Origin: Candidatus Omnitrophota bacterium
GTDB taxonomy: Bacteria; Omnitrophota; Gorgyraeia; Gygaellales; Profunditerraquicolaceae
Assembly: GCA_016208765.1 (NCBI GenBank)
Contig: JACQXK010000009.1
Span: 118,255-182,254 of the forward strand
DNA: 64,000 bases
Direction: 5' to 3'
Shown here: in pieces, positions 1 through 64,000 of the stretch
Layout of the letters: every line of letters begins with the position of its first letter
How positions within the stretch are numbered: the stretch's first letter is position 1
Made by a program: the position numbers and the translations under genes
The notes under the pieces: model-generated
Database searches by the model: none
What the model was told of the DNA's origin: nothing
Seen by the model: the letters and a program-made list of their open reading frames with translations, nothing else

Positions 1-1013
1 CGCATGCCGCAAAACCAGAATTTGAGGGTATGATTAGTAAAAGAGAGTTTGTCAATTTGGTAAGGCAGCTAAAGCCGGCAATAGATAGGTTTAACAAGCA
101 TTCTCAATACGGGCCGCTTTCTTTTTTTGAAGTTTATACTGCACTGGCTTTGTATTATTTTAATAAAAAGAAAACTGACATTGTTGTTTTAGAAACCGGT
201 CTTGGCGGCAGGCTTGATGCAACTAATGTGGTTGATCCTTTGGTTGCAGTAATTACGCCTATTAGCTTAGAGCATACAGATAAGCTTGGTAATACTCTGG
301 TTAAGATTGCCGGAGAGAAGGCAGGAATAATTAAAGTTCTTCGCTCCCGTATTCCTCTTCCTGTTGTTTGTGCGCCGCAGGAGAAAGATGCGTTTAGGGT
401 GATAAAAAACAGGTGTTCTAAAACCGGGGCAAGGTTAATTTATGTTAAAAAACCTGACCCAAAACTTAAAATTAATTTAATAGGTTCGCATCAGTCGGTT
501 AATGCAACAGTTGCAAAAACAGCTGTTGAAGCATTAAGTAAAATTGGTTACAAGATTGGTGTTGATAAAATTAAGTCAGGGCTTAATGATACTATTTGGC
601 CCGGTAGATGCGAGGTAGTTTCTTATAATCCAACTGTGGTTTTAGACGGGGCGCAAAATGAAGCTTCGGCAAAAGTTTTAGCCGAGGTGATTAAGAGCAA
701 TTTTTCATACCGTAAGTTGATCCTTGTTTTAGGAATTTCCAGCGATAAGGATATTAAGGGGATTTGCCGGAGGATTTGCCCTTTAGCGGATATAATAATT
801 TTGACTAAAGCAGATACTCCGCGCGCAGCAACAATCCAACAGATAGAAAATGATGTTAAAAAATGTCTAAGCGATTGTAGCAAGCAGATAATTTATACAA
901 ATGGGGTAAGAGAGGCAAAGAAAAAGGCGTTTCTTTTGGCGGATAAGAAAGACTTGATATTAGCAACTGGTTCATTATTTGTGGTGGGTGAATTCAGAAA
1001 TGGTAAAATATAA
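1..1013 (+). CDS. folC: Folylpolyglutamate synthase/dihydrofolate synthase (FolC), 5'-truncated by window edge
   Basis: Reading frame is open back to base 1 (no stop upstream of 30). Mur-ligase/FolC motifs LETGLGGRLDATNVV and AGEKAGIIK are present. The P-loop N-terminus is missing, consistent with truncation at the window edge. Confidence 0.75.
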   Translation, partial: HAAKPEFEGMISKREFVNLVRQLKPAIDRFNKHSQYGPLSFFEVYTALALYYFNKKKTDIVVLETGLGGRLDATNVVDPLVAVITPISLEHTDKLGNTLVKIAGEKAGIIKVLRSRIPLPVVCAPQEKDAFRVIKNRCSKTGARLIYVKKPDPKLKINLIGSHQSVNATVAKTAVEALSKIGYKIGVDKIKSGLNDTIWPGRCEVVSYNPTVVLDGAQNEASAKVLAEVIKSNFSYRKLILVLGISSDKDIKGICRRICPLADIIILTKADTPRAATIQQIENDVKKCLSDCSKQIIYTNGVREAKKKAFLLADKKDLILATGSLFVVGEFRNGKI

Positions 1014-2430
1014 TTTAGACGATACGATTGCCGCTGCAGCTACGGCTATGGGGGATTCAGGAATTGGCATTGTGCGTATTAGCGGTAAATGCGCAATTAG
1101 CATTGCTGATAAAATATTCTCGGCAAAAAACGGCAAAAGGCTTTCTACATTCAAGAATTTTACTCTGCACTATGGCTGGATTGTTGATAGTCGCCTGTCA
1201 CCTGTCACCTGTCCGTTGTCTGAAGATTTAGACAGGCGACAGGATGTAATTGATGAGGCCCTTCTAAGCGTGATGCGCGCTCCGAATAGTTTTACCAAAG
1301 AAGATGTTGTGGAAATTAATTGTCATGGGGGGATTGTAGCAATGCGTGATTGCCTGGAATTAGTATTGGCTAATGGCGCGCGATTAGCCCAGCCAGGAGA
1401 ATTTACTAAAAGGGCGTTTTTAAATGGGAGGATTGATCTTGCTCAGGCAGAGGCGGTTTTGGATATTATCCGTGCAAAAACTGACTCTTCGCTAAAATTA
1501 GGGGTTGAACAATTAAAAGGAGTTTTATCTAAGGAAATAAATATTATTAGAGATGAACTGCTTAATGTGCTTACTATTTTGGAAGCAAATATTGACTTTC
1601 CAGACGAGGAAATAGGTTCTGTTAATACCAAACAAATCCGGCAAAAGCTTGAGAGTCTTTTGCAGCAGTTAAATAATCTTCTTGAAGGCGCTAAATGCGG
1701 CAGGTTGATGCGCGAGGGGATTAAAGTTGTAATTTGCGGGCTGCCGAATGTGGGCAAGTCATCGCTTTTAAATGCTATCCTTAAGCAGGAGCGTTCTATT
1801 GTTACTCCGGTAGCCGGCACTACGCGGGATACTATTGAAGAGGTAATTGATATTAAAGGTATTCCGGTGAGGATCTCTGATACTGCGGGGATCTTAGAGC
1901 CGCGTGATCTGGTGGAGAAGAAGGCGGTTGAGCGCGCGCAGAAACATATCCAACTGGCAGACCTGGTAATTTTGGTTTTTGACGGCACTAAGAAATTATC
2001 GCAGCAAGATTTAGCCTTGATAAGAAAATTAAAGAAAAAGCCGGTCATCGCAGTGATTAATAAAATTGATGCGAGGCAAAAAATAGATAAAGATAAAATC
2101 AGGAAAGAATTCCCTCGCGTAATTGGAATCTCGGCTAAGAAATTAAAGAATTTATCTTTATTAGAGGATGAAATTTCCGGTTTAGTTTTAAAAGGAAAAG
2201 TTATGCCGCAGGAGCCGGTTTTTGTTTCAAGGCAAAGGCACATTCAGGCTTTAAAACATATTCAAAAACTTGTTGAAGAAGCGCGGAATTCATTGGATAA
2301 TAAAACTTCCACAGAATTTATTGCCCAGGACATTAAAGAAGCCCTGGGCCATCTTGATGATATTTTGGGAAAAAAATTCTCTGAAGATTTACTGGATAAG
2401 ATATTTAGCGAGTTTTGTATCGGAAAATAG
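1000..2430 (+). CDS. mnmE: tRNA modification GTPase MnmE (TrmE)
   Basis: N-terminal [23 protein letters not shown]-domain P-loop [17 protein letters not shown], and the diagnostic C-terminal CIGK tail. The ORF track starts at a TTG at 979; the first ATG is at 1000. Confidence 0.85.
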
Positions 2431-2438
2431 GAGCCCTG

Positions 2439-2993
2439 ATGGATAAGAATAAAATAGAAAAAGCAGTCCGGGATATTTTAGAGGCGATTGGCGAGGATCC
2501 AAAGAAGAAAGATCTGCTGGATACGCCAAAACGTGTGGCGGAAATGTATGAAGAGATTTTTGCCGGCATTAACCAAAAACCAGAAGATGAATTGGAAGTT
2601 ATCCTTGACCAAAAGCACCATGAGATTATTTTATTAAAAGGTATTCCTTTGTATTCTGTATGCGAACATCATCTTTTGCCCTTTTTAGGCAGGGCGAACA
2701 TTGCTTATATTCCAAAAAACGGCCGAGTTACGGGCTTGAGTAAATTGGCGAGGGTGGTGGATATTTTGGCTCGTCGTCCACAAGTGCAAGAAAGGTTGAC
2801 TACTCAGATTGCCGAGATCATTATGTCTAAACTTAAGCCTTTAGGAGTGATGGTGGTTATTGAAGCTGAGCACCTTTGCATGTCTATGCGCGGGGTAAAA
2901 AAACCAGGGACCATGACAGTCACTTCTGCTGTGCGTGGTATATTTAAGGAAGACGAAAAAACCCGCGCCGAAACCCTGTCTCTAATGAAATAA
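2439..2993 (+). CDS. folE: GTP cyclohydrolase I (FolE)
   Basis: Conserved CEHHLLPF active-site motif. AGGAG RBS 7 nt upstream of the ATG at 2439. Overlaps the mnmE stop, suggesting translational coupling. Confidence 0.85.
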
Positions 2994-2999
2994 TAAATT

Positions 3000-3660
3000 C
3001 CTCCCTGTTTCTCTTCTGAAGCGGAAACTGTTTCCAATCTGATAAGGACACTGGGCACAGCATTCAGATTAATAGCTCATCTAATAGATTATAAGGGTAT
3101 CTATCATTTAGATTTCTTTCACCGTAACTGCTGAATTTATATTCCGTTATATTTTTTGCAATATTTGCCCTTAATGGGTTCTGTTCTACATAAGCGATGC
3201 AGTTTAGTAAATACTGATCTTTAGATATAGTTTTTGTTTTATACCTGCTCTGCCAAACATGGCCGACTTTGTTATATTTTTTATTATAATGAGCAGTATA
3301 TGATCGTTGTAAACATTGCATAAATTTAGGCAATGTTTCTGGGTCTGAAGGCTCGCCAACTAAATGAATGTGGTTGGGCATTAAACAGTAGCCATACAAA
3401 AGAAATACATATTTACGTTTATAGTGTTTTAATTGTGAGAGATAAAAATCAAAGTCTTCGTCATCAAAGAAAACTTTTTGTTTTTGGTTTCCTCTAGTAA
3501 AAATATGATAACAGGCGTTTTTTATAAGCAATCTTGTTTTTGTCATTTTTCCTCCTTGTATTATTATGTTTGCCTTTTTAGCCCACTGTCCCGATTGAAA
3601 CGGAAACTGTTTCCCGATTGAGTCGGAAACTGTTTCCATAATTAGAATTGGCGGTCTAAG
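3000..3660 (-). mobile_element. IS200/IS605-family insertion element (tnpA plus flanking palindromic ends)
   Basis: Y1 HUH transposase ORF flanked by three copies of the perfect palindrome GGAAACTGTTTCC (about 3022-3036, 3598-3612, 3623-3637). Subterminal hairpins are typical of IS200/IS605 ends or REP/RAYT units. Confidence 0.6.
3064..3639 (-). CDS. tnpA: IS200-like / REP-associated tyrosine (Y1, HUH) transposase
   Basis: 191 aa; HUH motif in LMPNHIHLV; the downstream conserved Tyr in RYKTKT (Y1 catalytic residue). Overall Transposase_17-like layout. Confidence 0.8.
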   Translation of the reverse strand: METVSDSIGKQFPFQSGQWAKKANIIIQGGKMTKTRLLIKNACYHIFTRGNQKQKVFFDDEDFDFYLSQLKHYKRKYVFLLYGYCLMPNHIHLVGEPSDPETLPKFMQCLQRSYTAHYNKKYNKVGHVWQSRYKTKTISKDQYLLNCIAYVEQNPLRANIAKNITEYKFSSYGERNLNDRYPYNLLDELLI

Positions 3661-4145
3661 CTTCTATACTGTACTGCCTCGGAAATGTGCTCAGATTTAA
3701 TTATGTCGCAACCTGCTAAATCGCTGATGGTCTTTGCGATTTTTAATATTTTATCGTAAGCGCGAGCTGATAATCCTAATTCTGTTAAGGCCATCTTGAA
3801 GAGCTTTTTTGCCGAGTCATCCAGCAGGCAATATTTTCTTATTAATTTAGAATTCATCTGTGCGTTACAAAAATAGCTGTTGTCTTTGAGCCTTTCTCTC
3901 TGGATTGCGCGCGCCTGCTCTACTCTTGATTTTATAGCTGCCGAAGATTCCGCCTCATTTATTTCCGTAAGTTCTTTGTATTTTATCGCCGGTATTTCAA
4001 CATGGATATCAATGCGGTCTAATAGAGGCCCGGATATTTTGCCCATGTAATTTGCTATTTTTGTAGTATTGCAACGGCAAACCTTCATTTTATCTGTAAA
4101 ATACCCGCATGGGCAACCGTAGCCAACCTTTCCACAAACACCCAA
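3642..4145 (-). pseudogene. comM: C-terminal fragment of Mg-chelatase-like competence protein ComM/YifB (gene disrupted)
   Basis: 167 aa matching only the C-terminal part of YifB/ComM (Cys-rich CPCGY...C.C motif, PLLDRIDIHVEIP). The N-terminal Lon-like and AAA+ domains (~330 aa) are absent from the adjoining DNA. Confidence 0.7.
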
Positions 4146-4399
4146 TCAAACTGACATTCAAGATCTCCCGTTATCCAGATAAAACTTCAGGACAAAAAAT
4201 CCGTAAGTATAGACTCGAGAGAGAGTTAAAGCAGATAGAATTAGCAAGGTTGCTGAAGGTTGATGAAATGACTATTGTTAATTGGGAATTGGATAAAACA
4301 AAACCCAGGGATATGCTTGCAAATAGAGTAAATAGGCTTTTAGGAACAGAAATTTATCCTATACAAACATCGGCTTTATTAGGAGTAAAACTAAAATGA
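4109..4399 (+). CDS. Small HTH (XRE-like) DNA-binding protein, first gene of the island
   Basis: Helix-turn-helix-like segment LKQIELARLLKVDEMTIVNWE. Start is uncertain (overlaps the comM remnant). Confidence 0.35.
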   Translation: MGNRSQPFHKHPIKLTFKISRYPDKTSGQKIRKYRLERELKQIELARLLKVDEMTIVNWELDKTKPRDMLANRVNRLLGTEIYPIQTSALLGVKLK

Positions 4400-5766
4400 T
4401 CCCCACAGGCATATCCCCTACAGAAGCGGCATTTGAAGTTGTTGGTTTGGTTAATGCCAAGTCAATAATAGATTTCTTGTTTTTTGAAACCAAGATAGGT
4501 TTAGCCGTTTTTCTTATAGGATTTTTGACTTCTTTATGGAGATCTGTCAAAGAATCCGATTTTTCAGTTCTATGGAGTTATTTGGTGATGTTTTGTATTC
4601 TTTTGTTTATTTTTATTAAGCCTATGGCTAGTTTGGAGAGCTCTACTTCTACCATGGAAGCAGCCGGATGGAAAGGCACCTCAACTCAAGAGGCATTAAA
4701 AGACGTCTTTATTGATACCGGTAAAGCTCGAGCTGGTTCTCTAGGTCTTGTTTTCATAAGCCAAGGTTATAATGCCATTGTTTATGGCACGATAAGTGCT
4801 ATTACCAAGGTTACTCAACAGAAAGATTTTAACTATCTGAACAATCCTTTTATCGTCAATAAAGTGTCTTTATATCTACAGCATTTTAGCAGTGAAGGAA
4901 TCAAGAAAAACAACGCCTTAAGAAAAGACTTGGAAGGTTTTCTTAAAAACGATTATCCGCAGACCTTAGGAAGGATGGTTAATAATGGCAAAACTCAATC
5001 AGGTATATCCAAGAAATGGTGGCCTGGGGATGAAGAGGTAATAATGAACTATGATTTGGATCAGAGAAAACGTTGGGAAGCTTTGGACTTAAGATTAACC
5101 GACTATATCAAAACAGAGATAGGCAAATTAGGCGCTAAAGGTCAATTTACCGACCTCTTCATAGACTACAAGGCAATAAAGATAAAGCTTCTTGCCGGAC
5201 ATACTGAAAAGGCAGCTACGGATATAGCCTCTAACTTGACCGGTTACGGCATAGAGCCTAAGAGTGCCAGCTTAAGCTGGTTGATGAGGCAGCCTGCTAG
5301 TTGGCTAGCCTATGCTTCATCATTTGTAGGGCAATTCTTTTCAACCACTTTATCAGAGTTTATGATTAAGGCACTTCCATACTTACAGGGCTACGCGGTA
5401 ATGATTATTTACAGCCTGTTTCCGTTTACTTTATTACTGTGCCTTTTATTTGGGACATTCAGCATATTAAAAGAGTATTTTATTTACCTCTTTTGGGTTA
5501 AATCCTGGGTCATTGTCTGGGCTCTTATTCATTATGCAGCTATCTATATGTCTACCTTACAGGCAAGGTTGGGTTCCGGCACCAGTTCCTGGTTTTTTGA
5601 GAAGCCTTATTTTAATACGGTTACGGGAGTGCTTCTGGTTATGTCTCCAGGGATTGCCTGGTTTATGACTAAGGGGGTATTATCTGGTATAGGAGAAGCA
5701 GCTTCGGCTTTAACCCTTCATGCTGATAAGGGAGTAGGTAAGGTAGGTTCTAAAATAGGGGTGTAG
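4396..5766 (+). CDS. Polytopic membrane protein, TraG_N / VirB6-like (mating-pair stabilisation / channel subunit) candidate
   Basis: 456 aa with 2-3 N-terminal and 3-4 C-terminal TM helices around a large soluble central region. This topology and size match the F-type TraG N-terminal domain. Sits at the head of a tra cluster. Confidence 0.3.
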   Translation: MIPTGISPTEAAFEVVGLVNAKSIIDFLFFETKIGLAVFLIGFLTSLWRSVKESDFSVLWSYLVMFCILLFIFIKPMASLESSTSTMEAAGWKGTSTQEALKDVFIDTGKARAGSLGLVFISQGYNAIVYGTISAITKVTQQKDFNYLNNPFIVNKVSLYLQHFSSEGIKKNNALRKDLEGFLKNDYPQTLGRMVNNGKTQSGISKKWWPGDEEVIMNYDLDQRKRWEALDLRLTDYIKTEIGKLGAKGQFTDLFIDYKAIKIKLLAGHTEKAATDIASNLTGYGIEPKSASLSWLMRQPASWLAYASSFVGQFFSTTLSEFMIKALPYLQGYAVMIIYSLFPFTLLLCLLFGTFSILKEYFIYLFWVKSWVIVWALIHYAAIYMSTLQARLGSGTSSWFFEKPYFNTVTGVLLVMSPGIAWFMTKGVLSGIGEAASALTLHADKGVGKVGSKIGV

Positions 5767-5878
5767 ATGGATAAAATAATTCGCAAATTAATTTTTAAAA
5801 AGTTAGCGGTTAGGTGCGAATTATCCCAATTTGATTACGCTAATTATTTTGCGAATTATTTTTTAAGTATATTTATTA

Positions 5879-6020
5879 TCCCCAAGCACTTAAAGTTATT
5901 TGCGGGCGGTATGCCTTCGGGTGGTTTCGTCAACAACCCTCTCGAAGGCTACCGCACGCTCGTTCCAATCAAAACCACCCAAAACCCCCTAACCCAAAAA
6001 CCCTTAAGGCAGGGCGGGGC
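5879..6020. repeat. Left copy of 142-bp inverted repeat (IR-L), G-rich, with a G-tract (G4-prone) segment and an internal 13-bp hairpin
   Basis: Its reverse complement matches 32687-32828 at 141/142 positions (single T/C difference). Contains CCC/GGG tracts (CACCCAAAACCCCCTAACCCAAAAACCC) and the hairpin GCGGTA(T)GCCTTCG...CGAAGGCTACCGC. Confidence 0.9.
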
Positions 6021-6035
6021 TAATAAAGGAGAAGC

Positions 6036-6809
6036 ATGAGAAAAGGAAGATTAACAAAAGAAGAACAAGCGCGTAGAATCAAGTCATTACTTATCTTTAT
6101 CTATACTTTTCGATATGCAACGAGGAATCAATTGGAGATGTTTATTCAGGTGGTAATGAATCTATCTTTTACGCGCTGGCTTATAGATTATTCTCTTAAC
6201 AAGGGCTTCATCAATGCTTACTACGAGTCTTTATTCAAGACAAAAATCTACTATTTAACCTATAAGGGTAGGGAAATGATTTGCGATCAAGCCATGGTTG
6301 AACATTACTATTTTGAGAAGGCTCACGCGGGGTTAAATACCTTTATTCATCATAATAATATGATAGAGGCCTTTATGTTACTTAGAAGCCACTTGAATAT
6401 CGAAGAATGGGTGTGTGAGTGGGACCTAAGGAGGGGCAAGAGGGCAGGTGAGAAAATTCCCGATGGTTTAATAAAGCTTACGGAAGGAATCAATATGGCT
6501 TTGGAAGTGGAAACCCGCTATAAAACCCTTGGGATCCTAAAGACATTCATTAAGAGATACCGCTACGATATAGAGAAGATTTCTAGGTATCATTGTTTAT
6601 TGGTTGTAGCTTCAAGCAGGTTTAATTATGACGGCTTAAGAATGAGGCTGTATAACATTGCCCCGGAATTCTGTTCAAAAGCTCTTATTTTGGCTGATCT
6701 GGGTATGCTTGAGTTGGGAATGTGTTTCTACCAAGGCAAGCTGATACATCTTGAAGAAGCAATAAAGTTGTTAAAAGAGGGAGGGCAAAATCATGGACAA
6801 ACCGTTTAG
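6036..6809 (+). CDS. Replication-relaxation (Replic_Relax) family protein, putative relaxase/initiator
   Basis: 257 aa. Winged-helix-like N-terminus (LIFIYTFRYATRNQLEMF). Immediately upstream of, and overlapping, the coupling-protein gene. Family assignment is by overall resemblance only. Confidence 0.4.
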   Translation: MRKGRLTKEEQARRIKSLLIFIYTFRYATRNQLEMFIQVVMNLSFTRWLIDYSLNKGFINAYYESLFKTKIYYLTYKGREMICDQAMVEHYYFEKAHAGLNTFIHHNNMIEAFMLLRSHLNIEEWVCEWDLRRGKRAGEKIPDGLIKLTEGINMALEVETRYKTLGILKTFIKRYRYDIEKISRYHCLLVVASSRFNYDGLRMRLYNIAPEFCSKALILADLGMLELGMCFYQGKLIHLEEAIKLLKEGGQNHGQTV

Positions 6810-9057
6810 TTTAAAAGGATTCTTTATAAAGATATTGGTGTTGGTTCCGCTATTCTATATCGGCTTCGGCTGGTATATCGGTCTCAACTACGGAAGAAAG
6901 GGCGCCATTTTGGGACCCTTTGATAATATCCCTGTGGTGATGAAGACTAGTCTCTTGGGCTCATCCCTTGAGGATATTTCAGGCAGTAAAGCTTTGGTAA
7001 TGGTTGTGCCGCCAAAAGAAACCGGTAAGTCTGATCAGGACTCAACTTATTTTAAGATAACCGGTTATTTTGAAGTGCCCGGGAGTTGGGCTTTTGATTT
7101 TGCGCCTTCCGGCAACGATATTGTCCTTCCAAAGACCTTTGCTATGACTGGAAGCTATTCTAGGGTCATTTGCTATGAGCTTAAGAATCCCAGGCACAGG
7201 TTAGGAAGCTTGTCAGTAAGAGAGCTTAATGATCTTCTTAAGGCATCCGGCAGAACCAAGGATATGTTAAGTTTGATGCCTTATCTATTTCTTTCAAATA
7301 TGGAAGAGAAATACCCTTGGCTCTACTCTGACACAGTACTCTTGTCCAGAGCAATGGGTAATATCTTTAAAGACAATATGCTTCCCTACGACATATTAGG
7401 GTTAGCAGGTATAGCAGTTTTTTTTATTGCAATGGCTGCAAGAAGCTTCTGGCTATGGATATATTACTTGTATTGGGTGTTTGCTTACTGGTTCGGCAGG
7501 ATTGGCTACCATGATATAAATCTGTCTTTTAGTAACGATGGCTGGCAGGTAATCCGTTGGAGCTTCTGGAACGGTTTTATCATAAAAGAGGGAAGGTTAT
7601 TCCTGATTATAGCCTTTGGTTTGTCAATTATCGGATTTACAGGCTTGGGTATTATTTATGTGATTAAACACGTGATACCGCGTAAAAGGCGAGAGCTGGA
7701 GGATTTCTTAAAGATAGACAAAGAAACACAAAAGAGAAAAGAGCTTTCCATTGAAACTGTTGAGTTTAAGAAAGTCCACTTTAACATCAACAAAAAGTTA
7801 AATCAATACGCCAAGACAGACAAATATTTTCTGGCTGTCTCAGATGATAAGCTGGATGTGGTTGTCGAGGAGGCTGTGCTTAACCGTCATCTGCACGTAT
7901 TAGGTCCTACAGGAGGCGGAAAAACTTCATTAGTGATCCTTCCTTTAAGCAGGCAGGCGATAGAAAAAGGAAGAGGCTGCTGCTTTATTGATTTTAAGGG
8001 CGATGAGGTTTTTAAAAAGTATGTCCAGCAGCAGGCAAAAGAAAAGGGTAAGAATTTTTATTATTTCAGCATTGACCCTAACGAGCCGTCATCAGGGTAT
8101 AATCCGCTCTCCTCAGGAGATATCCATTCCAAGGTAGACAGGATTATGACGGCACTTGAACTGATTTATCACGGCCCGGCCGGATTTTACTCTAACGTGC
8201 AGGCAATGGCATTCGTTGCATTATTAAAAGAAATGGCTAAGGAAAATAAAGAGATAAATTTTCTTTCGGTTAAAGAAGAATTGGATAAGCCGGACTTTTT
8301 AGAAAGAACGGATGTAAGCGCTCAGGAAGTAAAGGGGCTCGTGGCAGTAATTTCTTGGATTGCAGATATCGATGTAATAAACCGGGATGAACTGGATTTA
8401 GCCAAAGCGATTAAAAACGGCGATATTGTATTCTTCGCCTTAAAGAGCCAGGTGAATACGCGCCTGGCCGAGGCAATAGGTAGGATGCTTATAATTGATC
8501 TTAAATGCCATGCAGTATCCCGCAAGGAAACGGATCCACCTTACTTTATCTTCATTGACGAATTCCAGAATTTAGCTTGTTCGCATTTTGTAGATGTTAT
8601 TTCTAAAGTAAGATCCGCTAATTTCTGCTTGGTTTTATCCAATCAGTCGCGGGGCAACTTATCCAATGTATCAGCTGCATTCGAAAATGCGATTTTCACC
8701 AATACCGCAACCAAGGTAATCTTCATGCAGGAGGACCCTTTTGATGCGAGGTTCTGGTCAGATAAGACAGGGCAGACCACTTATCAGGATAAGAGCGTGT
8801 TTCAGGTGGATAACATAAGTAATGATAAGGCAGGTGCCAAGCTTGACGGTTTAAGATCCGCTCAAGGCAATATCCGGACCGCTCTTAAGAACTACATTTC
8901 AGAGAACGTGTTTTTAAGGCTGCCGTTTCATAAGTCTGTTATTTTTTTAAGGGAAAAACTCACCGTAATAGCTAACCATGAGTTCTTATTTGACAAAAAA
9001 GAAAGAGACAGGCTTATCGCGAACCCGTTTGAATATGACAAGAATAAAGCAGCATAA
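6793..9057 (+). CDS. traD: Type IV coupling protein (VirD4/TraD/TraG family ATPase)
   Basis: 754 aa; N-terminal TM helices; Walker A LGPTGGGKTS; Walker B FIFIDEFQNL. TrwB/TraD-like architecture. Confidence 0.75.
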   Translation: MDKPFSLKGFFIKILVLVPLFYIGFGWYIGLNYGRKGAILGPFDNIPVVMKTSLLGSSLEDISGSKALVMVVPPKETGKSDQDSTYFKITGYFEVPGSWAFDFAPSGNDIVLPKTFAMTGSYSRVICYELKNPRHRLGSLSVRELNDLLKASGRTKDMLSLMPYLFLSNMEEKYPWLYSDTVLLSRAMGNIFKDNMLPYDILGLAGIAVFFIAMAARSFWLWIYYLYWVFAYWFGRIGYHDINLSFSNDGWQVIRWSFWNGFIIKEGRLFLIIAFGLSIIGFTGLGIIYVIKHVIPRKRRELEDFLKIDKETQKRKELSIETVEFKKVHFNINKKLNQYAKTDKYFLAVSDDKLDVVVEEAVLNRHLHVLGPTGGGKTSLVILPLSRQAIEKGRGCCFIDFKGDEVFKKYVQQQAKEKGKNFYYFSIDPNEPSSGYNPLSSGDIHSKVDRIMTALELIYHGPAGFYSNVQAMAFVALLKEMAKENKEINFLSVKEELDKPDFLERTDVSAQEVKGLVAVISWIADIDVINRDELDLAKAIKNGDIVFFALKSQVNTRLAEAIGRMLIIDLKCHAVSRKETDPPYFIFIDEFQNLACSHFVDVISKVRSANFCLVLSNQSRGNLSNVSAAFENAIFTNTATKVIFMQEDPFDARFWSDKTGQTTYQDKSVFQVDNISNDKAGAKLDGLRSAQGNIRTALKNYISENVFLRLPFHKSVIFLREKLTVIANHEFLFDKKERDRLIANPFEYDKNKAA

Positions 9058-9077
9058 AATAAAAGGAGGGAAGAGAA

Positions 9078-9401
9078 ATGTGTAGAGATATTAAAAGAAA
9101 GAGCTTTATATTAAAGACCTTTGCGGTCTTGTGCTTGGTTCTCGGATTTTCAATGGCGGTGGCACCTTTTGTCTTTGCGGAAATAAGCACCACCCAGGAG
9201 CAACAGGTAGTAAGCGACTTCGCCACGTTTATCATCAACATACTCACCGGACCTGTGTCAAAAATCCTGGGGGCAATATTGTTGATTGGCGGCGTGTTTG
9301 CGCTCTTAAACGGAAAGCAGGGAGTGGCTATAGCCTGCGGTTTTGGGTTCATGATTCTTATGTTTATACCCAAGATTCTGGAAGGATTGTTTAAGCAGTA
9401 A
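9078..9401 (+). CDS. traA: Conjugative propilin (TraA/VirB2/TrbC family)
   Basis: 107 aa; long leader with a signal-peptide-like region, then two hydrophobic helices (ILGAILLIGGVFALL, IACGFGFMILMFIP). Strong AGGAGGG RBS. Sits in the traA position ahead of traL. Confidence 0.55.
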   Translation: MCRDIKRKSFILKTFAVLCLVLGFSMAVAPFVFAEISTTQEQQVVSDFATFIINILTGPVSKILGAILLIGGVFALLNGKQGVAIACGFGFMILMFIPKILEGLFKQ

Positions 9402-9688
9402 TGAGAAAATGCCTGCGCACTATTGATAAACCGCTGCTGCTCTTCGGGCTTGAGCCTGAAGACGTGGGGATACTGGCTTTGGCCTGCGGCTCGATGATTT
9501 TATTCTTTGATACCTTTTACGCAGGCCTGGTATTCTTTGGGGGCTGGATGTTTTTAAGGTTAATAAAGCAGGGCAAGCCCCAGGGTTACATTACACACAT
9601 GTTTTATAAGTATGGGATTCGGATAAAAGGCTTGATTGCCCCGCCAAAAAAAGTTAAAATATATTCAGTTTTTAGGAAAGAGGATTAA
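9401..9688 (+). CDS. traL: TraL (VirB3-like) pilus assembly protein
   Basis: 95 aa. Alignable by eye to F TraL (FGLEPEDVGILALACG versus F LGLPLDEVIPAAICIG; RLIKQGK versus RKLKKGR). Confidence 0.55.
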   Translation: MRKCLRTIDKPLLLFGLEPEDVGILALACGSMILFFDTFYAGLVFFGGWMFLRLIKQGKPQGYITHMFYKYGIRIKGLIAPPKKVKIYSVFRKED

Positions 9689-9690
9689 CT

Positions 9691-9882
9691 ATGCAGATGC
9701 AAAATTTTACAATACCAGGATTATTATTGGTTGTCTCAATCGTTGTCCTTTATTTCCTGCCGACATTGATTGCGTTTTTAAGGAACCATAAAAATAAGCT
9801 GGCGGTATTTTTACTAAACCTGCTTTTAGGTTGGACAGGATTGGGATGGGTGGTATCACTTGTCTGGTCGGTAATGAAGTAA
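9691..9882 (+). CDS. Small membrane protein of the superinfection-immunity family (Imm_superinfect-like)
   Basis: 63 aa, two TM helices, family-typical motif YFLPTLIAFLRNHKNK...LLNLLLGWTGLGWVVSLVWS. Confidence 0.5.
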   Translation: MQMQNFTIPGLLLVVSIVVLYFLPTLIAFLRNHKNKLAVFLLNLLLGWTGLGWVVSLVWSVMK

Positions 9883-9921
9883 ATAATGCAAGATAATTTA
9901 GCGGTTCAGGAAAAAATTTAT

Positions 9922-9949
9922 ATAAAAAATCTTGACAATTTAAAATTAT
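9922..9949 (+). promoter_or_regulatory. Sigma70-type promoter (TTGACA, 16 nt spacer, TGT-extended TAATAT)
   Basis: Near-consensus -35 TTGACA at 9922-9927 and extended -10 TGTGTAATAT ending at 9949, in the 200-bp gap upstream of traE. Confidence 0.5.
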
Positions 9950-10020
9950 TGTGTAATATTAAATTAACAATTAGGTAAAGTAGATTTAACACAGTCGCTA
10001 TCACTCGGTCGCAAGACCGG

Positions 10021-10064
10021 AGAAAAATAGGGCTGGTTTTCTGAAAGCAATTTCAGAGAGCCAG
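10021..10064 (+). terminator. Intrinsic terminator / attenuator hairpin in the traE leader
   Basis: GGCTGG ... CCAGCC outer stem with nested CTGAAA/TTTCAG inner stem, followed by TTTTTTATTT. Lies between the promoter at 9922 and the traE start at 10080. Confidence 0.5.
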
Positions 10065-10079
10065 CCTTTTTTATTTGCC

Positions 10080-10697
10080 ATGAATGATTTTAAACCAGAG
10101 AAATTAAAACGCACCGGTTTCGTTGAGAAATGGGCTCATGCAGAACAGACTTCTGCATTTTTGGGGATCAGCCTTTACGCTATTATTATTTTTTGTATAG
10201 CCTTATTGCTTACGTTATTTAAGGTATCCACAAAGCCCCAGGCCATTTATTACATCCCAAGCGCACAAGAAGCTGGCATTGCTTATCCTAACCGCATAGA
10301 TAAAACAATGATCTGCGGTTTTGCTTCAAACTGGCTCTTAAACCGCAATAACTTCACTCCCGCCACAGTCAAGGACACTTATCAAAGAGCAATGCGTTAT
10401 ATGGCGCCTGGGCTACTTTCCAGGACAAAGGCAAGCCTGGAAGATGAAATATTAAGAGTTACGCGCGACAATATCTCTTCGTTATTTTCCCTAAGCAAAG
10501 AGCCGGAATTAGAAGACTCAGGTACGGATTTTAAGGTAACGCTCACTGGAGAAAAGATTATTTTCATGGGCAAAGAAAAACTTGATGATCGTATTCTTCG
10601 TTACACTATGACCTTGCAAAGAATTTCGCCTATTGAGACCAACCCTTACGGAATAGTGATAGCGGGAGTAAAACAGGAAGAGGTAGAGACACAATGA
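10080..10697 (+). CDS. traE: TraE (VirB8-like) inner-membrane pilus assembly protein
   Basis: 205 aa; single N-terminal TM helix. Segment RAMRYMAPGLLSRTKASLEDEILRVTRDN aligns with F TraE ALLQYIRPGAQNQMKVILAEEAKRIKNDN. Confidence 0.55.
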   Translation: MNDFKPEKLKRTGFVEKWAHAEQTSAFLGISLYAIIIFCIALLLTLFKVSTKPQAIYYIPSAQEAGIAYPNRIDKTMICGFASNWLLNRNNFTPATVKDTYQRAMRYMAPGLLSRTKASLEDEILRVTRDNISSLFSLSKEPELEDSGTDFKVTLTGEKIIFMGKEKLDDRILRYTMTLQRISPIETNPYGIVIAGVKQEEVETQ

Positions 10698-11416
10698 AAA
10701 TACTTAAAAAGTTATTTATTTTAATGCTTGTTTCTAGGTTGGTTCTTACGGGGCAAGTTAATGCTTCAAGTGCATCGGATTACAGCGATGAGATTACCTT
10801 AAGGTTAAAAGCAGGCATGATTACCGAAGCTGAGTTTTCGGAAAAAATCACCAATGTCACAAAAAGTGCGGCAAGCGACATGCTGCAGATTGAAACACTC
10901 GGAAATAGGATTTTTTTGCTGCCCAGAGAAAATTTAGAATCGCAACTATACGTAATCACCCAGGACAATGTTTCCTATTGCCTGCATTTAATCATGGATG
11001 AAGCACAAGCTCCTACCCGCATAAAAATTAAGAAGCCTTATCAGAAGATAAACGAAGAGCAGGCCAATGTCACGGCAAATACGGTTGAACTAATGAAAGC
11101 GCTTCTTACTGGCAGGCAACCGGCGGGTGCAGTCAGCTCCAGGCTGCATCCCCAAGAGATTTTTAATAACGGTAAATTCCGTATAGTTATAGATGAGGCT
11201 TATGAGTTTTCCAATAATGTAAAAGCCCTTGTTCTGACTTTTGAGAACTTGGATCATAAACCGCTTGTCGTACCTATTGAGCATATAGAGCTTCCGGGTT
11301 TATTGGCCATAAGCATAGACAGTCAGATATTGGAGGCAAAGCCTTATGGCACTAACAAGAAGCATTCAAGTTACGCTACAAAGGCTTACATGATTGTGGA
11401 AGGGTTAACACAATGA
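10694..11416 (+). CDS. traK: TraK (VirB9/secretin-like periplasmic ring component)
   Basis: 240 aa with signal peptide (MKILKKLFILMLVSRLVLTGQVNASS). Size and position (after traE, before traB) match F TraK. Confidence 0.45.
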   Translation: MKILKKLFILMLVSRLVLTGQVNASSASDYSDEITLRLKAGMITEAEFSEKITNVTKSAASDMLQIETLGNRIFLLPRENLESQLYVITQDNVSYCLHLIMDEAQAPTRIKIKKPYQKINEEQANVTANTVELMKALLTGRQPAGAVSSRLHPQEIFNNGKFRIVIDEAYEFSNNVKALVLTFENLDHKPLVVPIEHIELPGLLAISIDSQILEAKPYGTNKKHSSYATKAYMIVEGLTQ

Positions 11417-12648
11417 AAATATCGCTTGATAAGATTCCCGGTTTTAATAAGCTTCCGCCGGTGCTGCGTAATAATCCGAAATTAGCTTTCGTGATTATTT
11501 CCTGTCTGGTTGTGGTTCTAATATTTTTGCTGTTTGCAGGAAGCAAGGAAACCCAAAAAATACAGAAAAGCCTGGGGTTAGTTGAAGCTAAGAAGGGTGC
11601 CGGCTTGACGGAGGATAAAGATGTCGGCGTTTTAGTGGGCTCTGTGGATACAAAGTCTTATGTTTTGCGCATTGAAAAGCAATATTACGACATCAGCTCG
11701 AAGTTTGATTCTTTGAATGAGCGCATCGGAGCACTTGAAAAGAACGATCAGGATTTACGTAAAAACCTAGGCGATGTAAGCAGCATTGTCATGGCCTTTG
11801 ATAAGAAAGTAACGGATAAATTTGAGCAGAAAACCGGCTTAACAAAGAAAAGCCTTGAGCGGGGGCAGAGCATCGGTTCTATTGAAGAGGCGTTAATTAA
11901 TCCTTTTTTCATGTCGCAACCAGCCGGCAAGACAATTAATCTGGAAATGGCTAAGGTTGGCGAAATAAGAAATGAGGAAAAAGCTCCCGGGAAGAATTAC
12001 GTTTATCTTCCTTTGGGCAGCTTTGTCAAATGTACTCTTCTTACCGGCGTGTATGCCCCTGCTAATGAAAGCAACCCCTTGCCGGTATTAATCAGCGTGG
12101 ATGAAGCTTTTTACGGCCCGAATAACACAAGGATTCCCTTAAAAGGTGCCTTTGCCATCGGCAAGGCAGTGGGCGATGTGGTCTCGAAAAGGGCAATCAT
12201 TCAGATTGTAAGTTTTTCCGTAGTATTGCCAAATGGACAAGTTTTTGAGCATGAGGCGAATTTGGGGTACTTGGCTGATAGCGACGGACGTTTAGGCATA
12301 CAGGGTGAGTTAATTTACAACACAGGAAAACAATTAGGCCTGAATTTTTTATCCGGATTCCTTGCAGGAGGCTCTGAGGCGCTCTCCCAGGCAGAGACCT
12401 CAACCGTTACCGGCGCATATGGACAAACTTCAAGGAATGTTACCGGCAACACCGGACGTTATTCCATGTTTTCAGGCCTGGCTAATAGCGCGCAAGGGAT
12501 GTCAAGTTACTATCAAAAACAGTTAGAAGCCATGATCCCTGCGGTAAAAATTGAGGCAGGAAAAAAAGCTGTTTTAGTTGTCCAGAAAGGAGTGCAAATT
12601 GAAGGCCTTGAAATTTCCAGTGATAATTTTGCTTCTCTTGATGACTAG
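11413..12648 (+). CDS. traB: TraB (VirB10-like)
   Basis: 411 aa; N-terminal TM helix (LAFVIISCLVVVLIFLLFAG), coiled-coil linker, beta-rich C-terminal domain. Position is between traK and traV. Confidence 0.5.
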   Translation: MKISLDKIPGFNKLPPVLRNNPKLAFVIISCLVVVLIFLLFAGSKETQKIQKSLGLVEAKKGAGLTEDKDVGVLVGSVDTKSYVLRIEKQYYDISSKFDSLNERIGALEKNDQDLRKNLGDVSSIVMAFDKKVTDKFEQKTGLTKKSLERGQSIGSIEEALINPFFMSQPAGKTINLEMAKVGEIRNEEKAPGKNYVYLPLGSFVKCTLLTGVYAPANESNPLPVLISVDEAFYGPNNTRIPLKGAFAIGKAVGDVVSKRAIIQIVSFSVVLPNGQVFEHEANLGYLADSDGRLGIQGELIYNTGKQLGLNFLSGFLAGGSEALSQAETSTVTGAYGQTSRNVTGNTGRYSMFSGLANSAQGMSSYYQKQLEAMIPAVKIEAGKKAVLVVQKGVQIEGLEISSDNFASLDD

Positions 12649-13000
12649 CGGATGTGTTGCGTCTAAAGGAATAGTGAAGGACAGCCCAAGCAGGGTAATG
12701 GATGTATACCTGGAGGCTGTTTCTGGCGGAAGGATAGATGCAGTTAACTATATAAAGGAAAACTTAAAAATTGATAAAGCCTTTGGCTATGTAAAGCCCT
12801 ATGTTCCGGTGGTTGAGCCTGCGGATGTGCGCATGGTATGGCTGCCGGCGCATAAGTCAAAATATTCATCTCAAGTTTTAGTCAGCGGCCATTGGGTTTA
12901 TGTCATGGTGAAAGATTCACGCTGGTTTATTGATACACAAGCTAAAGGTGAAGCAAAAATTCCCTTGATAGTCCCTTATAAGGAAGTTAACAAAAAATGA
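12578..13000 (+). CDS. traV: TraV-like outer-membrane lipoprotein
   Basis: Lipobox LLLLMTSGC. An in-frame TTG at 12608 would give a clean lipoprotein signal peptide and reduce overlap with traB. Sits in the traV position before traC. Confidence 0.4.
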   Translation: MSRKECKLKALKFPVIILLLLMTSGCVASKGIVKDSPSRVMDVYLEAVSGGRIDAVNYIKENLKIDKAFGYVKPYVPVVEPADVRMVWLPAHKSKYSSQVLVSGHWVYVMVKDSRWFIDTQAKGEAKIPLIVPYKEVNKK

Positions 13001-15534
13001 TGAAGACGCAAAGCATAGAGTCTTTTCTTGAAGAAGGCAAATCCTTTACAGAGCTTCTGCCTTATTATGCTCATGAAAACGGTTTTTTTGTGCTTAAAGA
13101 CGGAAGCCTGGGTCAGGTTTGGGAAGTTTCCTTAATCGAGAGCGAGACAAAATCCGTTGCTCATTTAGAGCAGTTAGCTCAGATGATAGAAGGAATCATA
13201 ATCCGGCTTCCCGAAGACCTGGTCAGTTGCCAGTTTATTCTTATGTGTGATGAAGATATTGACGATAAGCTCCAGAGTTATACGGATTTTTCCAAGGGTT
13301 TTGACAACGAGATAATAAGAGAGGCCGGTAAGGCTAAGCTTGGGCACCTTAATTTGGGAAAGCACGGTTTTTTTGAGCAGCATACAGGGCGCTATTCCTC
13401 AAAGAGAATACGCTGCTTTTTTACTTTGCGCTATTTTCCTTCCTGGTCGCATACAAATTTTTCCGATAAGCTTCAGTTCTATTTTACCGGGAGAAACAGG
13501 ATAAAAGAAAAACTCTCAGATGATTTCTTGGTAAATTGCCAGAGTATAACCCGGTTTTCGGATGTGGTGGAAGGCGTATTTAAGGCCTGTGAAATCAGGT
13601 ACTCTAAACTTTGCGAAACAGGTCTGCACCGGCTGCTTTATAAACTGCTGAATCCTAAGCGCGCGGATACCTTGCCTATGCCGGTATTTAGGGAATACGA
13701 GTCTCTTATAGACCAGCTTTTATATAACTCGCCTCGTGCCTCGTTAGAAGGTTTTGAATTTGAAGATAGATATTTTAAGGTGGTTACTTTAAAAGAGTTG
13801 CCTCTGTCTACGGAAACAGGCATGTTCACCGCAGAACTTATCAGGGGAACGCGTTTTTCCATGCTGGATTTATTGAAAGATTTTATCATGGTGATTAACT
13901 TTTACATACCAAAACAGGAGGAGGCAATAAGAAGGATAAAGATGCAAAAGGCCTTTGCCTTTATGCAGCGCTCTACATACTTCGGTGACAAGTCAATTGA
14001 GGCCTCTGAGAAAAAAGAGGAACTTGATTCTGTGATCAGAGAGACATTCAGTTCAGGCCACAAAATAATCTATCCAAGGATTCATTTTATTGTCTCGGAA
14101 AGCTCGCATGACAAATGCGAAACTTCCATTGCCAATATCTTAAATGTGTTATCCCGCATGGGCTGCGAGGGTCTAAAAGAAGAAATTATCGGCGCATCAT
14201 TATTTTTATCCTGCCTGCCTTTGTGTTTTGACCACGCTTACGAGAGATTTATTAAGCGCACCCGGCGCATGATTTCTTCTAACTTGAGCGACATGCTTCC
14301 TTTATACGGTTCAGTCAAAGGAACTCAAACCCCTGCGCAGGTGTATCTCAATAGAAGAGGGGAATTGGTTAATTGGGATTTCTTTGATTCCAATACCAAT
14401 CCGCATGCGATTATTATCGGGGCATCAGGGGCGGGGAAAAGTTTTTTTGTGAATGATTTTATCCTGCAGAATGCCCGGCTGGACGCACACTTTTTTGTTT
14501 TAGATAAGGGAGATTCTTATAAAAAACTCTGCCAGATCTTAGGCGGCCAGTACATCAGGTTTGAACTGAATGATCCGGTGACCATAAATCCTTTCTTAAA
14601 AGAACCGGATGCAGAACATTTGGCATTTTTGGTCACGGTATTATCCGAGATGTGCTCAGGGGGCGATGAAAGAGAGCGTCTTTTCAGGGAGCAGGAAGGC
14701 GTTCTGCAAAAGGCGATTCTCTCTGCTTACCAGGAGAGAAAGAATAAAGATGAGGAAGTAACGTTATCGGATGTCGTCGAGAAACTCAAAAGCCATGCCT
14801 GTAACAGGAGGCTGGGATTAGGCGAGAGCATTGGCTTAAAGCTTGCCCTAAAACTTACGCCTTTTACCAGGGAAGGTTCATACGGCAGGTTCTTTGACGG
14901 CAGGAATCAATTTAACCTGGGTACCAAGTTTACCGTATTTGAGTTGGGAAATTTAAGCGCGCATTCCGATTTGCAGCTTGTAGTTTTATTAAACATTATG
15001 TACTTCATTACCAATTTTGTCTCATCAAGCGAAATGAAGCCTAAGCGTAAATTCCTGCTTATAGATGAAGCCTGGAGCCTGCTGCGTTTAAAGAACACCG
15101 CTGAATTTATCACCAATTCCTTTAAGACTTACAGGAAATACCATTGCTCAGCTGTGGCCATAACACAGGAGATAGTTGACCTCGTGGGTGGAGACTGCGG
15201 TATTGCCATCCAGGCAAATGCCGCAAACAAGGTATTTTTAAAACAGGAGCCAAATGTTGTCGATTCCCTAAAAACCTTTGCCTCTTTGACGGATAAGGAA
15301 ATAGAGCTCTTGAAATCTGTTGAGACACAGAAGGGTAAGTTTTCAGAGGCTCTGATTATTTCTGATACTTCCCGTGGCGTAATACGTCTGGTGCCTGATC
15401 CGTTTCTTTACTGGGTAGCTACGAGTGATGCAAAGGATAATGAATATCTGGAGAATAAAGTACAGCAATTTGAAGGTAAATATTTAGAAGCGCTTGAAGC
15501 TTGCGCAAAGGAGCGTCCTTATGGGATACATTAA
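12997..15534 (+). CDS. traC: TraC / VirB4-family conjugative ATPase
   Basis: 845 aa; Walker A IIIGASGAGKSFF; Walker B FLLIDEAWSLL. F-TraC-like size. Confidence 0.8.
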   Translation: MMKTQSIESFLEEGKSFTELLPYYAHENGFFVLKDGSLGQVWEVSLIESETKSVAHLEQLAQMIEGIIIRLPEDLVSCQFILMCDEDIDDKLQSYTDFSKGFDNEIIREAGKAKLGHLNLGKHGFFEQHTGRYSSKRIRCFFTLRYFPSWSHTNFSDKLQFYFTGRNRIKEKLSDDFLVNCQSITRFSDVVEGVFKACEIRYSKLCETGLHRLLYKLLNPKRADTLPMPVFREYESLIDQLLYNSPRASLEGFEFEDRYFKVVTLKELPLSTETGMFTAELIRGTRFSMLDLLKDFIMVINFYIPKQEEAIRRIKMQKAFAFMQRSTYFGDKSIEASEKKEELDSVIRETFSSGHKIIYPRIHFIVSESSHDKCETSIANILNVLSRMGCEGLKEEIIGASLFLSCLPLCFDHAYERFIKRTRRMISSNLSDMLPLYGSVKGTQTPAQVYLNRRGELVNWDFFDSNTNPHAIIIGASGAGKSFFVNDFILQNARLDAHFFVLDKGDSYKKLCQILGGQYIRFELNDPVTINPFLKEPDAEHLAFLVTVLSEMCSGGDERERLFREQEGVLQKAILSAYQERKNKDEEVTLSDVVEKLKSHACNRRLGLGESIGLKLALKLTPFTREGSYGRFFDGRNQFNLGTKFTVFELGNLSAHSDLQLVVLLNIMYFITNFVSSSEMKPKRKFLLIDEAWSLLRLKNTAEFITNSFKTYRKYHCSAVAITQEIVDLVGGDCGIAIQANAANKVFLKQEPNVVDSLKTFASLTDKEIELLKSVETQKGKFSEALIISDTSRGVIRLVPDPFLYWVATSDAKDNEYLENKVQQFEGKYLEALEACAKERPYGIH

Positions 15535-15973
15535 AAAGTTTTTAGCGGTTAGTTTTATTCTGTTCTTAGTAGGCTGCTCTACTTTTGGCAAAAAAGACAA
15601 AGTTCTTGAAGCAGGGTATCGCACCGGGGTAAGGGAAAATATGCAGGATTTTGCTCAAAGCTTCTATGGAAATGATTTTCCTTACTTTTATTGGGAAAGC
15701 CCGGTTGTGCAAAACGTTAAAATTCCTGCACACATTGAAAACGGCGTATTTATACCTGAGCATAATGAGCCGGTAGTGATTGATCCGGCCCAGTGGAGGA
15801 ATAAACCAAGTTATCCTATAAATTGTCCCAAACCAGAGAAGAAATCAAACAAAAAAGAAGGAGGAGAGCCGTATGCGTTTAATTACCTTAATTTTAGTGT
15901 CAGGGATATTACTGTCTTGCCCGAATCTTTTACTTGCGTTAAACCAGGAGCAAAAAACAAAGATAATCGCTAG
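15494..15973 (+). CDS. Lipoprotein (possible pilotin for the downstream secretin)
   Basis: Lipobox LFLVGCS. The likely true start is the Met at 15521. Directly precedes the secretin gene. Confidence 0.3.
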   Translation: MKLAQRSVLMGYIKKFLAVSFILFLVGCSTFGKKDKVLEAGYRTGVRENMQDFAQSFYGNDFPYFYWESPVVQNVKIPAHIENGVFIPEHNEPVVIDPAQWRNKPSYPINCPKPEKKSNKKEGGEPYAFNYLNFSVRDITVLPESFTCVKPGAKNKDNR

Positions 15974-17411
15974 CGAGTGGAAAGAAGCACTAGCGCCAAA
16001 GAGAGATGTTACCGAAGTAAAAGAAACTCAAAACTGGCGGCCTAAGGAAAAAGCAGAAAGCCCTAAACTGGAACTGCCCCTAGTCTTTGACAAGAAGATT
16101 ACCTTGCGCTCATCCGGGGTAAGTTTAAAAACGCTTACTGCTAAAATCGGCGAAGTGACCGGATACAACGTTATCTATGATCCTGAGGTTGATTCAAATA
16201 CTAGCGTATCGCTTGATGTCCAGGACGTGCCTGTATGGCGTGCGTTGAATACCATGCTTTTTCCCTTAAGCTGCGGATTTAAGATAAAGGGTAATGATTT
16301 GATTATTCTTTCCAAGGAGACGCGCACCTTTAAATTAACCTTGCCGCCAAACACGCAGACCTTTTCTGATACCATCAGCAATGAATCATGGACAAAGCCG
16401 GATGAAGCGACTGCATCCTCTAGCAGCAATAACAATTCCAACATGAATATAAAGGTAGGGGCAAGAGTTTTTGTGGAAAGCAGGGAAGACGCCATGTCCT
16501 TTTGGAAGGATGTAGAGCTGAACCTGTCGAAGATGATTTCACCGACCGGAAAATACTCTTTTAACAAACTTGCAGGCTTGGTTATGGTAACAGACAGCCC
16601 GCAGGTCTTGGATAAAATAGCCAGCTACATTGACCTCGTCAACGCTGAGACTAACAAACAAATATTAGTTGAAGTAAAAATACTGGAAGTCACTCTTTCC
16701 CGCGAAAACACCTTTGGCATAGACTGGAATGCCATTTACAAGAACTTAGGCGACATAAAACAACTGACGTTATCTTCTAATTTTGCCGCGCAGAATCTTC
16801 TCAGCCCAGGGCTCTTTACTCTTACTGCTTCCGGCCCCAAAGAAGACTCAGGCACAGTTTCCAGCGGATTAAACGCGCTGATAAAAGCGCTTCAGTCGCA
16901 GGGACGAGTGGAAGTGGTTTCGCAGCCAAAGATAATGCTCTTAAATAACCAGGCAGCCATGGTTCAGGTGGGAACTGTGACGAGCTATGTTGCTAACACC
17001 ACAACTACGACCACACAGGCAGGCCTTGCTTCCACAAGTGCAACCACTGATCAGGTACAGGAAGGAGTATCTTTAAGGCTTATGGCAAGCATATTGGATG
17101 ATCAAATTCTGGTGCAGCTTACTCCTGTGGTAACCACACTTGACCAAATCCGAAGCATTAACATGGGGTCCGGCACAACCATTGAAGCGCCCAAGACTTC
17201 CACTAAATCCATGCACACCTTGGTTAAGATTAAAGACGGCCAAACTATCGCAGTTGGAGGTTTGATTACCTCTAACGACAATAATAGCGAGAAGGGCATA
17301 CCGCTTTTGCGCGATTTGCCGTTAATCGGAAAGTTTTTTGAATATAAGAGTAAGACCCATACGCGTACAGAGCTGGTAATTTTTATAACCCCTAAAATAT
17401 TACAAAGATGA
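15873..17411 (+). CDS. Secretin (GspD/PilQ/PilN-type outer-membrane channel)
   Basis: 512 aa; signal peptide. C-terminal secretin signature GGLITSNDNNSEKGIPLLRDLPLIGKFFEYKSKTHTRTELVIFITPKIL. Confidence 0.7.
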   Translation: MRLITLILVSGILLSCPNLLLALNQEQKTKIIASEWKEALAPKRDVTEVKETQNWRPKEKAESPKLELPLVFDKKITLRSSGVSLKTLTAKIGEVTGYNVIYDPEVDSNTSVSLDVQDVPVWRALNTMLFPLSCGFKIKGNDLIILSKETRTFKLTLPPNTQTFSDTISNESWTKPDEATASSSSNNNSNMNIKVGARVFVESREDAMSFWKDVELNLSKMISPTGKYSFNKLAGLVMVTDSPQVLDKIASYIDLVNAETNKQILVEVKILEVTLSRENTFGIDWNAIYKNLGDIKQLTLSSNFAAQNLLSPGLFTLTASGPKEDSGTVSSGLNALIKALQSQGRVEVVSQPKIMLLNNQAAMVQVGTVTSYVANTTTTTTQAGLASTSATTDQVQEGVSLRLMASILDDQILVQLTPVVTTLDQIRSINMGSGTTIEAPKTSTKSMHTLVKIKDGQTIAVGGLITSNDNNSEKGIPLLRDLPLIGKFFEYKSKTHTRTELVIFITPKILQR

Positions 17412-18592
17412 ACTACCTAATTTTTGATAACGATGTTTATTACGATATAGACGCTAAGACCGGCGTTGCATCTAAATACGCGATAAAGGCTGTTTTTGAG
17501 GGATCGACAAAGGAAGTTTCAGTTGCGGTTATCGACACTGTTCAAAAGCAGGTAGTTGCCCCGGAAAAATCCCCTTCCAAGAAAGACGAAGTTATAGCCT
17601 CAAGCTTTACAGGCGAATACCTGACGCAATCAGAGAGAATAGCGGAAAATTTATTTCAGGTTATCGCTGTCGAGAAACCCAAGATTAACGAGGTCTATAA
17701 ATGCCTTGGATTCGAAAATGTCCGGCTTGTGGTTCCCTACGGGATAGCCTTAAGAGAATTTCTGAAAAACAATAACATAGCTGGTGATAAGAAAAGAGTA
17801 GTCTTTCTGGACCATTTAGGCGATCAGGTTTTGCTTACGATTTTTAACAAGGATGTATTTACCACTCCCCGGCGCCTGTCAAAAGTGCTTCCGCAGGTTA
17901 CAAGAGAGTTGATGAGGAGCCAGGAAAGCTACAGGTCCCAGAATAAAACCGATGCAGAGATTAACTTCCTGATTGTTACTAACAGTAAAGAGATAATTGA
18001 TGAGATTGTTTCAAACGGCGTAGAAACAAAAGAAAATATTGTTTTTGTCCAGGATGCTTATCCGGCATTAACCGGCTTAAGGCAGGGTAAGTTTTCCATG
18101 CACTATATGCTGCCTGAGCAGTTTATCCGCTTAAGAGAGCTAAAAGAAGCAAAGAGGCGCGTTTTAAAACTCGGGGTAATGTTGAGTGTTTTGGCAGTTT
18201 TTCTGATTTTACTTTTAGCAAGCTTTAGCGTAAACAAAACCGCTTCCGTACATTTAAAAAATTTGCAGTTTGAGGAGGCCTCTTCTAATGAGACCTTAAA
18301 GAACGCCTACCTGGAAAAATATAAAGATATCTTAAGGCACGAGAAGAAGATAAATTTCCCTTATTACTTTAGCCTGTTTCTTCAGCCGCTGTCTCCCGAA
18401 TACAGAGTAGAGTCAATAACTATAAAGAGTTTATCTAATGGCCGTTACAGGTTTGAGGCAGTAGTGTCTTTAGGTACAAAGGACAAGCCTTTTACTAAGA
18501 TGAACCTCTCCCGCGTTTTTAAGCAGGCAAGAGTAGAAAACATTTTAGTAAAGGATAATCCGGGGCTAAAGGTCACTCTGGATATTTTCTAA
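17408..18592 (+). CDS. Pilus assembly protein with PilM/PilN-like topology (putative)
   Basis: 394 aa: ~250-aa cytoplasmic region, one TM helix (LGVMLSVLAVFLILLLASFSV), ~130-aa periplasmic tail. Located between the secretin and the PilB ATPase. Confidence 0.3.
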   Translation: MNYLIFDNDVYYDIDAKTGVASKYAIKAVFEGSTKEVSVAVIDTVQKQVVAPEKSPSKKDEVIASSFTGEYLTQSERIAENLFQVIAVEKPKINEVYKCLGFENVRLVVPYGIALREFLKNNNIAGDKKRVVFLDHLGDQVLLTIFNKDVFTTPRRLSKVLPQVTRELMRSQESYRSQNKTDAEINFLIVTNSKEIIDEIVSNGVETKENIVFVQDAYPALTGLRQGKFSMHYMLPEQFIRLRELKEAKRRVLKLGVMLSVLAVFLILLLASFSVNKTASVHLKNLQFEEASSNETLKNAYLEKYKDILRHEKKINFPYYFSLFLQPLSPEYRVESITIKSLSNGRYRFEAVVSLGTKDKPFTKMNLSRVFKQARVENILVKDNPGLKVTLDIF

Positions 18593-18612
18593 AAAAGAAG
18601 GGGGTGAAGCAG

Positions 18613-18828
18613 ATGTCATTTATTATTGGAAAAGTTACGCGCAAGGTAAGTAAGCAGCATAACGAGTATTTTACAGGAAAGGTCTGTAATTTGCCGGTAA
18701 GGGCGTCTTGGGCAAAAAAGGGCCAGGATGATTTATGTTTATTCCTGGACACAGAGAAAATCAATTTTCTTTCAGAGCAGAACAAAGTTCCAGGCGGTGC
18801 AGGCGCTCAGCAAGAGAATAAACAATAA
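18613..18828 (+). CDS. Small hypothetical protein (71 aa)
   Basis: GGGGGTG RBS upstream of the ATG at 18613. No recognisable motif. Confidence 0.2.
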   Translation: MSFIIGKVTRKVSKQHNEYFTGKVCNLPVRASWAKKGQDDLCLFLDTEKINFLSEQNKVPGGAGAQQENKQ

Positions 18829-18900
18829 CGGTTAAAATCCAGAGTGAGCCAGCCGGATTATTCAGGATCCGCTGGTTCACTCTCTAAACTTTAGAAACCC

Positions 18901-19386
18901 ATGAGAATAATAACCTTTGTTTTTGTAATAATAATTTTGGTCTTATCAGCATTGTTATGGAACTCTGCTTTGGATACCCGCTTTCTTTCCAGGCAGGCAA
19001 AGAACACCTCAGAAAGAATCAGCGCAGTTAAACAGGAGAAAGACGCTTTGCTTAAGTATAAAAGCCAAGCTTCGCTTCCCTTGGAAAAGTTTTATCTGGA
19101 AGTTTTTAACGATATAAAAGAATTATCTTTTTATTACCGCGCTGCTTCCGAAGTTAAGATTATTGAAGCAAAAGAGCTTGTAAATATACAGACATTTTTT
19201 AAAGAATCCCAATATAAGGGGATAAAGTATGTTGATGTCTTATGTCGGGTTGATTTAAAGAATCAGTTTGATACGTATTTATTTGATACGCTCTATAAAA
19301 TGCTAAAGGACAGGCCTATTGAAGTGCTCGAGGCAAGCTTAGAGAAAAACATCCTTAATTTAACCATGCGTCTTTACGGACCTTAA
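18901..19386 (+). CDS. PilO-like bitopic inner-membrane pilus assembly protein (putative)
   Basis: 161 aa; N-terminal TM helix followed by coiled-coil-like and alpha/beta regions. Confidence 0.25.
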   Translation: MRIITFVFVIIILVLSALLWNSALDTRFLSRQAKNTSERISAVKQEKDALLKYKSQASLPLEKFYLEVFNDIKELSFYYRAASEVKIIEAKELVNIQTFFKESQYKGIKYVDVLCRVDLKNQFDTYLFDTLYKMLKDRPIEVLEASLEKNILNLTMRLYGP

Positions 19387-19394
19387 AAAGGAGG

Positions 19395-20030
19395 GTGAGT
19401 AAAATGAGAAGAATTTTGTTTCTATTTTTATTTTTCATGGCTATGGCAGGGTTTAAATACGCTTATTGCCAGGATAATCTTTTGGCGGTGGATGTCGTTG
19501 ATAACAAACAAAAGGCTTTAACACAAGAAAATAAACCTCTTGCCAAAGACGTGAATGTCAATAAGGCCGAAGCGGCTATAGAGGAAGTAAAGCCGCGTGA
19601 TGATTCTGAACAAGACCTTAAAGAAATAAAAGCCTATAGAGGGCTCTTAGAGAATAAACAAAAGGAACTTGAGGTAATCAGGCTTGACCTTGAGAAAAGT
19701 GATCTCATGTTAAAGAAAAGGCAGGCGGAAAAGGAGATTTATGAAATTGACAAGGCCCTTCCGCAGGGAAAGGCCGAAGTTTCTTCCTTGCCGGGTTCGT
19801 CTGCTCAAGCGGAAAAAGATTCCCTGGTTGATACCTCTGATATAAAAATACAGCTTCTATTGATAGCTGGTGATTTAAAGCAAGGCCAGGTCAGCTTAAA
19901 AGGTGTTCCTTACAGTTTTAAAGAGGGGGATTCTGTCGCCTCAAAATTAACTGCTCAAGAAATTGCAGCGTCGGGTGTTACCTTCAAGCAGCCAGATGGA
20001 AGTATTTTTAAGCTTAATTTCATAAACTAA
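19395..20030 (+). CDS. PilP-like periplasmic / lipoprotein pilus assembly protein (putative)
   Basis: 211 aa; signal peptide ending in Cys (AYC), Lys/Glu-rich linker, C-terminal beta-rich domain. Immediately upstream of the pilB-like gene. Confidence 0.25.
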   Translation: MSKMRRILFLFLFFMAMAGFKYAYCQDNLLAVDVVDNKQKALTQENKPLAKDVNVNKAEAAIEEVKPRDDSEQDLKEIKAYRGLLENKQKELEVIRLDLEKSDLMLKKRQAEKEIYEIDKALPQGKAEVSSLPGSSAQAEKDSLVDTSDIKIQLLLIAGDLKQGQVSLKGVPYSFKEGDSVASKLTAQEIAASGVTFKQPDGSIFKLNFIN

Positions 20031-20031
20031 A

Positions 20032-21672
20032 ATGCCTGTAGAAGAGATAGGACACATACTTTTAAATTCTAAGGTGATCACTAAAGAGCAGCTTGAATTT
20101 GCCCTGATGATCCAGAGGAATATCAGCCCTGCTCAAAGATTAGGAAGAATCCTTAAGTATTATAACTTTGCAAGCGAAGAGGCCGTGGCCAGGGCTTTAG
20201 CTAAGCAGGTCGGCTGGAGGTATTTTAACAAAAAATACGTGGTTAATCTTCCGATGGTAGAAAAAATAGGCCTGGAGTTTCTTGCAGATAGGGTTTTCCT
20301 ACCTGTGGAGACTGAAAAAGGGCTGTGTTTTGTTTTTGCCTATCCTTTTGATATCGAGGCAACCGATCTTCTTGCAAGCGCAGGCCTGCAGAACAAAGAG
20401 TTTTACATCGGAAGCGAAAACGCAATCCGGCATCACCTGGAGATGTTTAAAAATAAGAAAAAAAGAGAAGAGATTGACAAAAGAATCAACATGCTTAAAG
20501 AAACAGGCGTTGTCGGCGATGAGCTTAAAGAGTTGCTGGATGAGCTTTTAGATGATGCAATAATTCATAACGCTACTGATATCCATATTGAGCCGGAAGA
20601 AAAAATAAGCACTATACGTTTTAGGATTGACGGAATTCTCTATTTTAAGTTCTGCATTCCCTTGGAAGTGCACAACAACCTCATTAATGTGGTTTTCAGC
20701 AGGGCAGAGATTACCGTGAGCGATTTTTACAGGTTTCATGATGCCAGATTCCAGCATGTCTATTCAAATCAGCCTGTGGATATAAGGGTATCCTGTATTC
20801 CTTCAATATTCGGTCCGGCATTAGTCTTGCGGCTTCTAGGCGTAAATAAAACCTTAATTACTTTGGAAAACTTAGGATTCCATAAAACGCACTTTGACAC
20901 CATAAGCCGCATAACCAAGAAGCCCCACGGCATTATCATTATCACCGGGCCCACCGGAAGCGGTAAGACTACGACACTTTATGCTATCCTCAGCCAACTT
21001 AAATCCCTTTCTACAAAAGTAATTACCATCGAGGATCCTGTTGAGATTAAAATGCCGCTTATAAACCAGGTACAGATTAATGAAAAACAGGGCATTACTT
21101 TTGCTCATGCCACGAGGGCATTTTTACGGCATGACCCGAATATAATCTTGATCGGCGAAATAAGAGATCACGATACAGCCCAAGAGGCGATACGTGCTTC
21201 CATTACCGGACACAGAGTATTATCCACGTTGCACACGAACACGGCAGCGGACTCAGTTTACCGGCTGCATGATTTGGGAATAGAGCTTAGACATATCGCA
21301 AACAGCATTCTTTGCGTTATCTCGCAAAGGCTGATCAGAAAGCTCTGTCCATTCTGCAAAAAAAGAGCCATTGTTAAAAAAGAGGAACTGCCGGAATTCT
21401 TTATGAAGTATCTTAAGGAGGATGAAAGCGAAATCCGCGTATATAAGAGTAAAGGATGTCTTCACTGCCAGGCGGGTTTCCTCGGTCGTACTGTCATTGC
21501 CGAGGTTTTAGAGTTTAGCGATGATGTCCGGGATTTAGTCAACTTGGGAAAACTGGATCTAGTCAGGCACAAAAATAAAGAAGAAGGCTTCACCAACCTC
21601 CAGCAGGATGCGGTAAGACTTGTACGCGAAGGCGTTACTTCTCTTGAAGAGGCAATGAGGGTAGCAGGATAA
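20032..21672 (+). CDS. Type II/IV secretion / type IV pilus assembly ATPase (GspE/PilB family)
   Basis: Walker A ITGPTGSGKTTT; Asp box; Walker B ILIGEIRD; His box; tetracysteine motif CPFC...CLHC. Confidence 0.85.
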   Translation: MPVEEIGHILLNSKVITKEQLEFALMIQRNISPAQRLGRILKYYNFASEEAVARALAKQVGWRYFNKKYVVNLPMVEKIGLEFLADRVFLPVETEKGLCFVFAYPFDIEATDLLASAGLQNKEFYIGSENAIRHHLEMFKNKKKREEIDKRINMLKETGVVGDELKELLDELLDDAIIHNATDIHIEPEEKISTIRFRIDGILYFKFCIPLEVHNNLINVVFSRAEITVSDFYRFHDARFQHVYSNQPVDIRVSCIPSIFGPALVLRLLGVNKTLITLENLGFHKTHFDTISRITKKPHGIIIITGPTGSGKTTTLYAILSQLKSLSTKVITIEDPVEIKMPLINQVQINEKQGITFAHATRAFLRHDPNIILIGEIRDHDTAQEAIRASITGHRVLSTLHTNTAADSVYRLHDLGIELRHIANSILCVISQRLIRKLCPFCKKRAIVKKEELPEFFMKYLKEDESEIRVYKSKGCLHCQAGFLGRTVIAEVLEFSDDVRDLVNLGKLDLVRHKNKEEGFTNLQQDAVRLVREGVTSLEEAMRVAG

Positions 21673-22878
21673 ATGTATTATAAATTCAGCGTCTTATCAG
21701 AAACAGGAAACGAAATAAACGGTATTGAGCAGGGTTCCTATTCAGAAATAAAGAACAGCTTAAGGCAGAAGAACTATTACATTTTGTCTTTGGAAGCGGA
21801 TTTTTTTAAGTCAATAAGGTTTGCCTTGGAGAAAAAAACAATTAAGGCGCAAACGCTGGCAGTATTTTTTGAGGATTTGGTGAACATGCTAAAAACCGGC
21901 ATTGCCATGAATGAGGCGGTTAGCGCCTTACGGGAGTCGTCTGTTGAGCCCGTCCTGACTAAGGCTTTATCCGGCATTGAGTATGATCTTGTTAACGGTT
22001 TTTCTTTGACTAATGCCTTTAAAGAAACAAAAGTCTTTCCATGGCTGGTTTTAAATATGCTTAAAGTCGGCGAGAAATCCGGCTCTCTTGAGCAGGTATT
22101 CGAGGATTTAGCCAAGTATTATTCCCGGGAGGCGGAATTCCTGAGTAGTTTAAAGAGCGCGGTAATTTATCCAATAATTGTATTCTGCATGCTGGTCGGG
22201 ATAATGTTCTATGTTTCCTTTAAGGTGTTACCTCATTTAGAGGCGCTCTTGCCCATAAGGGGCAATGCTTATTTTTCAACCCGACTGCTTTTATCTTTGA
22301 GCCATTTCCTGAAAGACTTCTGGTTTGTCTGTTTATTGTTTCCGGTTGTATTAGCGTGTATCTATTCAAGGTTTAAGAAAAGCTCGGTTGAAAGAATTGC
22401 ATCATTCTATTACAAGCTTCCCCTGGTAGGTTCTGTGGCTAAAGACGCAGCTATTTCTAACCTTTTTTCTAAGCTCGCGGTTCTCCAAAGAAACGGCATC
22501 AATATCGCTGACGCGCTTTCCTTAATCGAAGAGACTACTTCTTATCAATTTTTAGCTAAGAAAATACAGAAGCTTAATGATCTTATTGTAAGCGGGCTTA
22601 GCTTCTGGCAGGCCCTGCAAAAAGACCCATTTTTCCCAAAGCTTGTTTATACAACTGTCAGAAAAGGCGAGGAGATGGGCTCGCTTGATGAGTATCTGCA
22701 AAGCCTTTCCAAGTATTACTTTGATAAAGTCTCAAGGAGCATACGCGTAATTTTAGGTTTTATCCAACCGGCACTTTTAGTTTTCTGCGCAGCAGTTTTA
22801 TTGTTTGTTGTTTCGGCATTCATCATGCCGGTTTACAGCAATCTTTCAAACATTGCAGGCGGCAATGTTAAGTTTTAG
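21673..22878 (+). CDS. Type II secretion / type IV pilus platform protein (GspF/PilC family)
   Basis: 401 aa; duplicated T2SF domain layout with three TM regions. Translationally coupled to the ATPase (TAAATG overlap). Confidence 0.8.
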   Translation: MYYKFSVLSETGNEINGIEQGSYSEIKNSLRQKNYYILSLEADFFKSIRFALEKKTIKAQTLAVFFEDLVNMLKTGIAMNEAVSALRESSVEPVLTKALSGIEYDLVNGFSLTNAFKETKVFPWLVLNMLKVGEKSGSLEQVFEDLAKYYSREAEFLSSLKSAVIYPIIVFCMLVGIMFYVSFKVLPHLEALLPIRGNAYFSTRLLLSLSHFLKDFWFVCLLFPVVLACIYSRFKKSSVERIASFYYKLPLVGSVAKDAAISNLFSKLAVLQRNGINIADALSLIEETTSYQFLAKKIQKLNDLIVSGLSFWQALQKDPFFPKLVYTTVRKGEEMGSLDEYLQSLSKYYFDKVSRSIRVILGFIQPALLVFCAAVLLFVVSAFIMPVYSNLSNIAGGNVKF

Positions 22879-22894
22879 AGGAGGTGAGGAAAAG

Positions 22895-23320
22895 ATGAGG
22901 AATAGGGGAGGTTTTACGCTGATCGAACTGGTGCTGGTCATAAGCATTATCGCGCTTTTAATCATGGCGGTGGGATTAACTAGCGGCGTACGGGAAAATG
23001 CCAAGGTGCATTCGGCTTCCGAATCAGTCAAGGCATTAAGGACAGCTGCGGAAAGCTACATCGCAGCCGGTAACATGACCTACACCGGGATAACGATTCC
23101 TGGCTTACAGACATTAGGGTACTTGCCTGCCAGTTTTTCTGCAACAGGCTCAAACCCTTGGGGCGGGAATTATGTCATAGCCCCGAATACCGACACTAAT
23201 AAGGTCGATATCTCGCTTACCGGTGTAAGCAGTTCTGCGGCAACAAGGCTTTCGGCTTTGTTTGCTAACAGTGCAGCAGCAACTAGCTATGCATCCGAAA
23301 CATGGACAATAACGTTTTAG
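22895..23320 (+). CDS. Prepilin / pseudopilin (type IV pilin N-methylation site)
   Basis: Short basic leader MRNRG then FTLIELVLVISIIALL (class III signal, Glu+5). GAGGAGGTGAGG RBS before the ATG at 22895. The track ORF starts further upstream at 22805. Confidence 0.7.
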   Translation: MRNRGGFTLIELVLVISIIALLIMAVGLTSGVRENAKVHSASESVKALRTAAESYIAAGNMTYTGITIPGLQTLGYLPASFSATGSNPWGGNYVIAPNTDTNKVDISLTGVSSSAATRLSALFANSAAATSYASETWTITF

Positions 23321-23772
23321 CAAAGCGTGGTTTTAGTTTGGCTGAGCTGAGCCTTGTGCTGATGTTAGTTAACGTATTCATTGCCGTATCTTTTTACTCT
23401 GCGGCAAAGATACGGCAGGCTGCTTCAGCACAAAGGGTAATTGAGGAGCTGGATGCAATAGCTGCAGCAAGTACCAGATATTACAGCGAGCATGGGGCGT
23501 GGCCGGTGAATTTAGCCGACCTGCGCCCCAGCTATCTGGTGCAGCAGTCTAGCGACCTTAATCCCTTTGGCAATGCCTATACAATTACCTCTAATGCTTC
23601 AAGTTTTTCAATATCTACGCTTTTGCCAAAAAACCTAGTTACCAATAAAAGCTACGGCAGCGAGGTTGTGGTTGTAAATCAGGGTAATAATGATCTGGTT
23701 AGCATCACTAAATCACCAGAATCAATAAACTGGAAGTTAAAATATGAGAAGAAGTACATCCATAAACAATAA
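23302..23772 (+). CDS. Prepilin / minor pilin
   Basis: Leader MDNNVLAKRG then FSLAELSLVLMLV. Confidence 0.65.
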   Translation: MDNNVLAKRGFSLAELSLVLMLVNVFIAVSFYSAAKIRQAASAQRVIEELDAIAAASTRYYSEHGAWPVNLADLRPSYLVQQSSDLNPFGNAYTITSNASSFSISTLLPKNLVTNKSYGSEVVVVNQGNNDLVSITKSPESINWKLKYEKKYIHKQ

Positions 23773-24577
23773 AAAGGGTTTTTCTTTAATTGAGCTTTGT
23801 ATAGCGCTTGGGGTTTTGGTTATCCTTACCTCATCCATTACCCCTGTTTTTATCAAGAGAATACAGGTTAAGGCAGGGGAAAAGACTGCGCTGGAGATGT
23901 CGGTAATACAGCAGGCAGCGCTTTCGTATTACGCAGCTAATAATGCTTGGCCTGCGAGTATCCAAGCTTTGCAAAATGCAGGATACCTTAATCCTTCTTG
24001 GTCTGCTAATAATCCCTGGCAGAATGCTTATACTATTTCCTCAACTATCAGCGCTTTTACGGTCTCAACCACTGTGCCTCAGGAGTGGACAAATCTTGTA
24101 GCAAGGGACCTGCCCACTAGTTCTGTATTGGGAACTATCGTCGGCAGTGTTGTGCCTGCGCCTGGCAGCGCTCAAAATGATTCGCTTCCCATAGGTTCAA
24201 TTGTTATCTGGTCAGGTGCTGTTGCTTCCATACCTACTGGTTGGCAGCTTTGCGACGGAACTAACGGCACGCCTGATCTTCGGGATAAGTTTGTGGTAGG
24301 GGCAAGGCAGGATTCAGGCGGTGTCTCAATGACGAATGTTTCCGGTTCATTAACCAAGATTGGAGGGGAAGCAAAACATACATTAACTATTGCCGAGATG
24401 CCTGCACATACGCATTCTTATCGCTGGTGGCCGGGATGGTATTTTTCAGGTAGCTCTGAATACGGCGCAAAAGGCGGCCCTGACGATAACCATCAGACCG
24501 GAAGCGTAGGAGGCGGACAGCCGCATAACATACTGCCGCCTTATTATGCCCTATGCTTTATCATGAAAATCTCTTAA
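23744..24577 (+). CDS. Prepilin with C-terminal phage tail-collar (T4 gp36-like / MdpB-like) domain, putative tip adhesin
   Basis: Leader MRRSTSINNKKG then FSLIELCIALGVLVIL. C-terminal IGSIVIWSGAVASIPTGWQLCDGTNGTPDLRDKFVVGA ... EMPAHTHSY ... NILPPYYALCFIMKI matches the phage tail-collar consensus (GWxxCDG ... PDLRxxF). Confidence 0.65.
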   Translation: MRRSTSINNKKGFSLIELCIALGVLVILTSSITPVFIKRIQVKAGEKTALEMSVIQQAALSYYAANNAWPASIQALQNAGYLNPSWSANNPWQNAYTISSTISAFTVSTTVPQEWTNLVARDLPTSSVLGTIVGSVVPAPGSAQNDSLPIGSIVIWSGAVASIPTGWQLCDGTNGTPDLRDKFVVGARQDSGGVSMTNVSGSLTKIGGEAKHTLTIAEMPAHTHSYRWWPGWYFSGSSEYGAKGGPDDNHQTGSVGGGQPHNILPPYYALCFIMKIS

Positions 24578-24583
24578 AGACAA

Positions 24584-25492
24584 ATGGTTTCAAGATTTAG
24601 GAAGGCTTTTATTGTTATTTTGTTTTTGATCTTTTCTTTAGGAAAAGTTTTTGCTCTTGAGACAACCGATATCTTGGGGATGGTAAACTTAAACTGCATA
24701 GATTTAAAGGTAATCGGCGTATGCGTAAATCCCATTGGTATTCCCGGTATTGTGATTATGTATTGGGAACCCGCCTTGCTTATTGAAACCGTCAAGCGCC
24801 CGGGCGACACTGTAATTAATTCGTTAAAACCGGTTATCGCTGATTTTGCTTCACAGGGAACTAAAAATCTTATGTCCGGGCTTACAGGATTGCCTGTAGT
24901 AATATCAAGCGGATCTAGTTCTAGCAAGCTGACTGGAACAAATTTGCAGTTTAATGAAGCACACGTGTATGAGTTTCCATTTAGGGATGAGATTATGTCT
25001 TTCATTGATATGCAGTGTCCGGATAAACTTCCTACAGGTTTATTTATCAAGTATCTTTCGGAATTGGATTCTGCGGAATGGCGTATAGGCGCTATTGAGG
25101 CCTTGCATCCGAAAAGTATTGCTTCAGCGGCAAGTGGTTTAACCTGCGCTGCAACAGGAGCATTCCTGGATGATCTGTGCATGGGTTTTTGGGGAGCAGC
25201 TTATCCAAGACGAGGTTTTGTTACGCACCAGAGCGAAGTAGTGGGGAGCGCAATAGCAGCAACTAGAGCAGTAAGCATTGCCTCACTTTTAGGCTCTACT
25301 TTTCATATCGTCTTGGAGACCACAGGTTTTATTCCTTCCTTTGATAGCGATAAGCTGGAGTTAATTTATCCAAATCCAAGCGGATGCATCAAAATAGGCC
25401 AGCATCCGGCAACCTGGGAATCCGGCAAATTGTCTTCATCCGGGAAATACCTTTGGGTATATTGGAGAAGAAGAATATGCTGTATTTATTAA
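24584..25492 (+). CDS. traU: TraU (F-type pilus assembly / DNA transfer protein)
   Basis: 302 aa; signal peptide. IMYWEPALLIETVKRPGDTVINS aligns with F TraU INYWEPMALTDVTRSPGCMVNLG. Multiple conserved Cys. Confidence 0.55.
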   Translation: MVSRFRKAFIVILFLIFSLGKVFALETTDILGMVNLNCIDLKVIGVCVNPIGIPGIVIMYWEPALLIETVKRPGDTVINSLKPVIADFASQGTKNLMSGLTGLPVVISSGSSSSKLTGTNLQFNEAHVYEFPFRDEIMSFIDMQCPDKLPTGLFIKYLSELDSAEWRIGAIEALHPKSIASAASGLTCAATGAFLDDLCMGFWGAAYPRRGFVTHQSEVVGSAIAATRAVSIASLLGSTFHIVLETTGFIPSFDSDKLELIYPNPSGCIKIGQHPATWESGKLSSSGKYLWVYWRRRICCIY

Positions 25493-26016
25493 GCGTAATT
25501 TTAAGCGTTTCTTTATTATTAAATCCGGCTTATGTAATAGCAGGATTTTTTGATGAGAAAGATGTCTCTATACAGCAAAGCGGTTGCAGTGAATGTCAAA
25601 GCCAAACACTTAACCTAAATCCGGATTTAAAAGAAAAAGTTGTAGTAATAGAAAAGAAGATTTCCAATAACCTCAATAAAAATACCAGTGGTAAAGAGAT
25701 CACCTTATTTATTGATCTTAGCGACAGCTATTTTGACCAGGCGGTTAACGTATTAGTCAAATTCAAAAATGACAATCCTGACTGGTTGGTTAAAGGCGTT
25801 ATTACTGGCAGCAAGAATAATTTAAAAGAAAAGTTACTTGCGAAACAGAAGTTTTTTGGCACCGGTATTGAATTCAGTATTGACCTGAGTGGCACCTTGT
25901 CAAAAGAGTTCGGTATCATTAAGACGCCGGTTTATTTGATTTCCTATAAAGGCAGCCAGCAGAAAATAACCGGGTTGTCTGATTTTAATGATTTTATATC
26001 GAGACTTAATAAATGA
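25477..26016 (+). CDS. Periplasmic F-type transfer protein, TrbC/TraW-like (putative)
   Basis: Signal peptide MLYLLSVILSVSLLLNPAYVIAG; size ~180 aa. Occupies the position after traU where trbC sits in F-like operons. The ATG at 25477 has a GGAGAAG RBS. Confidence 0.3.
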   Translation: MLYLLSVILSVSLLLNPAYVIAGFFDEKDVSIQQSGCSECQSQTLNLNPDLKEKVVVIEKKISNNLNKNTSGKEITLFIDLSDSYFDQAVNVLVKFKNDNPDWLVKGVITGSKNNLKEKLLAKQKFFGTGIEFSIDLSGTLSKEFGIIKTPVYLISYKGSQQKITGLSDFNDFISRLNK

Positions 26017-26741
26017 GAGCATTTATTCTTATGTTTATCCTTTTTTTATCGCACCTTGCTAATGCATCCGCAGAAAGTATCTTTCAGTATAAACGGATTG
26101 ATTTTTTCCGAGAAATAGAAACACAAATAGAACCAGTAACAGCACAAACTAATAATTCTTCCGAAGTTATTACAGAAGAATGGGCTGAACCAATAATTGC
26201 TCCTTCCGGCAAAGTAAATGTCTATGTACCGCCTAAAGAGGTGAGGAATTTCCTGGATAAGCCCGATCCGGATAACGCAAGGGCATACTTACAGTGGAAC
26301 TTAAAGAGGATTAAAAAATTCATCCTTGCGCAGGAATTGCTAAGAAAAGAAGCAAAGGAGCTTGAAGTGATTAAGGAAACGAAAAGCCTGCTTGAACCCG
26401 ATTCTCCAGCAGGATTTAGGGATTCTAGTAGCAATACAAAAGTTGATGTGAGTTATCTGTTCTATTTTATGCTAAAAGGTTGCCCTGTGTGTGAGAAAGA
26501 ATCCCAGGTGATAGAAGACGTCTATCTTAATCATCCAGAAATCAGAATCGAAGCCTTTGCCAAAGGCTTCTCTGACAGGGAGCTAGAAAACTTTAAGTTT
26601 TCTGCCAAGCAAGATTCTGGCATGAGCAGCCTTTTTAAGGTTGAATCATATCCGGCTATTGCAATATTTAACAAAAAGAATAAAAGGTATTTTCTTTCGG
26701 GGTTTGTAGATAAAGAGAGGATACTTAAGCTGCTTAAATGA
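26013..26741 (+). CDS. traF: TraF/TrbB-like thioredoxin-fold protein (CxxC)
   Basis: 242 aa; signal peptide; CPVC redox motif in a thioredoxin-like C-terminal half. Confidence 0.45.
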   Translation: MRAFILMFILFLSHLANASAESIFQYKRIDFFREIETQIEPVTAQTNNSSEVITEEWAEPIIAPSGKVNVYVPPKEVRNFLDKPDPDNARAYLQWNLKRIKKFILAQELLRKEAKELEVIKETKSLLEPDSPAGFRDSSSNTKVDVSYLFYFMLKGCPVCEKESQVIEDVYLNHPEIRIEAFAKGFSDRELENFKFSAKQDSGMSSLFKVESYPAIAIFNKKNKRYFLSGFVDKERILKLLK

Positions 26742-28018
26742 AGAAAATCATTATTTCTTTAGCTTTAATTTCGCTATTAAGAGGTATAAGCTATGCTGAT
26801 ATTTTCTCTAAAGACGATACCACTAGCCCTTATACCATAGACAGCGCTATTTCCGAAGATAGGTCCGGCTTCTATTACCGGGGAGGTCTTGACTACCGGC
26901 CGACTGTTCCGGTTGATGAGCCGGGAGTAGGTTACTCTATCTTAAGTGGTTCAAAAGGATGCAGCGGTTTTGACCTTGCCTCAAGCTTTAACAGCGTTCT
27001 CTCAGAACAGATCCTGGCGGATTATATGAAAGGTATATCCAGCGAAGCAATGGCAGCTGCACCGATGTTATTATTAGAGTATGTTTCGCCGACATTGGCA
27101 GACATCATCAAACACTTTAATGCTATGACTAATATGCGCCTAGGTCTAAGGTATGCCCAATGCGAAGACATCGAGAAGGCAGCCGGGGAATACATGGATA
27201 AGCTAAGGAAAAAGAGTGAGAGCGAGTGCGTTAAAGAAAAAGTAGCAACCGGCCTTGATATTGACTCAGCGCTTAAAGCCTGCAAAGAGGGGAAAGATCC
27301 ATTCGCCTTCCTGAAGAATGCTGAAGGCGTTCCCTTGGCACAGGGAGGAAAAATCGATGTACTTTCAGATATCTTTAAGAAGATAAATATCCCGGGCGAG
27401 AGAAAAGATTTTGTCAAATCAGTGGTAGGCGAGACCACCATCACCTCATCACAGATTGAGAACAACAAAGGAGAAAAATCCATCTATAAGGTAAACGATG
27501 AGTTTAGGTCTGAAACTTCCGATAAGTTTCTCTCTCTTTTCAATGAATACCTGAATTCAAAAACTGTATCCAGCGATTCATTAAAAGGCCTGTCCTTACA
27601 CAATAATCCGGTGACAGAGGAACAGATTAGAGATATAGCTTTGATGCCTAAGGCAAAACAATATATAGCGATTTCCAAAATTTCCTCTGACATAGCTTAT
27701 TTTAAGACTGTCTCCCAATACAGGCAGGCTATGGATGATTTATTAGAGGCAATGCGCGCGCCTGGCTTAGATGATGTGCAAAGAGGCGTGCTTGAGCGGG
27801 ATTATAATTACCTGAAAGAGAAACTGGAAAGATTCAAAGAGGAAAGAGAGATTTATAAAGATTACAACGAAGCCGTAGCCGGTATCTTATCGGAATCAGA
27901 AAAAGAAAAGCTCAATACCATTATAAATGATGATGGAACAAGCTCGTATTTCAACGATACTACTGAAACGCAGGATAAAAAAGAGATGTACCTGTCTGCT
28001 ACGGAAGAAAAGGAGTAA
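26738..28018 (+). CDS. traH: TraH (F-type pilus assembly)
   Basis: 426 aa; signal peptide. GxGC.GxD...SF segment (SGSKGCSGFDLASSF) resembles F TraH (NAGCGGIDAFLGSF). Coiled-coil C-terminus. Confidence 0.45.
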   Translation: MKKIIISLALISLLRGISYADIFSKDDTTSPYTIDSAISEDRSGFYYRGGLDYRPTVPVDEPGVGYSILSGSKGCSGFDLASSFNSVLSEQILADYMKGISSEAMAAAPMLLLEYVSPTLADIIKHFNAMTNMRLGLRYAQCEDIEKAAGEYMDKLRKKSESECVKEKVATGLDIDSALKACKEGKDPFAFLKNAEGVPLAQGGKIDVLSDIFKKINIPGERKDFVKSVVGETTITSSQIENNKGEKSIYKVNDEFRSETSDKFLSLFNEYLNSKTVSSDSLKGLSLHNNPVTEEQIRDIALMPKAKQYIAISKISSDIAYFKTVSQYRQAMDDLLEAMRAPGLDDVQRGVLERDYNYLKEKLERFKEEREIYKDYNEAVAGILSESEKEKLNTIINDDGTSSYFNDTTETQDKKEMYLSATEEKE

Positions 28019-28091
28019 TATAAAAAATGAAGATTTTAGATCATGATCTCAAACTATTAAAATATATTCAGTTTTTAGGAAAGAGGATTAA

Positions 28092-28958
28092 CTATGCAGA
28101 TTTACGAAAGTAAAACCCTTCTTTGAAATAAGGGTGTTTTTTTAATAGTTCAACCCTACGTAAGTTGAGATTGGATAGTCCATTTCTCACGGTTTCCTCG
28201 TAATATTTTTCTCGATTTCCTACCAATTTGTTCTTTCCGTTAAAAAATGTTTCAAAGATTATATGTTTGATTCTTATAAAATCATCTTTAATTATAGCAT
28301 TGATTGCAAGCAATGAGTCTAATATATGCACCATTCTTAAGCAATTATCTCGATGATAAGTAGGATCAATCGATGAAAGATGTGCCCAAATATGTCGGTT
28401 AAAATTTAATAATGGCAAATCGGATCTTCTTCGTACCTGTTTATATAAAGTATTAGAAAGTAAAGTAAGTAGATTTTCTACGATGTAAGTGAGAAGCGGT
28501 TGTAATTCAGGGCGTCCTGCGCGTAGAGACATCATTCTTTGAATATTACTATTGTCTATTCGAACGAATTCCCTTTCTCCTATTAACTGGAGGATGATGC
28601 CTTCTGGCAAGGGAGTCAATACTCCCTCACAAGTAATCAAGTTTAAGTCATACAACTCTAGAAGACCGATTTCAACCAAGTGCGAGAATTTATCTATTGG
28701 CTGAAGATTACAGTATCCTTCTTCTATCAATATGGCCCGAAATTTATAAAGAAGTGTATTAACAAATATCTCATCGGCAATCATCTTCCCGTAATGTTCT
28801 TTATCTCTTAGGGTGGGCGTTCCAGGAAGGCGTTTGATAAAATCAATAAATTTTGGCTTTACAAACTGAAAAAACCAAAAAGGAGATATAACCCATTCAT
28901 ACTTAGTTAATTTTACATTGGCCAAATTATATGATTCAAAGAGTTCTCCATCAGTCAA
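28092..28958 (-). CDS. Hypothetical protein on opposite strand (possible Abi-like defence gene)
   Basis: 288 aa; no motif recognised with confidence. Its 3' end abuts a 46-bp duplicated segment. Confidence 0.25.
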   Translation of the reverse strand: MTDGELFESYNLANVKLTKYEWVISPFWFFQFVKPKFIDFIKRLPGTPTLRDKEHYGKMIADEIFVNTLLYKFRAILIEEGYCNLQPIDKFSHLVEIGLLELYDLNLITCEGVLTPLPEGIILQLIGEREFVRIDNSNIQRMMSLRAGRPELQPLLTYIVENLLTLLSNTLYKQVRRRSDLPLLNFNRHIWAHLSSIDPTYHRDNCLRMVHILDSLLAINAIIKDDFIRIKHIIFETFFNGKNKLVGNREKYYEETVRNGLSNLNLRRVELLKKHPYFKEGFYFRKSA

Positions 28959-29340
28959 TATTGTCTCCTTTTTTATATATAACTTTATGGCATAGAAACT
29001 AGCTGATTCTATTGGAATTGCATAAAATTACATATTTTAGAATGCACAGGTAAAATTATATCAAAGATTGAAAAAATTGTCATTTAGATTTTGTCGTGGT
29101 GGCCACACGATTCACTTTAGCGGCTGAAATTTTTCTCTGTTTATTAGAGAACCTATCCTATGGCAGGCCTTATAAATTCTTCAGTTATCGTTTCTGAATT
29201 GGACTACAAACCATTACAGGAACGTATTTTCTCTTCTATAAAATTTTTACTATCTGTTTTGCAGTTTTTTCGATACACTAACCTTTTCTTCGATCAGACA
29301 GCTTCCTTTTCTCATTTTTTATTTTTTCTTGTCTTCAGTA

Positions 29341-29675
29341 ATCCCCTTTCTTTTTATCCGCCTACAATAACCCAAGCCTGACTTTTGCTCAAGAAAATCC
29401 TTCGGAAAAATTCATCTCTGCCTAAAAAGCCTTTTCGTGGTTTGCCTCGGAAAGGCTTTTTTGTCATCAGAAGTATTCTGCCCCTATAGGGGAGTCTCAA
29501 TTTTTCCAAAGGACTCCCAAGAAGGTCGCTCGTTTGGCTCTCGCTTCCCTTCGGGCATGTCTGTTTTTTTGACAAAAGACCGTATTTTCTGTGGTGTGCC
29601 TCAAAAAATACTTCAATTTCTTGGGTTTTAATTTTCGGCGTCAAAAGAAAGGAGGCTTACATGAGCCAAGTAAAA
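29341..29675 (+). promoter_or_regulatory. Copy 1 of a ~320-bp duplicated leader/promoter module (ends in RBS + ATG + MSQVK)
   Basis: About 80% identical to 33190-33512. Contains TTGACT/TTGACA boxes, the hairpin GGGAGTCTCAATTTTTCCAAAGGACTCCC, and a conserved AAAGAAAGGAGGCTTACATGAGCCAAGTAAAA end. Confidence 0.6.
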
Positions 29676-29963
29676 ACAAAACAAAAAACAAATCGAAAGG
29701 AGGTGAATACTATGATTGAAGTAGCCAGAGTTTATAAAGTCGAAAAAGACGAGAGCTCCCTGAAGGCCTTTGTTGACATTAAAGTCGCTGACGCGGTTTT
29801 AATCAAAGGTATCAGGGTTATGGCTAAAAAAGACGGCGGGCTGTTCGCAGCTATGCCATCCCATTTAGCTGGCGACGGTAAGTATTACGATACCGTTCAA
29901 TTCTTAACGCCTGAGGCAAAAACCGAATTGCAAGAAGTGGTTCTTGCAGCCTACGAGGCTTAA
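29661..29963 (+). CDS. spoVG: SpoVG-family nucleic-acid-binding protein
   Basis: IKGIRVMAKKDGGLFAAMPSHLAGDGKYYDTVQFLTPEAKTELQEVVLAAY parallels B. subtilis SpoVG ([47 protein letters not shown]). An internal Met at 29712 with an AGGAGG RBS is the probable true start. Confidence 0.65.
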   Translation: MSQVKTKQKTNRKEVNTMIEVARVYKVEKDESSLKAFVDIKVADAVLIKGIRVMAKKDGGLFAAMPSHLAGDGKYYDTVQFLTPEAKTELQEVVLAAYEA

Positions 29964-30021
29964 AGAATTTAAAAACTTTAAAAGCTGTCCTATCGGCTAT
30001 ACGGGGGAAAGGAAAGATAAA

Positions 30022-30255
30022 ATGAACTTAAACGAACTAGAGAACGAAAAGACAAAAATTAAGCTTGCAGGGGAAGAGGTAGAGGTTAAAACTTCTGATT
30101 CCGTAAAGGATACCTTAACAAGGCTCCTTAAGGAAAAAGGCATTGATTCTTTTACCATTTTGGTTGACGGAGAAGAAGTTACCTCTACCGATGACTTGCC
30201 GGCTACTTTTGACGGTCATGATATCGAAGTTGAAAGATACGTCAAGGCAGGTTAA
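30022..30255 (+). CDS. Small beta-grasp ubiquitin-like protein (Ubl) with C-terminal Gly
   Basis: 77 aa. Alternating hydrophobic pattern of a beta-grasp fold (KIKLAGEEVEVK ... FTILVDGEEV). Ends ...VERYVKAG. First gene of an E2/E1/JAB cassette. Confidence 0.5.
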   Translation: MNLNELENEKTKIKLAGEEVEVKTSDSVKDTLTRLLKEKGIDSFTILVDGEEVTSTDDLPATFDGHDIEVERYVKAG

Positions 30256-30325
30256 ATAAAAAAGCCAAAGGAGAGGGAGAGATTCTTTTCTCCCTCTCCT
30301 AAAGTTTAATAAGGAGCTTGAGAAG

Positions 30326-30913
30326 ATGATAGATACGGAATTAATCACAAAAGCAAAGAAAAAATCAACATTAATTGAAAAGATTGACGCCTCTTGGCGG
30401 GAGTTTACGGAAAGCTTAAAAGAAGGTATCTTTACGGTTCCTTTTACCGGAGGTTACAGATGCGTAATCAAGGAAGATGATATGCTTATTGAGGGCTATT
30501 CTGGTCTATTGCTCATAGATAAGGTCTACTATAGCCATAAGACCTATTCTTTAAAGATACCTGTCAAATATTACCCTTTTAAAATTTACGGCATCTATGA
30601 CCAAGGTGGCTGCTTTATTGCGTTTGTTTCAGAGCCGGAGATAGGCTTCCACTATTTGGGTATGAGCGATAAGGGGCATACCATCTGCACCGGAGAGATT
30701 CAATACCTTAACCCTGAATCTTTAGGCTTGCTCAAAGAAGCCTGCTTAAAGATAGCCAAGTCATTCAGGGTAATCAACCTTGAATCCTTAGGAACCGTAA
30801 TCTTACCCGAGAGATTCTCAAATTTAAAGAACATCCTGTCAAATAAAGATAAAGATGTATCATGCAAATTTTCGGAATTGGATAAGCAAGGTCTGATTGA
30901 GCGGATCATTTGA
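30326..30913 (+). CDS. E2-like (UBC-fold) conjugating enzyme candidate
   Basis: 195 aa; HYLGMSDKGHTICTGEI resembles the UBC HPN...Cys catalytic segment. Sits between the Ubl and the E1. Confidence 0.4.
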   Translation: MIDTELITKAKKKSTLIEKIDASWREFTESLKEGIFTVPFTGGYRCVIKEDDMLIEGYSGLLLIDKVYYSHKTYSLKIPVKYYPFKIYGIYDQGGCFIAFVSEPEIGFHYLGMSDKGHTICTGEIQYLNPESLGLLKEACLKIAKSFRVINLESLGTVILPERFSNLKNILSNKDKDVSCKFSELDKQGLIERII

Positions 30914-31854
30914 AGGAGGATAAAACTATGCCACAAGAAGCTATTTATGAACGACAGAGATTAATAGAAGGTCTAGAAATACCCGAAGTCGCCTCGGTAG
31001 TAGGCTGTGGCGGAACGGGTTTCTGGACTGCTCTTCTTCTTTCCATGTCAGGAATTAAAGAATTGATCTTGGTTGATACCGATATAGTTGAGGTATCCAA
31101 TCTGAACAGGCTGCTTTTACAGGAAAGCTCTGTAGGAAAGAAGAAAGCAGAAGCCCTAAAAGAACTCATATCCGGCATAAGAAAAGAAATAAGGATTGAG
31201 ATTCAGGATATGCGTATCGAAAAGCCCATAGACTGCCAGATATTACGTGGAGATATATTTTGCTGCACGGACAACTTAAAAAGCCAGCAGATTATCTGCG
31301 CTTTCTGCAAAAAGAACGAACTTGCCTACCAAAGAATTGGCTATGACGGCACAATCCTGAATGTTTCAAAGACCTTCCCGCTTTCCTTAAAAGATACAGA
31401 TGAGGATCGGGGCTATACAATTACTCCTTCCTGGGTGATTCCTGCGGTATTTGCCGCGGCAGCCGGAGTTTCATCACGCACTTACAAGGAACTTTGCCTT
31501 ATGGATGATATCGGGAAGGTTCATATACAGCATTCTTCTCATATCTGTCGCAAAATTTTAGACGATGCGAGAATCGAAGGCGAGGATAACATTATTGATA
31601 ACATCGAAGACCATATACCTGATAACTACGGTTACTGTGATGATTGCTCAAGGATTGACCCTGACGGCTCTGATTACGGATACTGTCCTGACTGTGAAGA
31701 ACATTACAGCGATGACGATATAGAGGACATAAAAGAAAAAGCAAAGAATGAGGAGTACGACCGGATAATCGGGGAGATTGAGGCAGGAGAGATTACTGAC
31801 CCAAAGTTATTAGAAGCCATTAGAAAATGGGCAAAAGCAAAAGGAGGAAAATAG
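30910..31854 (+). CDS. E1-like activating enzyme (ThiF/MoeB/UBA superfamily)
   Basis: Rossmann motif VVGCGGTGFWTALLLSMSGIKELILVDTDIVEVSNLNRLLL (GxGxxG ... D.D.V..SNLNRQ). Acidic Cys-rich C-terminal tail (CDDC...CPDC). Confidence 0.75.
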   Translation: MKEDKTMPQEAIYERQRLIEGLEIPEVASVVGCGGTGFWTALLLSMSGIKELILVDTDIVEVSNLNRLLLQESSVGKKKAEALKELISGIRKEIRIEIQDMRIEKPIDCQILRGDIFCCTDNLKSQQIICAFCKKNELAYQRIGYDGTILNVSKTFPLSLKDTDEDRGYTITPSWVIPAVFAAAAGVSSRTYKELCLMDDIGKVHIQHSSHICRKILDDARIEGEDNIIDNIEDHIPDNYGYCDDCSRIDPDGSDYGYCPDCEEHYSDDDIEDIKEKAKNEEYDRIIGEIEAGEITDPKLLEAIRKWAKAKGGK

Positions 31855-31855
31855 A

Positions 31856-32668
31856 ATGTTTACGTTAGAAGATACTAAAACCAAAAAAAGCAATATTTTA
31901 GATGTAAGGATAAAAAATTACGGGGAATGTGGTTTTTGTACTGACCATGACCACAAAGAAACTCTAAAGATACCTTGGAATATCTGGAGTCAGTGGCAGT
32001 ATATCAGTCAGCGCATACAGGATAAGGAATGGGGCGCTATATTTTGGGTTAAGGATAATACCATAACGAGCTTTAAAATCCCAAAGCAGGAGGTAGGCTC
32101 AGTAGACTGTGAATTCAAGGAAGAATTAGGGGGTGATGGCATAATCCATTCGCACCACGATATGGGAGCGTTTCATTCATCGCAGGACGATGCCCACGCG
32201 CGCAATCTCTACACTTACAGCATAGTTATAGCTAATTCCAAGGGAAGTATTGCTACAAAAAGAGTAAAGCTACCCTGTAACGGCTTTGGCTACGTCAAAA
32301 TAAGCTTAAAACTGGTTGAATTACCTGAGATAGATCTTTCAAAGATAAGCGAAAGAACAAGGGAGTTAATTCCAGAGGCGACCTCAGAATTTGAAGAAAG
32401 CGAGCATCCTTGCGACAGTTGTCAAACCGGCGACTGCGAGAACTGCGAACACTTAGGTATGCCTTATCTAGCTTGCCAGACCTGTGATACCTTTAAATGC
32501 AAATCGTGCAAGACAACCGCCGGTCTGGACATCCGGGGTGTGCTTCCTTTTTGCGAGCTCTGTAATGGCTCTGATATTTGTGCTTCCTGCGAAAGAATCG
32601 CAAAATACCTTAAAAATTACCCAGAAGAGCGAGGTCATTTACAAACTCCAGTTGAGAGCCAGGCGTAG
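31856..32668 (+). CDS. JAB/MPN (JAMM) metallopeptidase with C-terminal Cys-rich zinc-ribbon region
   Basis: Exact JAMM motif H-S-H-x7-S-x2-D in IIHSHHDMGAFHSSQDD plus upstream Glu. C-terminus has ~16 Cys in CxxC pairs. Confidence 0.7.
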   Translation: MFTLEDTKTKKSNILDVRIKNYGECGFCTDHDHKETLKIPWNIWSQWQYISQRIQDKEWGAIFWVKDNTITSFKIPKQEVGSVDCEFKEELGGDGIIHSHHDMGAFHSSQDDAHARNLYTYSIVIANSKGSIATKRVKLPCNGFGYVKISLKLVELPEIDLSKISERTRELIPEATSEFEESEHPCDSCQTGDCENCEHLGMPYLACQTCDTFKCKSCKTTAGLDIRGVLPFCELCNGSDICASCERIAKYLKNYPEERGHLQTPVESQA

Positions 32669-32686
32669 AGGTTTATAAATACGCTC

Positions 32687-32828
32687 GCCCCGCCCTGCCT
32701 TAGGGGTTTTTGGGTTAGGGGGTTTTGGGTGGTTTTGATTGGAACGAGCGTGCGGTAGCCTTCGAGAGGGTTGTTGACGAAACCACCCGAAGGCATACCG
32801 CCCGCAAATAACTTTAAGTGCTTGGGGG
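32687..32828. repeat. Right copy of 142-bp inverted repeat (IR-R)
   Basis: Reverse complement of 5879-6020, 141/142 identical. Begins 19 bp after the JAB gene stop. Confidence 0.9.
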
Positions 32829-32873
32829 TAAAGAAATAAGTTTTAAAAAATTAATTAAAAGGGAGAGAAAAAT

Positions 32874-33074
32874 ATGAAAGTTGATAATTGGGTTGACGAA
32901 TTACGAAATCAGTTAAGAAGCTTCGACGCGGAAACCTTAGACAGCGAAATGAAAATGGCTGATATAACGCTGGGCTATGTTGATACGCAAGGCCTAATTC
33001 ATTACCACAAAATTGAATACAGGGCAAAAGGATTTGAGAAGAAGCCGGTCCTAAACCAGCCCTTACAGAGCTAA
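32874..33074 (+). CDS. Hypothetical small protein (66 aa)
   Basis: ORF with GGGAGAG RBS; no motif recognised. Confidence 0.2.
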   Translation: MKVDNWVDELRNQLRSFDAETLDSEMKMADITLGYVDTQGLIHYHKIEYRAKGFEKKPVLNQPLQS

Positions 33075-33189
33075 AATTTACGCATTAAAATTCAGGCAGT
33101 GGATGGCCAAAATATTCGGCCTTTCCATAGCTACGCGCTTTTCTCTTCATCCTCAAATTTTCTTTTCTGTTTTTCCTTGCCGTCACGTA

Positions 33190-33512
33190 ATCCTCTTTCT
33201 TTTTCTCGCCTTAAAAATAGCCCAAGATTGACTTTTGTGCAAGAAAATCCTTTGGAAAAATTCACCTCTACCTTGTCTTTGCGGTTTGCCTCAAAGGACA
33301 AGGTATCAAGGATATCCTGCCCCTTCGGGGAGTCTCAATTTTTCCAAAGGACTCCAGGAAACTCGCTCACTTGGGCGTTCGCTTCCTTTCGGGCGTATCT
33401 GTTTTCTTGACAAAAGACGTGATTTTTGTGGGTTACCTCAAAAATCACTTCAAATCATTGGGCTTATATTTTCGGCATCAAAAGAAAGGAGGCTTACATG
33501 AGCCAAGTAAAA
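33190..33512 (+). promoter_or_regulatory. Copy 2 of the duplicated leader/promoter module
   Basis: Direct repeat of 29341-29675, including the GGGGAGTCTCAATTTTTCCAAAGGACTCC hairpin and the RBS+ATG+MSQVK start. Confidence 0.6.
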
Positions 33513-33791
33513 AAAGAAATATTAAAGAAAAACGAAAAATTTGAGGATGGGATGCTGCGCACGGATGCCTGCATGGAAAGGCATCTGGGCAGCCGTAATT
33601 CTCAATACAGGACCTATTCAGAGGATCTGTCGCAGAATTCCTTCGGTTTTTCCGCTGTCTGGGAAGAAAGACATCTTATGAAAGACGTCTACAATCTCAT
33701 CAACAAGGGCTTTAAGCCAAACGGTTCTGAAACTCTGGAAACCTTTGTTGAGAAACATCGGGATTTGCTTGATGAAGAAGGTGATTTCTAA
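33498..33791 (+). CDS. Hypothetical protein (97 aa) driven by leader copy 2
   Basis: Starts with the same MSQVK codons as the spoVG-region ORF and then diverges. No recognisable domain. Confidence 0.3.
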   Translation: MSQVKKEILKKNEKFEDGMLRTDACMERHLGSRNSQYRTYSEDLSQNSFGFSAVWEERHLMKDVYNLINKGFKPNGSETLETFVEKHRDLLDEEGDF

Positions 33792-34006
33792 TGCAGGAGT
33801 TTAAGAAGGTTACAACTAATGAAGTAACTGAAAAATTAACCATGGGCCAGATTGAGAAAGTCTGGCAGCGGGTTGATGCAAGAAAAGAGCAGGATTCAAA
33901 TCAGCTTAGCCTGCAGGTTTTTTGGTTTGCAGGGGTAGAGGTTTGGGTAATAGATGAAGGTGGTATTACTACAATGATGTTTCCTAACGAAAATAAGGAG
34001 GAATGA
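33791..34006 (+). CDS. Hypothetical small protein (71 aa)
   Basis: Overlapping stop/start (TAATG) with the upstream ORF. No motif recognised. Confidence 0.25.
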   Translation: MQEFKKVTTNEVTEKLTMGQIEKVWQRVDARKEQDSNQLSLQVFWFAGVEVWVIDEGGITTMMFPNENKEE

Positions 34007-34336
34007 AAATGTGGATACAAAAAGACAACTTAAAAAAAGAAATAACCTGGGAGCGAATTTTGGATTGGGTAGTAATTGACGGAGTCTTGTGGGTGGAAAT
34101 TCAAGAAAAGGAGGTGAAAGACGTATGTATAGTCCAGTGTTAAGCGAAACAATGGTTAAGACGCTGTATAGGCTGAAATACAGCCAGGATAAGCCGATGA
34201 CTGTGGTGGTTGAGAAGTTGCTTCTGCGCTCGATAGCATCTATAGACAAAGGGCCGGTGTGTGAGAAATGCATCAGTGAAAACAATAATGATTGCAGGAA
34301 TTGTTACCTATCCTGTATTACAAAGGAGGTTTCAAA

Positions 34337-34677
34337 TGTTAACAGAAAATGAATTAAGGCAATTTAGCGGAACAGAGCATTGGTATAAACATTTAAGCGG
34401 GTATCTTTACACTGATGGCATTCAATATGTCGCGCAAGAAGGTGGTGCATTTTGGCTAATTGATAAAGTATTGTTTATGACCAGAGCGAAAAATAATTTA
34501 CAGGAATTTGGCGTTTGGAAGCTTAAGGTTAATGAAGATAGATCGGCAACACTAGTGTGCGAAGACGGTAATTACCATGAGCTCTATCGAGAGAAGATTG
34601 AGTGGACAGATTTTCCGCTGAAAAGAATTGAATTATGGTTTGAAAATGGCGTTTTAATACTGCCAAGCGAACATTAA
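34337..34677 (+). CDS. Hypothetical protein (113 aa from the internal Met at 34337)
   Basis: AAAGGAGG RBS before the ATG at 34337. The longer track ORF begins at 34261. No motif recognised. Confidence 0.3.
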
Positions 34678-34874
34678 AGAAAAAGACTGAAAAATATGTA
34701 ATTAAGCGGACTACGAAGATTGCTACTAATCCGACAGAAAAATATTCTTAGAGGTATTAGGTTGTAGTTTTAATAGTTTTATTGTAGAGGAATTGTTTGA
34801 CGAATAAGAAATTAGGTTTATAATTAGATTTAGACTGTTATAATATGTTACAAAAGGTGTAAACCTATAAAAGA

Positions 34875-35066
34875 ATGAAAGAATCTATTGAAGTATATAC
34901 AGTTGAAGAGCTTGCAAAGGCCTTAAAACTGCATCCTTATACTATCAGACGTTTATGCCGGGAAAACAAGATCCCGGCTTTTAAATTTAGCGGCCAGTGG
35001 CGGTTTAACAAAGACTCAATAGCTAAATGGGCAAAGGAAAGAGAGAAATTATATTATAAGAAATAA
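34875..35066 (+). CDS. Excisionase / MerR-like HTH_17 DNA-binding protein (Xis-like)
   Basis: 63 aa, YTVEELAKALKLHPYTIRRLCRENKIPAFKFSGQWRF (helix-turn-helix of the excisionase/HTH_17 type). Preceded by TTGACG...TATAAT promoter-like elements at about 34797-34830. Confidence 0.5.
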   Translation: MKESIEVYTVEELAKALKLHPYTIRRLCRENKIPAFKFSGQWRFNKDSIAKWAKEREKLYYKK

Positions 35067-35081
35067 GACAGCTTAGAAAAT

Positions 35082-36323
35082 ATGCTCAACAAAAGAATTG
35101 TTATTACTGGAATAGGCGTAATTTCTCCGATAGGTATTGGTAAGGACAAATACTGGCAAAGCCTTTTTGAGGGAAAGTCAGGAATAAAACCAATTACGCT
35201 TTTTGATGTTTCAGGGCTTAAGGTTAGAACCGGCGGAGAGATTAGTAATTTTAATCCTAAAGAGATTTTAGGTGATAGCAATCTGCGTACTTTAGATAGG
35301 GCTACTTTACTGCTTGCCTCAAGCACTAAATTAGCCATCGATGACGCAAAACTGGAAATTAATAAAGAGAACAACCGGCAAATAGGAGTATCTGTTGGTA
35401 CCACCTTCGGTAGCTTAAATAGTATCTCCGAGTTTGATAAGGCTTCAGTTACTGACGGTCCGCGTTATGTCAACCCTTCGGTTTTTCCCAACACTGTATT
35501 TAACTCTCCGGCAAGCCAGCTCTCCATTCGATTTCATATCAAAGGATTCAATACTACTATTTCATCTGGTATGTGCGCTGGGCTTGATGCCATAGACTAT
35601 GCAAGAGATTTTTTATATCGCGGCAGAGCCAAAACCATTATTTGTGGTGCAGTTGAAGAATTTTGCATTCAAACATTCCTCGGTTTCTATAAATTAAACT
35701 ATCTTGCCGGACTAAAAAATAACTCTGAGCCAGTATCTTGCCCTTTTGATAAGCGCAGAAATGGTATTGTTTTCTCAGAGGGTGCTACAACCCTGATGTT
35801 GGAAAGCTTGGACGATGCTTCATTCCGTAAAACTAAGATTTACACGGAAATCCTCGGTATTGGATCTTATTTTGATCCCTACCGTCTGACTAAATATAAC
35901 CCTGAAGGTAAAGGAATGAAGCAGGCAATGCACTTAGCACTTAAGGATGCGGGCCTTAGTCCGCAGGATATTGGTTGTGTTTTTGCTAATGCTAATTCTA
36001 CACAAGACGCAGATAAATTTGAAACTCAAGCCGTAAAAGATGTTTTTGGTTCTTATGCTGATAAAATACCTATTGTTGCTGTTAAGTCTATGCTTGGCGA
36101 GACATTCAGTACGGGCGGAGGCCTTGCAGTCATAGCCGCCATAGGCGGTATAAATAATGGCTTTATCCCCCCAACTATTAATTATAAAAAGAAAGATTTG
36201 GGATTAGATTTGGATTATGTTCCAAATAAGGCGCGGAAATTTAATATAAATACGGCTATGGTAAATACCTTTGGTCAGAATGGCTGGAATAAAAGTTTAA
36301 TTATCGGCAGACGCAAAAAATAA
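35082..36323 (+). CDS. Beta-ketoacyl-ACP synthase-like protein lacking the His-His dyad (CLF-like partner subunit)
   Basis: KAS fold with Cys in TISSGMCAGLDAIDYA. Positions of the two catalytic His read ANANST and GETFSTGG instead of HGTGT / GHxxGAAG. Confidence 0.65.
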   Translation: MLNKRIVITGIGVISPIGIGKDKYWQSLFEGKSGIKPITLFDVSGLKVRTGGEISNFNPKEILGDSNLRTLDRATLLLASSTKLAIDDAKLEINKENNRQIGVSVGTTFGSLNSISEFDKASVTDGPRYVNPSVFPNTVFNSPASQLSIRFHIKGFNTTISSGMCAGLDAIDYARDFLYRGRAKTIICGAVEEFCIQTFLGFYKLNYLAGLKNNSEPVSCPFDKRRNGIVFSEGATTLMLESLDDASFRKTKIYTEILGIGSYFDPYRLTKYNPEGKGMKQAMHLALKDAGLSPQDIGCVFANANSTQDADKFETQAVKDVFGSYADKIPIVAVKSMLGETFSTGGGLAVIAAIGGINNGFIPPTINYKKKDLGLDLDYVPNKARKFNINTAMVNTFGQNGWNKSLIIGRRKK

Positions 36324-36328
36324 AGAAT

Positions 36329-37435
36329 ATGATCAACTTTGCTTTTTTAGGCCACTATATGAGCGCGGACAATCTTGAGGATATTTACAGATTTTATCCT
36401 TTTTTGCGCAGTTTTAACTGGTTTTTGAAGAGACAACCTAGGATTTTTAGAGAAAATATTATTAAATATCTTCCGCCCCATAAATTCATGGATATAAGAA
36501 ATGTTGTTTCAAAAACAGGCTTGAAAATAGACGGTATTGCTGTAATGTGTCCTTATGTGCCAAAGCAGATGGTAACATTAGGAGAAAAAGTTGTTTTAAA
36601 AAAAATAATCTCTTCGGTAAGACTGGCAAAGAAATTGGGTGCTGGCATTGTCGGCTTAGGCGGTTTTACTTCTATTGTAGGCAACGAAGGCGAAATAGTG
36701 GCAAAAGAAGTGGATGTTGCAGTTACATCCGGAAATACTTATACCGCAGCTTTAGCTTTACAGGGTATTGAAAAAGCCGCGCAGATTTTGGAGAGGCCTT
36801 TAGAGAGTTCTGTTGTGGCAGTAATTGGAGCTACCGGTGATATCGGCGGTATTTGTGCGAAAATTCTCTCTAGAAAAGCCAAAACGCTTATTCTTTGTGC
36901 AAGAAAAATAGAAGAAGCCGTTGATTTTATTTCAGTCTTGAAGAAATCCTCTAGGACAAATATCATAATTGAAAAATATGCCGATAAGGTAGCATCTCAA
37001 GCCGATTTTATTATTAGCGCCACCAGTGCCGCGACTACCATTATTTCGCCGCAGAACCTAAGGCCGGGCGCAGTAGTTTGTGATGTATCTTTACCTCCAG
37101 ATATTGCTAAAGAAGTGATTAAGATGCGCAATGACGTATTTGTTTTTGACGGTGGTAAGGCTAGTTTTTTAAATTCCGGTTTAATCGAAAGTAATAAATG
37201 GAAAGGCATATTTCCGAATGGTATAATTTATGGATGTCTGGCTGAAACAATGATTTTGGCTTTAGAACAGAAATTTGTAAATTTTTCTATAGGTAGGGGC
37301 AATATCACTGAGGATAAGATTAAATTTATCTCTGAGTTAGCCGAAAGGCACGGTTTTTCTTTGGCGCCATTCCATTGCGGGAGATATATTTATACACAGG
37401 AAGACATTCAAAGAATTAAAAATCTAATTTCTTAA
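36329..37435 (+). CDS. Long-chain acyl-[ACP] reductase (Aar) family protein
   Basis: GLGGFTSIVGNEGEIVAKEVDVAVTSGNTYTAALALQGIEKAA ... VAVIGATGDIGGICAKIL ... LILCARK and C-terminal GRGNITEDKIKFISELAERHGF parallel cyanobacterial Aar (ALGGFTSII...TTGNTHTAYVICRQVEAAA...VAVVGATGDIGSAVCRWL...LILTARN...GRNQITIEKMEAIGEASVRHGF). Confidence 0.6.
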   Translation: MINFAFLGHYMSADNLEDIYRFYPFLRSFNWFLKRQPRIFRENIIKYLPPHKFMDIRNVVSKTGLKIDGIAVMCPYVPKQMVTLGEKVVLKKIISSVRLAKKLGAGIVGLGGFTSIVGNEGEIVAKEVDVAVTSGNTYTAALALQGIEKAAQILERPLESSVVAVIGATGDIGGICAKILSRKAKTLILCARKIEEAVDFISVLKKSSRTNIIIEKYADKVASQADFIISATSAATTIISPQNLRPGAVVCDVSLPPDIAKEVIKMRNDVFVFDGGKASFLNSGLIESNKWKGIFPNGIIYGCLAETMILALEQKFVNFSIGRGNITEDKIKFISELAERHGFSLAPFHCGRYIYTQEDIQRIKNLIS

Positions 37436-37450
37436 AAGGAGGCAATTACT

Positions 37451-37705
37451 ATGGCAGACACGGGAGGTATTAATATTAAACAGGAAATTCAGACAATATT
37501 GTCAAAGATTCTCAACCGTCCGTCGGAAGAAATTACCGATGATGCAAGGTTTGTAGAGGATTTGGGGATGGATTCCATTATGTCTATCGAAATCCTTGCT
37601 TCTATTGAAAAGAAATTTAAGATTACAATTCCCGATGAAGAAATAAAGAAGGTGGCTTCCTTAAGACAAGCAATTGAGCTAGCAGAAAAATACATCAGAA
37701 AATAA
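37451..37705 (+). CDS. Acyl carrier protein
   Basis: 84 aa; phosphopantetheine-attachment motif DLGMDSIMSIEIL. Confidence 0.75.
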   Translation: MADTGGINIKQEIQTILSKILNRPSEEITDDARFVEDLGMDSIMSIEILASIEKKFKITIPDEEIKKVASLRQAIELAEKYIRK

Positions 37706-38940
37706 TGTCGGATTTTAAGAAAAGACGCATTGTAGTCACGGGCTTAGGCATAATTTCTTCAATTGGCATTGGTAAAGATGCTTTTTGGAAGAATGCCATT
37801 GCCGGTAAATCTGGGATTTCCGAGATTACTACTTTTGATACTTCTGGTTATCTCGTGCATAAAGGCGGTCAAATCAAAGATTTTAGTACTGAGGAATTTA
37901 TTGATAAAAGAAAACTTAAATATGTGGGTCGCGCGTCTCAATTAGCGGTTGCCGCCGCAAAGTTAGCCTTGGAAGATGCAAAATTAAGCCGTAGTTATTT
38001 ATCTAGACATAATGCTGGCGTGAATATGGGTACTACAATGGGTGAAACGCAATGGATTGAGGAAATAGACACAGTTTGGGCAACCTCCGGCAGTGAAAAA
38101 GTAAGAATTGAACCAATATATGAATATCCGCCTTATGCGCTTACTTCAAATGTTGCAATGGAGTTTAAATTGACTGGCCCTAATTTTATTTTTACTACTG
38201 CCTGTGCTGCGGGTAATTATGCCATTGGATATGCTTATGATCTACTTCAGGCAGGCAAAGCAGATTTGATGCTTGCCGGAGGCTCAGACGCGCTTTCAAG
38301 AATTGCATTCACTGGTTTTAGCCGGTTAGCTGCGGTTGCCCCTGAAAAATGCCAGCCATTCGACAAGAACAGAAAAGGAATGATGGTGGGTGAGGGTGCC
38401 GCCGTTCTTGTATTAGAAACTTTAGAGAATGCTCTCAAACGGAAAGCCTCTATTTACGCTGAGATTCTTGGGTATGGTTTAAGCTGTGATGATTATAGTA
38501 TGATGATTACCATTGAAGAAGGTATGCGTTTTGCTATGGGAGAAGCAATAAAAGAATCAGGCATTGATAAAAACGAAGTGGATTATATCAGCGCGCACGG
38601 CACAGGCACTCCACAGAATGATAAAGAAGAATGTGCGGCAGTAAGAAATGTTTTTGGAGAAAGAGCCAAAGAAATTCCACTTACTTCCTTAAAATCAATG
38701 TTAGGGCACACTATGGGCGCTGCTTCTGCGATCGAAGCATTAGCCTGTTGTTTAACGGTAAAAGATGATATAATTCCACCTACAATTAACTATGAAACAC
38801 CGGATCCTGAATGTAATCTGGATCACGTACCTAATACAGGTAGAAAACAAAAGATAAATATTGCTTTAAATAATGCCTATGCTTTTGGCAGTAATAATTC
38901 ATGTTTGGTAATTAAAAAATACGATGAGCGATCTCAGTAA
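37705..38940 (+). CDS. Beta-ketoacyl-ACP synthase II (FabF-like), catalytically complete
   Basis: Cys in FTTACAAGNYAIGYA; His in ISAHGTGTPQNDKEE; His in LGHTMGAASAIEA. Confidence 0.8.
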   Translation: MSDFKKRRIVVTGLGIISSIGIGKDAFWKNAIAGKSGISEITTFDTSGYLVHKGGQIKDFSTEEFIDKRKLKYVGRASQLAVAAAKLALEDAKLSRSYLSRHNAGVNMGTTMGETQWIEEIDTVWATSGSEKVRIEPIYEYPPYALTSNVAMEFKLTGPNFIFTTACAAGNYAIGYAYDLLQAGKADLMLAGGSDALSRIAFTGFSRLAAVAPEKCQPFDKNRKGMMVGEGAAVLVLETLENALKRKASIYAEILGYGLSCDDYSMMITIEEGMRFAMGEAIKESGIDKNEVDYISAHGTGTPQNDKEECAAVRNVFGERAKEIPLTSLKSMLGHTMGAASAIEALACCLTVKDDIIPPTINYETPDPECNLDHVPNTGRKQKINIALNNAYAFGSNNSCLVIKKYDERSQ

Positions 38941-40402
38941 AATTAAGGATAAGTATGACGTTATAATCATCGGCGCCGGCATCGGAGGCCTTGTTTGTGG
39001 TTGTTATTTGGCAAAAGCAGGGATGAAGGTATTAATTGTAGAGAGAAATAATAAAGTTGGGGGATATTGTGGATCATTTAAGAGGAATGGTTTTATTTTT
39101 GATACAGGTGTTCATGCTTTAGAAGGGTGCGGACCTAATGGTATCTTAAATAAGATCATCCAAGATTTGGGGATAAATTCTTTATTAAAAATAAAAAGAA
39201 TTGATCCTTCCGATGTAATTATTACTAGTTTTGGTAATTTTAATATTAGAAATGATATTAAAATTACGATAAATGAATGGACAGAAAGATTCCCGCGTTG
39301 TAAAGATGGAATCCAAAACATCTTTGGGCTTATTTTAAATAAGGATTTTGTTTTGAGATACCCCGAACTTAAGAAAATAACCTTCGATAAATTACTAAAA
39401 AGGCATGTTAAGGACAAGTTTATCACAACATTGTTATCTGTTTTGTTTGTCAATGTGGGTTTGCCAATAAATAGATTATCAGCGGTAAATGGCCTTATCT
39501 TCCTGAATCATTACTTGTCAGATGGAGGGTATTACCCGGAAGGGGGCATGCAAGGTTTTGTTAATGTTTTTCAAGAAAAATTCAAATCTTTCGGTGGGAC
39601 GGTATTATTAAATACTACAGTCAACAAGATATTCTCAGAAAATAAGTGTGTACGTGGAGTCGTAATAGCAAATAACAATATTTTTGAATCAAAATATGTT
39701 ATTTCTAATTGTGATGCTACACAGACATATTTAAATTTAATTGATAACCAAGAGACTCAAGTTAAATACAAAAAGCGTTTAGGAAACATGGTTACTTCTG
39801 CCTCTGTTTTTATGGTCTCTTTGGGTTTAAAAAAAGATATATATGATAGAAATTTTGATTGCGGTGCGTTGTGGTATTTGAGAAATGAAGATGAAAATGC
39901 TGGACTTGAAATGCTCTTTAAGAATAAAACAAATTACAATAGCAATTGTATTATGATAGCCTTCCCTTCATTCCACGATAATAAATTAGCCCCGGTTAAT
40001 AAATCGTCTATCTATTTGATGTGCAACGCTAATTTTAAAAACGCAGAGTATTGGAAAGAAAATGAAGAAAAAGTTGCGAATGAGCTAATTGGTATTGCGG
40101 AGAAGGTTGTCCCACTAATAAAGAATAATATTGAAGTTAAGCTTATCGCTACCCCACAGACTCTATATAAATATACTCTTAATAAAAACGGCGCTATGCA
40201 TGGATGGGCTTCCTTGGTATCACAAATTGATCCTACAATTATTCCTCGAGAAAGTGATATCAAGAATTTATTTTTCGTTGGTCATTGGATAACGCATCCT
40301 GGGCAAGGTGGAATTCCAATGGTGGCAAAATCAGCCTATAATTTGGTTAACATAATACTTAGCAAAAGTAAACAAAACGCATTTATGGAGAAATGCCGAT
40401 GA
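38924..40402 (+). CDS. FAD-dependent oxidoreductase (phytoene-desaturase/amine-oxidase superfamily)
   Basis: N-terminal dinucleotide-binding motif DVIIIGAGIGGLVCGCYLAKAGMKVLIVERNNKVGG; 492 aa. Confidence 0.65.
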   Translation: MSDLSKIKDKYDVIIIGAGIGGLVCGCYLAKAGMKVLIVERNNKVGGYCGSFKRNGFIFDTGVHALEGCGPNGILNKIIQDLGINSLLKIKRIDPSDVIITSFGNFNIRNDIKITINEWTERFPRCKDGIQNIFGLILNKDFVLRYPELKKITFDKLLKRHVKDKFITTLLSVLFVNVGLPINRLSAVNGLIFLNHYLSDGGYYPEGGMQGFVNVFQEKFKSFGGTVLLNTTVNKIFSENKCVRGVVIANNNIFESKYVISNCDATQTYLNLIDNQETQVKYKKRLGNMVTSASVFMVSLGLKKDIYDRNFDCGALWYLRNEDENAGLEMLFKNKTNYNSNCIMIAFPSFHDNKLAPVNKSSIYLMCNANFKNAEYWKENEEKVANELIGIAEKVVPLIKNNIEVKLIATPQTLYKYTLNKNGAMHGWASLVSQIDPTIIPRESDIKNLFFVGHWITHPGQGGIPMVAKSAYNLVNIILSKSKQNAFMEKCR

Positions 40403-42486
40403 ATATTTATTCTATTTCATTGTTGTTAGCATGTGTATTTAATTTATTTATAGGCTTGTTTGTATATTTTAAGAATCCCAAAGAGAAGGTAAACAGATTT
40501 TTTGGAATATACTACATTGTTCTTACTATGTGGGTTTTTGGATGTTTTATGGAAAGTAGTGTTGGGACTGCACAAGATGCGCTTTTTTGGGATAAGATTC
40601 TTTACACGGGTTGCATACTCGCTGCTCCTTTGTATCTTCATTTTTGTTATATTATTACGGGAAAAAGCAATAAATCAAAGTTGTTATATTTTTCTTATTT
40701 AACCGCAATTATTTGGTTAATTTTTAATTTTAGCTCTTCTTTAAGGCCGTTTTTTATTAACGATGTTGTTCATAAATATTGGTATAGATTTATTGCTGTG
40801 CCCGGATTTTTGTGGTATGTCTATGTGCTTTGGTTTAACTTATTAGTGACGATGATGTTTGTCGTATTGTTTAAATATTTCTTACATTCTTCAGGAATCA
40901 AAAGATTGCAGGCGAAATACTTGTTGTTTGCATTTTTGATCATGATCTCAGCAGGTTCTTTTTATTTCCTGCTTTTGTTAAATATTTCATCTCCCCCAGT
41001 CGATCCGTATCTTTTGATACTATTTGGAGTTATTATGTCCTACGCTATAGTCCGGCACCAGTTAATGGACATCGAAGTCATCATCAAGAAATCCCTCGTC
41101 TTCGCCGGGATGTTTGCTTTTATCTTTGGTATTTATATTGGAATTACGCTTATAATCTCTCAATTTGTAGCAGGTGGTAAAATTTTCTCTTTGATGATTA
41201 GTGCATTGATCATCACCGTAACTCTTCGTCCTCTTGAAAACTGGCTTGTTAATATCACCGACAAATTCCTCTTTCAGAAAAAATACGAATACAAGCAGAT
41301 CCTAAGGGCGTTTATCGATGAGGTAGTAACCGTCTTAAATCTTGATGAGATAGTTAATTCTACGCTAAAACTCTTGGACCAAACTTTACATCCATACACC
41401 GCAGGGGTATTCATTTTGAACAAGGTAGATGATAAATTCCAGCTTTACAATTCATCTGGGCTGGAAGATAAGGATATGGTTTTTACTTCTGAATCAAAGC
41501 TGTTAGCTTTCTTTAAGAAGACCCATGGTCCTTCGGTAATTAAGCAGATAGATGGTATAACCGGAGTAAATCCGGAGATAGCTGTAGAAATGACTAAATT
41601 GAAAGCAGTAATCGCCCTACCTTTTATGTTGCACAATGATTTGATTGGTTTTATTTCGTTGGGGAAAAAGAAGTCAGACGAAGAATACACTAAGGACGAC
41701 CTTGATGTGCTTCTGGATCTCGCCCGTACCGAGGCAATAGCTATAGGTAACGCCCAACTCCTTACTGAGGCCGCCCAATCCGAAAGGCGCGCGGCCATCG
41801 GCACCATGGCTGCAGGAATAAATCATGAGATTGGGAATCCGCTAAATATTATGTCAAATAAGATTCAGGTATTTAAGTTGGCTCGGCAAAAGGGGTTGTT
41901 TAAAGATAAGCCTAGCGAAGGAATCTTAGATGAGGCAGAGAAAGCATTGGATGAATGTCTGAAGCAGACAGAGAGGATTTCAATAATCACGAGAAAGTTG
42001 TCAAATTTTGCCAAACCAAGCAAAGAGTTTAAACCGGATTTGGTAAACATCCCTCAGGAAGTAGATGAAACTCTTTTTATTGTCGGTCATGAACTGGATC
42101 TGGAAAGAATCGCGGTTAAAAAGGAATTTAGCGCAGAGCCGCAGAGAATTTTGGCGGATAAGTATGATATTCAGCAGATTTTGTTCAATATAATAAGGAA
42201 TGCCGGACAGGCAATTGAGGGCCAGGGGAAGATTATTATCAGAGTGATGCCAACCAGAGATGGCAAAGTGCATATTGAAGTGGAAGATACAGGTAAAGGA
42301 ATCCCTGAGGATAAAATACACAAGGTATTTGAGCCGTTTTTTACCACCAAAGGCTCTAAGGGCGGTACAGGCCTGGGTTTATCTATTGTCAGGCAGCTTG
42401 TCCGGCGCAATAAAGGCGAAATTACTTTTCGCAGCCTTGCCGGTATCGGGACGACTTTTATTATAGCTTTTCCCAAAGCTGGTTAA
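40393..42486 (+). CDS. Sensor histidine kinase with polytopic N-terminal membrane domain
   Basis: About 7 TM helices, a GAF-like region, a HisKA segment (INHEIGNPLN), and HATPase_c (GTGLGLSIV ... GIGTTFIIAFP). Confidence 0.75.
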   Translation: MPMNIYSISLLLACVFNLFIGLFVYFKNPKEKVNRFFGIYYIVLTMWVFGCFMESSVGTAQDALFWDKILYTGCILAAPLYLHFCYIITGKSNKSKLLYFSYLTAIIWLIFNFSSSLRPFFINDVVHKYWYRFIAVPGFLWYVYVLWFNLLVTMMFVVLFKYFLHSSGIKRLQAKYLLFAFLIMISAGSFYFLLLLNISSPPVDPYLLILFGVIMSYAIVRHQLMDIEVIIKKSLVFAGMFAFIFGIYIGITLIISQFVAGGKIFSLMISALIITVTLRPLENWLVNITDKFLFQKKYEYKQILRAFIDEVVTVLNLDEIVNSTLKLLDQTLHPYTAGVFILNKVDDKFQLYNSSGLEDKDMVFTSESKLLAFFKKTHGPSVIKQIDGITGVNPEIAVEMTKLKAVIALPFMLHNDLIGFISLGKKKSDEEYTKDDLDVLLDLARTEAIAIGNAQLLTEAAQSERRAAIGTMAAGINHEIGNPLNIMSNKIQVFKLARQKGLFKDKPSEGILDEAEKALDECLKQTERISIITRKLSNFAKPSKEFKPDLVNIPQEVDETLFIVGHELDLERIAVKKEFSAEPQRILADKYDIQQILFNIIRNAGQAIEGQGKIIIRVMPTRDGKVHIEVEDTGKGIPEDKIHKVFEPFFTTKGSKGGTGLGLSIVRQLVRRNKGEITFRSLAGIGTTFIIAFPKAG

Positions 42487-42493
42487 TTTTTAT

Positions 42494-43183
42494 ATGTTTG
42501 AAGAAATTCGTAATTTGTTTAAAGATAAAGATAGGGATGAAGAGGAAATCAAAATCTCTATGTGTCACGAAAAAGATGCAGATGGAAAAGAATGGGTGGT
42601 TGTGTCTGTTCAGGATAGCGGAGCTGGCTGGCACTGGGATGATATGCCCCGGGATGCCAGAGAAAGGTATCAAAATATAAGATCATCTACGGAGAAAATG
42701 AACGGAAAGTTTGAATATGCAAATATTAAAGGACAAGGTGCCGTAGTCAAAGTTAGGTTTCCAGCATCTTATGATGAAAATGAGAAATTAGAATCAACTG
42801 TTTCTTCCCAATTTTTTCAAGGGGGTGTAATTATGAAAAAAGTTTTGATTGTAGATGATGAGCTTGAATTCGTGAAAGATTTCTCTAAAGCATTGGTAAT
42901 GTTTGGCCATGAGCCCTTTCAGGCAGTTGATGGAGAGGGGGCGTTTGAGGTAATTGAAACTAAAAAGCCGGATATTGTGCTTTGTGATTACAAACTTCCT
43001 GATATGGAAGGGGATAGAATCTTAGAAATGACAAAGAAGAATCATCCCGAAATAAAATTTGTGATGCTAACTGCCTATTATGACGAGGTGGTTAAGGAGC
43101 GTTTTAAAAGATTAGGTGCGGATGAAGTAATCTTCAAGCCCATAGTCTTAACTGAAATCGAAGCTTTATTGGCTAAGCTCTAA
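42494..43183 (+). CDS. Response-regulator receiver protein with N-terminal HATPase_c-like remnant
   Basis: C-terminal REC domain (VLIVDDELEF ... DIVLCDYKLPDMEG ... FVMLTAYYDE) preceded by a ~100-aa segment resembling the end of a kinase ATPase domain (VVVSVQDSGAGWHWDDM). Confidence 0.55.
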   Translation: MFEEIRNLFKDKDRDEEEIKISMCHEKDADGKEWVVVSVQDSGAGWHWDDMPRDARERYQNIRSSTEKMNGKFEYANIKGQGAVVKVRFPASYDENEKLESTVSSQFFQGGVIMKKVLIVDDELEFVKDFSKALVMFGHEPFQAVDGEGAFEVIETKKPDIVLCDYKLPDMEGDRILEMTKKNHPEIKFVMLTAYYDEVVKERFKRLGADEVIFKPIVLTEIEALLAKL

Positions 43184-43197
43184 CAGAAAGGTTCATC

Positions 43198-43449
43198 ATG
43201 TCAAAAATCAGGGATTTATTTCACAAGGTCGGCAATTGCCACAACAAAATCAGCGTTGCCGCAGGTCTAACCAAGGCTGAATTAAAGCGAAAGCATGAGG
43301 GCGGCACTATGCCAGAGGAAATAAAAAAAGTAGTTGGCAGGTTGTCAGAACTGGAGCAGCACGCAGTAGAAGCAAGCAAGGTCTTAAACCAATTGAAAGA
43401 TATTATTTATGGTGCTATAGACCCTGATACAGGCAAGGCCAAGAAGTAG
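43198..43449 (+). CDS. Small hypothetical protein (83 aa), possible degenerate Hpt-like phosphotransfer protein
   Basis: DLFHKVGNCHNKISVAAG loosely resembles the Hpt HxxKG region. Weak evidence. Confidence 0.2.
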   Translation: MSKIRDLFHKVGNCHNKISVAAGLTKAELKRKHEGGTMPEEIKKVVGRLSELEQHAVEASKVLNQLKDIIYGAIDPDTGKAKK

Positions 43450-43452
43450 AAT

Positions 43453-44331
43453 ATGGAAAATCTTAAAAAGATTTTAATTGTTGATGACGAAAAATTTGTG
43501 ACTGATGCGTTGGAAGAATTTTTCCACAGCAAGGGTTACAGAATATTTAAAGCGCAGGATGGTCAGGCATGCTTAGATATTATTAAAAGCGAAAAGCTCG
43601 ATTTAGTGCTTTTAGACATAAAGCTTCCTAAGATTGACGGAATTGAAATTTTAAAATTACTGCGCAGGGATTATCCTGAGGTTAAAGTTATCATTATGAC
43701 TGCCTATGACTTTGAGTATAAAACCAAGGTTGATAATATCGGCTGCGATGCATTTTTTGTTAAGCCCCTCTTAATTGATGAATTAATGCAGGAAGTAGAA
43801 AATTTGCTGTCAGCGGGTGTTAAAATAAGTAAACAGCAGAGAGATATTATTCCGCAGCTAGCGGAAGAGGTAGAATTTAGCGTTTCAGAAGGGATGTTGC
43901 CCTGTGCCAAGCTTTTAATAGTAAGCCCGCGAGATTTGATTTCTAGTCTCCTGAAGGATTATTTCACGCAGCAACAAATCTGTGAAGGGATATACGTAGT
44001 AGCTGAAAGTGGACTAGAGCAGTTAGATTATATAAAGAAATTCCAGCCCGATATTATTCTTTTGGATGTGGCATTAGTAGGAGTGCTCGGAGAATTCGGA
44101 GATATTCTAATAAAAATGCCGCATCCACCGAAAGAAATTATCCTTTTTGGCGATCCGGCGGTAAAATGGGAGGAAGCAGAAATATTAATCAAGAGAGGCA
44201 CTAAATTTATTGAAATGCCCATGGATTTACACGATATGACATATCCGATTAGAGAGACTATCGAGCGCCTAAGCAATGCAGTAAAAGAAGTTTGCATAAA
44301 ATACCATTTATTTAGTAAGGAGGCAGGTTAA
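43453..44331 (+). CDS. Response regulator with REC domain plus second REC-like domain
   Basis: ILIVDDEKFVTD ... DLVLLDIKLPKIDG ... IIMTAYDFE; then a second alpha/beta segment (DIILLDVAL). Confidence 0.55.
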   Translation: MENLKKILIVDDEKFVTDALEEFFHSKGYRIFKAQDGQACLDIIKSEKLDLVLLDIKLPKIDGIEILKLLRRDYPEVKVIIMTAYDFEYKTKVDNIGCDAFFVKPLLIDELMQEVENLLSAGVKISKQQRDIIPQLAEEVEFSVSEGMLPCAKLLIVSPRDLISSLLKDYFTQQQICEGIYVVAESGLEQLDYIKKFQPDIILLDVALVGVLGEFGDILIKMPHPPKEIILFGDPAVKWEEAEILIKRGTKFIEMPMDLHDMTYPIRETIERLSNAVKEVCIKYHLFSKEAG

Positions 44332-44724
44332 ATGTTAAAGAGAAAGATGAAATTATTAGTCGTTGATGATGAAAAGGATATTTGCCATTTTGTAAAACTG
44401 CTTTTTAAAAAGGAAGGGTTTTTGGTGTATAGCGCCCTTTCCGGCACTCAGGCCTTAAATGCAGCAAGGAAAATTAAGCCTGATATAACCCTTTTAGACA
44501 TCTATCTTAAAAAGGGAATCACTGGCCTTGAGGTTCTTGAGCAAATAAGAAAATCTGTCCCCAATTGCCGTAATATCATGGTTACTTGGGATAAGGCTGA
44601 GGAAAAAATGCAGGAAGCAAAAAAGCTGGGAGCGGTTTCCTATCTTACCAAGCCCTTAACTGTAACACAGCTGCTTAAAGTAGTCACTCGCATAGCAAAA
44701 CAGGCAGAAAGAGAGGGCCGGTAA
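44332..44724 (+). CDS. Single-domain response regulator (CheY-like receiver)
   Basis: LLVVDDEKDICHFV ... DITLLDIYL ... conserved Lys near KPLT. Confidence 0.7.
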   Translation: MLKRKMKLLVVDDEKDICHFVKLLFKKEGFLVYSALSGTQALNAARKIKPDITLLDIYLKKGITGLEVLEQIRKSVPNCRNIMVTWDKAEEKMQEAKKLGAVSYLTKPLTVTQLLKVVTRIAKQAEREGR

Positions 44725-44988
44725 ATGGCCAATCCTATGTCTGATGAGCAGAGAATATACGAAAAAATAGAAAAAGAGAAATTAATCATCCCTTCAGTTA
44801 TTTGGGAACTACTCGACCACCATTTAGGAAATGATGTTTATACCATTTCCTTGATTGCCGGTAGCCACGTTACCGGCCAAGAAAAAGAGCCTATCCCCAT
44901 TGAAGACGGCGAAAAGATTGTTAAACACTGCGTAGAGATTAAGAAGTTTTTACAGAAATTAAACGAAGCAACCCGGGTGAAAAGCTGA
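44725..44988 (+). CDS. Hypothetical small protein (87 aa)
   Basis: Stop/start overlap with neighbours; no motif recognised. Confidence 0.2.
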   Translation: MANPMSDEQRIYEKIEKEKLIIPSVIWELLDHHLGNDVYTISLIAGSHVTGQEKEPIPIEDGEKIVKHCVEIKKFLQKLNEATRVKS

Positions 44989-44989
44989 G

Positions 44990-45268
44990 ATGTTCTGGGG
45001 AAAAGAAGAAAAAATCCCTTCACGGTTAAAACAACAGTTGTTATCCAGAATCAGGCCAATATTGGCAAAACATCTTAAGGTTGGTGAAGAGAAGATTATC
45101 CCTGAGGCAAAACTCGTAGAAGAATTAGGCATAGATTCTCTGGAGGCTGTCGAAATTATTATGGAGTTAGAAGAGGCGTTTGATATTGAGATTATGGATG
45201 CGGACGCAGAAAAAATGAAAATCGTTGATGAGGTGCTGGAATATTTAGCCAAGAGGATAAAACAATGA
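44990..45268 (+). CDS. Acyl-carrier-protein-like small protein
   Basis: LGIDSLEAVEIIMELEEAFDIEI carries the DSL phosphopantetheine-site pattern of ACPs. Embedded among receiver genes. Confidence 0.45.
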   Translation: MFWGKEEKIPSRLKQQLLSRIRPILAKHLKVGEEKIIPEAKLVEELGIDSLEAVEIIMELEEAFDIEIMDADAEKMKIVDEVLEYLAKRIKQ

Positions 45269-45645
45269 TTAAGCTTTTATTGGTAGATGATGAAAAAGGA
45301 CTATGTGAGTATTTAAGGGATTTTTTTAAATTGCGCAGTTTCACTGTGTTTACTGCCACAAACGGCCAGGATGCGCTTTCTCTTGTAAAGAAGGAAAAGC
45401 CCAAGGTTGTATTCTTAGATATTAAAATGTCAGGCATGTCCGGTTTGGAAGTATTAAAAGAAATAAAGAAAATAGATAGTGCAACGAAAGTGATTATGGT
45501 TACTGTTCTGGACGATGAAAAGACCAAGGATGAAGCAAAAAAATTAGGCGCGGACAGCTTTATTACTAAACCTTTTATTACTGACCGCCTAGAAGAAATT
45601 GTCGGGGAAAAAATTAAAGAGTTATTAGAAGAGAAAGGGCAATAA
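45265..45645 (+). CDS. Single-domain response regulator (CheY-like)
   Basis: LLVDDEKGLCEYL ... VVFLDIKMSGMSG ... TKPF. Confidence 0.7.
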   Translation: MIKLLLVDDEKGLCEYLRDFFKLRSFTVFTATNGQDALSLVKKEKPKVVFLDIKMSGMSGLEVLKEIKKIDSATKVIMVTVLDDEKTKDEAKKLGADSFITKPFITDRLEEIVGEKIKELLEEKGQ

Positions 45646-45646
45646 A

Positions 45647-46036
45647 ATGCTTAAACCCAAAATATTAGTGGTGGATGATGAATTAGATGTTCTGGATAGA
45701 TTAGCTAATATCGTTTCGAGGCATTTTCTTTGTGAAGTCAAGAAGGCTTCCAGCGGCGAAGATGCCTTAATCCTGCTTAAGAAGGAGAGTTTTGACCTTG
45801 TGCTTTTAGATATTAAGATGCCCGGTTTAAGTGGTATCGACGTGATAAATGAAGCAATAAAATTTACTCCTCAAACAAAATTCCTGGCTATTTCCGGTTA
45901 TGACAGTGATGAAGTTGCTTCTGCCGCGCTTAAGGCCGGAGCAGTTGATTTTATCCCTAAACCTCAAACTTCAAAAGCAATCCAGCTTAAAATCAAAGAG
46001 ATATTAAGCCAGTTAGGTAAATACGAAGCCAAGTGA
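45647..46036 (+). CDS. Single-domain response regulator (CheY-like)
   Basis: ILVVDDELDVL ... LVLLDIKMPGLSG ... PKP. Confidence 0.7.
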   Translation: MLKPKILVVDDELDVLDRLANIVSRHFLCEVKKASSGEDALILLKKESFDLVLLDIKMPGLSGIDVINEAIKFTPQTKFLAISGYDSDEVASAALKAGAVDFIPKPQTSKAIQLKIKEILSQLGKYEAK

Positions 46037-46038
46037 AC

Positions 46039-46623
46039 CTAAATATGTTTTGGATTTTGAATAATGATGCAGGAAGCTTTTCGCAAGGTATTATTTTCAA
46101 ACAAATGCGGGATATTGCTTTCAAAACAAAGTACGTCGTCTTTCTTCAGTTCAAATCTCTCTTGCCCTACCACGCAGGTAATTTTTCCTTTTAATCCGTA
46201 AACCCACTTTTCATATCTTGCTAGCTCAATCGGATCCTGTTCGAGTTTTGTTTTTCCTCCGGGTTCAAGTATAAGCCTGACACCCAGGAAAGACTGTTGT
46301 TCCTTGGTTAAAATCTGCGCGTAGGCGTTTTTAGAATAAACATACTGCGCAACACCCTGATCGTACTTCTTAATGAAATTAGCCAGAGAAAGTTTCTTCT
46401 CTTCTTCCGTATCTTCTTTGAGTTCTTTTAAGGAAACACCCAAGCCAATACAAATCTGCGAAAGAGAAGAGACCCTTGCATCGCGCAGACCTTTCTCAAT
46501 GCGATAAAGGGAATTATAACGCAGGGCCTTATTACCGTAAATCTCTATTAACCTCTGCTCCAAATCAGTCAAAGATAGCCCTTTTTCTTTGCGTATTTGC
46601 CTGATTTTGTCGTGAAGTTTCAT
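46039..46623 (-). CDS. XRE-family HTH transcriptional regulator with C-terminal cupin domain
   Basis: N-terminal IRQIRKEKGLSLTDLEQRL (HTH_3); C-terminal beta-barrel-like segment. Confidence 0.6.
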   Translation of the reverse strand: MKLHDKIRQIRKEKGLSLTDLEQRLIEIYGNKALRYNSLYRIEKGLRDARVSSLSQICIGLGVSLKELKEDTEEEKKLSLANFIKKYDQGVAQYVYSKNAYAQILTKEQQSFLGVRLILEPGGKTKLEQDPIELARYEKWVYGLKGKITCVVGQERFELKKDDVLCFESNIPHLFENNTLRKASCIIIQNPKHI

Positions 46624-47059
46624 CTCTTGCCTCCAATAAAATTGTAACTTAAATAATCGGGTTTGTCAAGGAGTATTTTCTACCAATTATTTTTTATTAA
46701 TCTAAAAATTGGCTATAAAATAGCTATTTTTATACATTTTTACTTATCATAACTTCTTGTATATCAATTAATTATGAAATAGAAAGCAAAGATAAGCCCC
46801 GTCCTACCAAAGTTTTTAAAATACACTTGACATTGGTAGAAAGATATGCTATACTTCAACTGGAGGAAAAAAAGATGGAACATTTAAAAGACTGGTTTAT
46901 GGTGTTAACAAGCAAGATGCACTTTCCGTTAATCGCCGGTTTAATGTTGTGTTTTAAAAAAGAGGAAAAAAGCACCTTTCTTGATTTAGGCGATTTAGGG
47001 GATAATGTGCCGCACGTTTTTTTTAAAAACCTGCATTAAGGCGCAGGGAGGGTGAGGCA

Positions 47060-47242
47060 ATGGCTAAGGTCCGGTGTAAAGATTGCGGTAAAACTGGGTA
47101 TACAGCATCACCGAAATACATCATCTGCTCCTGCGGAGGAAGGTTCAGGATAATCCCGGGAGCTTGCCGTATGCAGCGAGCTGAGCCGGATATTGTAAAT
47201 ACAGTATTAATGAGCTTCCAAATTTTATCGCACTATGCATGA
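47060..47242 (+). CDS. Small zinc-ribbon protein (60 aa)
   Basis: CKDCGK ... CSCGG four-Cys arrangement; GGAGGGTGAGG RBS. Confidence 0.25.
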   Translation: MAKVRCKDCGKTGYTASPKYIICSCGGRFRIIPGACRMQRAEPDIVNTVLMSFQILSHYA

Positions 47243-47499
47243 ATTAAAAACAATAACTAATAAAACTAATTTAACCGGTCAGGATCTGGATGCCTTAATT
47301 ATCAAGGTAAAACAAAATTACCGGCCGTACTTATGCAGAGAAAATGCGCCCGAGCATTGCGGCCTTTGTGTTTTATTTCCCGTATGTAAAGTTGTAAATC
47401 ACAATCTAATTTGCCCTTGGCTTACTTATGGAGGTAAGTAAGCTTTTTATTTAGGGTTAGATTTTCGGCAGCCACGGATTCCCTGTGAAAGGGGATTAG

Positions 47500-47548
47500 C
47501 CGGACTGATAACCAAACGGTCAGGTTTATCAGTCTGGCTTTTTATTTT
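47500..47548 (+). terminator. Rho-independent terminator
   Basis: Perfect 12-bp stem CCGGACTGATAA / TTATCAGTCTGG followed by CTTTTTATTTT. Confidence 0.55.
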
Positions 47549-47585
47549 GACCACTTATTAAAAAAGTTTAAAAAGGAGAAAACGG

Positions 47586-50500
47586 ATGTTGGACTGGCAG
47601 AAGAATAATAAGTTAAGGGCATTCATCAGGACTATCTGTGTTGTTTTAATAATAACCTTTCTTTCCTATGATTTATCTTGGGCAGGTGCAACCGAAGTAT
47701 TTAGTCCCAAAAACTGGTGTGCAGCGGCCAAGCCGAAAGATTTCACTTCAATCGAAATTCCCCAGGAACTCGGAGTAATTAAGGAATCCTATATTTCAAA
47801 ATCTAATCCGCATAAGCTGATTATCCATATTCAGGATGCCCATGCTAATGTTGAGGCGCAGGAAAATGAGGCAAAGCTCATCAGTTATCTTAAAGATAAA
47901 TACAGCGCGAATCTGGTTTCAGTGGAAGGCGGCTTTGGCGATTTTGACGCTAAATTCTTCCGGGAATTTCCCAAAGATAAAAAAGTAAGAAATAAGATTG
48001 CGAGATATTTTCTCTCTAAGTCTTTTATTTCCGGTACAGATTATCTTTTGATTACTGATAATTCGCCTCCGGCAGTTTACGGCGCAGAAGACAAAGATCT
48101 CTATTCAACGCACCTTGCTGTCTTTAAAGATAATCAGGAGATCGTTAGCGCTCTTAATCGATCCTTGGGTCTTTTGGACAACGCAGTTGAAGCCTTGAAA
48201 GATAAATTCTATTCCAGGGACTTAAGAGAACTGGATAAAAAAACAAGTGATTTTAGAGAAGGAAGGCTCGCTTTAGAGGATTACCTCTCTTACCTTAATA
48301 TTGCCTCAATTGTAAATAATCTGGACCTTGCCGGGTTTCCCAGTCTTTATCGTTTGATTACTTCCGGAGAGCTGGAAAGAAAGATTAACTTTGATAAAGC
48401 CGAAGCCGAACGCCAGGCATTGATTGAAACGCTTGCCAGGACGTTAGAGAGAAATGAACTCGAGGAATTAATAAAGGCCAGCCTTGATTTTAAATCCAGC
48501 AAGCTTAGTCCTGCTGATTATTATACCTATCTAGAAGGTTTAGCCAAAAAATCCGGCATCGCAGCCGGCTCCTATAATAATTTATTTACCTATATTAAGT
48601 ACATAAGTTTATCCAGCGGCTTGGATAATTCCCGGGTCTTTCCGGAAATAGACGAGCTGGCAGAAAGGCTCAAAGAGAAGTTAATTGCTTCTTCCGGACA
48701 GAAAGATATAGATAAACTCTGCCTGATGACGCGCATCCTTAAAGGCCTTGCGGAGATAAACCTTTCGCCCAAAGAATATGAATATTTTAAGAAAAGCAGG
48801 AATGATTTTACACGAAAAATTCTTGCCGGGCTTTTCGGGAGGTATCTGAATAATTCTTATGTTAAGAATCTGCCTGCGGATGATCAAATTTTATCTTTAG
48901 AGAAATTCTACAGCCTTGCCCATGACAGGGATAAGGCAATAGTCGAGAATTCTCTTAGCCGTTCAGACAGAGAATATAGCGCTAATTCTGTTATTCTTGT
49001 TGCCGGCGGTTTCCATACCCAGGGCATCACTTCAATCCTGAAAGAAAAAGATATCTCATATTTAGTTATCGCTCCAAATCTTAAAACAGCACAGGAAAAA
49101 GAATCAACCTATTTTTCTTTGCTCAAAGATAAGAGAATTCCTTTGCAGGATGTTTTAACTGATCCGGATACTTTGCAGATTATAAACAGTATTTCCGATC
49201 CCCAGGCTCGGAAGCTGCTGATTAACTACTGGGTTGCCCGGGCATCAAGGTATTATTCTTATGAAGATTTGAATGTCCAGTTAAACCGACTTGCTTTATC
49301 CGATGCCGATAAAACCGCAGTTAACCTTGCTTTAAATGAAATTCCCCATCAGGAAAACATGGTTGTTAAAGAATCTCCTGCCAGCCGCGGAAGCAGCCCT
49401 GTAAAGACAGAAAAGGATTTCTTCAGGGTTATTTCTTTTGTCTTAAGTTTTGGTTGGGCAGCTACAGCCTGGGCAGATTTTGGCCATGTCTGCCACAAAG
49501 CCATCTCAGGATTGCAGGATTTGGTTACTCAGCCGGTTGTGATTATTTCGGGGATCTGCGCCGGAATTGGTTATATGGTTTATCGTATCGCAAAAAAGAT
49601 ATTCAATAAAGGCCCGGCGCCAATGCAGAGGCAGCCAGAGGCAGTGCCTTTGGAAATTATGCCGCCAGAAGTATATGCAGCTAACCGGCCTATGCAAAAT
49701 ATTATGCCGCCAGTTCCGCATGTAATCAGCCGGCCAGCACAGAATAATCTGCCGGCTGCAGCCGGCGAAATCAGCGAAGAAATCCGCCGGTTAGGCGAAT
49801 TTATCTCTCAGGCTTCCAGCGAGACCCTCTCCAGGAGTTTCTGGCCGGCAGGGCCTTTTGAACTGCCGCTTCCCATGCCGATTACGGAATTTGAACGGCT
49901 GCCTTCTGACAGGGAAAAAATTGTCAGTATTCTGGAAAATATGCAGCGGATGATGGATTGGGCTGATGAAACAGCCCTTCATGATTTTGAAAAGGCAGTT
50001 GATAACGCCAGAGACCGGACAACACAAGAAGCCTTATCAGGTTTTGACAGGTTATCTAACACCCAGATTCATAATCTCGCCACCAGCGGGTATTTGGCAG
50101 AACTACAAAGAGAATTCCAGCAGGTCATTGATAATCAAGCCCAACTCATGATACATTCCTATACTCCAAGCGCCCAGGAACAAACCCTCTATGTGAGTGA
50201 AGAAATGGACCAGAGATATCCGCGTCTGCCCAGATATCTAAAATGGCTGCTTGGTAATAATCCCGGGCTTGAATCTGATCCTTTAATCAGGGATTTCCTT
50301 TATGCGGTTGAGATGAGGATGATGCGAATACCGCCTTTTCCTGAAATGGTCAGGGAATATTCCAGAGAGGCATTATACAAGTCGTTATATCTAAATCCTG
50401 AACTGGCAAAGCGCTTAATTTTGTATTTATCTAATGGTGTTTCAGAAGGTGCTGTTTTTGATGAAGCACGCACCCAGGAGCTAATCACGCAGGAGTTAGC

Positions 50501-53500
50501 TCCGGCACCCGAAGCCTTGCCTGAACCGGATATTAAAAAGATAACAGCAGAAAAGTCAGAACTCCGGTCATTGGAAGAGGCTTGCAACCAGCTAACGGCT
50601 AAATTGAACGAGCAGGAAGAATTAGCAAGAAAGATCGAGGCTGATCTTCGCGAATTAAACGAGAGTCTTGAAGAGGCGCGCAGGCAGAACGATGCAATTA
50701 TTATTGACGCTTTAAACCCGGCAGCCGCAGGCCTGTCTGCAAAATTAGAAAGAGAAAAAGCCTTACTTTTAAAACTCCAGCAGGAAAAAACCGAATACGA
50801 AGATAGAATTAAAAAAGTAAAAAAGGATTTAGGCTTGGATGAAGGCACGACACTTTATTCATCCAGTCCGCTTACTATGGGAGTTGTTGCGGTATTTGCG
50901 GCGATGTTCGGTATTCCTTTATACATCACAAAAAAGATTATAGGTAAATATTTTACTACTACCCTTGCTAAGGTATTCGGTATAGGTGCCGGTATCGCAA
51001 CGCTTATTCCGGGTTATTATATTTATTACGCAAGTCTGAAGCCGCAGATAGAGCAGGTTTTTGTTAATTTCCCGGAAGCTGATTGGGCGAGGCTTGCTTC
51101 TTTCGTAATTATCTGGCCGATTTCTGTAATTATCGGAACTCTCTTTGGAAAGATTGGCGAAGAAGTAATACATGAGGCGCTGTATGACAGGGCGAATTCT
51201 GCGTATAAGAAAAAAGATTTTGCCAAGGCAGCGGATTTAATTAATCGCGCGATAGAATTAAGAGAAAAGCCCGAGTATTATGCTTTGCTGGGAGACTGTA
51301 GATTTGAAGAGAAACGAATTAACGCGGCCATTGAAGCCTATGAGAGTGCTTCAAGATTAGGAAGCAAGAACAACCTGGCATACAACAGCCTTGGCGTGTT
51401 GTATGCACAAACAGGCAATGATGCAAAGGCCATTGAGAATTATAAACGTTCGTTAGAATTAAAGCCCGACAATGCAGTGGTTTTAACTAATTTGGGAAGG
51501 GTCCTGCATAGAAAGGGCCAGCTCTTAGAAGCGGCAAGGGCTTTGCAGCGCGCCCAGGAAATAAGACCTGATCTATCAGTTACCGAAGAATTAAATCAGA
51601 TCTTGCGCCAGGCAGCTGGTACTCCAAAACCGCAGCAGCCAAAAGACCTTGATTATATTAGGACAAAGAAAGCTTCACTTATAATTGACAGGGAAAAGTC
51701 TTGGCTAAACCAGCTTAATGATAAGGATGTTTTAGGGCCACTTATGTTCTTAGGCGCAGTTATAGGCTGGGTTTTGGGAGGCTTATTCTTACATTATGTC
51801 CCTTACGGCCATCATTGGAATTTAGGAACTTCAGCTGATCCTTCTTGGTTAGGAATTGCTGTTTGGACAGGAGAAATTATTGGTGCTCCGCTTGCAGGCG
51901 TAGGTTTAACTATGCCAATTATATGGATTAGCGATAAGATTACCACATTCATAAGGCAGGTTTACAGATATATAAAATTTCCCCATGATTACAAAATAAT
52001 GCAAAAGATTAATATAAAGCCTTCAGATGAACTTTCAGATGAGGATTTAAAACGGGCAGCACCTTTATTTGCCCGGCTTCCCAAGGATTATTTAGAGGAG
52101 ATATTCCGTTCCTGGGTTGAAGCCGGACATGATGAAAAAATACCGCGGCTTTTTAAATTCGACAACTGGAAGTCAAGCAAGATACAGGTTTATTCGGATA
52201 TCGGAGAATATAAAAAAGCAATACGCGCGGCTGTTGTTAAGTTTACGAATTCCCAGGCAGAGCAGTCCAGCCTGACAACAGAGATTGACAGCCAGAAGGA
52301 AAGGCTTGCGCAAAAGGGAATAGAGAATTCCATTAGATTGTTAAAAGACATCCTGCCGCAGGTAGCCGAGCATTCCCGTACAAGACAAGAGTTTATTTAC
52401 TGGCTTAATCTGCTTGTAGATTTGCCGGTAAATGTCTGGAATCAAGGTTCAAAGCGCGTTTTGGATGATTTTACCGATTTAAGAGAGTTTAAACAAGTTC
52501 AGGAAGCTGTCTTGAAAAAATTTGCTCACAATCCGCAGGAAGAAGAGAGGATTAACAAAGTAATAGAAAAGTTGAAATCAAAACTCAATGAAGACGGATT
52601 TTTTAGTCCCGCCGGAATTTTAAAGACAGCCTTAGATGAAGTGAGTAAAGTTTCTCGCGATATCAATGAATTTATATTCTGGGTGAATGAATTAACACAA
52701 TTTGACAAGAATCTTTTTTCTTCAGGTTTTGGATATTCAAGGAGGCAAACAGGAGACGCCTGTCTGCCGGCATTACAGAACCTGGTTGTATATGAAAGAA
52801 CAAAAGAAGAAGCCGCTAAGAAATTCTGCAAGGATGATAATGAAATCAAGACACTCTACCAGGCTGCTGATTCTTTAAAGAAACTATTAAGGGAACAATC
52901 TTTCGCCGGTAATTTCTCAATATTAAAAGATATTATCTTAAGAGTAGCCGAGGTCTCGCGAAGTTTAACGGAATATCTTGATTACATAGCTGTATTAAAA
53001 ACCTTTGATAAAAATATTTGGCGCAGTACACAGACAGTTTTACAGGCCCTTAACAACCATATTGACTATAAAAAGGCAAGAGAAAATGCAGCAGCAAAAT
53101 TCACGCATAATGATTCAAACCGGCAGAGATTCCTTTCAGATGTCGATGATTTAAGAAATCAGCTAGTGCAAAAAGGTTTTCCTCATGCCTCGGACTTGCT
53201 CAAAGACGTGCTTCCGGAATTAACCAAGACCTGTCGCTCCAGCGAAGAATTTGTTTATTGGCTCGGGGAATTAGTCGGGTTAAATCCCAGCGTATGGCAC
53301 GCAGGAGCCCATGCAGTAGTCAGCAGTTTTAATGATCTGGCTGGCTTTAAACAGGCTAAAGAAATGGCCCTTGATAAACTTTGTGCCAGCCGGCAGGAAA
53401 AAGAAGAATTAGCTAAAACAATTGACGGCCTTAAGGCAAAACTTGAAGGAAAAAGGCCCGGTTGCGCAGGCCTCTTCAAAGATCTCATTTTAGAGATTCT

Positions 53501-56500
53501 AAAAGATATTGATACGCTTTCTAACCCGTCTTACAGAAAGAATGACTTTATCTGGTGGCTGGCAATGTGCGTTAATTTTGAGCCGGCGGTCTGGCATGCC
53601 GGAATAACGCAGGTTTTAACAGGTTACCGGGAATTAAAAGATTATGTAAGAGAAAGGCGGGAATTATCCGCAAGATTCGCTGCTAATCCTGAAGAAGAAA
53701 AGCGGTTGTCAGGCGCTTGGGATAATTTGGATAAAGCTGCTAATTTTGCAAGGCCTGCTTCCATCAACCTGCTTAAGGGTGCGTTAGATAAGTCAGCTCA
53801 AATTTCCGCTAACCCAAGAGAATTTGTTTTTTGGGTGGGGACTTTATCCGAATTAAACACTGAAGTGCTGGATATATTCTGCCGCGACATCGAAACCGTC
53901 TTTAGCTATTACAAAGAAAAAGGCAAATCACGCGACTTTAACCATTTACCCGCAGCTCTAAACCAGTACTATAAAACTTATCATCAGATAATCCTTATTA
54001 CACTTGATCTCTTGGATATATTAACTGAGCCGGGGGTTGATATTAATGCCAGGGTTGAAAAAGCTTCCCGTTATATAGTTGAGCAGAAAATTGTCAGATT
54101 GGGCGCGCCCCCTAATTTGATCGGATTAAAAGATGTTGTCAGTTTTGACCAGCTGCTGGGCATTGTCGGCGAAGGCGGTTTTGGCGGTTTATTAAATTAT
54201 CACTGGCAGGAGGAAACGACATCTTATGATGATTACGGAGGTTATGGCGAATCATCTTATTATGACACTAATCTTCAGCCTATCCGCCTTATTGTTCCCA
54301 AAATGGGCAGGGATGGAATGTATTCGTTTTGGGAAGCGCAGCAGCCGCCTTATTATCGGCAGTTTCAGGAGGAGACAAGAGGCTTAGCTCCGGGCTTCCG
54401 CAGGCCGGGAGAAAAATTCAGGGTGGCGTATGATGACAGAGTATTAAACTGGAGCAAAGAAGATATTTTTCAGGTTATGCCTATTGCAAGCGATGTAGAG
54501 GCATTGCAGCAGTTGATCCGGTATTTGCGTATGGAATGGCCGAATCTTTACGAAAGCTTTATTGAGCCTAAAAGAGACTTGATTAAAGATAGATTCTTAG
54601 AAGAATTCGTTACCCCGGATACAGTCTTAAAAATGTCGCAGCAGCTTTTAGGTAAAGTGCAAAACTGGAAGTTTAGCGATGACGAAAGAACAGTATTCCT
54701 GATTAAGATTATGGAGATATTTGCTTTTTCGGAAACCGCAGATTTAAGGACAAGAATTAACAATGCTTCAGAAGATTTTAATAAACTAAGGCTGGTAGCA
54801 GAGTATTGGGAAAAAGTTTTAGAGTTAATTTTGAAGCATAATTGGCTGCAGGAAAAATCCAAATTCTATAAAAGTGTTGCCAAGATAATTAAGCAAAGGA
54901 CAGCTACAATTAATGATAAGTTAGGTAACGGCTCAGAAGGGGTGATGCAGTTTTATCTTTCCGGAGGAACGGTTGCCGACTTCTTCAGGGGTATTGTCAG
55001 CTGCGATTGTACCAAGCCCGGAGGACAGGCTTTTCAAAATACCCTTGGCACAGTGGTTGATCCTGGATTTCTCTTATTCAAAATTATTGAGAGCGGACAG
55101 TGGGCAGGAAATATTTATTCGGTTATTTTCAAAACAAAGGATGGTAAATTCGCGTTATTCGTAGATGTATTCCAGATTAATCTCGGGCATCCCTTGGTTG
55201 CGCAGGGCGATACCTGGAATAAGAAAAGGGAAAGGTTTATTGCGGCTTTCTTCCAGGAATTTAAGTCGTATCTTGCCTCTCAGGGTTTTGATTATTTGAT
55301 TTTTGCCAATACCCATTCTTCTCAGAAGATCGGTGAATATATCCATAGAGAACTGGTTAAGCAATCAGGCAGGTCCTCAGCAGAATCCTTAAGTTTGAAA
55401 AAGCCCGGAGGGCTGGCGCATTTAGGCGAAGGAGCCTTGCCTGTGGAATTTGTACAGGGAGTGGGTAATATTGCGCCGGGTTTTCAGAGTGTTTCAGGAT
55501 ATAAGATTGCTTTGGATAAAAATACTGCGCAAAGCGCGCAGCAGAGAAAGAAAAAGCTCGATGCTCTCACTGTTTTATTAAAAGAAGCAGCTAATGAAGA
55601 ATCTCGCTTATCCGGAGTTTTAAGACAGGCGCAAAAAGAATTTAATCAGCTTAATGCGAGAGGCAGGGAAGCCGCTAATTCCGGAAAGAACTCTGTTGCG
55701 GAGGCGCTTAGAAAAGCTTCCGAACAGAAAACTTTGGAAATCAATAAAGTCAATTATGAATTACAGGGGATCAGGCAGAGAATGCAGCAGGCCCAACTGG
55801 AAGCCGGGCAGATTATGGGAGCTCTTGGTTTACCGCAGGCGCGTCAAGACAGAACATCTTCCGCTGTCATCGGAAAATTTCTGTTGGCACTTCCAGTTGT
55901 AGGAGCTCTGAATTTATTTCTTGCCCGGTCTGCGCAGGCTCAAGAGCCTTCGTTTATCGAAGAGTTTGTCCGTAACCCGATAGGTTTCTTTTTAACTTTT
56001 TTAGGAGGCTTGGGAATTCTTTGGTTCATTATAACAAAGCTTTTTTCGGAGAAAGAAGAAACACTTCCTTATTACGACAGGAGTTTTCCCAGGCGTCCAA
56101 TAATTGAAGAATACCGCCTGCCGGAAGATGTAAGCGATCAATTAGACAGGGTCTTGGAAAAAACCTCTCCTAATGTTGCAAGCTTAATTCCTAAGAAAAT
56201 AGATATCAGATTGCCTCATATGTCCGGCATAAGTCCTAATCAGGCGGTTAAGGCGCTAAGATTTATTTTTACCAAGTTAATAAAGCATAACTCTATATTG
56301 GATTTCCTCAAAGGGCAGGATTTCTATAAGAAATTTAAGGATAGAACAAGTGAGCTGGGTTTAGCCGGAGATTTTGACCAAGCACAGCATAGTTACTTTT
56401 TTACCGTAAAGAGAGAAAAAGACCCTGATGTCCAATATGAGCTTAGTTTGTCAGAACGCAATGCCGATAGTATTTTAAGCGGGATTGCCAGCGGTGATTG

Positions 56501-59500
56501 CACATCCATAAACAGCCATGCTTTTTCTAACACTATTCCGCAGTTTATGCTTGATCCGGGATTTTTAGTTTTTAAGCTTTTGCAGGATGGTAAGTGGGTG
56601 GGCAATGTTTATACAATTGTTGCGCAAAAAGACAACAAACCGATTCTCATTATTGATGCTGTGCAATTGCCTGTTTTAGGCAGGGAGTGGCCGGCTCCGG
56701 CTGTTGAATTAGCAGACAAAATTGTCGAGAAAATAATTGAATACGCGCAAGAGCAGGGTTTCTCCGCGGTTTTAATGAGCAGTTTTATTTCTAATTTTAG
56801 CGCTGTGTATAAGCATTTCAGCCTGCAATATCCGGTGAAAGCGGCAAGGATAGAGAAAGTCGGAGGTTTTGAACATTTAAAAGCCTTGGGCCTTTGGGAT
56901 GATTATGTATTGTGCAATGAGTACTTGGAAACTTTCAGTCCGCAGTGGAATTATTCTTCAAAGACAAGAGTCAACCCGAATAATCCGGAACAAACATTGT
57001 TATTAAGGAATATTTGGGAGAAGGCCCGGTCTTTAGATGAAACTAAAGAAGATCCTGTTCCTGCTTCAAGCCCGATCCAGTCTGTTTTGAATAAATTAAA
57101 GATCGCGGTTCTTATTGGAATAGTGTCTTTATTTATACTTGCTATGCCGCATAAGGCAAATGCGGCTAAATTTGCGATAACCGGCACAACACCGCCCCAG
57201 GTTGTAGCTGTAGTGGAAAAGGGAGATACTGCCTGGAAAATTGCCGGACAAGCATACAAAGAAGTCGAAGGATTGGGTAAAGGCAGTTATTCTGCTAACT
57301 TGCAATGGAAAAGAATTTACGAAGCTAATCCGCAGCTGCATCACCGTCCGAATAATACTCTTGCGCCAATGTACGAAAACGGCAGGCATTACGAAGATGA
57401 CAAGCATATTGTAGTTAATATCAGGCCGGGTGACAGGCTGGTTATTCCGGGACAAGTAAATTACGAGACAACAGGATTACAGGCGCCTGCCTTACAAAAG
57501 CCGGCTGTTCCGGAAGCAGGAGTTTCTCAACCGCCAGTCAATGTCCAACAAGCAGAACAGGAATTTTCCAAACTGAAAGAGCAAACCCAGACCGCGCAGG
57601 CTGATTTAGAGAGGCTGCAAAAACAGAGGGATGAACTTAACCGCCAGATTCAAGAACTACAAAACCAGCTTAATGATGCAAGAGAGCAGTCTCAAGCTTT
57701 GCAACCCATAGAAGCAAGGCGCAAAGCTTTGGAAGACGAAGCAAAGCAGCTTGAAGAGAAGCGGGCTAGGTATGCTCAGGAAATCGTTGATCTTGAGAAA
57801 CAATACCGCGACGCTCAGGATAATCTAGCTAAAGTTATTTCTGAAAGAGAAAAAGCCCGAGCGGAGCTGGAACAGCTTAAGCAGCAAGTTCCCCAGAAAC
57901 AGGCTGAGTTAAATAGGATTAGAGAAGAAAACGAAAGACTGGAGGCGCAAAGAAAACAGATTCAGGATAATCTATCCAGGCTGCAAAACCAAAGAGGTGA
58001 TTTGCAAAAGTCAATTGACCAATTGAATCAAGAAAGAGCTGAATTGCAGAGGGATTTGGAAAATCTCCGGCAGCAGATAGTTGAAGCCAAGAAAATATTA
58101 GATGAAGCAAAGCAAAAAATCCAGCCTGTCTGGAAAAATGTTTGGGATGGTTTATCGCTTCCGGCAAGAATAGGGCTCATTCTTTTATTTATAACCGGCT
58201 TAGGAGCAATCGCCGCAGGGATCATTTTGATAAAGAGATGGCATAAATTCAAAGAATTAGAAAATAAAATAAACCGGTTAAGAGAAGAAGCCGAAGACTT
58301 AGATGGCCAGCTTACGCCTTTACGCGCAGAGAAGGATGATCTTGTTAAGATGAAAGAGGATACGCTTGCAGAAAAAGTTAGAGTTGAGAAAGAAGCAAGG
58401 AAGGTATCCCAACAGCAGACCCAGCTTGAAGCTGATAGAGGCATACTTACGCAAGAATCTCAGGATTTGCAAAAACAAAAGGAAGAAATAGAAAAACAAA
58501 AACAAGGCTTAGCTGAATTAGATAAACAAAAACAAACAGTAAAGGATGAAATTACGCAATTAGAAACTCAACGCGACGGCCTTAATCAAGCATTAGCTCA
58601 AGCGCAGGAAGAGGTCAAGAAGGTTCAGTCTCAGACGCAAACGCAGATTAATGCCTTAGATGATCAGTTGCAGGAGGCAAGGGAAAAATATGAAACCAGC
58701 TTTGCGGAGATAGAGGAGCAGAAATCTAAAACTCAGGGTGAATTACAGGGTTTGCTTTCTGAAAAAACCAAGGCAGAAGGAGAATTGAATGCTTTGGCCG
58801 AAAAGACAGCTTTATTAGCAGAGACACAAGGAACCTTGCTTGAGGGATTGCAGGATTTAGAAAAACAGCAAAAAGCAACTCAGGAAAATATTGAGCTTTT
58901 AAGACAGGAAGAAGCCGGATTAAAGGATAGAGCTGAGAAGTTAAGAAAAGTCAGGGAGATTAAGCCGGAAGTAGAGGGTTTGGCAGCCAGGGCAAGAGCT
59001 ATTTCTCAGGAAGTTAATTCTTTGTATTTAGGAGAAGAAGGCAAGGCACGCGGAGTAGACGCTTTTGTCAGTCTAGTGCAGACAAAGAGCCATAGCGGAG
59101 ATGAACATCAAATCAGAGAAGAATTAAAAGGAATTTTGACGTCTCTGGGAGGAAAAATAATTTTAGAATGCGGAACAGCTAATAAACAATGCGGGTTAAA
59201 GAAAAACGGCGGTATTGTTCCGCAAAATCTGGTAGTGGAATTTCCGGGTACAGGCAGATTTAGTAAGGAGCCCGGATTTATTATTAATGCCCATATGGAT
59301 ACGGTTACTCACAGCACCCCAGAGCAGATGGATGTTTCAGATAGCGCAAAAGGATTTTTTCATAAAATAAACGGTTCGTTTGGTGCTGATGATAAAGCCG
59401 GGCTGCTGGTTCAATTAGAGGCTTTGCGTTTTATGAAAGACAATTATTGGGATAAAGGATACGACCACAGAAGGATCGTGTTTATCATTACTGCAGAAGA

Positions 59501-61478
59501 AGAGCCTCATCCGGAAAGGGCAGGTTTTGGCAGAGGCGCAGAGCATCTGGCAGTCAGTCATCCGGGATTATTTAAAAATATCCTTTTCACATTAACAAGC
59601 GACGGACCGTTGGAAATGCCGAATTATGACCCTGACCGCTCATTTGTCGCGGTGGTCCCAGAAACATTAAAAAACCGCCAGCCCTATGCTTCGATATTGG
59701 AAACTCTTAGCAATATTGCCGGAAGAAAAGGCCGCGTCTTGGAAACAACAGAAGTTGGATTGGGGATGGGGGATTTTGCCCATTTCCCTGCCTCTGCAAA
59801 GGCTGAGATGCATATCCGGTCTCCTTACGAAGGTAACCACAGCAACGAGAGAGTGAAAATTGCAAACTTAATCGATCATATTGACTTATGGATAGCGATA
59901 TTATCGAGATTTGCTTGCGACATTCAGGATACCAAGACATCCGGCATAGCAAGAAAAACATCAGGAAATGAACCGGTAAGGGTACTTCGTGAATTTATTG
60001 TAAGTGAAGATAGCAGCCTTGTCTTGGCTGATGGCGCTAAACCGGGATTATACGAAATAACCGGAATCTTATCTGCTAAGCTGGATAAAGCAATAGCCGA
60101 GATTATGATAAGTCCTTTAGGATACAAACGCGGTCATGCGATTAAAAAAATCACTGTTGTTCAGGGCAATAACCGTTTAGCTGAGGCAGATACCATTAAC
60201 GGAAATATCATCTTGGATATCGATGCTTTTGAATCCGATAATTTATTAGCCTTAGAAATGGAACATGAGTTTTTGCATATTAAATTAGATAAAGAAAAGC
60301 AGATTCCGGAAGCCATAGAAGAAATTTCTGCTCTTCTTTTTGAGACAGTGCATTTTCTGTCGTTGGATCAGGCTAGGAGGCAGGAAATTATTGATGTAAT
60401 GGAAGCTGATAATGATATTGATGAACAGGGGTTTGTCAAAATACTTGAGAAGTTTGACATCAGCACTTTAGATCTCCAAATTTTAGTAGAAGACCTAATT
60501 AGTTATGTTAGAGATAGCGGTGTCTATCCAGCCCGGATAGCAAGTTACTTAGAAGGTAAAACAGCTAATCAAATACAAAATGAATTATATTATTCCATAA
60601 AGAACTATCCCGAGGATTTATTTATTGTAATGATAGACAGGCTGATTAGCATTGGCAAATCAGCCCGGGGTTTAATGGAAAATATTCTTCTGTTTCATAA
60701 TAGTATTGGTTTAGAAAAATATCCGGATATTATGGGCAAAAAATTAGTTATGTCTGATCCTTTTGCCAAAGTATTTTATGGTTTAGGCCAAGACGAAAGC
60801 TTAATCTTATCTCCGCAAGCCTTGTCAGTCTTAAATACTTTGATTTTAGATTATAACGGATTGACTTTGGATATCGATATAGATACTTTAATTGATGTTT
60901 CTACCGGTATGCCTAAATTAAAAGGCCTTGGTTTTAAAGAGGCGCTTGCTTCTTTATATCAGGCACAGGAGAAGAAAGAAATTCCTGCTAATTTACATGT
61001 CAGGTTGATTAATCTTAATCCTGATTTAAACAGAGCAAAAATCATTAAAACTTTAGGCTTAAGCGATGCTTTACTAAAAGGAATGGTGGAGATTCCGGAT
61101 ATTTCTCAGGATTATTTAACCAAAGGCCTTGAGATATATCTTGTTCCTGGATCCATCAGGATTGTCTATGAAGCTAATGCCAAATACTGGGGCGAAAAAA
61201 TAGACGTACTGGTGCAAAAGGGCAAAGAAACCGAAATTCTCTCCAGTCTCGGTTTAATCGTTGCCGCTCTTTCCAAGGAGCCGAAATTCTATCAAAGCCT
61301 TCCGCAGGAATTGAAAGAATATATATCCGCTTCAACCGATGATAAAGGAAATATTGTCTTAGACGACCAGAATAAGATTAAGCAGTTGATCTTTAAGCCG
61401 ATTGAGAGGACAAAGGTAGATACGCAGTATTTAGACCGTCTGGATAAAGCGAATAAAGAATTGGAAGGTATGGTATAA
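47586..61478 (+). CDS. Giant multidomain surface/membrane protein (4630 aa)
   Basis: Single uninterrupted 13,893-nt ORF with AAAGGAG RBS. Contains N-terminal TM helix, several internal TM clusters, TPR repeats (~51190-51610), six tandem ~100-aa repeats (~52250-53900), a duplicated GDCT...DPGFLxFK...GxWxGNxY domain (~54930-55270 and ~56440-56780), a LysM-like domain (~57200-57460), ~500 aa of Q/E/K-rich coiled coil (~57540-58990), and an M20/M28-like metallopeptidase region (HMDTVTH, GADDKAG, TAEEEPH; ~59200-59900). Confidence 0.8.
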   Translation: MLDWQKNNKLRAFIRTICVVLIITFLSYDLSWAGATEVFSPKNWCAAAKPKDFTSIEIPQELGVIKESYISKSNPHKLIIHIQDAHANVEAQENEAKLISYLKDKYSANLVSVEGGFGDFDAKFFREFPKDKKVRNKIARYFLSKSFISGTDYLLITDNSPPAVYGAEDKDLYSTHLAVFKDNQEIVSALNRSLGLLDNAVEALKDKFYSRDLRELDKKTSDFREGRLALEDYLSYLNIASIVNNLDLAGFPSLYRLITSGELERKINFDKAEAERQALIETLARTLERNELEELIKASLDFKSSKLSPADYYTYLEGLAKKSGIAAGSYNNLFTYIKYISLSSGLDNSRVFPEIDELAERLKEKLIASSGQKDIDKLCLMTRILKGLAEINLSPKEYEYFKKSRNDFTRKILAGLFGRYLNNSYVKNLPADDQILSLEKFYSLAHDRDKAIVENSLSRSDREYSANSVILVAGGFHTQGITSILKEKDISYLVIAPNLKTAQEKESTYFSLLKDKRIPLQDVLTDPDTLQIINSISDPQARKLLINYWVARASRYYSYEDLNVQLNRLALSDADKTAVNLALNEIPHQENMVVKESPASRGSSPVKTEKDFFRVISFVLSFGWAATAWADFGHVCHKAISGLQDLVTQPVVIISGICAGIGYMVYRIAKKIFNKGPAPMQRQPEAVPLEIMPPEVYAANRPMQNIMPPVPHVISRPAQNNLPAAAGEISEEIRRLGEFISQASSETLSRSFWPAGPFELPLPMPITEFERLPSDREKIVSILENMQRMMDWADETALHDFEKAVDNARDRTTQEALSGFDRLSNTQIHNLATSGYLAELQREFQQVIDNQAQLMIHSYTPSAQEQTLYVSEEMDQRYPRLPRYLKWLLGNNPGLESDPLIRDFLYAVEMRMMRIPPFPEMVREYSREALYKSLYLNPELAKRLILYLSNGVSEGAVFDEARTQELITQELAPAPEALPEPDIKKITAEKSELRSLEEACNQLTAKLNEQEELARKIEADLRELNESLEEARRQNDAIIIDALNPAAAGLSAKLEREKALLLKLQQEKTEYEDRIKKVKKDLGLDEGTTLYSSSPLTMGVVAVFAAMFGIPLYITKKIIGKYFTTTLAKVFGIGAGIATLIPGYYIYYASLKPQIEQVFVNFPEADWARLASFVIIWPISVIIGTLFGKIGEEVIHEALYDRANSAYKKKDFAKAADLINRAIELREKPEYYALLGDCRFEEKRINAAIEAYESASRLGSKNNLAYNSLGVLYAQTGNDAKAIENYKRSLELKPDNAVVLTNLGRVLHRKGQLLEAARALQRAQEIRPDLSVTEELNQILRQAAGTPKPQQPKDLDYIRTKKASLIIDREKSWLNQLNDKDVLGPLMFLGAVIGWVLGGLFLHYVPYGHHWNLGTSADPSWLGIAVWTGEIIGAPLAGVGLTMPIIWISDKITTFIRQVYRYIKFPHDYKIMQKINIKPSDELSDEDLKRAAPLFARLPKDYLEEIFRSWVEAGHDEKIPRLFKFDNWKSSKIQVYSDIGEYKKAIRAAVVKFTNSQAEQSSLTTEIDSQKERLAQKGIENSIRLLKDILPQVAEHSRTRQEFIYWLNLLVDLPVNVWNQGSKRVLDDFTDLREFKQVQEAVLKKFAHNPQEEERINKVIEKLKSKLNEDGFFSPAGILKTALDEVSKVSRDINEFIFWVNELTQFDKNLFSSGFGYSRRQTGDACLPALQNLVVYERTKEEAAKKFCKDDNEIKTLYQAADSLKKLLREQSFAGNFSILKDIILRVAEVSRSLTEYLDYIAVLKTFDKNIWRSTQTVLQALNNHIDYKKARENAAAKFTHNDSNRQRFLSDVDDLRNQLVQKGFPHASDLLKDVLPELTKTCRSSEEFVYWLGELVGLNPSVWHAGAHAVVSSFNDLAGFKQAKEMALDKLCASRQEKEELAKTIDGLKAKLEGKRPGCAGLFKDLILEILKDIDTLSNPSYRKNDFIWWLAMCVNFEPAVWHAGITQVLTGYRELKDYVRERRELSARFAANPEEEKRLSGAWDNLDKAANFARPASINLLKGALDKSAQISANPREFVFWVGTLSELNTEVLDIFCRDIETVFSYYKEKGKSRDFNHLPAALNQYYKTYHQIILITLDLLDILTEPGVDINARVEKASRYIVEQKIVRLGAPPNLIGLKDVVSFDQLLGIVGEGGFGGLLNYHWQEETTSYDDYGGYGESSYYDTNLQPIRLIVPKMGRDGMYSFWEAQQPPYYRQFQEETRGLAPGFRRPGEKFRVAYDDRVLNWSKEDIFQVMPIASDVEALQQLIRYLRMEWPNLYESFIEPKRDLIKDRFLEEFVTPDTVLKMSQQLLGKVQNWKFSDDERTVFLIKIMEIFAFSETADLRTRINNASEDFNKLRLVAEYWEKVLELILKHNWLQEKSKFYKSVAKIIKQRTATINDKLGNGSEGVMQFYLSGGTVADFFRGIVSCDCTKPGGQAFQNTLGTVVDPGFLLFKIIESGQWAGNIYSVIFKTKDGKFALFVDVFQINLGHPLVAQGDTWNKKRERFIAAFFQEFKSYLASQGFDYLIFANTHSSQKIGEYIHRELVKQSGRSSAESLSLKKPGGLAHLGEGALPVEFVQGVGNIAPGFQSVSGYKIALDKNTAQSAQQRKKKLDALTVLLKEAANEESRLSGVLRQAQKEFNQLNARGREAANSGKNSVAEALRKASEQKTLEINKVNYELQGIRQRMQQAQLEAGQIMGALGLPQARQDRTSSAVIGKFLLALPVVGALNLFLARSAQAQEPSFIEEFVRNPIGFFLTFLGGLGILWFIITKLFSEKEETLPYYDRSFPRRPIIEEYRLPEDVSDQLDRVLEKTSPNVASLIPKKIDIRLPHMSGISPNQAVKALRFIFTKLIKHNSILDFLKGQDFYKKFKDRTSELGLAGDFDQAQHSYFFTVKREKDPDVQYELSLSERNADSILSGIASGDCTSINSHAFSNTIPQFMLDPGFLVFKLLQDGKWVGNVYTIVAQKDNKPILIIDAVQLPVLGREWPAPAVELADKIVEKIIEYAQEQGFSAVLMSSFISNFSAVYKHFSLQYPVKAARIEKVGGFEHLKALGLWDDYVLCNEYLETFSPQWNYSSKTRVNPNNPEQTLLLRNIWEKARSLDETKEDPVPASSPIQSVLNKLKIAVLIGIVSLFILAMPHKANAAKFAITGTTPPQVVAVVEKGDTAWKIAGQAYKEVEGLGKGSYSANLQWKRIYEANPQLHHRPNNTLAPMYENGRHYEDDKHIVVNIRPGDRLVIPGQVNYETTGLQAPALQKPAVPEAGVSQPPVNVQQAEQEFSKLKEQTQTAQADLERLQKQRDELNRQIQELQNQLNDAREQSQALQPIEARRKALEDEAKQLEEKRARYAQEIVDLEKQYRDAQDNLAKVISEREKARAELEQLKQQVPQKQAELNRIREENERLEAQRKQIQDNLSRLQNQRGDLQKSIDQLNQERAELQRDLENLRQQIVEAKKILDEAKQKIQPVWKNVWDGLSLPARIGLILLFITGLGAIAAGIILIKRWHKFKELENKINRLREEAEDLDGQLTPLRAEKDDLVKMKEDTLAEKVRVEKEARKVSQQQTQLEADRGILTQESQDLQKQKEEIEKQKQGLAELDKQKQTVKDEITQLETQRDGLNQALAQAQEEVKKVQSQTQTQINALDDQLQEAREKYETSFAEIEEQKSKTQGELQGLLSEKTKAEGELNALAEKTALLAETQGTLLEGLQDLEKQQKATQENIELLRQEEAGLKDRAEKLRKVREIKPEVEGLAARARAISQEVNSLYLGEEGKARGVDAFVSLVQTKSHSGDEHQIREELKGILTSLGGKIILECGTANKQCGLKKNGGIVPQNLVVEFPGTGRFSKEPGFIINAHMDTVTHSTPEQMDVSDSAKGFFHKINGSFGADDKAGLLVQLEALRFMKDNYWDKGYDHRRIVFIITAEEEPHPERAGFGRGAEHLAVSHPGLFKNILFTLTSDGPLEMPNYDPDRSFVAVVPETLKNRQPYASILETLSNIAGRKGRVLETTEVGLGMGDFAHFPASAKAEMHIRSPYEGNHSNERVKIANLIDHIDLWIAILSRFACDIQDTKTSGIARKTSGNEPVRVLREFIVSEDSSLVLADGAKPGLYEITGILSAKLDKAIAEIMISPLGYKRGHAIKKITVVQGNNRLAEADTINGNIILDIDAFESDNLLALEMEHEFLHIKLDKEKQIPEAIEEISALLFETVHFLSLDQARRQEIIDVMEADNDIDEQGFVKILEKFDISTLDLQILVEDLISYVRDSGVYPARIASYLEGKTANQIQNELYYSIKNYPEDLFIVMIDRLISIGKSARGLMENILLFHNSIGLEKYPDIMGKKLVMSDPFAKVFYGLGQDESLILSPQALSVLNTLILDYNGLTLDIDIDTLIDVSTGMPKLKGLGFKEALASLYQAQEKKEIPANLHVRLINLNPDLNRAKIIKTLGLSDALLKGMVEIPDISQDYLTKGLEIYLVPGSIRIVYEANAKYWGEKIDVLVQKGKETEILSSLGLIVAALSKEPKFYQSLPQELKEYISASTDDKGNIVLDDQNKIKQLIFKPIERTKVDTQYLDRLDKANKELEGMV

Positions 61479-62696
61479 ATGCGCAAATTTGTATTTTGTT
61501 TGTATATAATTATTTTCCTTTCGTTGGGTATAGTTTATGCTATGGACTCAGGCGAGGATGATGCCAGCTCAGTTTATCTCTCCTCAATTGCCGTCAGCAG
61601 GACAGACGACGGATTTAATCATCTAAGATTCAAGCTTAAAGCCAGAAAATCAGGATTCTTTGAACCGATTATTGACATAAACAAGTCAGCGCAGAAGTCC
61701 CTGGAGTATTTCTTTATCGGTTTAGCTCTGCCTGATAGTGCCTTTTGGGTAAATCTTAATCCGCATGAGCCGGAAAGATTAATCGATCAGGACTTAGCTG
61801 ATACTGATTTAGGCAGAATAATGCTCAGTGCGGATTTAAGGTTAAAAGAGGATTTTGCGGAGTGCCTTAATCCGCAGACATCTCCAGTCGGCAGAGAATT
61901 CTGGAAGCGGGTTTACGAAAAAGCAAAAGAACTGGGCTATACAGATAAAATCCCTTTTACGAACAAACTCTGGATAATTCCCGATAAAGCCTTGGCAGTT
62001 GAATCCAGTAATCAGCTTTCGCTGGTTAATTGCAGCCTTAAAGTAGGATTTGGGCCCGTAGGCTCTTTACCATTAGATAATTTTATTTTGGGCCTGATGA
62101 AAGAGTTAATCGTTCCTTATATAGAGAAAAGAGTGAATGAATCTTATGCCTATGCGGATTTAAGGGAGGTCTATCATGCCTTAATCCTGAGCCGTTGGTA
62201 CAGGCAGAAATTTGGCGTTTTTCGGGGAAACCTTTGTCAAGCTGTCGGTTTTGAAACTCTTAGCGAAACAAACCAGGATTATCCCATTGAGAAAAATGAG
62301 GTTTATCAGGATTACCTGAATTCTTTTAAGAAGGGCAGGTATTCTTTTACGGAAAGAATACCTGAGTTAGACATGTTCGGAACGATTATCATTACGAGGA
62401 ATTATTTTAGCGGCGGAGTTGATTTTAAACGCATTGATCTTAGTTTAACCGATAAGCAAGGAGAGTCTGCGCAGGGAGAATTAACTTATACCTGCGATTT
62501 ATTTATTCCTGAAGGAATACAACATCCTTTAGCGTATGCAAAAGCAAATTTAGGACTGCTTAAAGGAGATATTTCAGGGATTGTTTTAGCGAAAAATTTA
62601 CCGGCAATCGTTCCGTTAAATCATCCTTCAGAGGATAGTCTGCGGAGTCTCGATTCCTGCGGAAAAATGGAGAGACTGGTTTTAAGCAAGCTTTAA
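61479..62696 (+). CDS. Hypothetical secreted protein (405 aa), translationally coupled to the giant gene
   Basis: Signal peptide MRKFVFCLYIIIFLSLGIVYA; ATG overlaps the giant-gene stop (TAAATG). Confidence 0.4.
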   Translation: MRKFVFCLYIIIFLSLGIVYAMDSGEDDASSVYLSSIAVSRTDDGFNHLRFKLKARKSGFFEPIIDINKSAQKSLEYFFIGLALPDSAFWVNLNPHEPERLIDQDLADTDLGRIMLSADLRLKEDFAECLNPQTSPVGREFWKRVYEKAKELGYTDKIPFTNKLWIIPDKALAVESSNQLSLVNCSLKVGFGPVGSLPLDNFILGLMKELIVPYIEKRVNESYAYADLREVYHALILSRWYRQKFGVFRGNLCQAVGFETLSETNQDYPIEKNEVYQDYLNSFKKGRYSFTERIPELDMFGTIIITRNYFSGGVDFKRIDLSLTDKQGESAQGELTYTCDLFIPEGIQHPLAYAKANLGLLKGDISGIVLAKNLPAIVPLNHPSEDSLRSLDSCGKMERLVLSKL

Positions 62697-62711
62697 AGCC
62701 TGTTAAAAAAT

Positions 62712-62903
62712 ATGAAGATTGATGAAGTGGCCGAATTATCAGGAGTTTCCATTACTACAGTTTCCCGTGTGATTAATAACCAGAAAGTTAACGAAGAAAC
62801 AAAGCTAAGGGTTTTGGCAGTAATCCGCAAACATAATTATAAGCCGAACCCTCATGCCCGGAACTTAGCCCGTAAGAGAAACGGCGAAGAACAAATTTTT
62901 TAA
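62712..62903 (+). CDS. Stand-alone LacI-type HTH domain protein (63 aa)
   Basis: MKIDEVAELSGVSITTVSRVINN matches the LacI/GalR HTH. No ligand-binding domain follows. Confidence 0.45.
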   Translation: MKIDEVAELSGVSITTVSRVINNQKVNEETKLRVLAVIRKHNYKPNPHARNLARKRNGEEQIF

Positions 62904-62941
62904 TTAAATTTTATGATTAGAAAGGGCTCCTCCAGCCTTTT

Positions 62942-64000
62942 CTAAACCGGGTCCAACATCCGGTAATGCCCTGCAGGAGAGAAACTCTTCTTGCAGGGCA
63001 TCTTTTTAGCTGGGAAGATGATAGAGAAGGTGGTTTTTGATCCAGACAGGCTTTCAGCGTAAATCTTACCCTTATGGTTTTCAATAATGCTCTTTACAAT
63101 AGCAAGTCCTAATCCGGAGCCTTTTTCCTTGGTTGTAAAGAATGGTTCAAATATTTTCGGAAGTAGATCCTGCGGAATCCCTGTGCCGGTATCTGAGATA
63201 ATAATCTTTATGCTTCCATTTTCCCTGGAAGTGGATATTTTCAACTCTTTTTCCGTTTCTTTATTATTGTGCATTGCCTGGATGCTGTTTAAGAAAAGGT
63301 TTAGAAAAACCTGCTCTAACTGTTGCGGGTCGCTGATAATCATCCCGCATTCAGGAGAATAATTTTTCTTAACATGTATTCTTTCTTTTGTTATTTCGTT
63401 CTCCAGCAGGCTTAATGTCGCATCAATAATCTCATGAAGATTAGTTTCTCTTAGATGCGCGCTTTTGGGATGCGCATAGAAGATTAACTGTTCAACAATA
63501 TGGTTGATCCGATCTACTTCTGAACCTACGATTCTTTGGAATTTGGCCCGGAATTCCGGGTTATCAAATTTTTTATTCATGTATTCAGTAAAGGTTTTAA
63601 TTGAAGCAAGCGGGTTTTTAATCTCATGGGCAATGCCTCCGGCAAGCCTTCCGATAGAAGCAAACTTTTCTGCTTCAAAAAGCTTATCTTTTGTTTCGGA
63701 GAGCTCTTCATATGCTTGGGCGTTTTCAATGGCCAGCGCAGCTTGGATAGACAAGGTGTTAAAAAGGCTCAGGTCTTCCTGCGTATACATATCTCCGGAA
63801 AGCTTCTCTCCTAAAAGCAGCAGTCCGATTAACCTTCCTTTTAAGAAACTCGGCACGCATAAACTGACATTGAAACGTTCCATTTCTTCGATAATTCTTG
63901 AGGCTTCCTGAGAATAGTTTTGTTTAACCATTAGTTTTAGTTCTTCGCAGACAATAGGGTCTTTGTTTTTAAGAAGATATTTGACCAGGGGATTCTGCCG
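62942..64000 (-). CDS. Sensor histidine kinase (GAF end + HisKA + HATPase_c), N-terminus beyond window
   Basis: HisKA segment AHEIKNPLASIKTFTEY; HATPase_c DTGTGIP ... GSGLGLAIVKSII ... GSKTTFSIIFP. Reading frame stays open upstream of the listed Met to the window end. Confidence 0.7.
   Translation of the reverse strand, partial: RQNPLVKYLLKNKDPIVCEELKLMVKQNYSQEASRIIEEMERFNVSLCVPSFLKGRLIGLLLLGEKLSGDMYTQEDLSLFNTLSIQAALAIENAQAYEELSETKDKLFEAEKFASIGRLAGGIAHEIKNPLASIKTFTEYMNKKFDNPEFRAKFQRIVGSEVDRINHIVEQLIFYAHPKSAHLRETNLHEIIDATLSLLENEITKERIHVKKNYSPECGMIISDPQQLEQVFLNLFLNSIQAMHNNKETEKELKISTSRENGSIKIIISDTGTGIPQDLLPKIFEPFFTTKEKGSGLGLAIVKSIIENHKGKIYAESLSGSKTTFSIIFPAKKMPCKKSFSPAGHYRMLDPV
62966..63008. 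terminator. Hairpin + T-run between convergent genes (possible bidirectional terminator)
   Basis: ATGCCCTGCAGGAG ... TTCTTGCAGGGCAT followed by CTTTTT. Overlaps the last codons of the minus-strand kinase ORF. Confidence 0.3.

Follow-up and report, generated by a model that had tools for sequence, protein, structure and literature searches.

The window analysed, 64,000 nt of the Candidatus Omnitrophota contig JACQXK010000009.1 (GCA_016208765.1, positions 118,255-182,254, forward strand), contains a conjugative island inserted in comM at a codon which is also used by serine-recombinase elements elsewhere; the case is well supported and adds one more member to an already known kind of element. 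The complete explanation, in which a conjugative element of about 70 kb, made of backbone and cargo, was integrated in comM by a large serine recombinase, is regarded as fairly probable. The left end of the insertion is defined by the following features.

3017-3640, minus strand: small IS200/IS605-like unit (Y1 transposase, RAYT-like), separating folE from the comM stop codon
3642-4115, minus strand: comM (yifB) 3' fragment, residues 360-516 of about 518, frame intact, stop codon at 3642-3644
4108-4115, minus strand (as read): junction core TGCCCATG; comM homology begins at 4115, with the TG of the Cys360 codon

The ORF at 3642-4145 (minus strand) matches the Pfam profiles Mg_chelatase (profile positions 159-206 of 207, E 2.5e-14) and Mg_chelatase_C (E 2.7e-33). 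When a full-length, 518-aa ComM (locus L005) was used as tblastn query, only residues 360-516 were detected, at 4115-3645 (E 1.8e-71). Residues 1-359 were found nowhere in the 64 kb, and a frameshifted continuation of the gene, an alternative raised by the initial annotation, is therefore excluded. Nucleotide homology to the closest intact comM, that of L007 (88% amino acid and 79% nucleotide identity), starts exactly at base 4115, in the TGC of the CPCGY motif. Since codons 1-10 of the ORF (4145-4116) are element DNA, comM is truncated as had been noted, but 157 true codons are left, not 167.

Comparison with relatives carrying an intact comM, which had been recommended, revealed the uninterrupted site: in L008 an intact comM adjoins the same folE-mnmE-folC flank found in the window, and comM is likewise intact in L007. 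The proposed insertion into comM is thereby confirmed. Two independent Logan assemblies, derived from other runs, reproduce the window with 100% identity, one over positions 1-5909 (L115) and the other over positions 51479-64000 (L003); the left junction is therefore no assembly artefact.

The adjacent Y1_Tnp gene (ORF 3064-3639, minus strand; Pfam E 3.3e-14) lies 2 nt past the comM stop codon. Three exact copies of the palindrome CGGAAACTGTTTCC, at 3022, 3601 and 3624, bracket it, where none is expected by chance. The gene is called as 160 aa in L115, and its true start is probably the ATG near 3547, preceded by AAGGAGG. The reported adjacency of this IS200-like element to the comM remnant is correct, but the element is located downstream of comM, did not cause the truncation and is an unrelated neighbour.

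The missing half of comM was traced through protein accessions. Proteins of the window run from MBI4706863 to MBI4706922, on a contig of 220,517 nt. MBI4706932, ten proteins past the last complete gene of the window and on a contig likewise of 220,517 nt, is a 368-aa comM 5' (N-terminal) fragment, which ends AAMNPCP/WRSIS... (the slash marks the break) and is broken at the same motif. Accession numbers follow the succession of the genes, which was verified over the interval from TraG_N (863) to TraC (874). Accession order and contig size together place the comM 5' half on the same contig, to the right of the window, in indirect agreement with the initial annotation, and the distance of ten proteins therefore indicates an insert of about 70 kb. 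The left junction is read directly, while the right one is known as a protein tail only (NPCP/W), from which the 8-base core TGCCCATG would be present at both junctions.

The break falls at the TG of the Cys360 codon, within the conserved AMNPCPCGY motif, and the same crossover position is found at three prophage loci (L111, L113, L114), so that it is common to independent elements. In two other Omnitrophota lineages (L096/L097 and L100/L101), the break in comM is at the same motif; the 5' fragments, of 357 and 355 aa, precede convergent Resolvase+Recombinase+Zn_ribbon_recom proteins of 555 and 523 aa, only 35% identical to each other. On prophage contigs, such recombinases are neighbours of comM 3' fragments whose first residue is 360 (L111, L114) or 223 (L105, L106). 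Overall, the comM 5' fragments of nine protein clusters terminate within NPCP(C)(G), and the element-side crossover bases are similar in three cases: GCTACGGT/TGCCC in the window, CACACGGT/TGTCC in L111 and CCCACGGG/TGCCC in L114. One comM codon thus appears to be a recurrent integration point of serine recombinases in distant bacteria and, by analogy, the integrase of the window element is likely a large serine recombinase encoded near the comM 5' fragment.

No integrase is visible in the window, as originally stated: apart from Y1_Tnp, no scanned ORF matched an integrase, resolvase or transposase family, and tblastn with two large serine recombinases gave no match. Recombinase and right junction are also absent from the Logan contig reaching 2.6 kb past the window end. 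The initial annotation had described comM as a known hotspot for genomic islands and ICEs, with AbaR islands as an example. In AbaR/AbGRI of Acinetobacter baumannii a large accessory island interrupts comM, as here, and this part of the parallel holds. Tn7-like (AbaR/Tn6022-type) transposition into comM, its classical target (PMC11441513, PMC11472951), is extremely improbable as the mechanism, since TnsA/B/C-type or other such transposases were not found in 60 kb (Pfam, NCBIfam), the element ends are not Tn7-like and the break codon is common to serine-recombinase elements in several phyla; the evidence favours a large serine recombinase. AbaR/AbGRI, moreover, use Tn7-like transposition with a short duplication, whereas the window element has no Tns genes, occupies another comM site and carries a conjugation module.

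The left 30 kb of the insert contain the following features.

4109-4399, plus strand: HTH_3 regulator, first gene of the element (Pfam HTH_3, E 2.4e-7), annotated ATG inside the junction core
4396-5766, plus strand: TraG_N
5767-6039, plus strand: 90-aa ORF between TraG_N and the MobC-like gene
6036-6809, plus strand: MobC-like relaxosome accessory protein (weak match, 37.7 bits against a cutoff of 200)
6793-9057, plus strand: TraD-like coupling protein
9078-15534, plus strand: F-like mating-pair formation genes, in the order TrbC-like pilin, TraL, 63-aa Imm_superinfect-like ORF, TraE, TraK/VirB9-like, TraB, TraV, TraC
15873-24577, plus strand: type IV pilus module (secretin, three unknown ORFs, PilB/TadA-like ATPase, PilC-like platform protein, one PilS-like and two further prepilin-like proteins)
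24584-28018, plus strand: TraU, 210-aa ORF, TraF (thioredoxin-like), TraH
28019-29235: variable spacer between TraH and the hairpin/SpoVG block, with a 288-aa ORF on the minus strand
29340-29660, plus strand: conserved long-hairpin element of about 320 nt, upstream of SpoVG (DNA fold z-scores, alignment)
29661-32668, plus strand: SpoVG-like protein, 103-aa candidate ubiquitin-like protein, 195-aa ORF, ThiF/E1-like and JAB deubiquitinase-like proteins
32687-32848, minus strand: inverted partial copy of 5859-6020 (162 nt, 94%), the two arms bracketing the whole secretion block
33189-33497: second copy of the long hairpin
33426-34684, plus strand: small ORFs and DUF6876, end of the backbone

The previously described set of tra, pil and ThiF-JAB (Ubl) genes, spanning about 30 kb, is confirmed by profile matches across 4396-34677. 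The combination characteristic of an ICE is present: a VirB4-type ATPase (TraC, matching the F-type TraC profile with 389.6 bits, E 2.3e-116), mating-pair genes (TraL/E/B/U/F/H/G_N) and a TraD-like T4CP. Within the MPF-F set, L, E, B, C, U, F, H and G_N were found, K and V gave weak matches, and TraW and TraN were not identified in the window, all scores in these profile searches being below the equivalog cutoffs. The conjugation genes are intact and full-length relative to their homologues, and the order of the mating-pair genes is identical in L013 and L015. No ORF of the window matched a relaxase family in the approximately 60 kb searched, about five genes of the element lying outside; the weak MobC-type match being the sole lead, self-transmissibility is putative.

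Homologues of the HTH_3 regulator are found in related elements just downstream of TraH and upstream of the SpoVG block (L092, 70%; L019; L088). The spacer has no nucleotide homology to the related elements, which hold 0.2-8 kb of other DNA at this point, and contains, at 28057-28101, a perfect 45-nt copy of 9654-9698. At the position corresponding to the inverted copy at 32687-32848, L033 features a complete 90-aa ORF and TraG_N, inverted.

The two hairpins have DNA fold z-scores of -6.1 and -6.9. In an alignment of 18 copies, 69 pairs are formed, 9 of which show compensatory changes, and TTGACA is invariant and located inside a stem. Frpo/ssi sequences are single-strand promoters of plasmid leading regions; they resemble the hairpins described here in being about 300 nt long, with a -35-like box in the stem, repeated, and placed upstream of early-expressed small genes. 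This likeness concerns architecture only and the promoter role is putative, the hairpins being candidate Frpo-like single-strand promoters of a leading region.

Nucleotide homology with related elements stops at 34,678-34,684, and the DNA shared with about 100 such Omnitrophota elements ends at 34,684. The range initially given for the element, 4109-34700, thus corresponds at its right end to the conserved backbone, but not to the insertion, which runs past the window. A search of databases with TraG_N detected 114 homologues (E<=1e-10) in Omnitrophota, mostly 70-93% identical, and 80 related metagenome loci were recovered via TraH. Over 30 protein clusters have a TraG_N with 87-93% identity, whereas ComM N-termini compared to L007 do not exceed 80% beyond its own cluster (P0235, 98%) and the window 5' fragment (P0236, 88%). 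The same gene order is found beside feoB in L013 and, at another location, in Ca. Velamenicoccus archaeovorus, where two copies are present. Cluster proteins more conserved across genomes than ComM, at different loci, therefore indicate horizontal spread. Neither comM nor a serine recombinase lies within 10 kb of any of about 85 related secretion-cluster loci, and so far this genome is the only one in which the backbone is linked to comM. Judged from these comparisons, 4116-34684 would be the backbone of a family of integrative conjugative elements widespread in the phylum.

The cluster could instead be a lineage-typical apparatus for protein or DNA delivery or uptake in small, possibly predatory bacteria, linked to giant proteins and not to conjugation, which would simply be part of the DNA that entered comM. 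The lack of a detected relaxase among the window ORFs would fit this reading, as would the frequency of the cluster in the phylum and the presence of a 4,630-aa gene that starts 19.6 kb beyond TraH, with which the secretion genes end (28018 to 47586); in published surveys, giant genes of Omnitrophota are reported to be flanked by secretion and pilus genes (bioRxiv 10.64898/2026.06.07.730766). It is nevertheless distinctly improbable, because the coupling protein, the MobC-like accessory, the entry-exclusion-like ORF and the DUF6876/SpoVG block preceded by conserved hairpins are hallmarks of DNA transfer, and the horizontal spread described above also argues against it.

Beyond the backbone, the window contains the following features.

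34875-46623, plus strand (HTH-cupin gene on the minus strand): cargo 1: HTH_17 (excisionase-type fold), two ketosynthases, dehydrogenase, amine oxidase, 7TM histidine kinase, five receiver-domain proteins, ACP, HTH-cupin gene
47586-62696, plus strand: cargo 2, a 4,630-aa protein with TPR, coiled coils and an M20 peptidase domain, and a 405-aa ORF (MBI4706921, MBI4706922)
62712-64000: LacI-type HTH ORF (plus strand) and 3' part of a 727-aa GAF histidine kinase (minus strand), the insert continuing past the window

The inserted DNA would measure about 70 kb rather than 30 kb, from 4116 to beyond the window end, and include polyketide-like genes, two-component regulators and the 4,630-aa gene. 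The sharp stop of backbone homology at 34,684, followed by different cargo in L057 and L092, could also reflect tandem accretion of two or more elements at the comM site, with a 30-kb passenger backbone, devoid of its own recombinase, mobilised in cis by a separate, recombinase-bearing cargo island (from 34.7 kb as far as the right junction) which integrates. Stacks at comM do occur in relatives (a full comM and three 3' fragments in L005, three fragments in L001), and the backbone is found at non-comM sites elsewhere. This reading is considered unlikely: no internal comM-like core is present in 4116-64000, where only chance-level matches (13670 and 56741) were found, tblastn revealed no second comM fragment in the window, and L084 has a similar HTH_17-KS-HK-RR-ACP module immediately after TraH, which means that such cargo travels with the backbone.

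According to the preferred explanation, all DNA from base 4116 past the window end would be foreign, a single element of about 70 kb integrated in comM. Its left part (4116-34684) would be an ICE backbone, composed of the F-like T4SS, the TraD-like coupling protein, the MobC-like accessory, a type IV pilus serving mating contacts and a block resembling a leading region; the other 35-40 kb or so would be cargo, with KS/ACP genes, two-component regulators and the 4,630-aa protein. A large serine recombinase from the right end, beside the comM 5' fragment, most probably performs integration, joining attP of the circular element to the comM site without target duplication. comM would thus be split into a 5' part of about 361 real codons and a 3' part of 157, and excision would restore it. 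A more far-reaching version is possible but doubtful: an active, reversibly excising element of a phylum-wide Omnitrophota family, using Cys360, a landing site of serine recombinases in several phyla, as a switch which keeps transformation-linked recombination off during its residence, ferrying giant surface-protein genes and signalling modules among ultrasmall, possibly predatory bacteria, and expressing its leading region from single-strand hairpin promoters.

Several known systems share parts of this organisation. Elements such as ICEclc/PAPI-1/ICEHin1056 and the SXT type, as well as the R64 thin pilus, combine F/G-like secretion with a type IV pilus operon and large cargo, as here. ICEclc/PAPI-1/ICEHin1056 and SXT-type elements integrate at tRNA genes or prfC by means of tyrosine integrases, and their relaxases are of the MOBH type; none of the latter was found in the window, and its matches to TIGR03752, TIGR03755, TIGR03756 and SXT_TraD are all far below the family cutoffs. 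Integrative elements splitting yifB/comM have been listed as 'regulated gene integrity' candidates (Mageeney et al. 2020, PMC7192596). They and the serine-recombinase prophages share with the window element the target gene, a precise intragenic break and the integrity of both halves; in comparable comM cases (L096, L100, L111, L114) a large serine recombinase is found at one end. In contrast to the comM prophages, the window element is a large conjugative element from an uncultured phylum, and its own recombinase would lie outside the window. In Dehalococcoides, the ssrA islands are a serine-recombinase (DsiB) family using one conserved single-copy gene (McMurdie et al. 2011, PMC3146451). Their tandem stacks, recognisable by 3' pieces of the target that recur, match the comM 3'-fragment arrays of L001 and L005; these islands, however, target ssrA and are not conjugative, and the window shows one fragment and no array.

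The results extend known mechanisms to a new lineage and do not overturn current understanding. They provide a concrete, well-delimited example of a conjugative element for Omnitrophota, a phylum for which nearly all knowledge comes from metagenomes and in which unexplained mobile DNA and giant genes are reported to abound. All DNA between the comM halves, the 4,630-aa gene included, must have come by insertion. The shared comM codon is of interest for recombinase prospecting, and bears on the idea that mobile elements disable ComM and avoid curing by transformation; for AbaR islands interrupting comM, and likewise for the island described here, impaired transformation, shielding the island from curing, is a plausible consequence (PMC11441513, PMC11472951). 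If true, the hairpin-promoter leading region would extend this mechanism beyond proteobacterial plasmids.

An ORF at 3642-4145 on the minus strand matches the last 48 positions of the Pfam Mg_chelatase model and the whole of Mg_chelatase_C. When the 64 kb were searched by tblastn with the full-length 518-aa ComM of L005, a related Omnitrophota locus, only residues 360-516 were matched, at 4115..3645. Because no other part of ComM is encoded in the 64 kb, a single frameshift, with comM continuing upstream of 4145, is excluded; the gene is truncated, as the initial annotation held, and the insertion in comM is confirmed. The main features are as follows.

Left 3 kb, plus strand: folC-like Mur ligase, mnmE and folE, ordinary chromosome
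3017-3640, minus strand: unit with a Y1 (IS200-type) transposase gene of 160 to 190 aa, between folE and comM
3642-4145, minus strand: comM 3' fragment
From 4116, plus strand: HTH_3 regulator, TraG_N, 90-aa ORF, weak MobC-type accessory protein, TraD-like coupling protein
Plus strand, continued: TrbC-like pilin, TraL, small Imm_superinfect-like ORF, TraE, TraK/VirB9-like protein, TraB, TraV, TraC
Plus strand, type IV pilus module: secretin, PilB/TadA-like ATPase, PilC-like platform protein, three prepilin-like proteins
Plus strand, further transfer genes: TraU, TraF, TraH
After TraH: variable spacer of 1.2 kb
Plus strand, leading-region-like block: SpoVG, small candidate ubiquitin-like protein, 195-aa ORF, ThiF/E1, JAB, small ORFs, DUF6876
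34875-46036: cargo module with HTH_17, ketosynthases (KS), ACP, 7TM-GAF histidine kinase and five stand-alone receiver proteins
47586-61478: 4,630-aa ORF; membrane segment at the N-terminus, TPR repeats, long coiled coils, M20 peptidase domain

Comparison with relatives carrying an intact comM agrees with a truncation. In L008, an empty-site Omnitrophota genome, an uninterrupted 518-aa comM is convergent with folE-mnmE-folC, the same flank found in the window. The closest intact comM, from the Omnitrophota MAG L007 (88% identity in amino acids, 79% in nucleotides), starts to align exactly at base 4115, where the TGC codon of the CPCGY motif begins. In comM orientation the element side of the left junction carries ...GTTTGTGGAAAGGTTGGCTACGGT and the comM 3' half carries TGCCCATGCGGGTATTTTACAGAT. 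The genes found upstream of comM in L008, L007 and L005 are all missing from the window, and neither a second comM fragment nor an internal att core was found within it. A 329-aa ORF at 62942-63931 (minus strand), of a size fitting the missing N-terminus, was rejected, as it encodes a GAF histidine kinase. No tRNA genes or Rfam families were detected in the window at gathering thresholds. The sequence, junction included, is confirmed by two independent Logan assemblies from other runs: L115, which spans ychF-purH-folC-mnmE-folE-Y1_Tnp-comM3'-HTH-TraG_N, is 100% identical to positions 1-5909, and L003 is 100% identical to 51479-64000 and extends 2.6 kb beyond.

The Y1 gene is flanked by three exact CGGAAACTGTTTCC palindromes, one on one side and two on the other, of which no further copies occur in the window. 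The unit is of IS200/IS605 type or REP-associated, and is inserted between folE and comM; the corresponding position in L008 is occupied by an unrelated 138-aa ORF. The stop codon of the comM fragment lies two bases beyond the Y1 gene. A role of the IS200-like gene in the truncation was rejected, since it lies beyond the comM stop codon.

The missing comM half was sought through database entries. Exact-sequence look-ups identified window proteins as MBI4706863 (TraG_N), 866 (T4CP), 874 (TraC), 881, 889 (TraH), 903 (KS), 921 (the 4,630-aa protein) and 922 (a 405-aa ORF), all recorded on a 220,517-nt contig, with accession numbers in gene order (the gene-by-gene check covers 863 to 874). The best non-self match to the N-terminal two-thirds of L007 ComM is the protein cluster P0236 (368 aa, 88% identical), which ends in ...AAMNPCP followed by 15 unrelated residues; it corresponds to MBI4706932, recorded on a contig of the same 220,517-nt size. 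Accession order and the shared contig size would put the comM 5' half on the right, the side where it had been predicted, ten annotated proteins after the window's last complete gene; the whole insert would then measure about 70 kb rather than the 30 kb originally assigned to the element. Four of the ten intervening proteins are visible in L003 (a LacI-type HTH protein, a 727-aa kinase, a receiver protein and an HTH-cupin protein), and no start of a recombinase gene was found in its tail, 2.6 kb past the window. The 5' half is retained through TGC CCN TG and the 3' half opens with TGC CCA TG. As the halves overlap only in TGC CC(N/A) TG, the core common to both junctions would be at most 8 bases, its right side being read from protein sequence only.

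All the backbone genes lie on the plus strand, and profile matches from 4116 through DUF6876 sustain the coherent tra/pil/Ubl-type set recognised from sequence; TraC scores 389.6 bits against the F-type TraC model. The window ORFs scanned matched no relaxase or recombinase family and tblastn with two serine recombinases detected nothing in the window, in keeping with the reported lack of a visible integrase. For the ThiF/JAB set PADLOC returned generic E1 matches only and no named defence system, and PDB sequence searches with the MobC-like and 288-aa proteins were empty.

At E<=1e-10 the database contains 114 homologues of TraG_N, mostly 70-93% identical; the named ones all belong to Omnitrophota, and the complete genome of Ca. 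Velamenicoccus archaeovorus has two of them. A TraH-anchored scan revealed 80 metagenome loci with the same gene order. Nucleotide homology between related loci and the window resumes at 29,236 after the spacer and stops at 34,678-34,684, just past DUF6876; beyond this edge a DNA methylase is found in L092 and a DUF4325 pair in L057. The end previously set near 34.7 kb therefore stands as the edge of the conserved backbone; it is not that of the insert, because the other comM half is still absent at 64 kb. Upstream of TraG_N, no conserved DNA is common to the window, L013 and L015. In more than 30 clusters TraG_N shares 87-93% identity with that of the window, while ComM N-termini, compared with L007 as the closest relative, are at most 80% identical, besides L007's own cluster (98%) and the 5' fragment of the window (88%). 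The backbone adjoins feoB in L013 and unrelated genes in V. archaeovorus. The higher similarity of TraG_N and the varied neighbours indicate that the backbone moves horizontally.

Repeats are found within the backbone. An element of ~320 nt occurs in two copies, about 80% identical, at 29340-29660 and 33189-33497. As single-stranded DNA each copy forms a single long hairpin (z -6.1 and -6.9). Its long-range pairing is conserved, with some compensatory changes, among 18 copies taken from related elements, and an invariant TTGACA lies in a stem; at its 3' end the hairpin pairs with the next gene's ribosome-binding site. It is a candidate single-strand promoter of a conjugative leading region, or a structured leader. 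A 162-nt inverted repeat (94%; 5859-6020 and 32687-32848) encloses 26.7 kb with the whole secretion block, and holds a strong GC-rich stem-loop, a possible oriT candidate, immediately 5' of the MobC-like gene. In the related locus L033 a full 90-aa ORF and TraG_N lie inverted after JAB, where the window keeps only a partial copy, which suggests an inversion isomer or its remnant. A perfect 45-nt direct repeat (9654-9698 and 28057-28101) takes in the traL end, a ribosome-binding site and the opening codons of a 63-aa ORF; its second copy lies 39 nt past traH, at the start of the variable spacer.

The inserted DNA may not be one autonomous element: no relaxase was found in the window, comM and a serine recombinase are absent within reach of related loci, and tandem accretion at comM clearly occurs in relatives. 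On the other side, L084 has a smaller module of the cargo's kind (HTH_17, ketosynthase, 7TM kinase, receiver, ACP; 1155-5774) immediately after TraH, which argues that cargo and backbone travel together. The HTH_17-KS-ACP-kinase set may be a signalling or lipid-like metabolite module of the element family. Derivation of the KS genes from the native KS cluster upstream of comM (L096, L099) was rejected, as these are paralogues only 33-37% identical. The giant 4,630-aa gene is mobile-element cargo by its position inside the DNA inserted into comM.

Among the best 120 matches to the ComM N-terminus, nine clusters of 355-368 aa represent 5' fragments, and all nine end within NPCP(C)(G). Genomic context was inspected for two of them. 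In the Omnitrophota loci L096, L097 and L098 the gene after a 357-aa fragment is convergent with it and encodes a 555-aa protein that combines Resolvase, Recombinase and Zn_ribbon_recom domains; the 3' end of this gene overlaps the junction. In L100 and L101 a 355-aa fragment is likewise followed by a protein with this architecture, 523 aa long, which shares only 35% identity with the former. A scan of viral contigs revealed, in prophages from other phyla, comM 3' fragments beside such recombinases, at discrete breaks.

Residue 223: L105, L106
About residues 298-313: L102, L103, L107, L108, L110
Residue 360: L111, L113, L114

In the IMG/VR serine-recombinase prophages (L111, L114, L105, L106, L102, L103) the comM codons hit are about 162, 223, 298-313 and 360, often those of the most conserved motifs, Walker A and CPCGY. 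At residue 360 the crossovers fall in register, with similar bases on the element side (crossover marked by a slash).

Window: GCTACGGT / TGCCCATGCGG
L111: CACACGGT / TGTCCTTGTGG
L114: CCCACGGG / TGCCCGTGCGG

The pattern looks like site-specific recombination at a central dinucleotide. The register and the like element-side bases make a large serine recombinase, at the right end of the element, the most likely integrase; such a mechanism is probable, rather than the Tn7-like transposition implied by the earlier analogy with AbaR islands. If so, the right junction would read ...AACCCNTGCCCATGG....

In related Omnitrophota contigs, stacks of comM 3' fragments in the same orientation follow an intact comM: L005 (4089-12003; residues 223-517, 353-514 and a decayed copy), L006 and L001 (2-5112; two intact and one decayed). 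One or two convergent cargo genes (TPR, GDSL lipase, glycosyltransferase, unknowns) come after every fragment; the stacks contain no recombinase. They look as if elements, each bringing its own comM 3' end, had integrated one after another and later lost their mobility genes, and are likened to the case of Dehalococcoides ssrA, where serine-recombinase islands are stacked at one conserved gene (PMC3146451). Many displaced 3' fragments (P0005, P0024, P0073, P0113, P0014 and others) start with MHPCPCGY or MNPCPCGY. As the junction provides an in-frame ATG, the 160-aa C-terminal piece of ComM could be expressed alone. Short proteins of 157-170 aa make up 60 of the 120 best matches to the fragment, a figure which is partly a search artefact and not a frequency estimate, because equally similar full-length ComM proteins, such as that of L005, went unlisted.

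Integrative elements (PMC7192596) and AbaR islands are both documented to target comM/yifB, and inactivation of the gene has recently been proposed to shield mobile elements from transformation-driven removal (PMC11441513, PMC11472951). Literature searches yielded no account of the element family, nor any of comM as a target in Omnitrophota. The interpretation as a conjugative island in comM is supported, with its extent corrected to about 70 kb. The element is otherwise of a known type; what adds interest is the phylum it occurs in, its giant-gene cargo and a landing site in comM that other elements share.

Follow-up and report, generated by a model that had tools for sequence, protein, structure and literature searches.

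Twin inverted copies of a 141-nt unit around the transfer genes of an Omnitrophota element: a candidate MOB_C origin of transfer

Why should a conjugative element carry the same short sequence twice, in opposite orientations, at the two ends of its transfer genes? The question is raised by the window, a 64-kb stretch of Candidatus Omnitrophota DNA in which a 141-nt unit (IR-L) is matched by its reverse complement (IR-R) at 140 of 141 positions, the lone mismatch lying at 6004 (T) of IR-L. An earlier sequence-only reading had placed the repeat correctly but as a 142-nt span (5879-6020 and 32687-32828) with 141/142 identity; that span scores 140/142, because the outermost base differs too. The match can be extended to 162 nt at 94% across the AT-rich flanks, and it is the sole long inverted repeat that the repeat search finds in the window, the runner-up being 35 nt at 74%. 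The copies had been described as GC-rich islands; their GC content is indeed 55%, but against 40% for the window the contrast is moderate. IR-L ends, as had been noted, 15 nt before the ATG of the relaxase gene mobC (6036), and IR-R adjoins the JAB gene with a gap of 18 nt rather than the 19 given before. Between the two lies, as proposed, the relaxase-to-JAB module, a DNA-transfer gene block of 26.7 kb. An assembly artefact is ruled out by independent assemblies: both inner junctions recur in the Logan assemblies SRR12113402 and SRR12113406, each with its own SNP allele, and two further long contigs from other assemblies show the identical two-copy layout.

We consider the bracket and its surroundings together (Table 1). 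A type IVb pilus cluster (secretin, PilQ/R/S/V-like) is embedded in the type IV secretion (T4SS) genes, and the genes from SpoVG to JAB are the final ones within the bracket. The traG_N-like gene and the HTH_17 excisionase-like gene lie outside, which places both repeats in the interior of the element, in agreement with the earlier view. The homology that the element family shares with relatives begins at 4393, and conserved synteny with them stops at about 34727-35066. Farther to the left of traG_N, the relatives have a RepO-like gene and a tyrosine integrase, apparently that of the island.

Table 1. Features of the repeat units and of the genes around them (window coordinates)
Feature	Position	Strand	Remarks
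traG_N-like gene, outside IR-L	4396-5766	+	
Three exact TGCGAATTAT sites	5776-5785, 5815-5824, 5850-5859	-, +, +	spacer 5776-5859
IR-L, left copy of the 141-nt unit	5880-6020	+	C-rich strand on +, same sense as mobC
Outer conserved box CCCCAAGCACTTAAAGTTATTTGC	5880-5903	+	IR-R equivalent 32804-32827; from family comparison
Large imperfect hairpin/palindrome	5902-5959	+	IR-R equivalent 32748-32805
A-tract motif CAAAACCACCCAAAAC, candidate nic region	5970-5985	-	IR-R equivalent 32722-32737
Inner GC clamp GGCAGGGCGGGGC	6008-6020	+	IR-R equivalent 32687-32699
mobC, 257-aa MOB_C / Replic_Relax-type relaxase candidate	6036-6809	+	winged HTH + PD-(D/E)XK-like domain
Type IV coupling protein	6793-9057	+	
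F-like T4SS genes: TrbC/VirB2-like, TraL, E, K, B, V, C, U, F, H	9078-28018	+	
SpoVG, two unknown genes, ThiF-like E1, JAB	29661-32668	+	E1 30910-31854; JAB 31856-32668
IR-R, right inverted copy	32687-32827	-	140/141 vs IR-L; single SNP 32703
Small genes outside IR-R: 66-aa ORF, 103 aa, 121 aa, 71 aa, DUF6876, HTH_17	32874-35066	+	
DUF6876 gene	34261-34677	+	among small genes outside IR-R
HTH_17 excisionase-like gene	34875-35066	+	among small genes outside IR-R

The unit is clearly not a dispersed repeat detached from transfer genes, which would have refuted the earlier reading. Among some 60 related loci (numbered L below), taken from genomes and metagenomes of Omnitrophota, its copies lie within conjugative or mobilisable islands or at island edges. 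One copy stands 7-45 nt upstream of mobC in every lineage examined, with MobC identities of 47-100%. The six lineages that were retrieved by protein rather than by DNA (L048, L050, L053, L067, L068 and L069) all have it there, and it is kept even in small islands with mobC and the coupling protein alone (L050-53, L068). Some relatives are single-copy. The two-copy layout is found on three long contigs (the window, 26.7 kb; Ga0187886_1000036, 35.4 kb; JBGGHH010000107.1, 26.8 kb) and again in decayed mini-elements of 1.5-2 kb (L045, copies 154/156 identical; L030, 114/118), and the second copy is retained although its position varies, following JAB, SpoVG or the 71-aa ORF. The family also shows many other rearrangement scars, among them boundary copies of the unit that adjoin tRNA genes, promoter regions that have been duplicated, an exact direct repeat of 45 nt and truncated coupling proteins.

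The two copies evolve in concert. Within an element, the six pairs compared are identical at 139/140 (three pairs), 143/143 (two pairs) and 135/140 positions, that is, with at most one difference in five of the six, while identity between elements is 82-86%. Large inverted repeats such as the plastid IR with its flip-flop and the rrn repeats that mediate inversions are known to recombine and to be homogenised. Our units resemble them in being near-identical within a genome and divergent between genomes, with an occasional exchange of flanks exactly at the repeat; they differ in being just 141 bp long, in having one strongly dominant orientation, and in a conserved anatomy that is tied to a relaxase gene.

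What is this anatomy? Its centre is a hairpin of 58 nt with an imperfect stem of 18 pairs; the 13-bp hairpin of the earlier reading is real, with its size understated. Across the family copies, 87% of the cells are paired, as opposed to 31-41% in slid registers, and six pairs show compensatory changes; a clear strand asymmetry of the hairpin was looked for and not found. The loop carries the conserved motif GTCAACAA (5929-5936), and the outer box is among the most conserved segments outside the hairpin. The A-tract motif is the sole non-hairpin motif common to all three sequence types, in each of which AAAAT(C/T)AC(C/T)(C/T)AAAA is present. Opposite to it, and antisense to the relaxase gene, lies GGGTGGT (5974-5980 on the - strand, 32727-32733 on the + strand), a heptamer that drifts by type (GGGTGGT, GGGTGAT, GAGTGAT, AGGTAAT). 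Two to three loose short repeats, CAAAACCACC, CAAAACCCCC and CAAAAACCC, occupy 5970-6003, and the inner GC clamp belongs to the type I (large ICE) variants only. The G-run motif GGGTTTTTGGGTTAGGGGGTTTTGGGTGG, proposed earlier as a potential G-quadruplex, is present; a canonical G-quadruplex (four runs of at least three G, loops of 1-7 nt) is found only in the two copies of the window among about 50 family copies, the G-rich strand of the other 48 or so having none, and it is therefore no family feature. A G-rich, G-quadruplex-prone stretch is needed for mobilisation at the oriT of pIGRK (PMC8152469). Our candidate shares such a stretch, but MobK of pIGRK is an unrelated, tyrosine-recombinase-like protein, and the canonical motif is here confined to the window element.

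We turn to the protein encoded next to IR-L. MobC has an N-terminal MarR-like winged HTH and a C-terminal PD-(D/E)XK nuclease domain with the acidic and lysine catalytic residues, arranged as PD..ExE..K. The window protein has no match in Pfam at E<=5 and scores 37.7 bits (E 1.4e-9) against NF041423, where the cutoff is 200; many homologues at 49-90% identity carry PF13814, and NCBI names the identical protein a "replication-relaxation family protein".

The systems that are closest in kind are CloDF13, whose nic, GGGTG/GTCGGG, lies within an inverted repeat of about 134 bp, upstream of and antisense to the mob genes (PMC5935869), and oriT2 of pAD1, the TraX site, with a large inverted repeat and adjacent short repeats (PMC12857230). 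The relaxase candidate has the fold and motifs of CloDF13 MobB/MobC and pAD1 TraX, namely a winged HTH and a PD-(D/E)XK-like domain (PMC12857230, PMC5935869). As in both plasmids, the unit adjoins mob genes and sets a large inverted repeat beside short A/C repeats; its GGGTGGT coincides with the CloDF13 nic sequence through the latter's first 7 nt and, as there, runs antisense to the mob genes. The differences are also clear. The heptamer is the whole of the nic match and drifts by type, the hairpin has no clear strand asymmetry, and the window MobC falls short of the Pfam and NCBIfam thresholds and is too distant for a tblastn match among PLSDB plasmids, all of which counts against the origin-of-transfer reading; no DNA similarity is detectable past the heptamer. 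The hairpin measures 58 nt, where the plasmids have about 134-140 bp, and some 15 nt separate it from the candidate nic, whereas nic is inside the inverted repeat in pAD1 and CloDF13. The pAD1 relaxase binds five direct repeats at 70-120 bp from nic, compared with our two to three loose ones. Finally, the host is an Omnitrophota bacterium, the element is chromosomal, and the unit is doubled, inverted and 27 kb apart.

Combining the linkage to mobC, the layout of large inverted repeat and short repeats, and the geometry of the CloDF13 heptamer, we favour the "oriT-like site" among the options listed earlier. We give about an even chance to the reading in which the element's MOB_C relaxase recognises the unit in cis as its oriT, the unit probably serving also as leader or operator region of the mobC operon and being present as twin inverted copies that are subject to gene conversion. 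According to this model, MobC would bind the unit and nick, at GGGTG^GT, the strand that is antisense to its own gene, and the nicked DNA would exit 5'->3' away from mobC. Since the inverted units sit at the ends of the mobC-T4SS-JAB block, a strand that departs from either would bring in the outer arc first, and the 26.7-kb block would come at the end. The leading genes would be the small "establishment" genes, the Xis-like gene and cargo in a transfer that starts at IR-R, and traG_N followed, in relatives, by the integrase in one that starts at IR-L. Gene conversion would keep both copies almost identical; if they recombined reciprocally the block would be inverted, an event that is presumably rare or counter-selected.

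One oriT suffices and single-copy relatives exist, so that oriT function alone leaves the second copy unexplained. A further reading, which we consider unlikely, is that both copies are active origins nicked on opposite strands and that the island can be exported either way. The transfer block would then always come last and the early genes would depend on the origin: with IR-R they would be those for establishment and anti-restriction, with IR-L those for integrase and replication. The transferred single strand would hold both copies, which could anneal as a 141-bp panhandle; mismatch correction of this duplex at each transfer would account for the near-identity, and the duplex could act as a double-stranded entry site (for priming or as a promoter) on the incoming strand.

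A different answer is that the unit is regulatory and serves the mobC operon as an operator or as a 5'-UTR leader, with the inverted copy regulatory as well; this seems to us improbable. The three TGCGAATTAT sites surround a weak promoter-like TTGATT-17-AATTAT, and this operator-like spacer adjoins IR-L only. Lying between it and the mobC RBS, IR-L is inevitably within the mobC 5' UTR. Every inverted copy is upstream of a + strand gene, mostly within about 45-110 nt (the 66-aa ORF, DUF6876, HTH_17, AbiEi or RepO), and a purely regulatory role, at the level of DNA or RNA, therefore fits the positions equally well. The inverted copy might bind the same regulator before the downstream "establishment" genes, or read-through of the transfer operon might yield an antisense RNA to the mobC leader, which in the mini-elements would span the RBS and start codon too and give feedback control. 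In type II elements the repeat extends across the RBS and 20 nt into mobC, and autoregulation at oriT-overlapping promoters is common for relaxases and accessory proteins (PMC5587640). Against this, the unit contains no promoter-like site, the type I copy ends before the RBS, and the folding z-scores of the window copy are modest; the Rfam covariance models give no match at gathering score in the whole window and, at E<=1 around IR-L, only a chance-level miRNA match outside the repeat. A regulatory role also fails to account for a nic motif like that of CloDF13 and for a layout like that of MOB_C oriTs, and it is compatible with an oriT role rather than exclusive of it. That the second copy has no function, being an ancestral inverted duplication or a junction scar from the joining of the transfer block to the rest of the island, kept similar by RecA-dependent gene conversion, is to our minds a minor possibility. 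Single-copy relatives function with one unit, and the family is rich in other rearrangement scars; but the two-copy layout is kept across lineages 15-20% apart in DNA and in modules from 1.5 to 35 kb, the second copy survives its shifts of position, and an identity of at least 99% is hard to hold for a neutral 141-bp repeat with its partner 27-35 kb away.

Could the repeats be crossover sites of a switch, in which the mobC/T4SS operon is cut off from its promoter when the block flips, turning transfer ON or OFF? The operator/promoter-like region does lie outside the bracket, concerted evolution implies recombination between the copies, and two flank exchanges at the repeat lend weak support to the "inversion site" of the earlier reading: L009 and L061 share 99.76% identity along the 2123 nt that end at repeat position ~122 and then continue into mobC (L009) or JAB (L061), and L026 shows an analogous swap against L013/L041, between a boundary copy and IR-L. 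The orientation, however, is almost constant, being the same in three of three two-copy contigs and at about 20 independent junctions, about 12 on the traG_N side and about 9 on the JAB side, and the complementary traG_N-IR-JAB junction is never observed. No recombinase gene is found inside or beside the bracket of the window's element, and the recombinant contigs are explicable as short-read chimeras via the 122-nt exact repeat; the lone L009/L061 junction may be an inversion or such a chimera. We therefore hold the switch to be very unlikely. Still more remote is a transposon-like cassette, with the repeats as terminal inverted repeats carrying relaxase and T4SS. The identical outer ends (CCCCAAGC...) do face outward around the gene block, the 1.5-2 kb mini-elements included, and MobC has a nuclease fold. 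The "terminal repeats of a mobilisable cassette" suggested earlier are nevertheless not supported: the outer flanks, TTTATTAT and GTAAAGAA, show no target-site duplication, no transposase family is found inside the bracket, single-copy relatives exist, and the outer neighbours are constant in relatives (traG_N; the small-gene block), so that there is no sign of independent insertion.

Returning to the unit as a candidate oriT, we note that dual oriTs are documented in ICEclc, pAD1 and R6K/IncX (PMC5587640, PMC5812530, PMC6561031, PMC11915502). Like these, the window element has two oriT-type sites, here candidates, and its MOB_C relaxase candidate contrasts with the MOB_H of ICEclc. The oriT pair of R6K is an inverted repeat, served by a MOB_P relaxase; ICEclc and pAD1 have two sites each that are not known to be near-identical copies. 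We know of no description of these systems in which the pair brackets a whole T4SS block or evolves in concert, and we regard the twin inverted units as a new version of this two-origin arrangement.

To our knowledge, the conjugative elements found in uncultivated phyla generally, Omnitrophota among them, are essentially uncharacterised, and of the relaxase classes MOB_C is the least understood: it forms no covalent intermediate, and only two of its oriTs have been studied. The family supplies, from comparative data, a compact candidate MOB_C oriT made of a box, a hairpin and a nic-like motif, whose cognate protein is small (257 aa) and amenable in vitro. The unit is a cause of contig breaks and possible chimeras in metagenomes, and a practical marker with which such islands can be found and delimited there. 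What purpose a second oriT serves is a question that has stood since R6K and ICEclc, and single-copy islands, 2-kb mini-elements and 27-35-kb twin-copy ICEs form a natural series in which it can be addressed.

The transfer block of the window (mobC, the coupling protein, the T4SS and the JAB genes) is bracketed by two inverted copies of a 141-nt unit, IR-L and IR-R, which direct sequence comparison finds to be reverse complements with a single mismatch (6004/32703). A repeat search of the 64-kb window returns this pair as its only long inverted repeats, the runner-up being 35 nt at 74% identity, and the GC content of the unit is 55% versus 40% for the window. Long near-perfect inverted repeats are therefore present as the sequence-only reading had claimed; its limits of 142 nt are right in position, but the extra base differs between the copies (140/142). 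The 15 nt between the end of IR-L and the mobC ATG (6036) agree with that reading, the gap between the JAB stop (32668) and the adjoining IR-R is 18 nt, and the traG_N-like and Xis-like (HTH_17) genes do lie outside the repeats. An assembly artefact does not account for the pair, since the Logan assemblies of SRR12113402 and SRR12113406, which were made independently, reproduce both the mobC-side and the JAB-side junction. The Logan contigs of the two sides each carry their own allele of the single SNP and end 31 nt past it, as expected of a genuine two-copy repeat.

Coordinates of the features in the window and of copies and contigs in related loci
Feature	Position or extent	Remark
Housekeeping genes	window start to about 3000	
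IS200/Y1-type transposase gene and truncated comM 3' end	3064-4145	HTH gene follows, before traG_N
traG_N	4396-5766	outside bracket, directly left of IR-L
TGCGAATTAT cluster	5776-5859	three exact sites within 84 nt
IR-L	5880-6020 (+)	
mobC, 257-aa ORF	6036-6809 (+)	inside bracket
Coupling protein, F-like T4SS genes with embedded type IVb pilus cluster	to 28018	inside bracket
45-nt direct repeat	9654-9698; 28057-28101	exact
traE leader	9883-10079	TTGACA at 9932-9937; terminator-like hairpin and T-run at 10029-10068
~200-nt duplicate	29482-29681; 33320-33518	direct orientation
SpoVG, two unknown genes, ThiF-like E1, JAB peptidase	29661-32668	end of transfer block, inside bracket
IR-R	32687-32827	
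GGGTGGT on G-rich strand of unit	5974-5980 (-); 32727-32733 (+)	
Four small ORFs, DUF6876, HTH_17 excisionase-like gene	HTH_17 gene 34875-35066	right of IR-R
Fatty-acid/polyketide-type cluster with many response regulators, 4630-aa ORF		right of HTH_17 gene
Boundary copies of unit	L013 1687-1992; L041 3147-3452; L026 5927-6233; L016 4181-4311; L024 2204-2329	inner end outward
traE-leader relatives	L006 494-658; L016 4590-4654; L024 1863-1978	
Spacing of copies in two-copy contig, window	26.7 kb	
Spacing of copies in two-copy contig, Ga0187886_1000036	35.4 kb	
Spacing of copies in two-copy contig, JBGGHH010000107.1	26.8 kb	

Homology to related elements begins at 4393, left of IR-L, and fades at about 34727-35066, right of IR-R. 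No tRNA gene is found in the window, unlike the related islands, which sit at tRNA-Phe, tRNA-Ser and tRNA-Asn. Integrase and RepO-like genes stand left of traG_N in three related loci (L006, L008, L016) and are absent from the window, whose copy of the island may have lost the ability to excise. The comM fragment holds only the C-terminal 167 residues; an island splitting comM, with its other half at 62942-63931, is ruled out, as the ORF there is a histidine kinase. The SpoVG-to-JAB genes form a conserved cassette closing the transfer block, and PRTRC system models match it weakly (TIGR03735, E 3.5e-4; TIGR03736, E 0.05). Further right, 35082-46036 and 47586-61478 hold a cluster for ketosynthases and acyl carrier proteins (two of each), six receiver-domain proteins, a 7TM-GAF histidine kinase and an amine oxidase, and after it the 4630-aa ORF; this stretch may be either cargo of the island or chromosome. 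The host is Candidatus Omnitrophota, and NCBI lists the identical MobC, encoded on a 220-kb contig, under the name 'replication-relaxation family protein' for Omnitrophica. Near and distant DNA similarity searches of PLSDB plasmids, tblastn of MobC against plasmids and exact-pattern scans of viral contigs give no match.

Several other repeats and leaders are seen in the window. The traE leader has a near-consensus promoter (TTGACA-16-TAATAT), a GCAA-loop hairpin and then an 18-pair terminator-like hairpin with a T-run right before the traE ATG, and looks like an attenuator; related islands have its 3' part again, 79-92% identical, ahead of RepO-like/integrase genes. The 45-nt direct repeat, which comprises the RBS and start of a superinfection-immunity gene, encloses the T4SS and pilus block (18.4 kb). 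A crossover between its copies would delete the secretion genes, and the resulting mobC-first layout would recall the mini-elements of other genomes. A region of about 200 nt upstream of SpoVG has a second copy, 83-92% identical, ahead of a 121-aa ORF just outside IR-R, and may be a common promoter or leader.

Relatives of the unit come from a 24-mer scan of metagenome contigs (21 loci), from a scan of species-representative genomes with a degenerate outer-box pattern (23 loci) and from retrieval through MobC or JAB homologues, the search for further copies that the sequence-only reading had proposed. The genome loci comprise 17 in Omnitrophota/Omnitrophica MAGs, four in MAGs binned to other taxa and two in Nostocales; the Nostocales pair gives no match to a profile built from the repeat and seems due to chance. 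Alignment and synteny give three sequence types: type I is the form in the window, type II also takes in the RBS and 20 nt of the start of mobC, and type III is single-copy. Every lineage has one copy 7-45 nt upstream of the mobC start codon, with the C-rich strand in the mobC sense, and the unit is thus not a dispersed repeat unlinked to tra genes. It is also found upstream of mobC in all six lineages retrieved by protein and not by the repeat (L048, L050, L053, L067, L068, L069; MobC identity 49-64%), and in small tRNA-associated islands that hold only mobC, the coupling protein and defence cargo (L050-53, L068). The unit is a conserved cis element tied by position to a MOB_C-like gene.

Extra copies at island boundaries have tRNA-Phe about 75 nt away or border directly on unrelated genes of the chromosome; some are without the GC clamp, and some retain about 15 nt of the mobC start. 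The idea that they mark 'nic-defined' island ends was dropped because the divergence point is about 15 nt off the candidate nic.

All types have in common an outer box with a ACTTAAAG or ACTTATAG core, a large hairpin-forming palindrome, the loop motif (G/C)(T/C)CAACAA, and a GGCTACCGCA segment followed by AAAAT(C/T)AC(C/T)(C/T)AAAA. In a model-fitted alignment of 31 distinct copies, 87% of the hairpin positions form standard pairs versus 31-41% in slid registers, and compensatory double changes occur at six pairs, a count attained in only 4 of 500 shuffles. The same hairpin is predicted for all three types. As to its strand, 59 G.T versus 27 A.C cells favour the C-rich strand; folding energies favour the G-rich one. 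Rfam holds no family matching the unit, at gathering score or at E<=1. The potential G-quadruplex of the sequence-only reading is there, but its canonical pattern is restricted to the window's two copies; it is therefore not a feature of the family and is rejected as the functional core. Of an intrinsic terminator there is no more than a weak 5-bp stem with a T-run at the inner-end GC clamp, which is confined to type I; types II and III lack it. The window copy has a further GGGTGGT at its hairpin apex, which is not a conserved feature.

The neighbouring ORF is a candidate MOB_C-type relaxase. The window MobC falls below the Pfam thresholds and scores under the cutoff of NF041423. Other lines of evidence are stronger: most of its homologues carry PF13814, D143, E157, E159 and K163 are invariant across 38 MobC homologues, and the mobC region of CloDF13 can be aligned to the PD..EVE..K stretch. 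The comparison set of CHARACTERISED MOB_C origins consists of the CloDF13 nic/oriT region and pAD1 oriT2. PMC5935869 quotes Núñez and de la Cruz (2001) for GGGTG/GTCGGG as the mapped nic of CloDF13. The CloDF13 record has this sequence once, upstream of the mob genes and on their antisense strand, inside a composite inverted repeat of about 134 bp that adjoins direct repeats. In pAD1, oriT2 is a large inverted repeat containing nic, accompanied by short direct repeats to which TraX binds (PMC12857230). The unit, with its hairpin, has motifs resembling these origins: as in CloDF13, the GGGTGGT of the window is antisense to mobC, and it lies within the sole non-hairpin motif common to all types. 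In other types it varies to GGGTGAT, GAGTGAT and AGGTAAT. Because the match to the CloDF13 nic is short and drifts between types, we regard it as a lead and no proof. In the CloDF13 record (L066, NC_002119) the RefSeq/PLSDB annotation of the mob region (6000-7600) is split into short hypothetical ORFs, and MOB-suite calls the plasmid non-mobilizable, though it has both the published nic sequence and the catalytic motif of mobC.

The layout traG_N - unit(+) - mobC...JAB - unit(-) - small genes is found in three long contigs from different assemblies. In type II mini-elements the inverted pair encloses no more than mobC, a superinfection-immunity gene and a truncated coupling protein (L045: 156 nt, 154/156 identical, 2.0 kb apart; L030: 118 nt, 114/118 identical); these mini-elements look like deletion derivatives of ICEs. 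In seven mini-elements (L045, L027, L025, L044, L046, L038, L039) the coupling protein is reduced to its first ~300 residues, beside mobC and the immunity gene, with AbiE and TerB/BrxC-type defence genes next. Within elements the two copies match at 139/140, 139/140, 139/140, 143/143, 143/143 and 135/140 positions, three of these six pairs being assigned from the same metagenome and not the same contig; between elements the identity is 82-86%, about equal to the divergence of the flanking DNA. The copies thus cluster with their partner in the element, whatever their position. Such concerted evolution implies that gene conversion, or a copying process equivalent to it, has acted repeatedly. The transfer block is flanked by the unit and its inverted duplicate, and the two copies are homogenised.

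What the pair is for can be read in more than one way. The second copy might be without function, and single-copy islands do exist; the site of the inverted copy varies (after JAB, SpoVG or a 71-aa ORF), yet the copy is kept. IR-L and IR-R might instead form an inversion switch, as the sequence-only reading suggested. About 12 distinct junctions on the traG_N side lead into mobC, and about 9 on the JAB side lead into the small-gene block. Exceptions are of two kinds. Loci L009 and L061 agree at 99.76% of 2123 nt as far as repeat position ~122, past which L009 enters mobC and L061 enters JAB, the inner-end SNPs going with the inner flank; L011 is a further variant of this sort. In L026 a type II copy connects traG_N with tRNA-Phe, and defence genes take the place of the latter in L013 and L041. 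A crossover within the repeat is expected to give such products, and a short-read assembler mis-joining through an exact repeat of 122 nt would give them equally. The complementary junction was never seen among the junctions examined. We conclude that one orientation strongly predominates and that inversion is at most rare.

Transposon ends are the least likely of the readings. A further alternative is a purely regulatory DNA or RNA element. The window has exact TGCGAATTAT sites only in the cluster before IR-L, where their arrangement is operator-like, and similar motifs, ACGAATTAT and ATGAATTAT, stand upstream of the unit in relatives (L050, L048). IR-L is placed between this cluster and the mobC RBS, so a regulatory role of the same MobC-unit complex is likely, judging from this placement, in addition to a role in transfer.

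The oriTs of R6K are arranged as an inverted pair. Dual oriTs are already known from R6K/IncX, ICEclc and pAD1 (PMC5587640, PMC5812530, PMC6561031, PMC11915502), as are MOB_C origins with large inverted repeats. In the searchable literature we find no description of this Omnitrophota element family, no comparative definition of its candidate oriT, and no near-identical inverted copies bracketing an entire T4SS block with clear concerted evolution.

We infer from sequence and position that the unit most likely functions as an origin of transfer. MobC would bind the unit and nick its G-rich strand, and transfer after nicking would run away from mobC. A start at IR-R would bring in the small-gene/Xis/cargo arc first and a start at IR-L the traG_N/integrase arc first, and with two such outward-facing origins the transfer block would always be the last to enter.

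Follow-up and report, generated by a model that had tools for sequence, protein, structure and literature searches.

A type IV pilus gene set nested within an F-like conjugation operon on a putative integrative conjugative element of Candidatus Omnitrophota

In the F plasmid, partner recognition and mating-pair stabilization are supplied by TraN and by the C-terminal domain of TraG, both of which are absent from the element described here. The pairing of a conjugation system with a type IV pilus is already known from R64/TP114 and PAPI-1, and the present element is a variant of it. The conjugative type IVb pilus of PAPI-1 is reported to recognize recipient LPS (PMC5297154), and the specificity of TP114 conjugation is reported to be set by PilV adhesins (PMC9045228). 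Type IV pilus clusters also occur on the MPF_F-typed replicons pCFSAN024579 and pTHEAM01, but there they are not nested as in this element, and we found no published description of its arrangement. With R64 it shares the order of its pil genes and a lipoprotein secretin of the PilN/MshL kind, whereas the leaders of its pilins are short and type IVa-like, and its assembly ATPase resembles MshE and has a c-di-GMP-binding region at the N-terminus. The original prediction, made from the sequence alone, had taken R64 as the closest parallel; this holds for gene order, but the pilus is not simply R64-like and the PAPI-1/SPI-7 integrative conjugative elements are at least as close.

The window (the whole 64,000-nt stretch of DNA that was analyzed) belongs to a chromosomal contig of an Omnitrophota MAG, and all genes, the hairpin and the right arm described below lie on its + strand. 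Every ORF named in the prediction is present on that strand with the coordinates proposed, and the F-like order from pilin to TraC was recovered by Pfam and NCBIfam. It begins with a VirB2/TrbC-like conjugative pilin (9078..9401; Pfam TrbC, 3.2e-3), which has two hydrophobic helices after its signal peptide and is 83-87% identical in other loci, followed by TraL (9401..9688; Pfam TraL 5.5e-5, at 23.8 bits against a cutoff of 24.4; TIGR02762 8.1e-6). A small Imm_superinfect membrane protein (9691..9882; PF14373, 1.7e-20), a candidate entry-exclusion factor, keeps its position in every locus that covers it. The VirB8-like TraE (10080..10697; Pfam TraE 3.3e-9), a TraK/VirB9-like outer-membrane core protein at a conserved position (10694..11416; CagX 4.6e-4, TraK_Ftype 4.3e-3), the VirB10-like TraB (11413..12648; TrbI 2.5e-21, F-type TraB 2.2e-23) and a TraV-like lipoprotein, the VirB7 analogue (12578..13000; Pfam TraV 3e-3; lipobox-like MTSGC), precede the F-type VirB4 ATPase TraC (12997..15534; P-loop_TraG 1.4e-46, TraC_F_IV 6.8e-25, TIGR02746 2.3e-116), annotated as "TraC family protein" (MBI4706874.1) of a Candidatus Omnitrophota MAG. 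The matches of the pilin, TraL, TraK and TraV are weak, and position and topology provide their main backing. The assignment to the F type itself withstood comparison among models: TraC scores best with TIGR02746 (389.6 bits, against 214 for generic VirB4, 170 for the ICE/MPF_G TraC, 114 for the Bacteroidetes type and at most 75 for TrbE), and the F-specific Pfam families TraC_F_IV, TraU, TraH, TraF and TraE all exceed their gathering scores. The NCBIfam scores of the tra genes all fall below the curated cutoffs, and the system is therefore a divergent F-like one rather than a canonical one.

Downstream of TraC the pilus genes intervene. A small lipoprotein with an LVGC lipobox (15494..15973; recognized from sequence, with no HMM match), kept directly 3' of TraC except in locus L007, where about 1.1 kb is inserted, is a candidate pilotin of PilL-like or TcpQ-like type. 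Just 3' of it is a lipoprotein secretin with an LLSC lipobox, STN and N-domains (15873..17411; Secretin 5.9e-40), closest to pilus secretins (MshL, 232.9 bits; PilN-type IVB, 181.9 bits). Four ORFs without HMM matches occupy 17408-20030. The first, orf394 (17408..18592), is a GspL-like PilM-PilN fusion whose AlphaFold model (pLDDT 78) comprises a cytoplasmic actin-fold domain, a long transmembrane/coiled helix and a periplasmic alpha-beta domain, with Foldseek matches to PilM (5eou, 2e-8) and GspL/EpsL (4pht and 1yf5). The second is a 74-aa ORF whose position is conserved across loci (18604..18828; no family match). The third (18901..19386), conserved and bitopic, with an N-terminal transmembrane segment and a periplasmic domain of about 130 aa, may be PilO/GspM-like, and the fourth (19395..20030), which by sequence and alignment is a secreted protein combining a coiled coil with a beta domain at the C-terminus, may be PilP-like; both assignments follow size, topology and position. 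Comparison of the latter with plasmid PilP by hhalign gave nothing, and a PDB profile search only chance-level hits. The PilB/GspE/MshE-type assembly ATPase (20032..21672; T2SSE 8.2e-107) begins with an MshEN c-di-GMP-binding domain (24.9 bits against a cutoff of 23.1) and also matches the NF053729 c-di-GMP motif (41.1 against 38), so that the pilus ATPase may be under c-di-GMP control. A two-repeat PilC/GspF platform protein follows (21673..22878; T2SSF 1.1e-49).

Three prepilins, all with G|F(T/S)L(I/A)E class III signal peptides, complete the module. The major prepilin (22805..23320; N_methyl 5.7e-7) matches the PilS N-terminal domain at 24.6 bits against a cutoff of 22; its true start is likely at 22892 (MRNRGG|FTLIE), giving a short leader, and gene callers assign 141 aa to its relatives. 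The minor prepilin (23302..23772; G|FSLAE) is recognized from its sequence and from weak GspG/GspH matches. The third (23744..24577; G|FSLIE; N_methyl) has a C-terminal domain resembling phage tail-collar and tail-fibre proteins (Collar 9.6e-4), with Foldseek matches to the phage Pa223 tail fibre (9nxk, 7.8e-5), 6ov6 and pilin folds. Alignment of this domain reveals a conserved framework around a hypervariable insert, and the protein is a candidate tip adhesin. The predicted pil insert is thus borne out for the secretin, ATPase, platform and prepilins by HMMs or signal peptides and for PilM/N by AlphaFold and Foldseek, while PilO and PilP are supported by topology and position.

The F-type genes then resume, as had been proposed, with TraU (24584..25492; Pfam TraU 1.2e-32), a TraF/TrbB-like periplasmic thioredoxin with a CPVC motif (26013..26741; TraF 6.9e-6, Thioredoxin_2 2.5e-5) and TraH (26738..28018; Pfam TraH 2.1e-12, TIGR03755 1.1e-12). 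Between TraU and TraF, a secreted protein with a CSEC motif in its alignment and no HMM match (25384..26016; C-terminus possibly thioredoxin-like) occupies the slot held by TrbC/TraW in F and is their putative counterpart by position. Both tra/pil junctions, and most of the block, consist of 4-nt overlaps or gaps of at most 13 nt, and the only strong + strand terminator is a hairpin with an 18-bp stem and a T run 5' of TraE (10029..10068), separating the pilin-TraL-Imm unit from the TraE...TraH unit. The type IV pilus assembly genes are nested inside the latter transcription unit. A Pfam scan that covered almost every + strand ORF of 90 aa or more, together with selected - strand ORFs, yielded no TraN, TraW, PilT or prepilin peptidase, in agreement with the prediction that TraN, the TraG C-terminal domain and a prepilin peptidase are missing from the window; a TraG N-terminal domain was found upstream.

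This arrangement is not a misassembly: at least 13 Omnitrophota contigs, each assembled independently and with TraC identities reaching as low as 48%, have the same gene order, including the TraC-lipoprotein-secretin and pilin-TraU junctions. The order of 27 genes recurs in independent assemblies, far above chance; it is identical in loci L002-L013 and L016-L019 and, from TraC to TraU, in the divergent L014. Homologue searches returned 153 TraU and 195 PilM-N clusters, and of the 120 of each that were listed, at 60-90% identity, every PilM-N cluster lacks a Pfam annotation.

The element to which the tra/pil block belongs has sharp ends and spans some 30.3 kb, from about 4.39 to about 34.73 kb of the window. 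Besides this block it contains TraG_N, a putative relaxase resembling MOB_C, a coupling protein and a right arm that is conserved. The first three of these genes lie upstream of the 9078-28018 interval of the original prediction. The first conserved gene encodes a polytopic, VirB6-like TraG N-terminal-domain protein (4396..5766; Pfam TraG_N 7.4e-10, above cutoff) without the TraG C-terminal domain, and homology to other loci sets in no more than about 20 nt from the start codon of this gene. A doubtful 90-codon ORF without a family match follows (5767..6039); it contains a 21-nt inverted repeat (5773-5793 / 5842-5862) and, paired with a copy at 32687-32848, one arm of a 162-nt inverted repeat, and its region (ssDNA fold z = -3.6) is candidate oriT or regulatory DNA. 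The next gene encodes a putative MOB_C-type relaxase (6036..6809; Replic_Relax, PD-(D/E)xK-like; NCBIfam MobC_subf 1.4e-9). This assignment is weak: the window protein itself has no Pfam match, and its score of 37.7 bits falls well short of the cutoff, which is 200. It belongs to a narrow family of 42 representatives, in which 5 of 20 members match Pfam Replic_Relax and P142, D143 and E157 are kept in at least 90% of members. The adjoining type IV coupling protein is of the TraD/VirD4 family (6793..9057; TraG-D_C 2.6e-10, T4SS-DNA_transf 1.6e-7, SXT_TraD 2.8e-26). At the other end, the right arm (29340..34677; ssDNA fold z = -5.9) encodes a SpoVG-like protein, a small ORF, a 195-aa ORF, a ThiF-type E1 and a JAB peptidase, followed by the inverted 162-nt repeat copy and, 3' of it, two small ORFs and DUF6876. 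It contains two copies of a structured repeat of about 300 nt, retains its order in many longer metagenome loci and is a candidate leading region. Homology ceases at most 70 nt past the DUF6876 stop codon (80 metagenome loci retrieved). An excisionase-family HTH_17 gene at the right end or just past it (34875..35066; 3.3e-16) has nucleotide-level matches in only two other loci.

Flanks differ from locus to locus (on the left, those of the window, L002/L004 and L009 are unrelated) and cargo is variable, with restriction-modification genes, an OLD-like nuclease and a toxin-antitoxin pair at hot spots. A tyrosine integrase adjoins the element in L002, and a large serine recombinase lies 3-7 kb past DUF6876 in L085, L086, L098 and L099. 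Locus L104 has the element at the same chromosomal site as the window, with element proteins 77-89% identical and syntenic-flank proteins just 25-75%. We favor, at a probability of roughly 0.6, the reading that the region is the mating-pair-formation core of an approximately 30-kb integrative conjugative element circulating in the uncultured, ultra-small Candidatus Omnitrophota, with the pilus aiding partner capture.

The same machinery could instead be a lifestyle determinant merely sitting on a mobile island, by which nano-sized, probably epibiotic Omnitrophota attach to other species and deliver proteins or DNA, or take up material. A predatory or parasitic lifestyle has been inferred for Omnitrophota, whose pili have been linked to symbiosis (PMC10066038); the phylum carries the system very commonly and in several copies per MAG, and the tip pilin combines a phage-receptor-binding-type domain with a hypervariable insert. 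In L014, moreover, TraC-pilus-TraU-TraF persists in ordinary chromosomal surroundings and TraE/K/B genes are absent upstream, so that a model of the pilus as accessory adhesin of a complete T4SS fits this lineage poorly. We nevertheless consider such a host- or prey-directed apparatus rather unlikely, since the conserved backbone includes the coupling protein and the relaxase-like gene, no genes for candidate effectors came to light, element proteins are far more alike between genomes than flanking genes, and the sharp ends, variable flanks, defence cargo and adjoining recombinases have the look of a self-transmissible element.

The window copy may be immobile, because it has no recognizable integrase and no terminal repeats of at least 10 bp at its ends; a truncated comM and an IS200 transposase at its left edge and an exact 45-nt duplication bracketing the Imm...TraH block would also suit a decaying or domesticated island whose T4SS and pilus no longer serve transfer. 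That it is such a remnant appears quite improbable, as the backbone is intact in all of its 27 ORFs, which are tightly coupled, free of frameshifts and internal stops, and 75-94% identical to those of other copies. Finally, a T4SS-independent type II secretion-like pseudopilus exporting an element-encoded factor, or a competence machine importing DNA, would accord with the about equal scores of ATPase, platform and pilins against GspE, GspF and GspG models, the GspL-like PilM-N fusion, the lack of a retraction ATPase and reports (cited in PMC4027160) that some T4SS islands, such as the gonococcal genetic island and ComB, serve to release DNA or take it up, but is highly improbable given only three pilins, no GspC or GspH-K set, a secretin nearest to pilus secretins, a PilS match above cutoff and a large receptor-binding-type domain suited to a surface-exposed fibre tip.

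In the favored reading, that of a conjugative element, the T4SS and the type IV pilus would be co-expressed, and a prepilin peptidase of the host would presumably process the prepilins; that the element encodes neither this enzyme nor a retraction ATPase counts against it. A minor pilin, the third prepilin with its tail-fibre-like receptor-binding domain, would be displayed on the pilus, bind a surface structure of the partner and keep two very small cells together. Partner recognition and mating-pair stabilization would thereby come from the pilus, a plausible candidate replacement for TraN and the TraG C-terminal domain, and the T4SS would then move relaxase-bound single-stranded DNA. We infer conjugative transfer by the element and a role of the pilus in finding and holding partner cells, which it probably catches ahead of DNA passage. 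A point against this reading is the predatory or parasitic lifestyle proposed for Omnitrophota (PMC10066038), since the pilus might then be aimed at something other than a conspecific recipient.

Between 9078 and 28018 the window carries a series of closely packed + strand ORFs that leave hardly any intergenic DNA, and their content agrees with the gene list of the original prediction: tra genes, a block of pilus genes, and then TraU through TraH, most of them recovered by Pfam and NCBIfam searches. The series opens with a VirB2/TrbC-like pilin (9078-9401; weak match) and TraL (9401-9688; 23.8 bits against a cutoff of 24.4, thus 0.6 bits short), which are followed by an Imm_superinfect membrane protein (9691-9882; 1.7e-20), TraE (3.3e-9), a TraK/VirB9-like protein (weak, E about 1e-3), TraB/VirB10 (2.5e-21), a TraV lipoprotein (weak, E about 1e-3) and TraC, which matches TraC_F_IV (PF11130) above cutoff at 6.8e-25 and TIGR02746 at 2.3e-116. 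Directly after the pilus block lie TraU (1.2e-32; 114 bits), a secreted protein without family assignment, a TraF/TrbB-like thioredoxin with a CPVC motif (TraF, 26.5 bits) and the last tra gene, TraH (2.1e-12; 47.5 bits); the TraU, TraH and TraF scores all exceed the Pfam gathering scores. Three further + strand genes, TraG_N (4396-5766), a MOB_C/Replic_Relax-like protein (6036-6809) and a clear coupling protein (6793-9057), lie upstream, beyond the region initially described. The TraE and TraB matches are clear, and the order and sizes of TraL, TraE, TraK, TraB and TraV fit F. Among 14 VirB4-type models, TIGR02746 ranks first for TraC with 389.6 bits, under its curated cutoff of 567, as are all the tra NCBIfam scores under theirs, and TraU and TraH also match the ICE families TIGR03756 and TIGR03755. 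TraG is present as its N-terminal domain alone (456 aa), and the scanned ORFs gave no match to TraN or TraW and no VirB11 gene. Judged by the VirB4 model ranking and the presence of TraU, TraH, TraF, TraE and TraG_N, the T4SS is F-like; a TraC identity of ~26% to the best plasmid matches and a gene set without TraN, TraW or the TraG C-terminal domain mark it as a divergent one.

The pilus block, also on the + strand, begins directly after TraC with a small lipoprotein, followed by a secretin (5.9e-40) that has an LLSC lipobox at the end of its signal peptide and scores best with MshL (232.9 bits, short of the cutoff of 250.2). Four ORFs for which the Pfam and NCBIfam searches came back empty separate the secretin from a PilB/GspE/MshE-type ATPase (8.2e-107), with MshEN and c-di-GMP-motif matches over cutoffs, a GspF/PilC platform (1.1e-49) and three prepilins whose cleavage sites follow the pattern G|F(T/S)L(I/A)E. 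Pilin leaders are 6-12 residues long with Phe at +1, and the major pilin matches the PilS domain. A secretin, a PilB-type ATPase, a PilC-type platform, a PilM/N-type protein and prepilins with class III signals are all present. The PilM/N-type protein, orf394 (17408-18592), was resolved by structure prediction alone, sequence and profile searches having failed, including a PDB profile search with its family, which was empty. Its AlphaFold model, built with 29 homologues (pLDDT 78), comprises an N-terminal actin-like domain, a long helix and a C-terminal alpha-beta domain, and the top PDB matches of the actin-like domain are PilM (5eou, 3jc8, 2ych) and cytoplasmic GspL/EpsL (4pht, 1yf5). On this predicted structure, orf394 is a GspL-like PilM-PilN fusion. 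A 161-aa ORF (18901-19386) with a TM segment at the N-terminus and a 211-aa ORF (19395-20030) with a signal peptide, a coiled coil and a beta-rich C-terminus would, from position and topology, be PilO/GspM-like and PilP-like, respectively. A PDB profile search with the 211-aa family returned chance-level matches only, and hhalign comparisons with a Salmonella plasmid's PilO2 and PilP detected no profile similarity.

The predicted absence of a prepilin peptidase was borne out: Peptidase_A24 matched none of the ORFs scanned within the window, and the sole unassigned ORF of fitting size (28092-28958, - strand) has no predicted TM segment. Among the scanned ORFs of the element, neither a prepilin peptidase nor PilT is encoded. 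By its predicted components the pilus is a mosaic of type IVb-like and MSHA/type IVa-like features, with a lipoprotein secretin at the front, a fused PilM-N and a PilS-domain pilin recalling the R64/PAPI-1-type IVb pili, and short leaders, an MshEN-bearing ATPase and MshL as the top secretin model recalling MSHA and type IVa pili. The third prepilin (23744-24577) retains a conserved pilin N-domain, and by structure comparison its C-terminal domain resembles 9nxk, a phage tail fibre (7.8e-5), and 6ov6, a tail-collar protein. An alignment of 31 homologues shows a conserved collar framework with an internal stretch that is hypervariable in both sequence and length, a pattern that would be expected of a receptor-binding tip adhesin. 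This variation lies between elements, within the tail-collar domain; near the adhesin gene we found neither a recombinase gene nor inverted repeats that would suggest a shufflon.

The two sets of genes are closely joined. The lipoprotein gene overlaps TraC, TraU starts 6 nt past the end of the collar pilin, and 4-nt overlaps occur between most adjacent genes. The sole strong + strand terminator-like hairpin (10029-10068) lies between the Imm_superinfect gene and TraE; from TraE to TraH no comparable terminator was found, and weak sites are as frequent there as in shuffled sequence. The pilus and tra genes are thus predicted to be one operon and not two adjoining ones. The alternative that the pil genes were joined to the tra genes by misassembly is ruled out by both tra/pil junctions being in synteny across independent assemblies.

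The window TraC (MBI4706874.1) is located on a 220,517-bp Omnitrophota MAG contig, and the housekeeping genes folC, mnmE and folE stand at the start of the window. Relatives of TraC with 84-93% identity are found on 12 Candidatus Omnitrophota MAG contigs, some labelled Planctomycetales, and one more at 48%. The gene order from TraG_N to TraU is the same on every sufficiently long contig, and extends through TraH in four of the homologous loci (L016-L019). Searches with TraU and orf394 gave 153 and 195 clusters, respectively, the 120 listed for each being 60-90% identical, and one TraU match comes from the complete genome of Ca. Velamenicoccus archaeovorus. Distinct TraC contigs, 84-91% identical to the window, occur together in one MAG (L007, L008, L010 and L011) and in another (L004 and L013), which reflects either multiple copies per genome or strains mixed in bins. 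The searchable Omnitrophota literature, which does mention pili and giant genes, yielded no description of this tra/pil operon or element, nor of pilus genes lying between traC and traU.

Nucleotide homology to three homologous loci (L002, L004 and L009) starts at most about 20 nt from the TraG_N start codon, and the sequences to the left are unrelated between loci: a comM 3' fragment and an HTH gene in the window, an unannotated 324-aa ORF in L009, and a tyrosine integrase with a tRNA-like fragment in L002 and L004. A search anchored on DUF6876 (34261-34677) gave 80 metagenome loci in which the order of the right arm is kept (SpoVG-like gene, two ORFs, ThiF, JAB, repeat, two ORFs, DUF6876), and in all 80 the homology to the window ends at 34,676-34,746. 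These two limits would place the conserved element at about 4.39-34.73 kb, with an excisionase-family HTH_17 gene (34875-35066, + strand) beyond its right end. It is a discrete conserved block found in varied genomic contexts with variable cargo. The interval between TraH and SpoVG is variable and holds methylases, helicase/restriction genes and an OLD-like nuclease; a TacA-acetyltransferase pair sits between the adhesin pilin and TraU in two loci (L018 and L019), and two others (L006 and L007) have insertions at other places.

At the left edge of the element the - strand carries an IS200-type Y1 transposase gene (3064-3639) and a comM/yifB fragment (3651-4115) coding for the C-terminal third of the protein, which aligns to residues 347-496 of E. 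coli YifB. A simple insertion into comM is unsupported, as only the 3' third lies at the left end and the window lacks the remaining two thirds; it is also opposed by the right end, which adjoins a fatty-acid-synthase-like cluster. This right flank (35082-46623) contains two FabF-like genes, a dehydrogenase, an amine oxidase, a 7TM histidine kinase, several receiver proteins, an ACP and an HTH-cupin gene, and is syntenic with the cluster that adjoins the element on the right in another locus, L104 (11466-19000). Between L104 and the window the flank proteins are 25-75% identical and the element proteins 77-89%, a contrast more in keeping with a horizontally mobile element that prefers this integration site than with vertical descent. 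FabF-like genes also come after the element in L031 and L053. About 13 kb beyond the right end, and outside the element as delimited, a 4630-aa ORF (47586-61478) with TPR repeats, coiled coils and an M20-peptidase-like domain is one of the very long proteins of Omnitrophota.

Recombinases are associated with some copies of the element. In L002 (56-1156) a tyrosine integrase lies just upstream of TraG_N, with the tRNA-like fragment between the two, and in one sub-lineage (L085, at 17268-18911, L086, L098 and L099) a large serine recombinase is found 3-7 kb past DUF6876, together with a phage Rep_O-like gene and an HTH-cupin gene. The conserved backbone contains no integrase, and no relative of the L002 type was found at most 10 kb downstream of DUF6876 in the 80 loci. 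ARAGORN found no tRNA genes in the window or in nine loci, and the window holds no known RNA families. Given that the window copy has no recognisable recombinase or integrase and no terminal repeats of at least 10 bp between its two ends, this copy may itself be immobile.

The set of relaxase, coupling protein and T4SS is clear for the latter two and weak in the relaxase relationship. Next to the coupling protein, a 257-aa protein (6036-6809) matches NCBIfam MobC_subf at 1.4e-9, far under cutoff, and has only 42 relatives among 1.84 billion representatives, with Pfam Replic_Relax matched by 5 of the 20 aligned relatives. Its family alignment keeps P142, D143 and E157 in a PD...ExE...K-type pattern that we take to resemble the PD-(D/E)xK-type motif of MOB_C relaxases, and this is suggestive of a putative MOB_C/Replic_Relax-like relaxase. 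A 21-nt inverted repeat (5773-5862) just upstream of this gene is a candidate oriT. Several longer repeats were also observed. A 162-nt inverted repeat of 94% identity has one arm (5859-6020) inside a doubtful 90-codon ORF in the interval between TraG_N and the relaxase-like gene and the other (32687-32848) just after the JAB gene; most of the longer metagenome loci, among them L027, L033, L060 and L104, have the second copy at the same place, and the repeat probably functions as DNA or RNA and does not encode a protein. A segment of ~300 nt occurs in two copies, 83-92% identical, upstream of the SpoVG-like gene (29340-29681) and of the ORF at 33426-33791 (33216-33518). As ssDNA the first copy forms a long predicted hairpin (-56.5 kcal/mol, z = -5.9); the segment has no Rfam match and may serve a conjugative leading region as its single-strand promoter, or else act as a structured 5' UTR. 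A direct repeat of 45 nt with two exact copies (9654-9698 and 28057-28101) brackets the 18.4-kb block from the Imm_superinfect gene to TraH, copy 1 being the traL 3' end, the RBS and the first 8 nt of the Imm_superinfect gene and copy 2 lying just past the traH stop and ahead of a 10-codon ORF; a past duplication or recombination may have left this repeat. In the right arm, a cassette at 29944-32668 comprises a 103-aa ORF that, judged by eye, may be ubiquitin-like, a 195-aa ORF, a ThiF-type E1 and a JAB peptidase (weak PRTRC_A match), and resembles bacterial ubiquitin-like conjugation cassettes of mobile elements and anti-phage systems.

Type IV pili serving conjugation are established for IncI plasmids (PMC9045228) and for PAPI-1 (PMC5297154), where a PilV-type adhesin of the pilus recognises the recipient surface. 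IncI1 R64 and IncI2 TP114 are likewise conjugative elements with a second, type IV pilus machine for partner binding (PMC9045228). They share with the present element the order lipoprotein, lipoprotein secretin, large bitopic protein, small protein, ATPase, platform, major pilin and adhesin pilin, as well as a PilS-domain major pilin and an adhesin pilin with a variable C-terminus. In contrast, their T4SS is MPF_I and their pilus genes lie in a separate region, whereas here the T4SS is F-like, the pilus genes are inside the tra operon, the leaders are short and type IVa-like, the ATPase carries an MshEN c-di-GMP domain, and neither a prepilin peptidase nor a transglycosylase is found. The R64-type type IVb pilus has a long prepilin leader, its own peptidase and a PilV diversified by a shufflon; the element has short leaders, no peptidase and no signs of a shufflon. 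The R64 thin-pilus parallel drawn in the original prediction, which already set R64 apart as MPF_I, holds for gene order, the lipoprotein secretin and the PilS match and fails for leaders, peptidase and shufflon. The PAPI-1/SPI-7/ICEclc family (MPF_G) is similar in being ICEs with a distantly F-related T4SS and a pilL-pilV type IVb pilus, and differs in host phylum, relaxase type, pilin class and TraC, for which the F-type model scores 389.6 bits here versus 170 bits for PFL_4706/MPF_G. In that family the pil cluster is a separate block and is not known to be positioned between traC and traU.

The MPF_F systems of F, SXT-R391 and IncA/C have the same order of a traA-like gene, traL, traE, traK, traB, traV and traC, then traU, then traF/trbB and traH, together with TraG_N; the scanned ORFs share with them the lack of a VirB11 gene, and the best plasmid matches for TraC, at ~26% identity, are F-type traC genes. 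Unlike those systems, the element carries a type IV pilus machine between traC and traU and a relaxase that is putatively MOB_C-like in place of MOB_F or MOB_H, and it lacks TraN, TraW and the C-terminal domain of TraG. Plasmid pTHEAM01 (NC_014917.1) of Thermovibrio ammonificans HB-1 (Aquificota), typed MPF_F by MOB-suite, also combines F-like TraC, TraK, VirB10, TraU, a thioredoxin and a coupling protein with pilus genes on one replicon; its secretin, two T2SS/T4P-family ATPases, platform and pseudopilins form a cluster that adjoins traK and traB. Its genes are arranged in several scattered, divergently oriented blocks rather than one operon, and the few proteins that match the window do so at 23-32% identity. 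GGDEF and EAL genes lie beside its coupling protein. We found no characterisation of this system, which, coming from a cultured bacterium, could be an experimentally tractable analogue. Vibrio MSHA resembles the pilus block in its MshL-best secretin, MshEN ATPase N-terminus and short pilin leaders and differs in gene order and accessory set, with no equivalents of MshM, MshN, MshH or MshF here, and in that the present pilus is embedded in a conjugation operon. A Salmonella IncFII plasmid typed MPF_F keeps its type IVb cluster separate from tra, and a Desulfosarcina plasmid has a compact F-like operon without pilus genes.

The most economical reading of these observations, all five steps of which we infer, is that the element represents an ICE family with a partner-tethering pilus. 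Co-transcription would give both machines, and a pilus tipped by the collar pilin would recognise and tether the partner cell, so replacing TraN and the TraG C-terminal domain. Binding of c-di-GMP through MshEN may gate pilus assembly, and the Imm-like protein may act in exclusion. The main rival explanation is that these bacteria, presumed epibionts, use the combined machinery for interaction with a host or prey. A more distant homologous locus, L014 (1-21941; TraC 48%), bears on this, as it keeps TraC, the lipoprotein, secretin, PilM-N, PilO/P-like proteins, ATPase, platform, two pilins, TraU and TraF, and upstream of TraC carries ribonucleotide reductase, ferrochelatase, PPK2 and two - strand genes with no TraL, TraE, TraK, TraB or TraV. 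This arrangement leaves room for a tighter functional coupling of the F-type parts to the pilus. The same arrangement, with TraE, TraK and TraB missing upstream, hints at a further and rather improbable reading, in which F-type parts such as TraC and TraU and the type IV pilus would, beyond being co-expressed, work as one unit characteristic of Omnitrophota, with which nano-sized cells dock, possibly across phyla, and pass DNA or proteins. If true, such a unit would be a determinant of the epibiotic lifestyle and of cross-lineage gene flow.

To our knowledge, conjugative elements with a partner-capture type IV pilus have so far been limited to a small number of proteobacterial families (IncI plasmids and PAPI-1/SPI-7 ICEs). 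Read as an ICE with a tethering pilus, the element would extend this strategy to an F-like system and to a candidate phylum without a cultured conjugation model, with pilus genes wired into the tra operon and a phage tail-fibre domain as the basis of the adhesin. The element points to a way in which F-type systems might manage without TraN and the TraG C-terminal domain, and its set of about 27 genes is tractable for heterologous reconstitution. The element is abundant and conserved across Omnitrophota of groundwater, peat and lake metagenomes and carries defence systems as cargo; given this abundance and conservation, much of the gene flow in the phylum probably takes this route. Should the partner prove to be a host from a different phylum, the element would be directly relevant to the interaction between ultra-small bacteria and their hosts.
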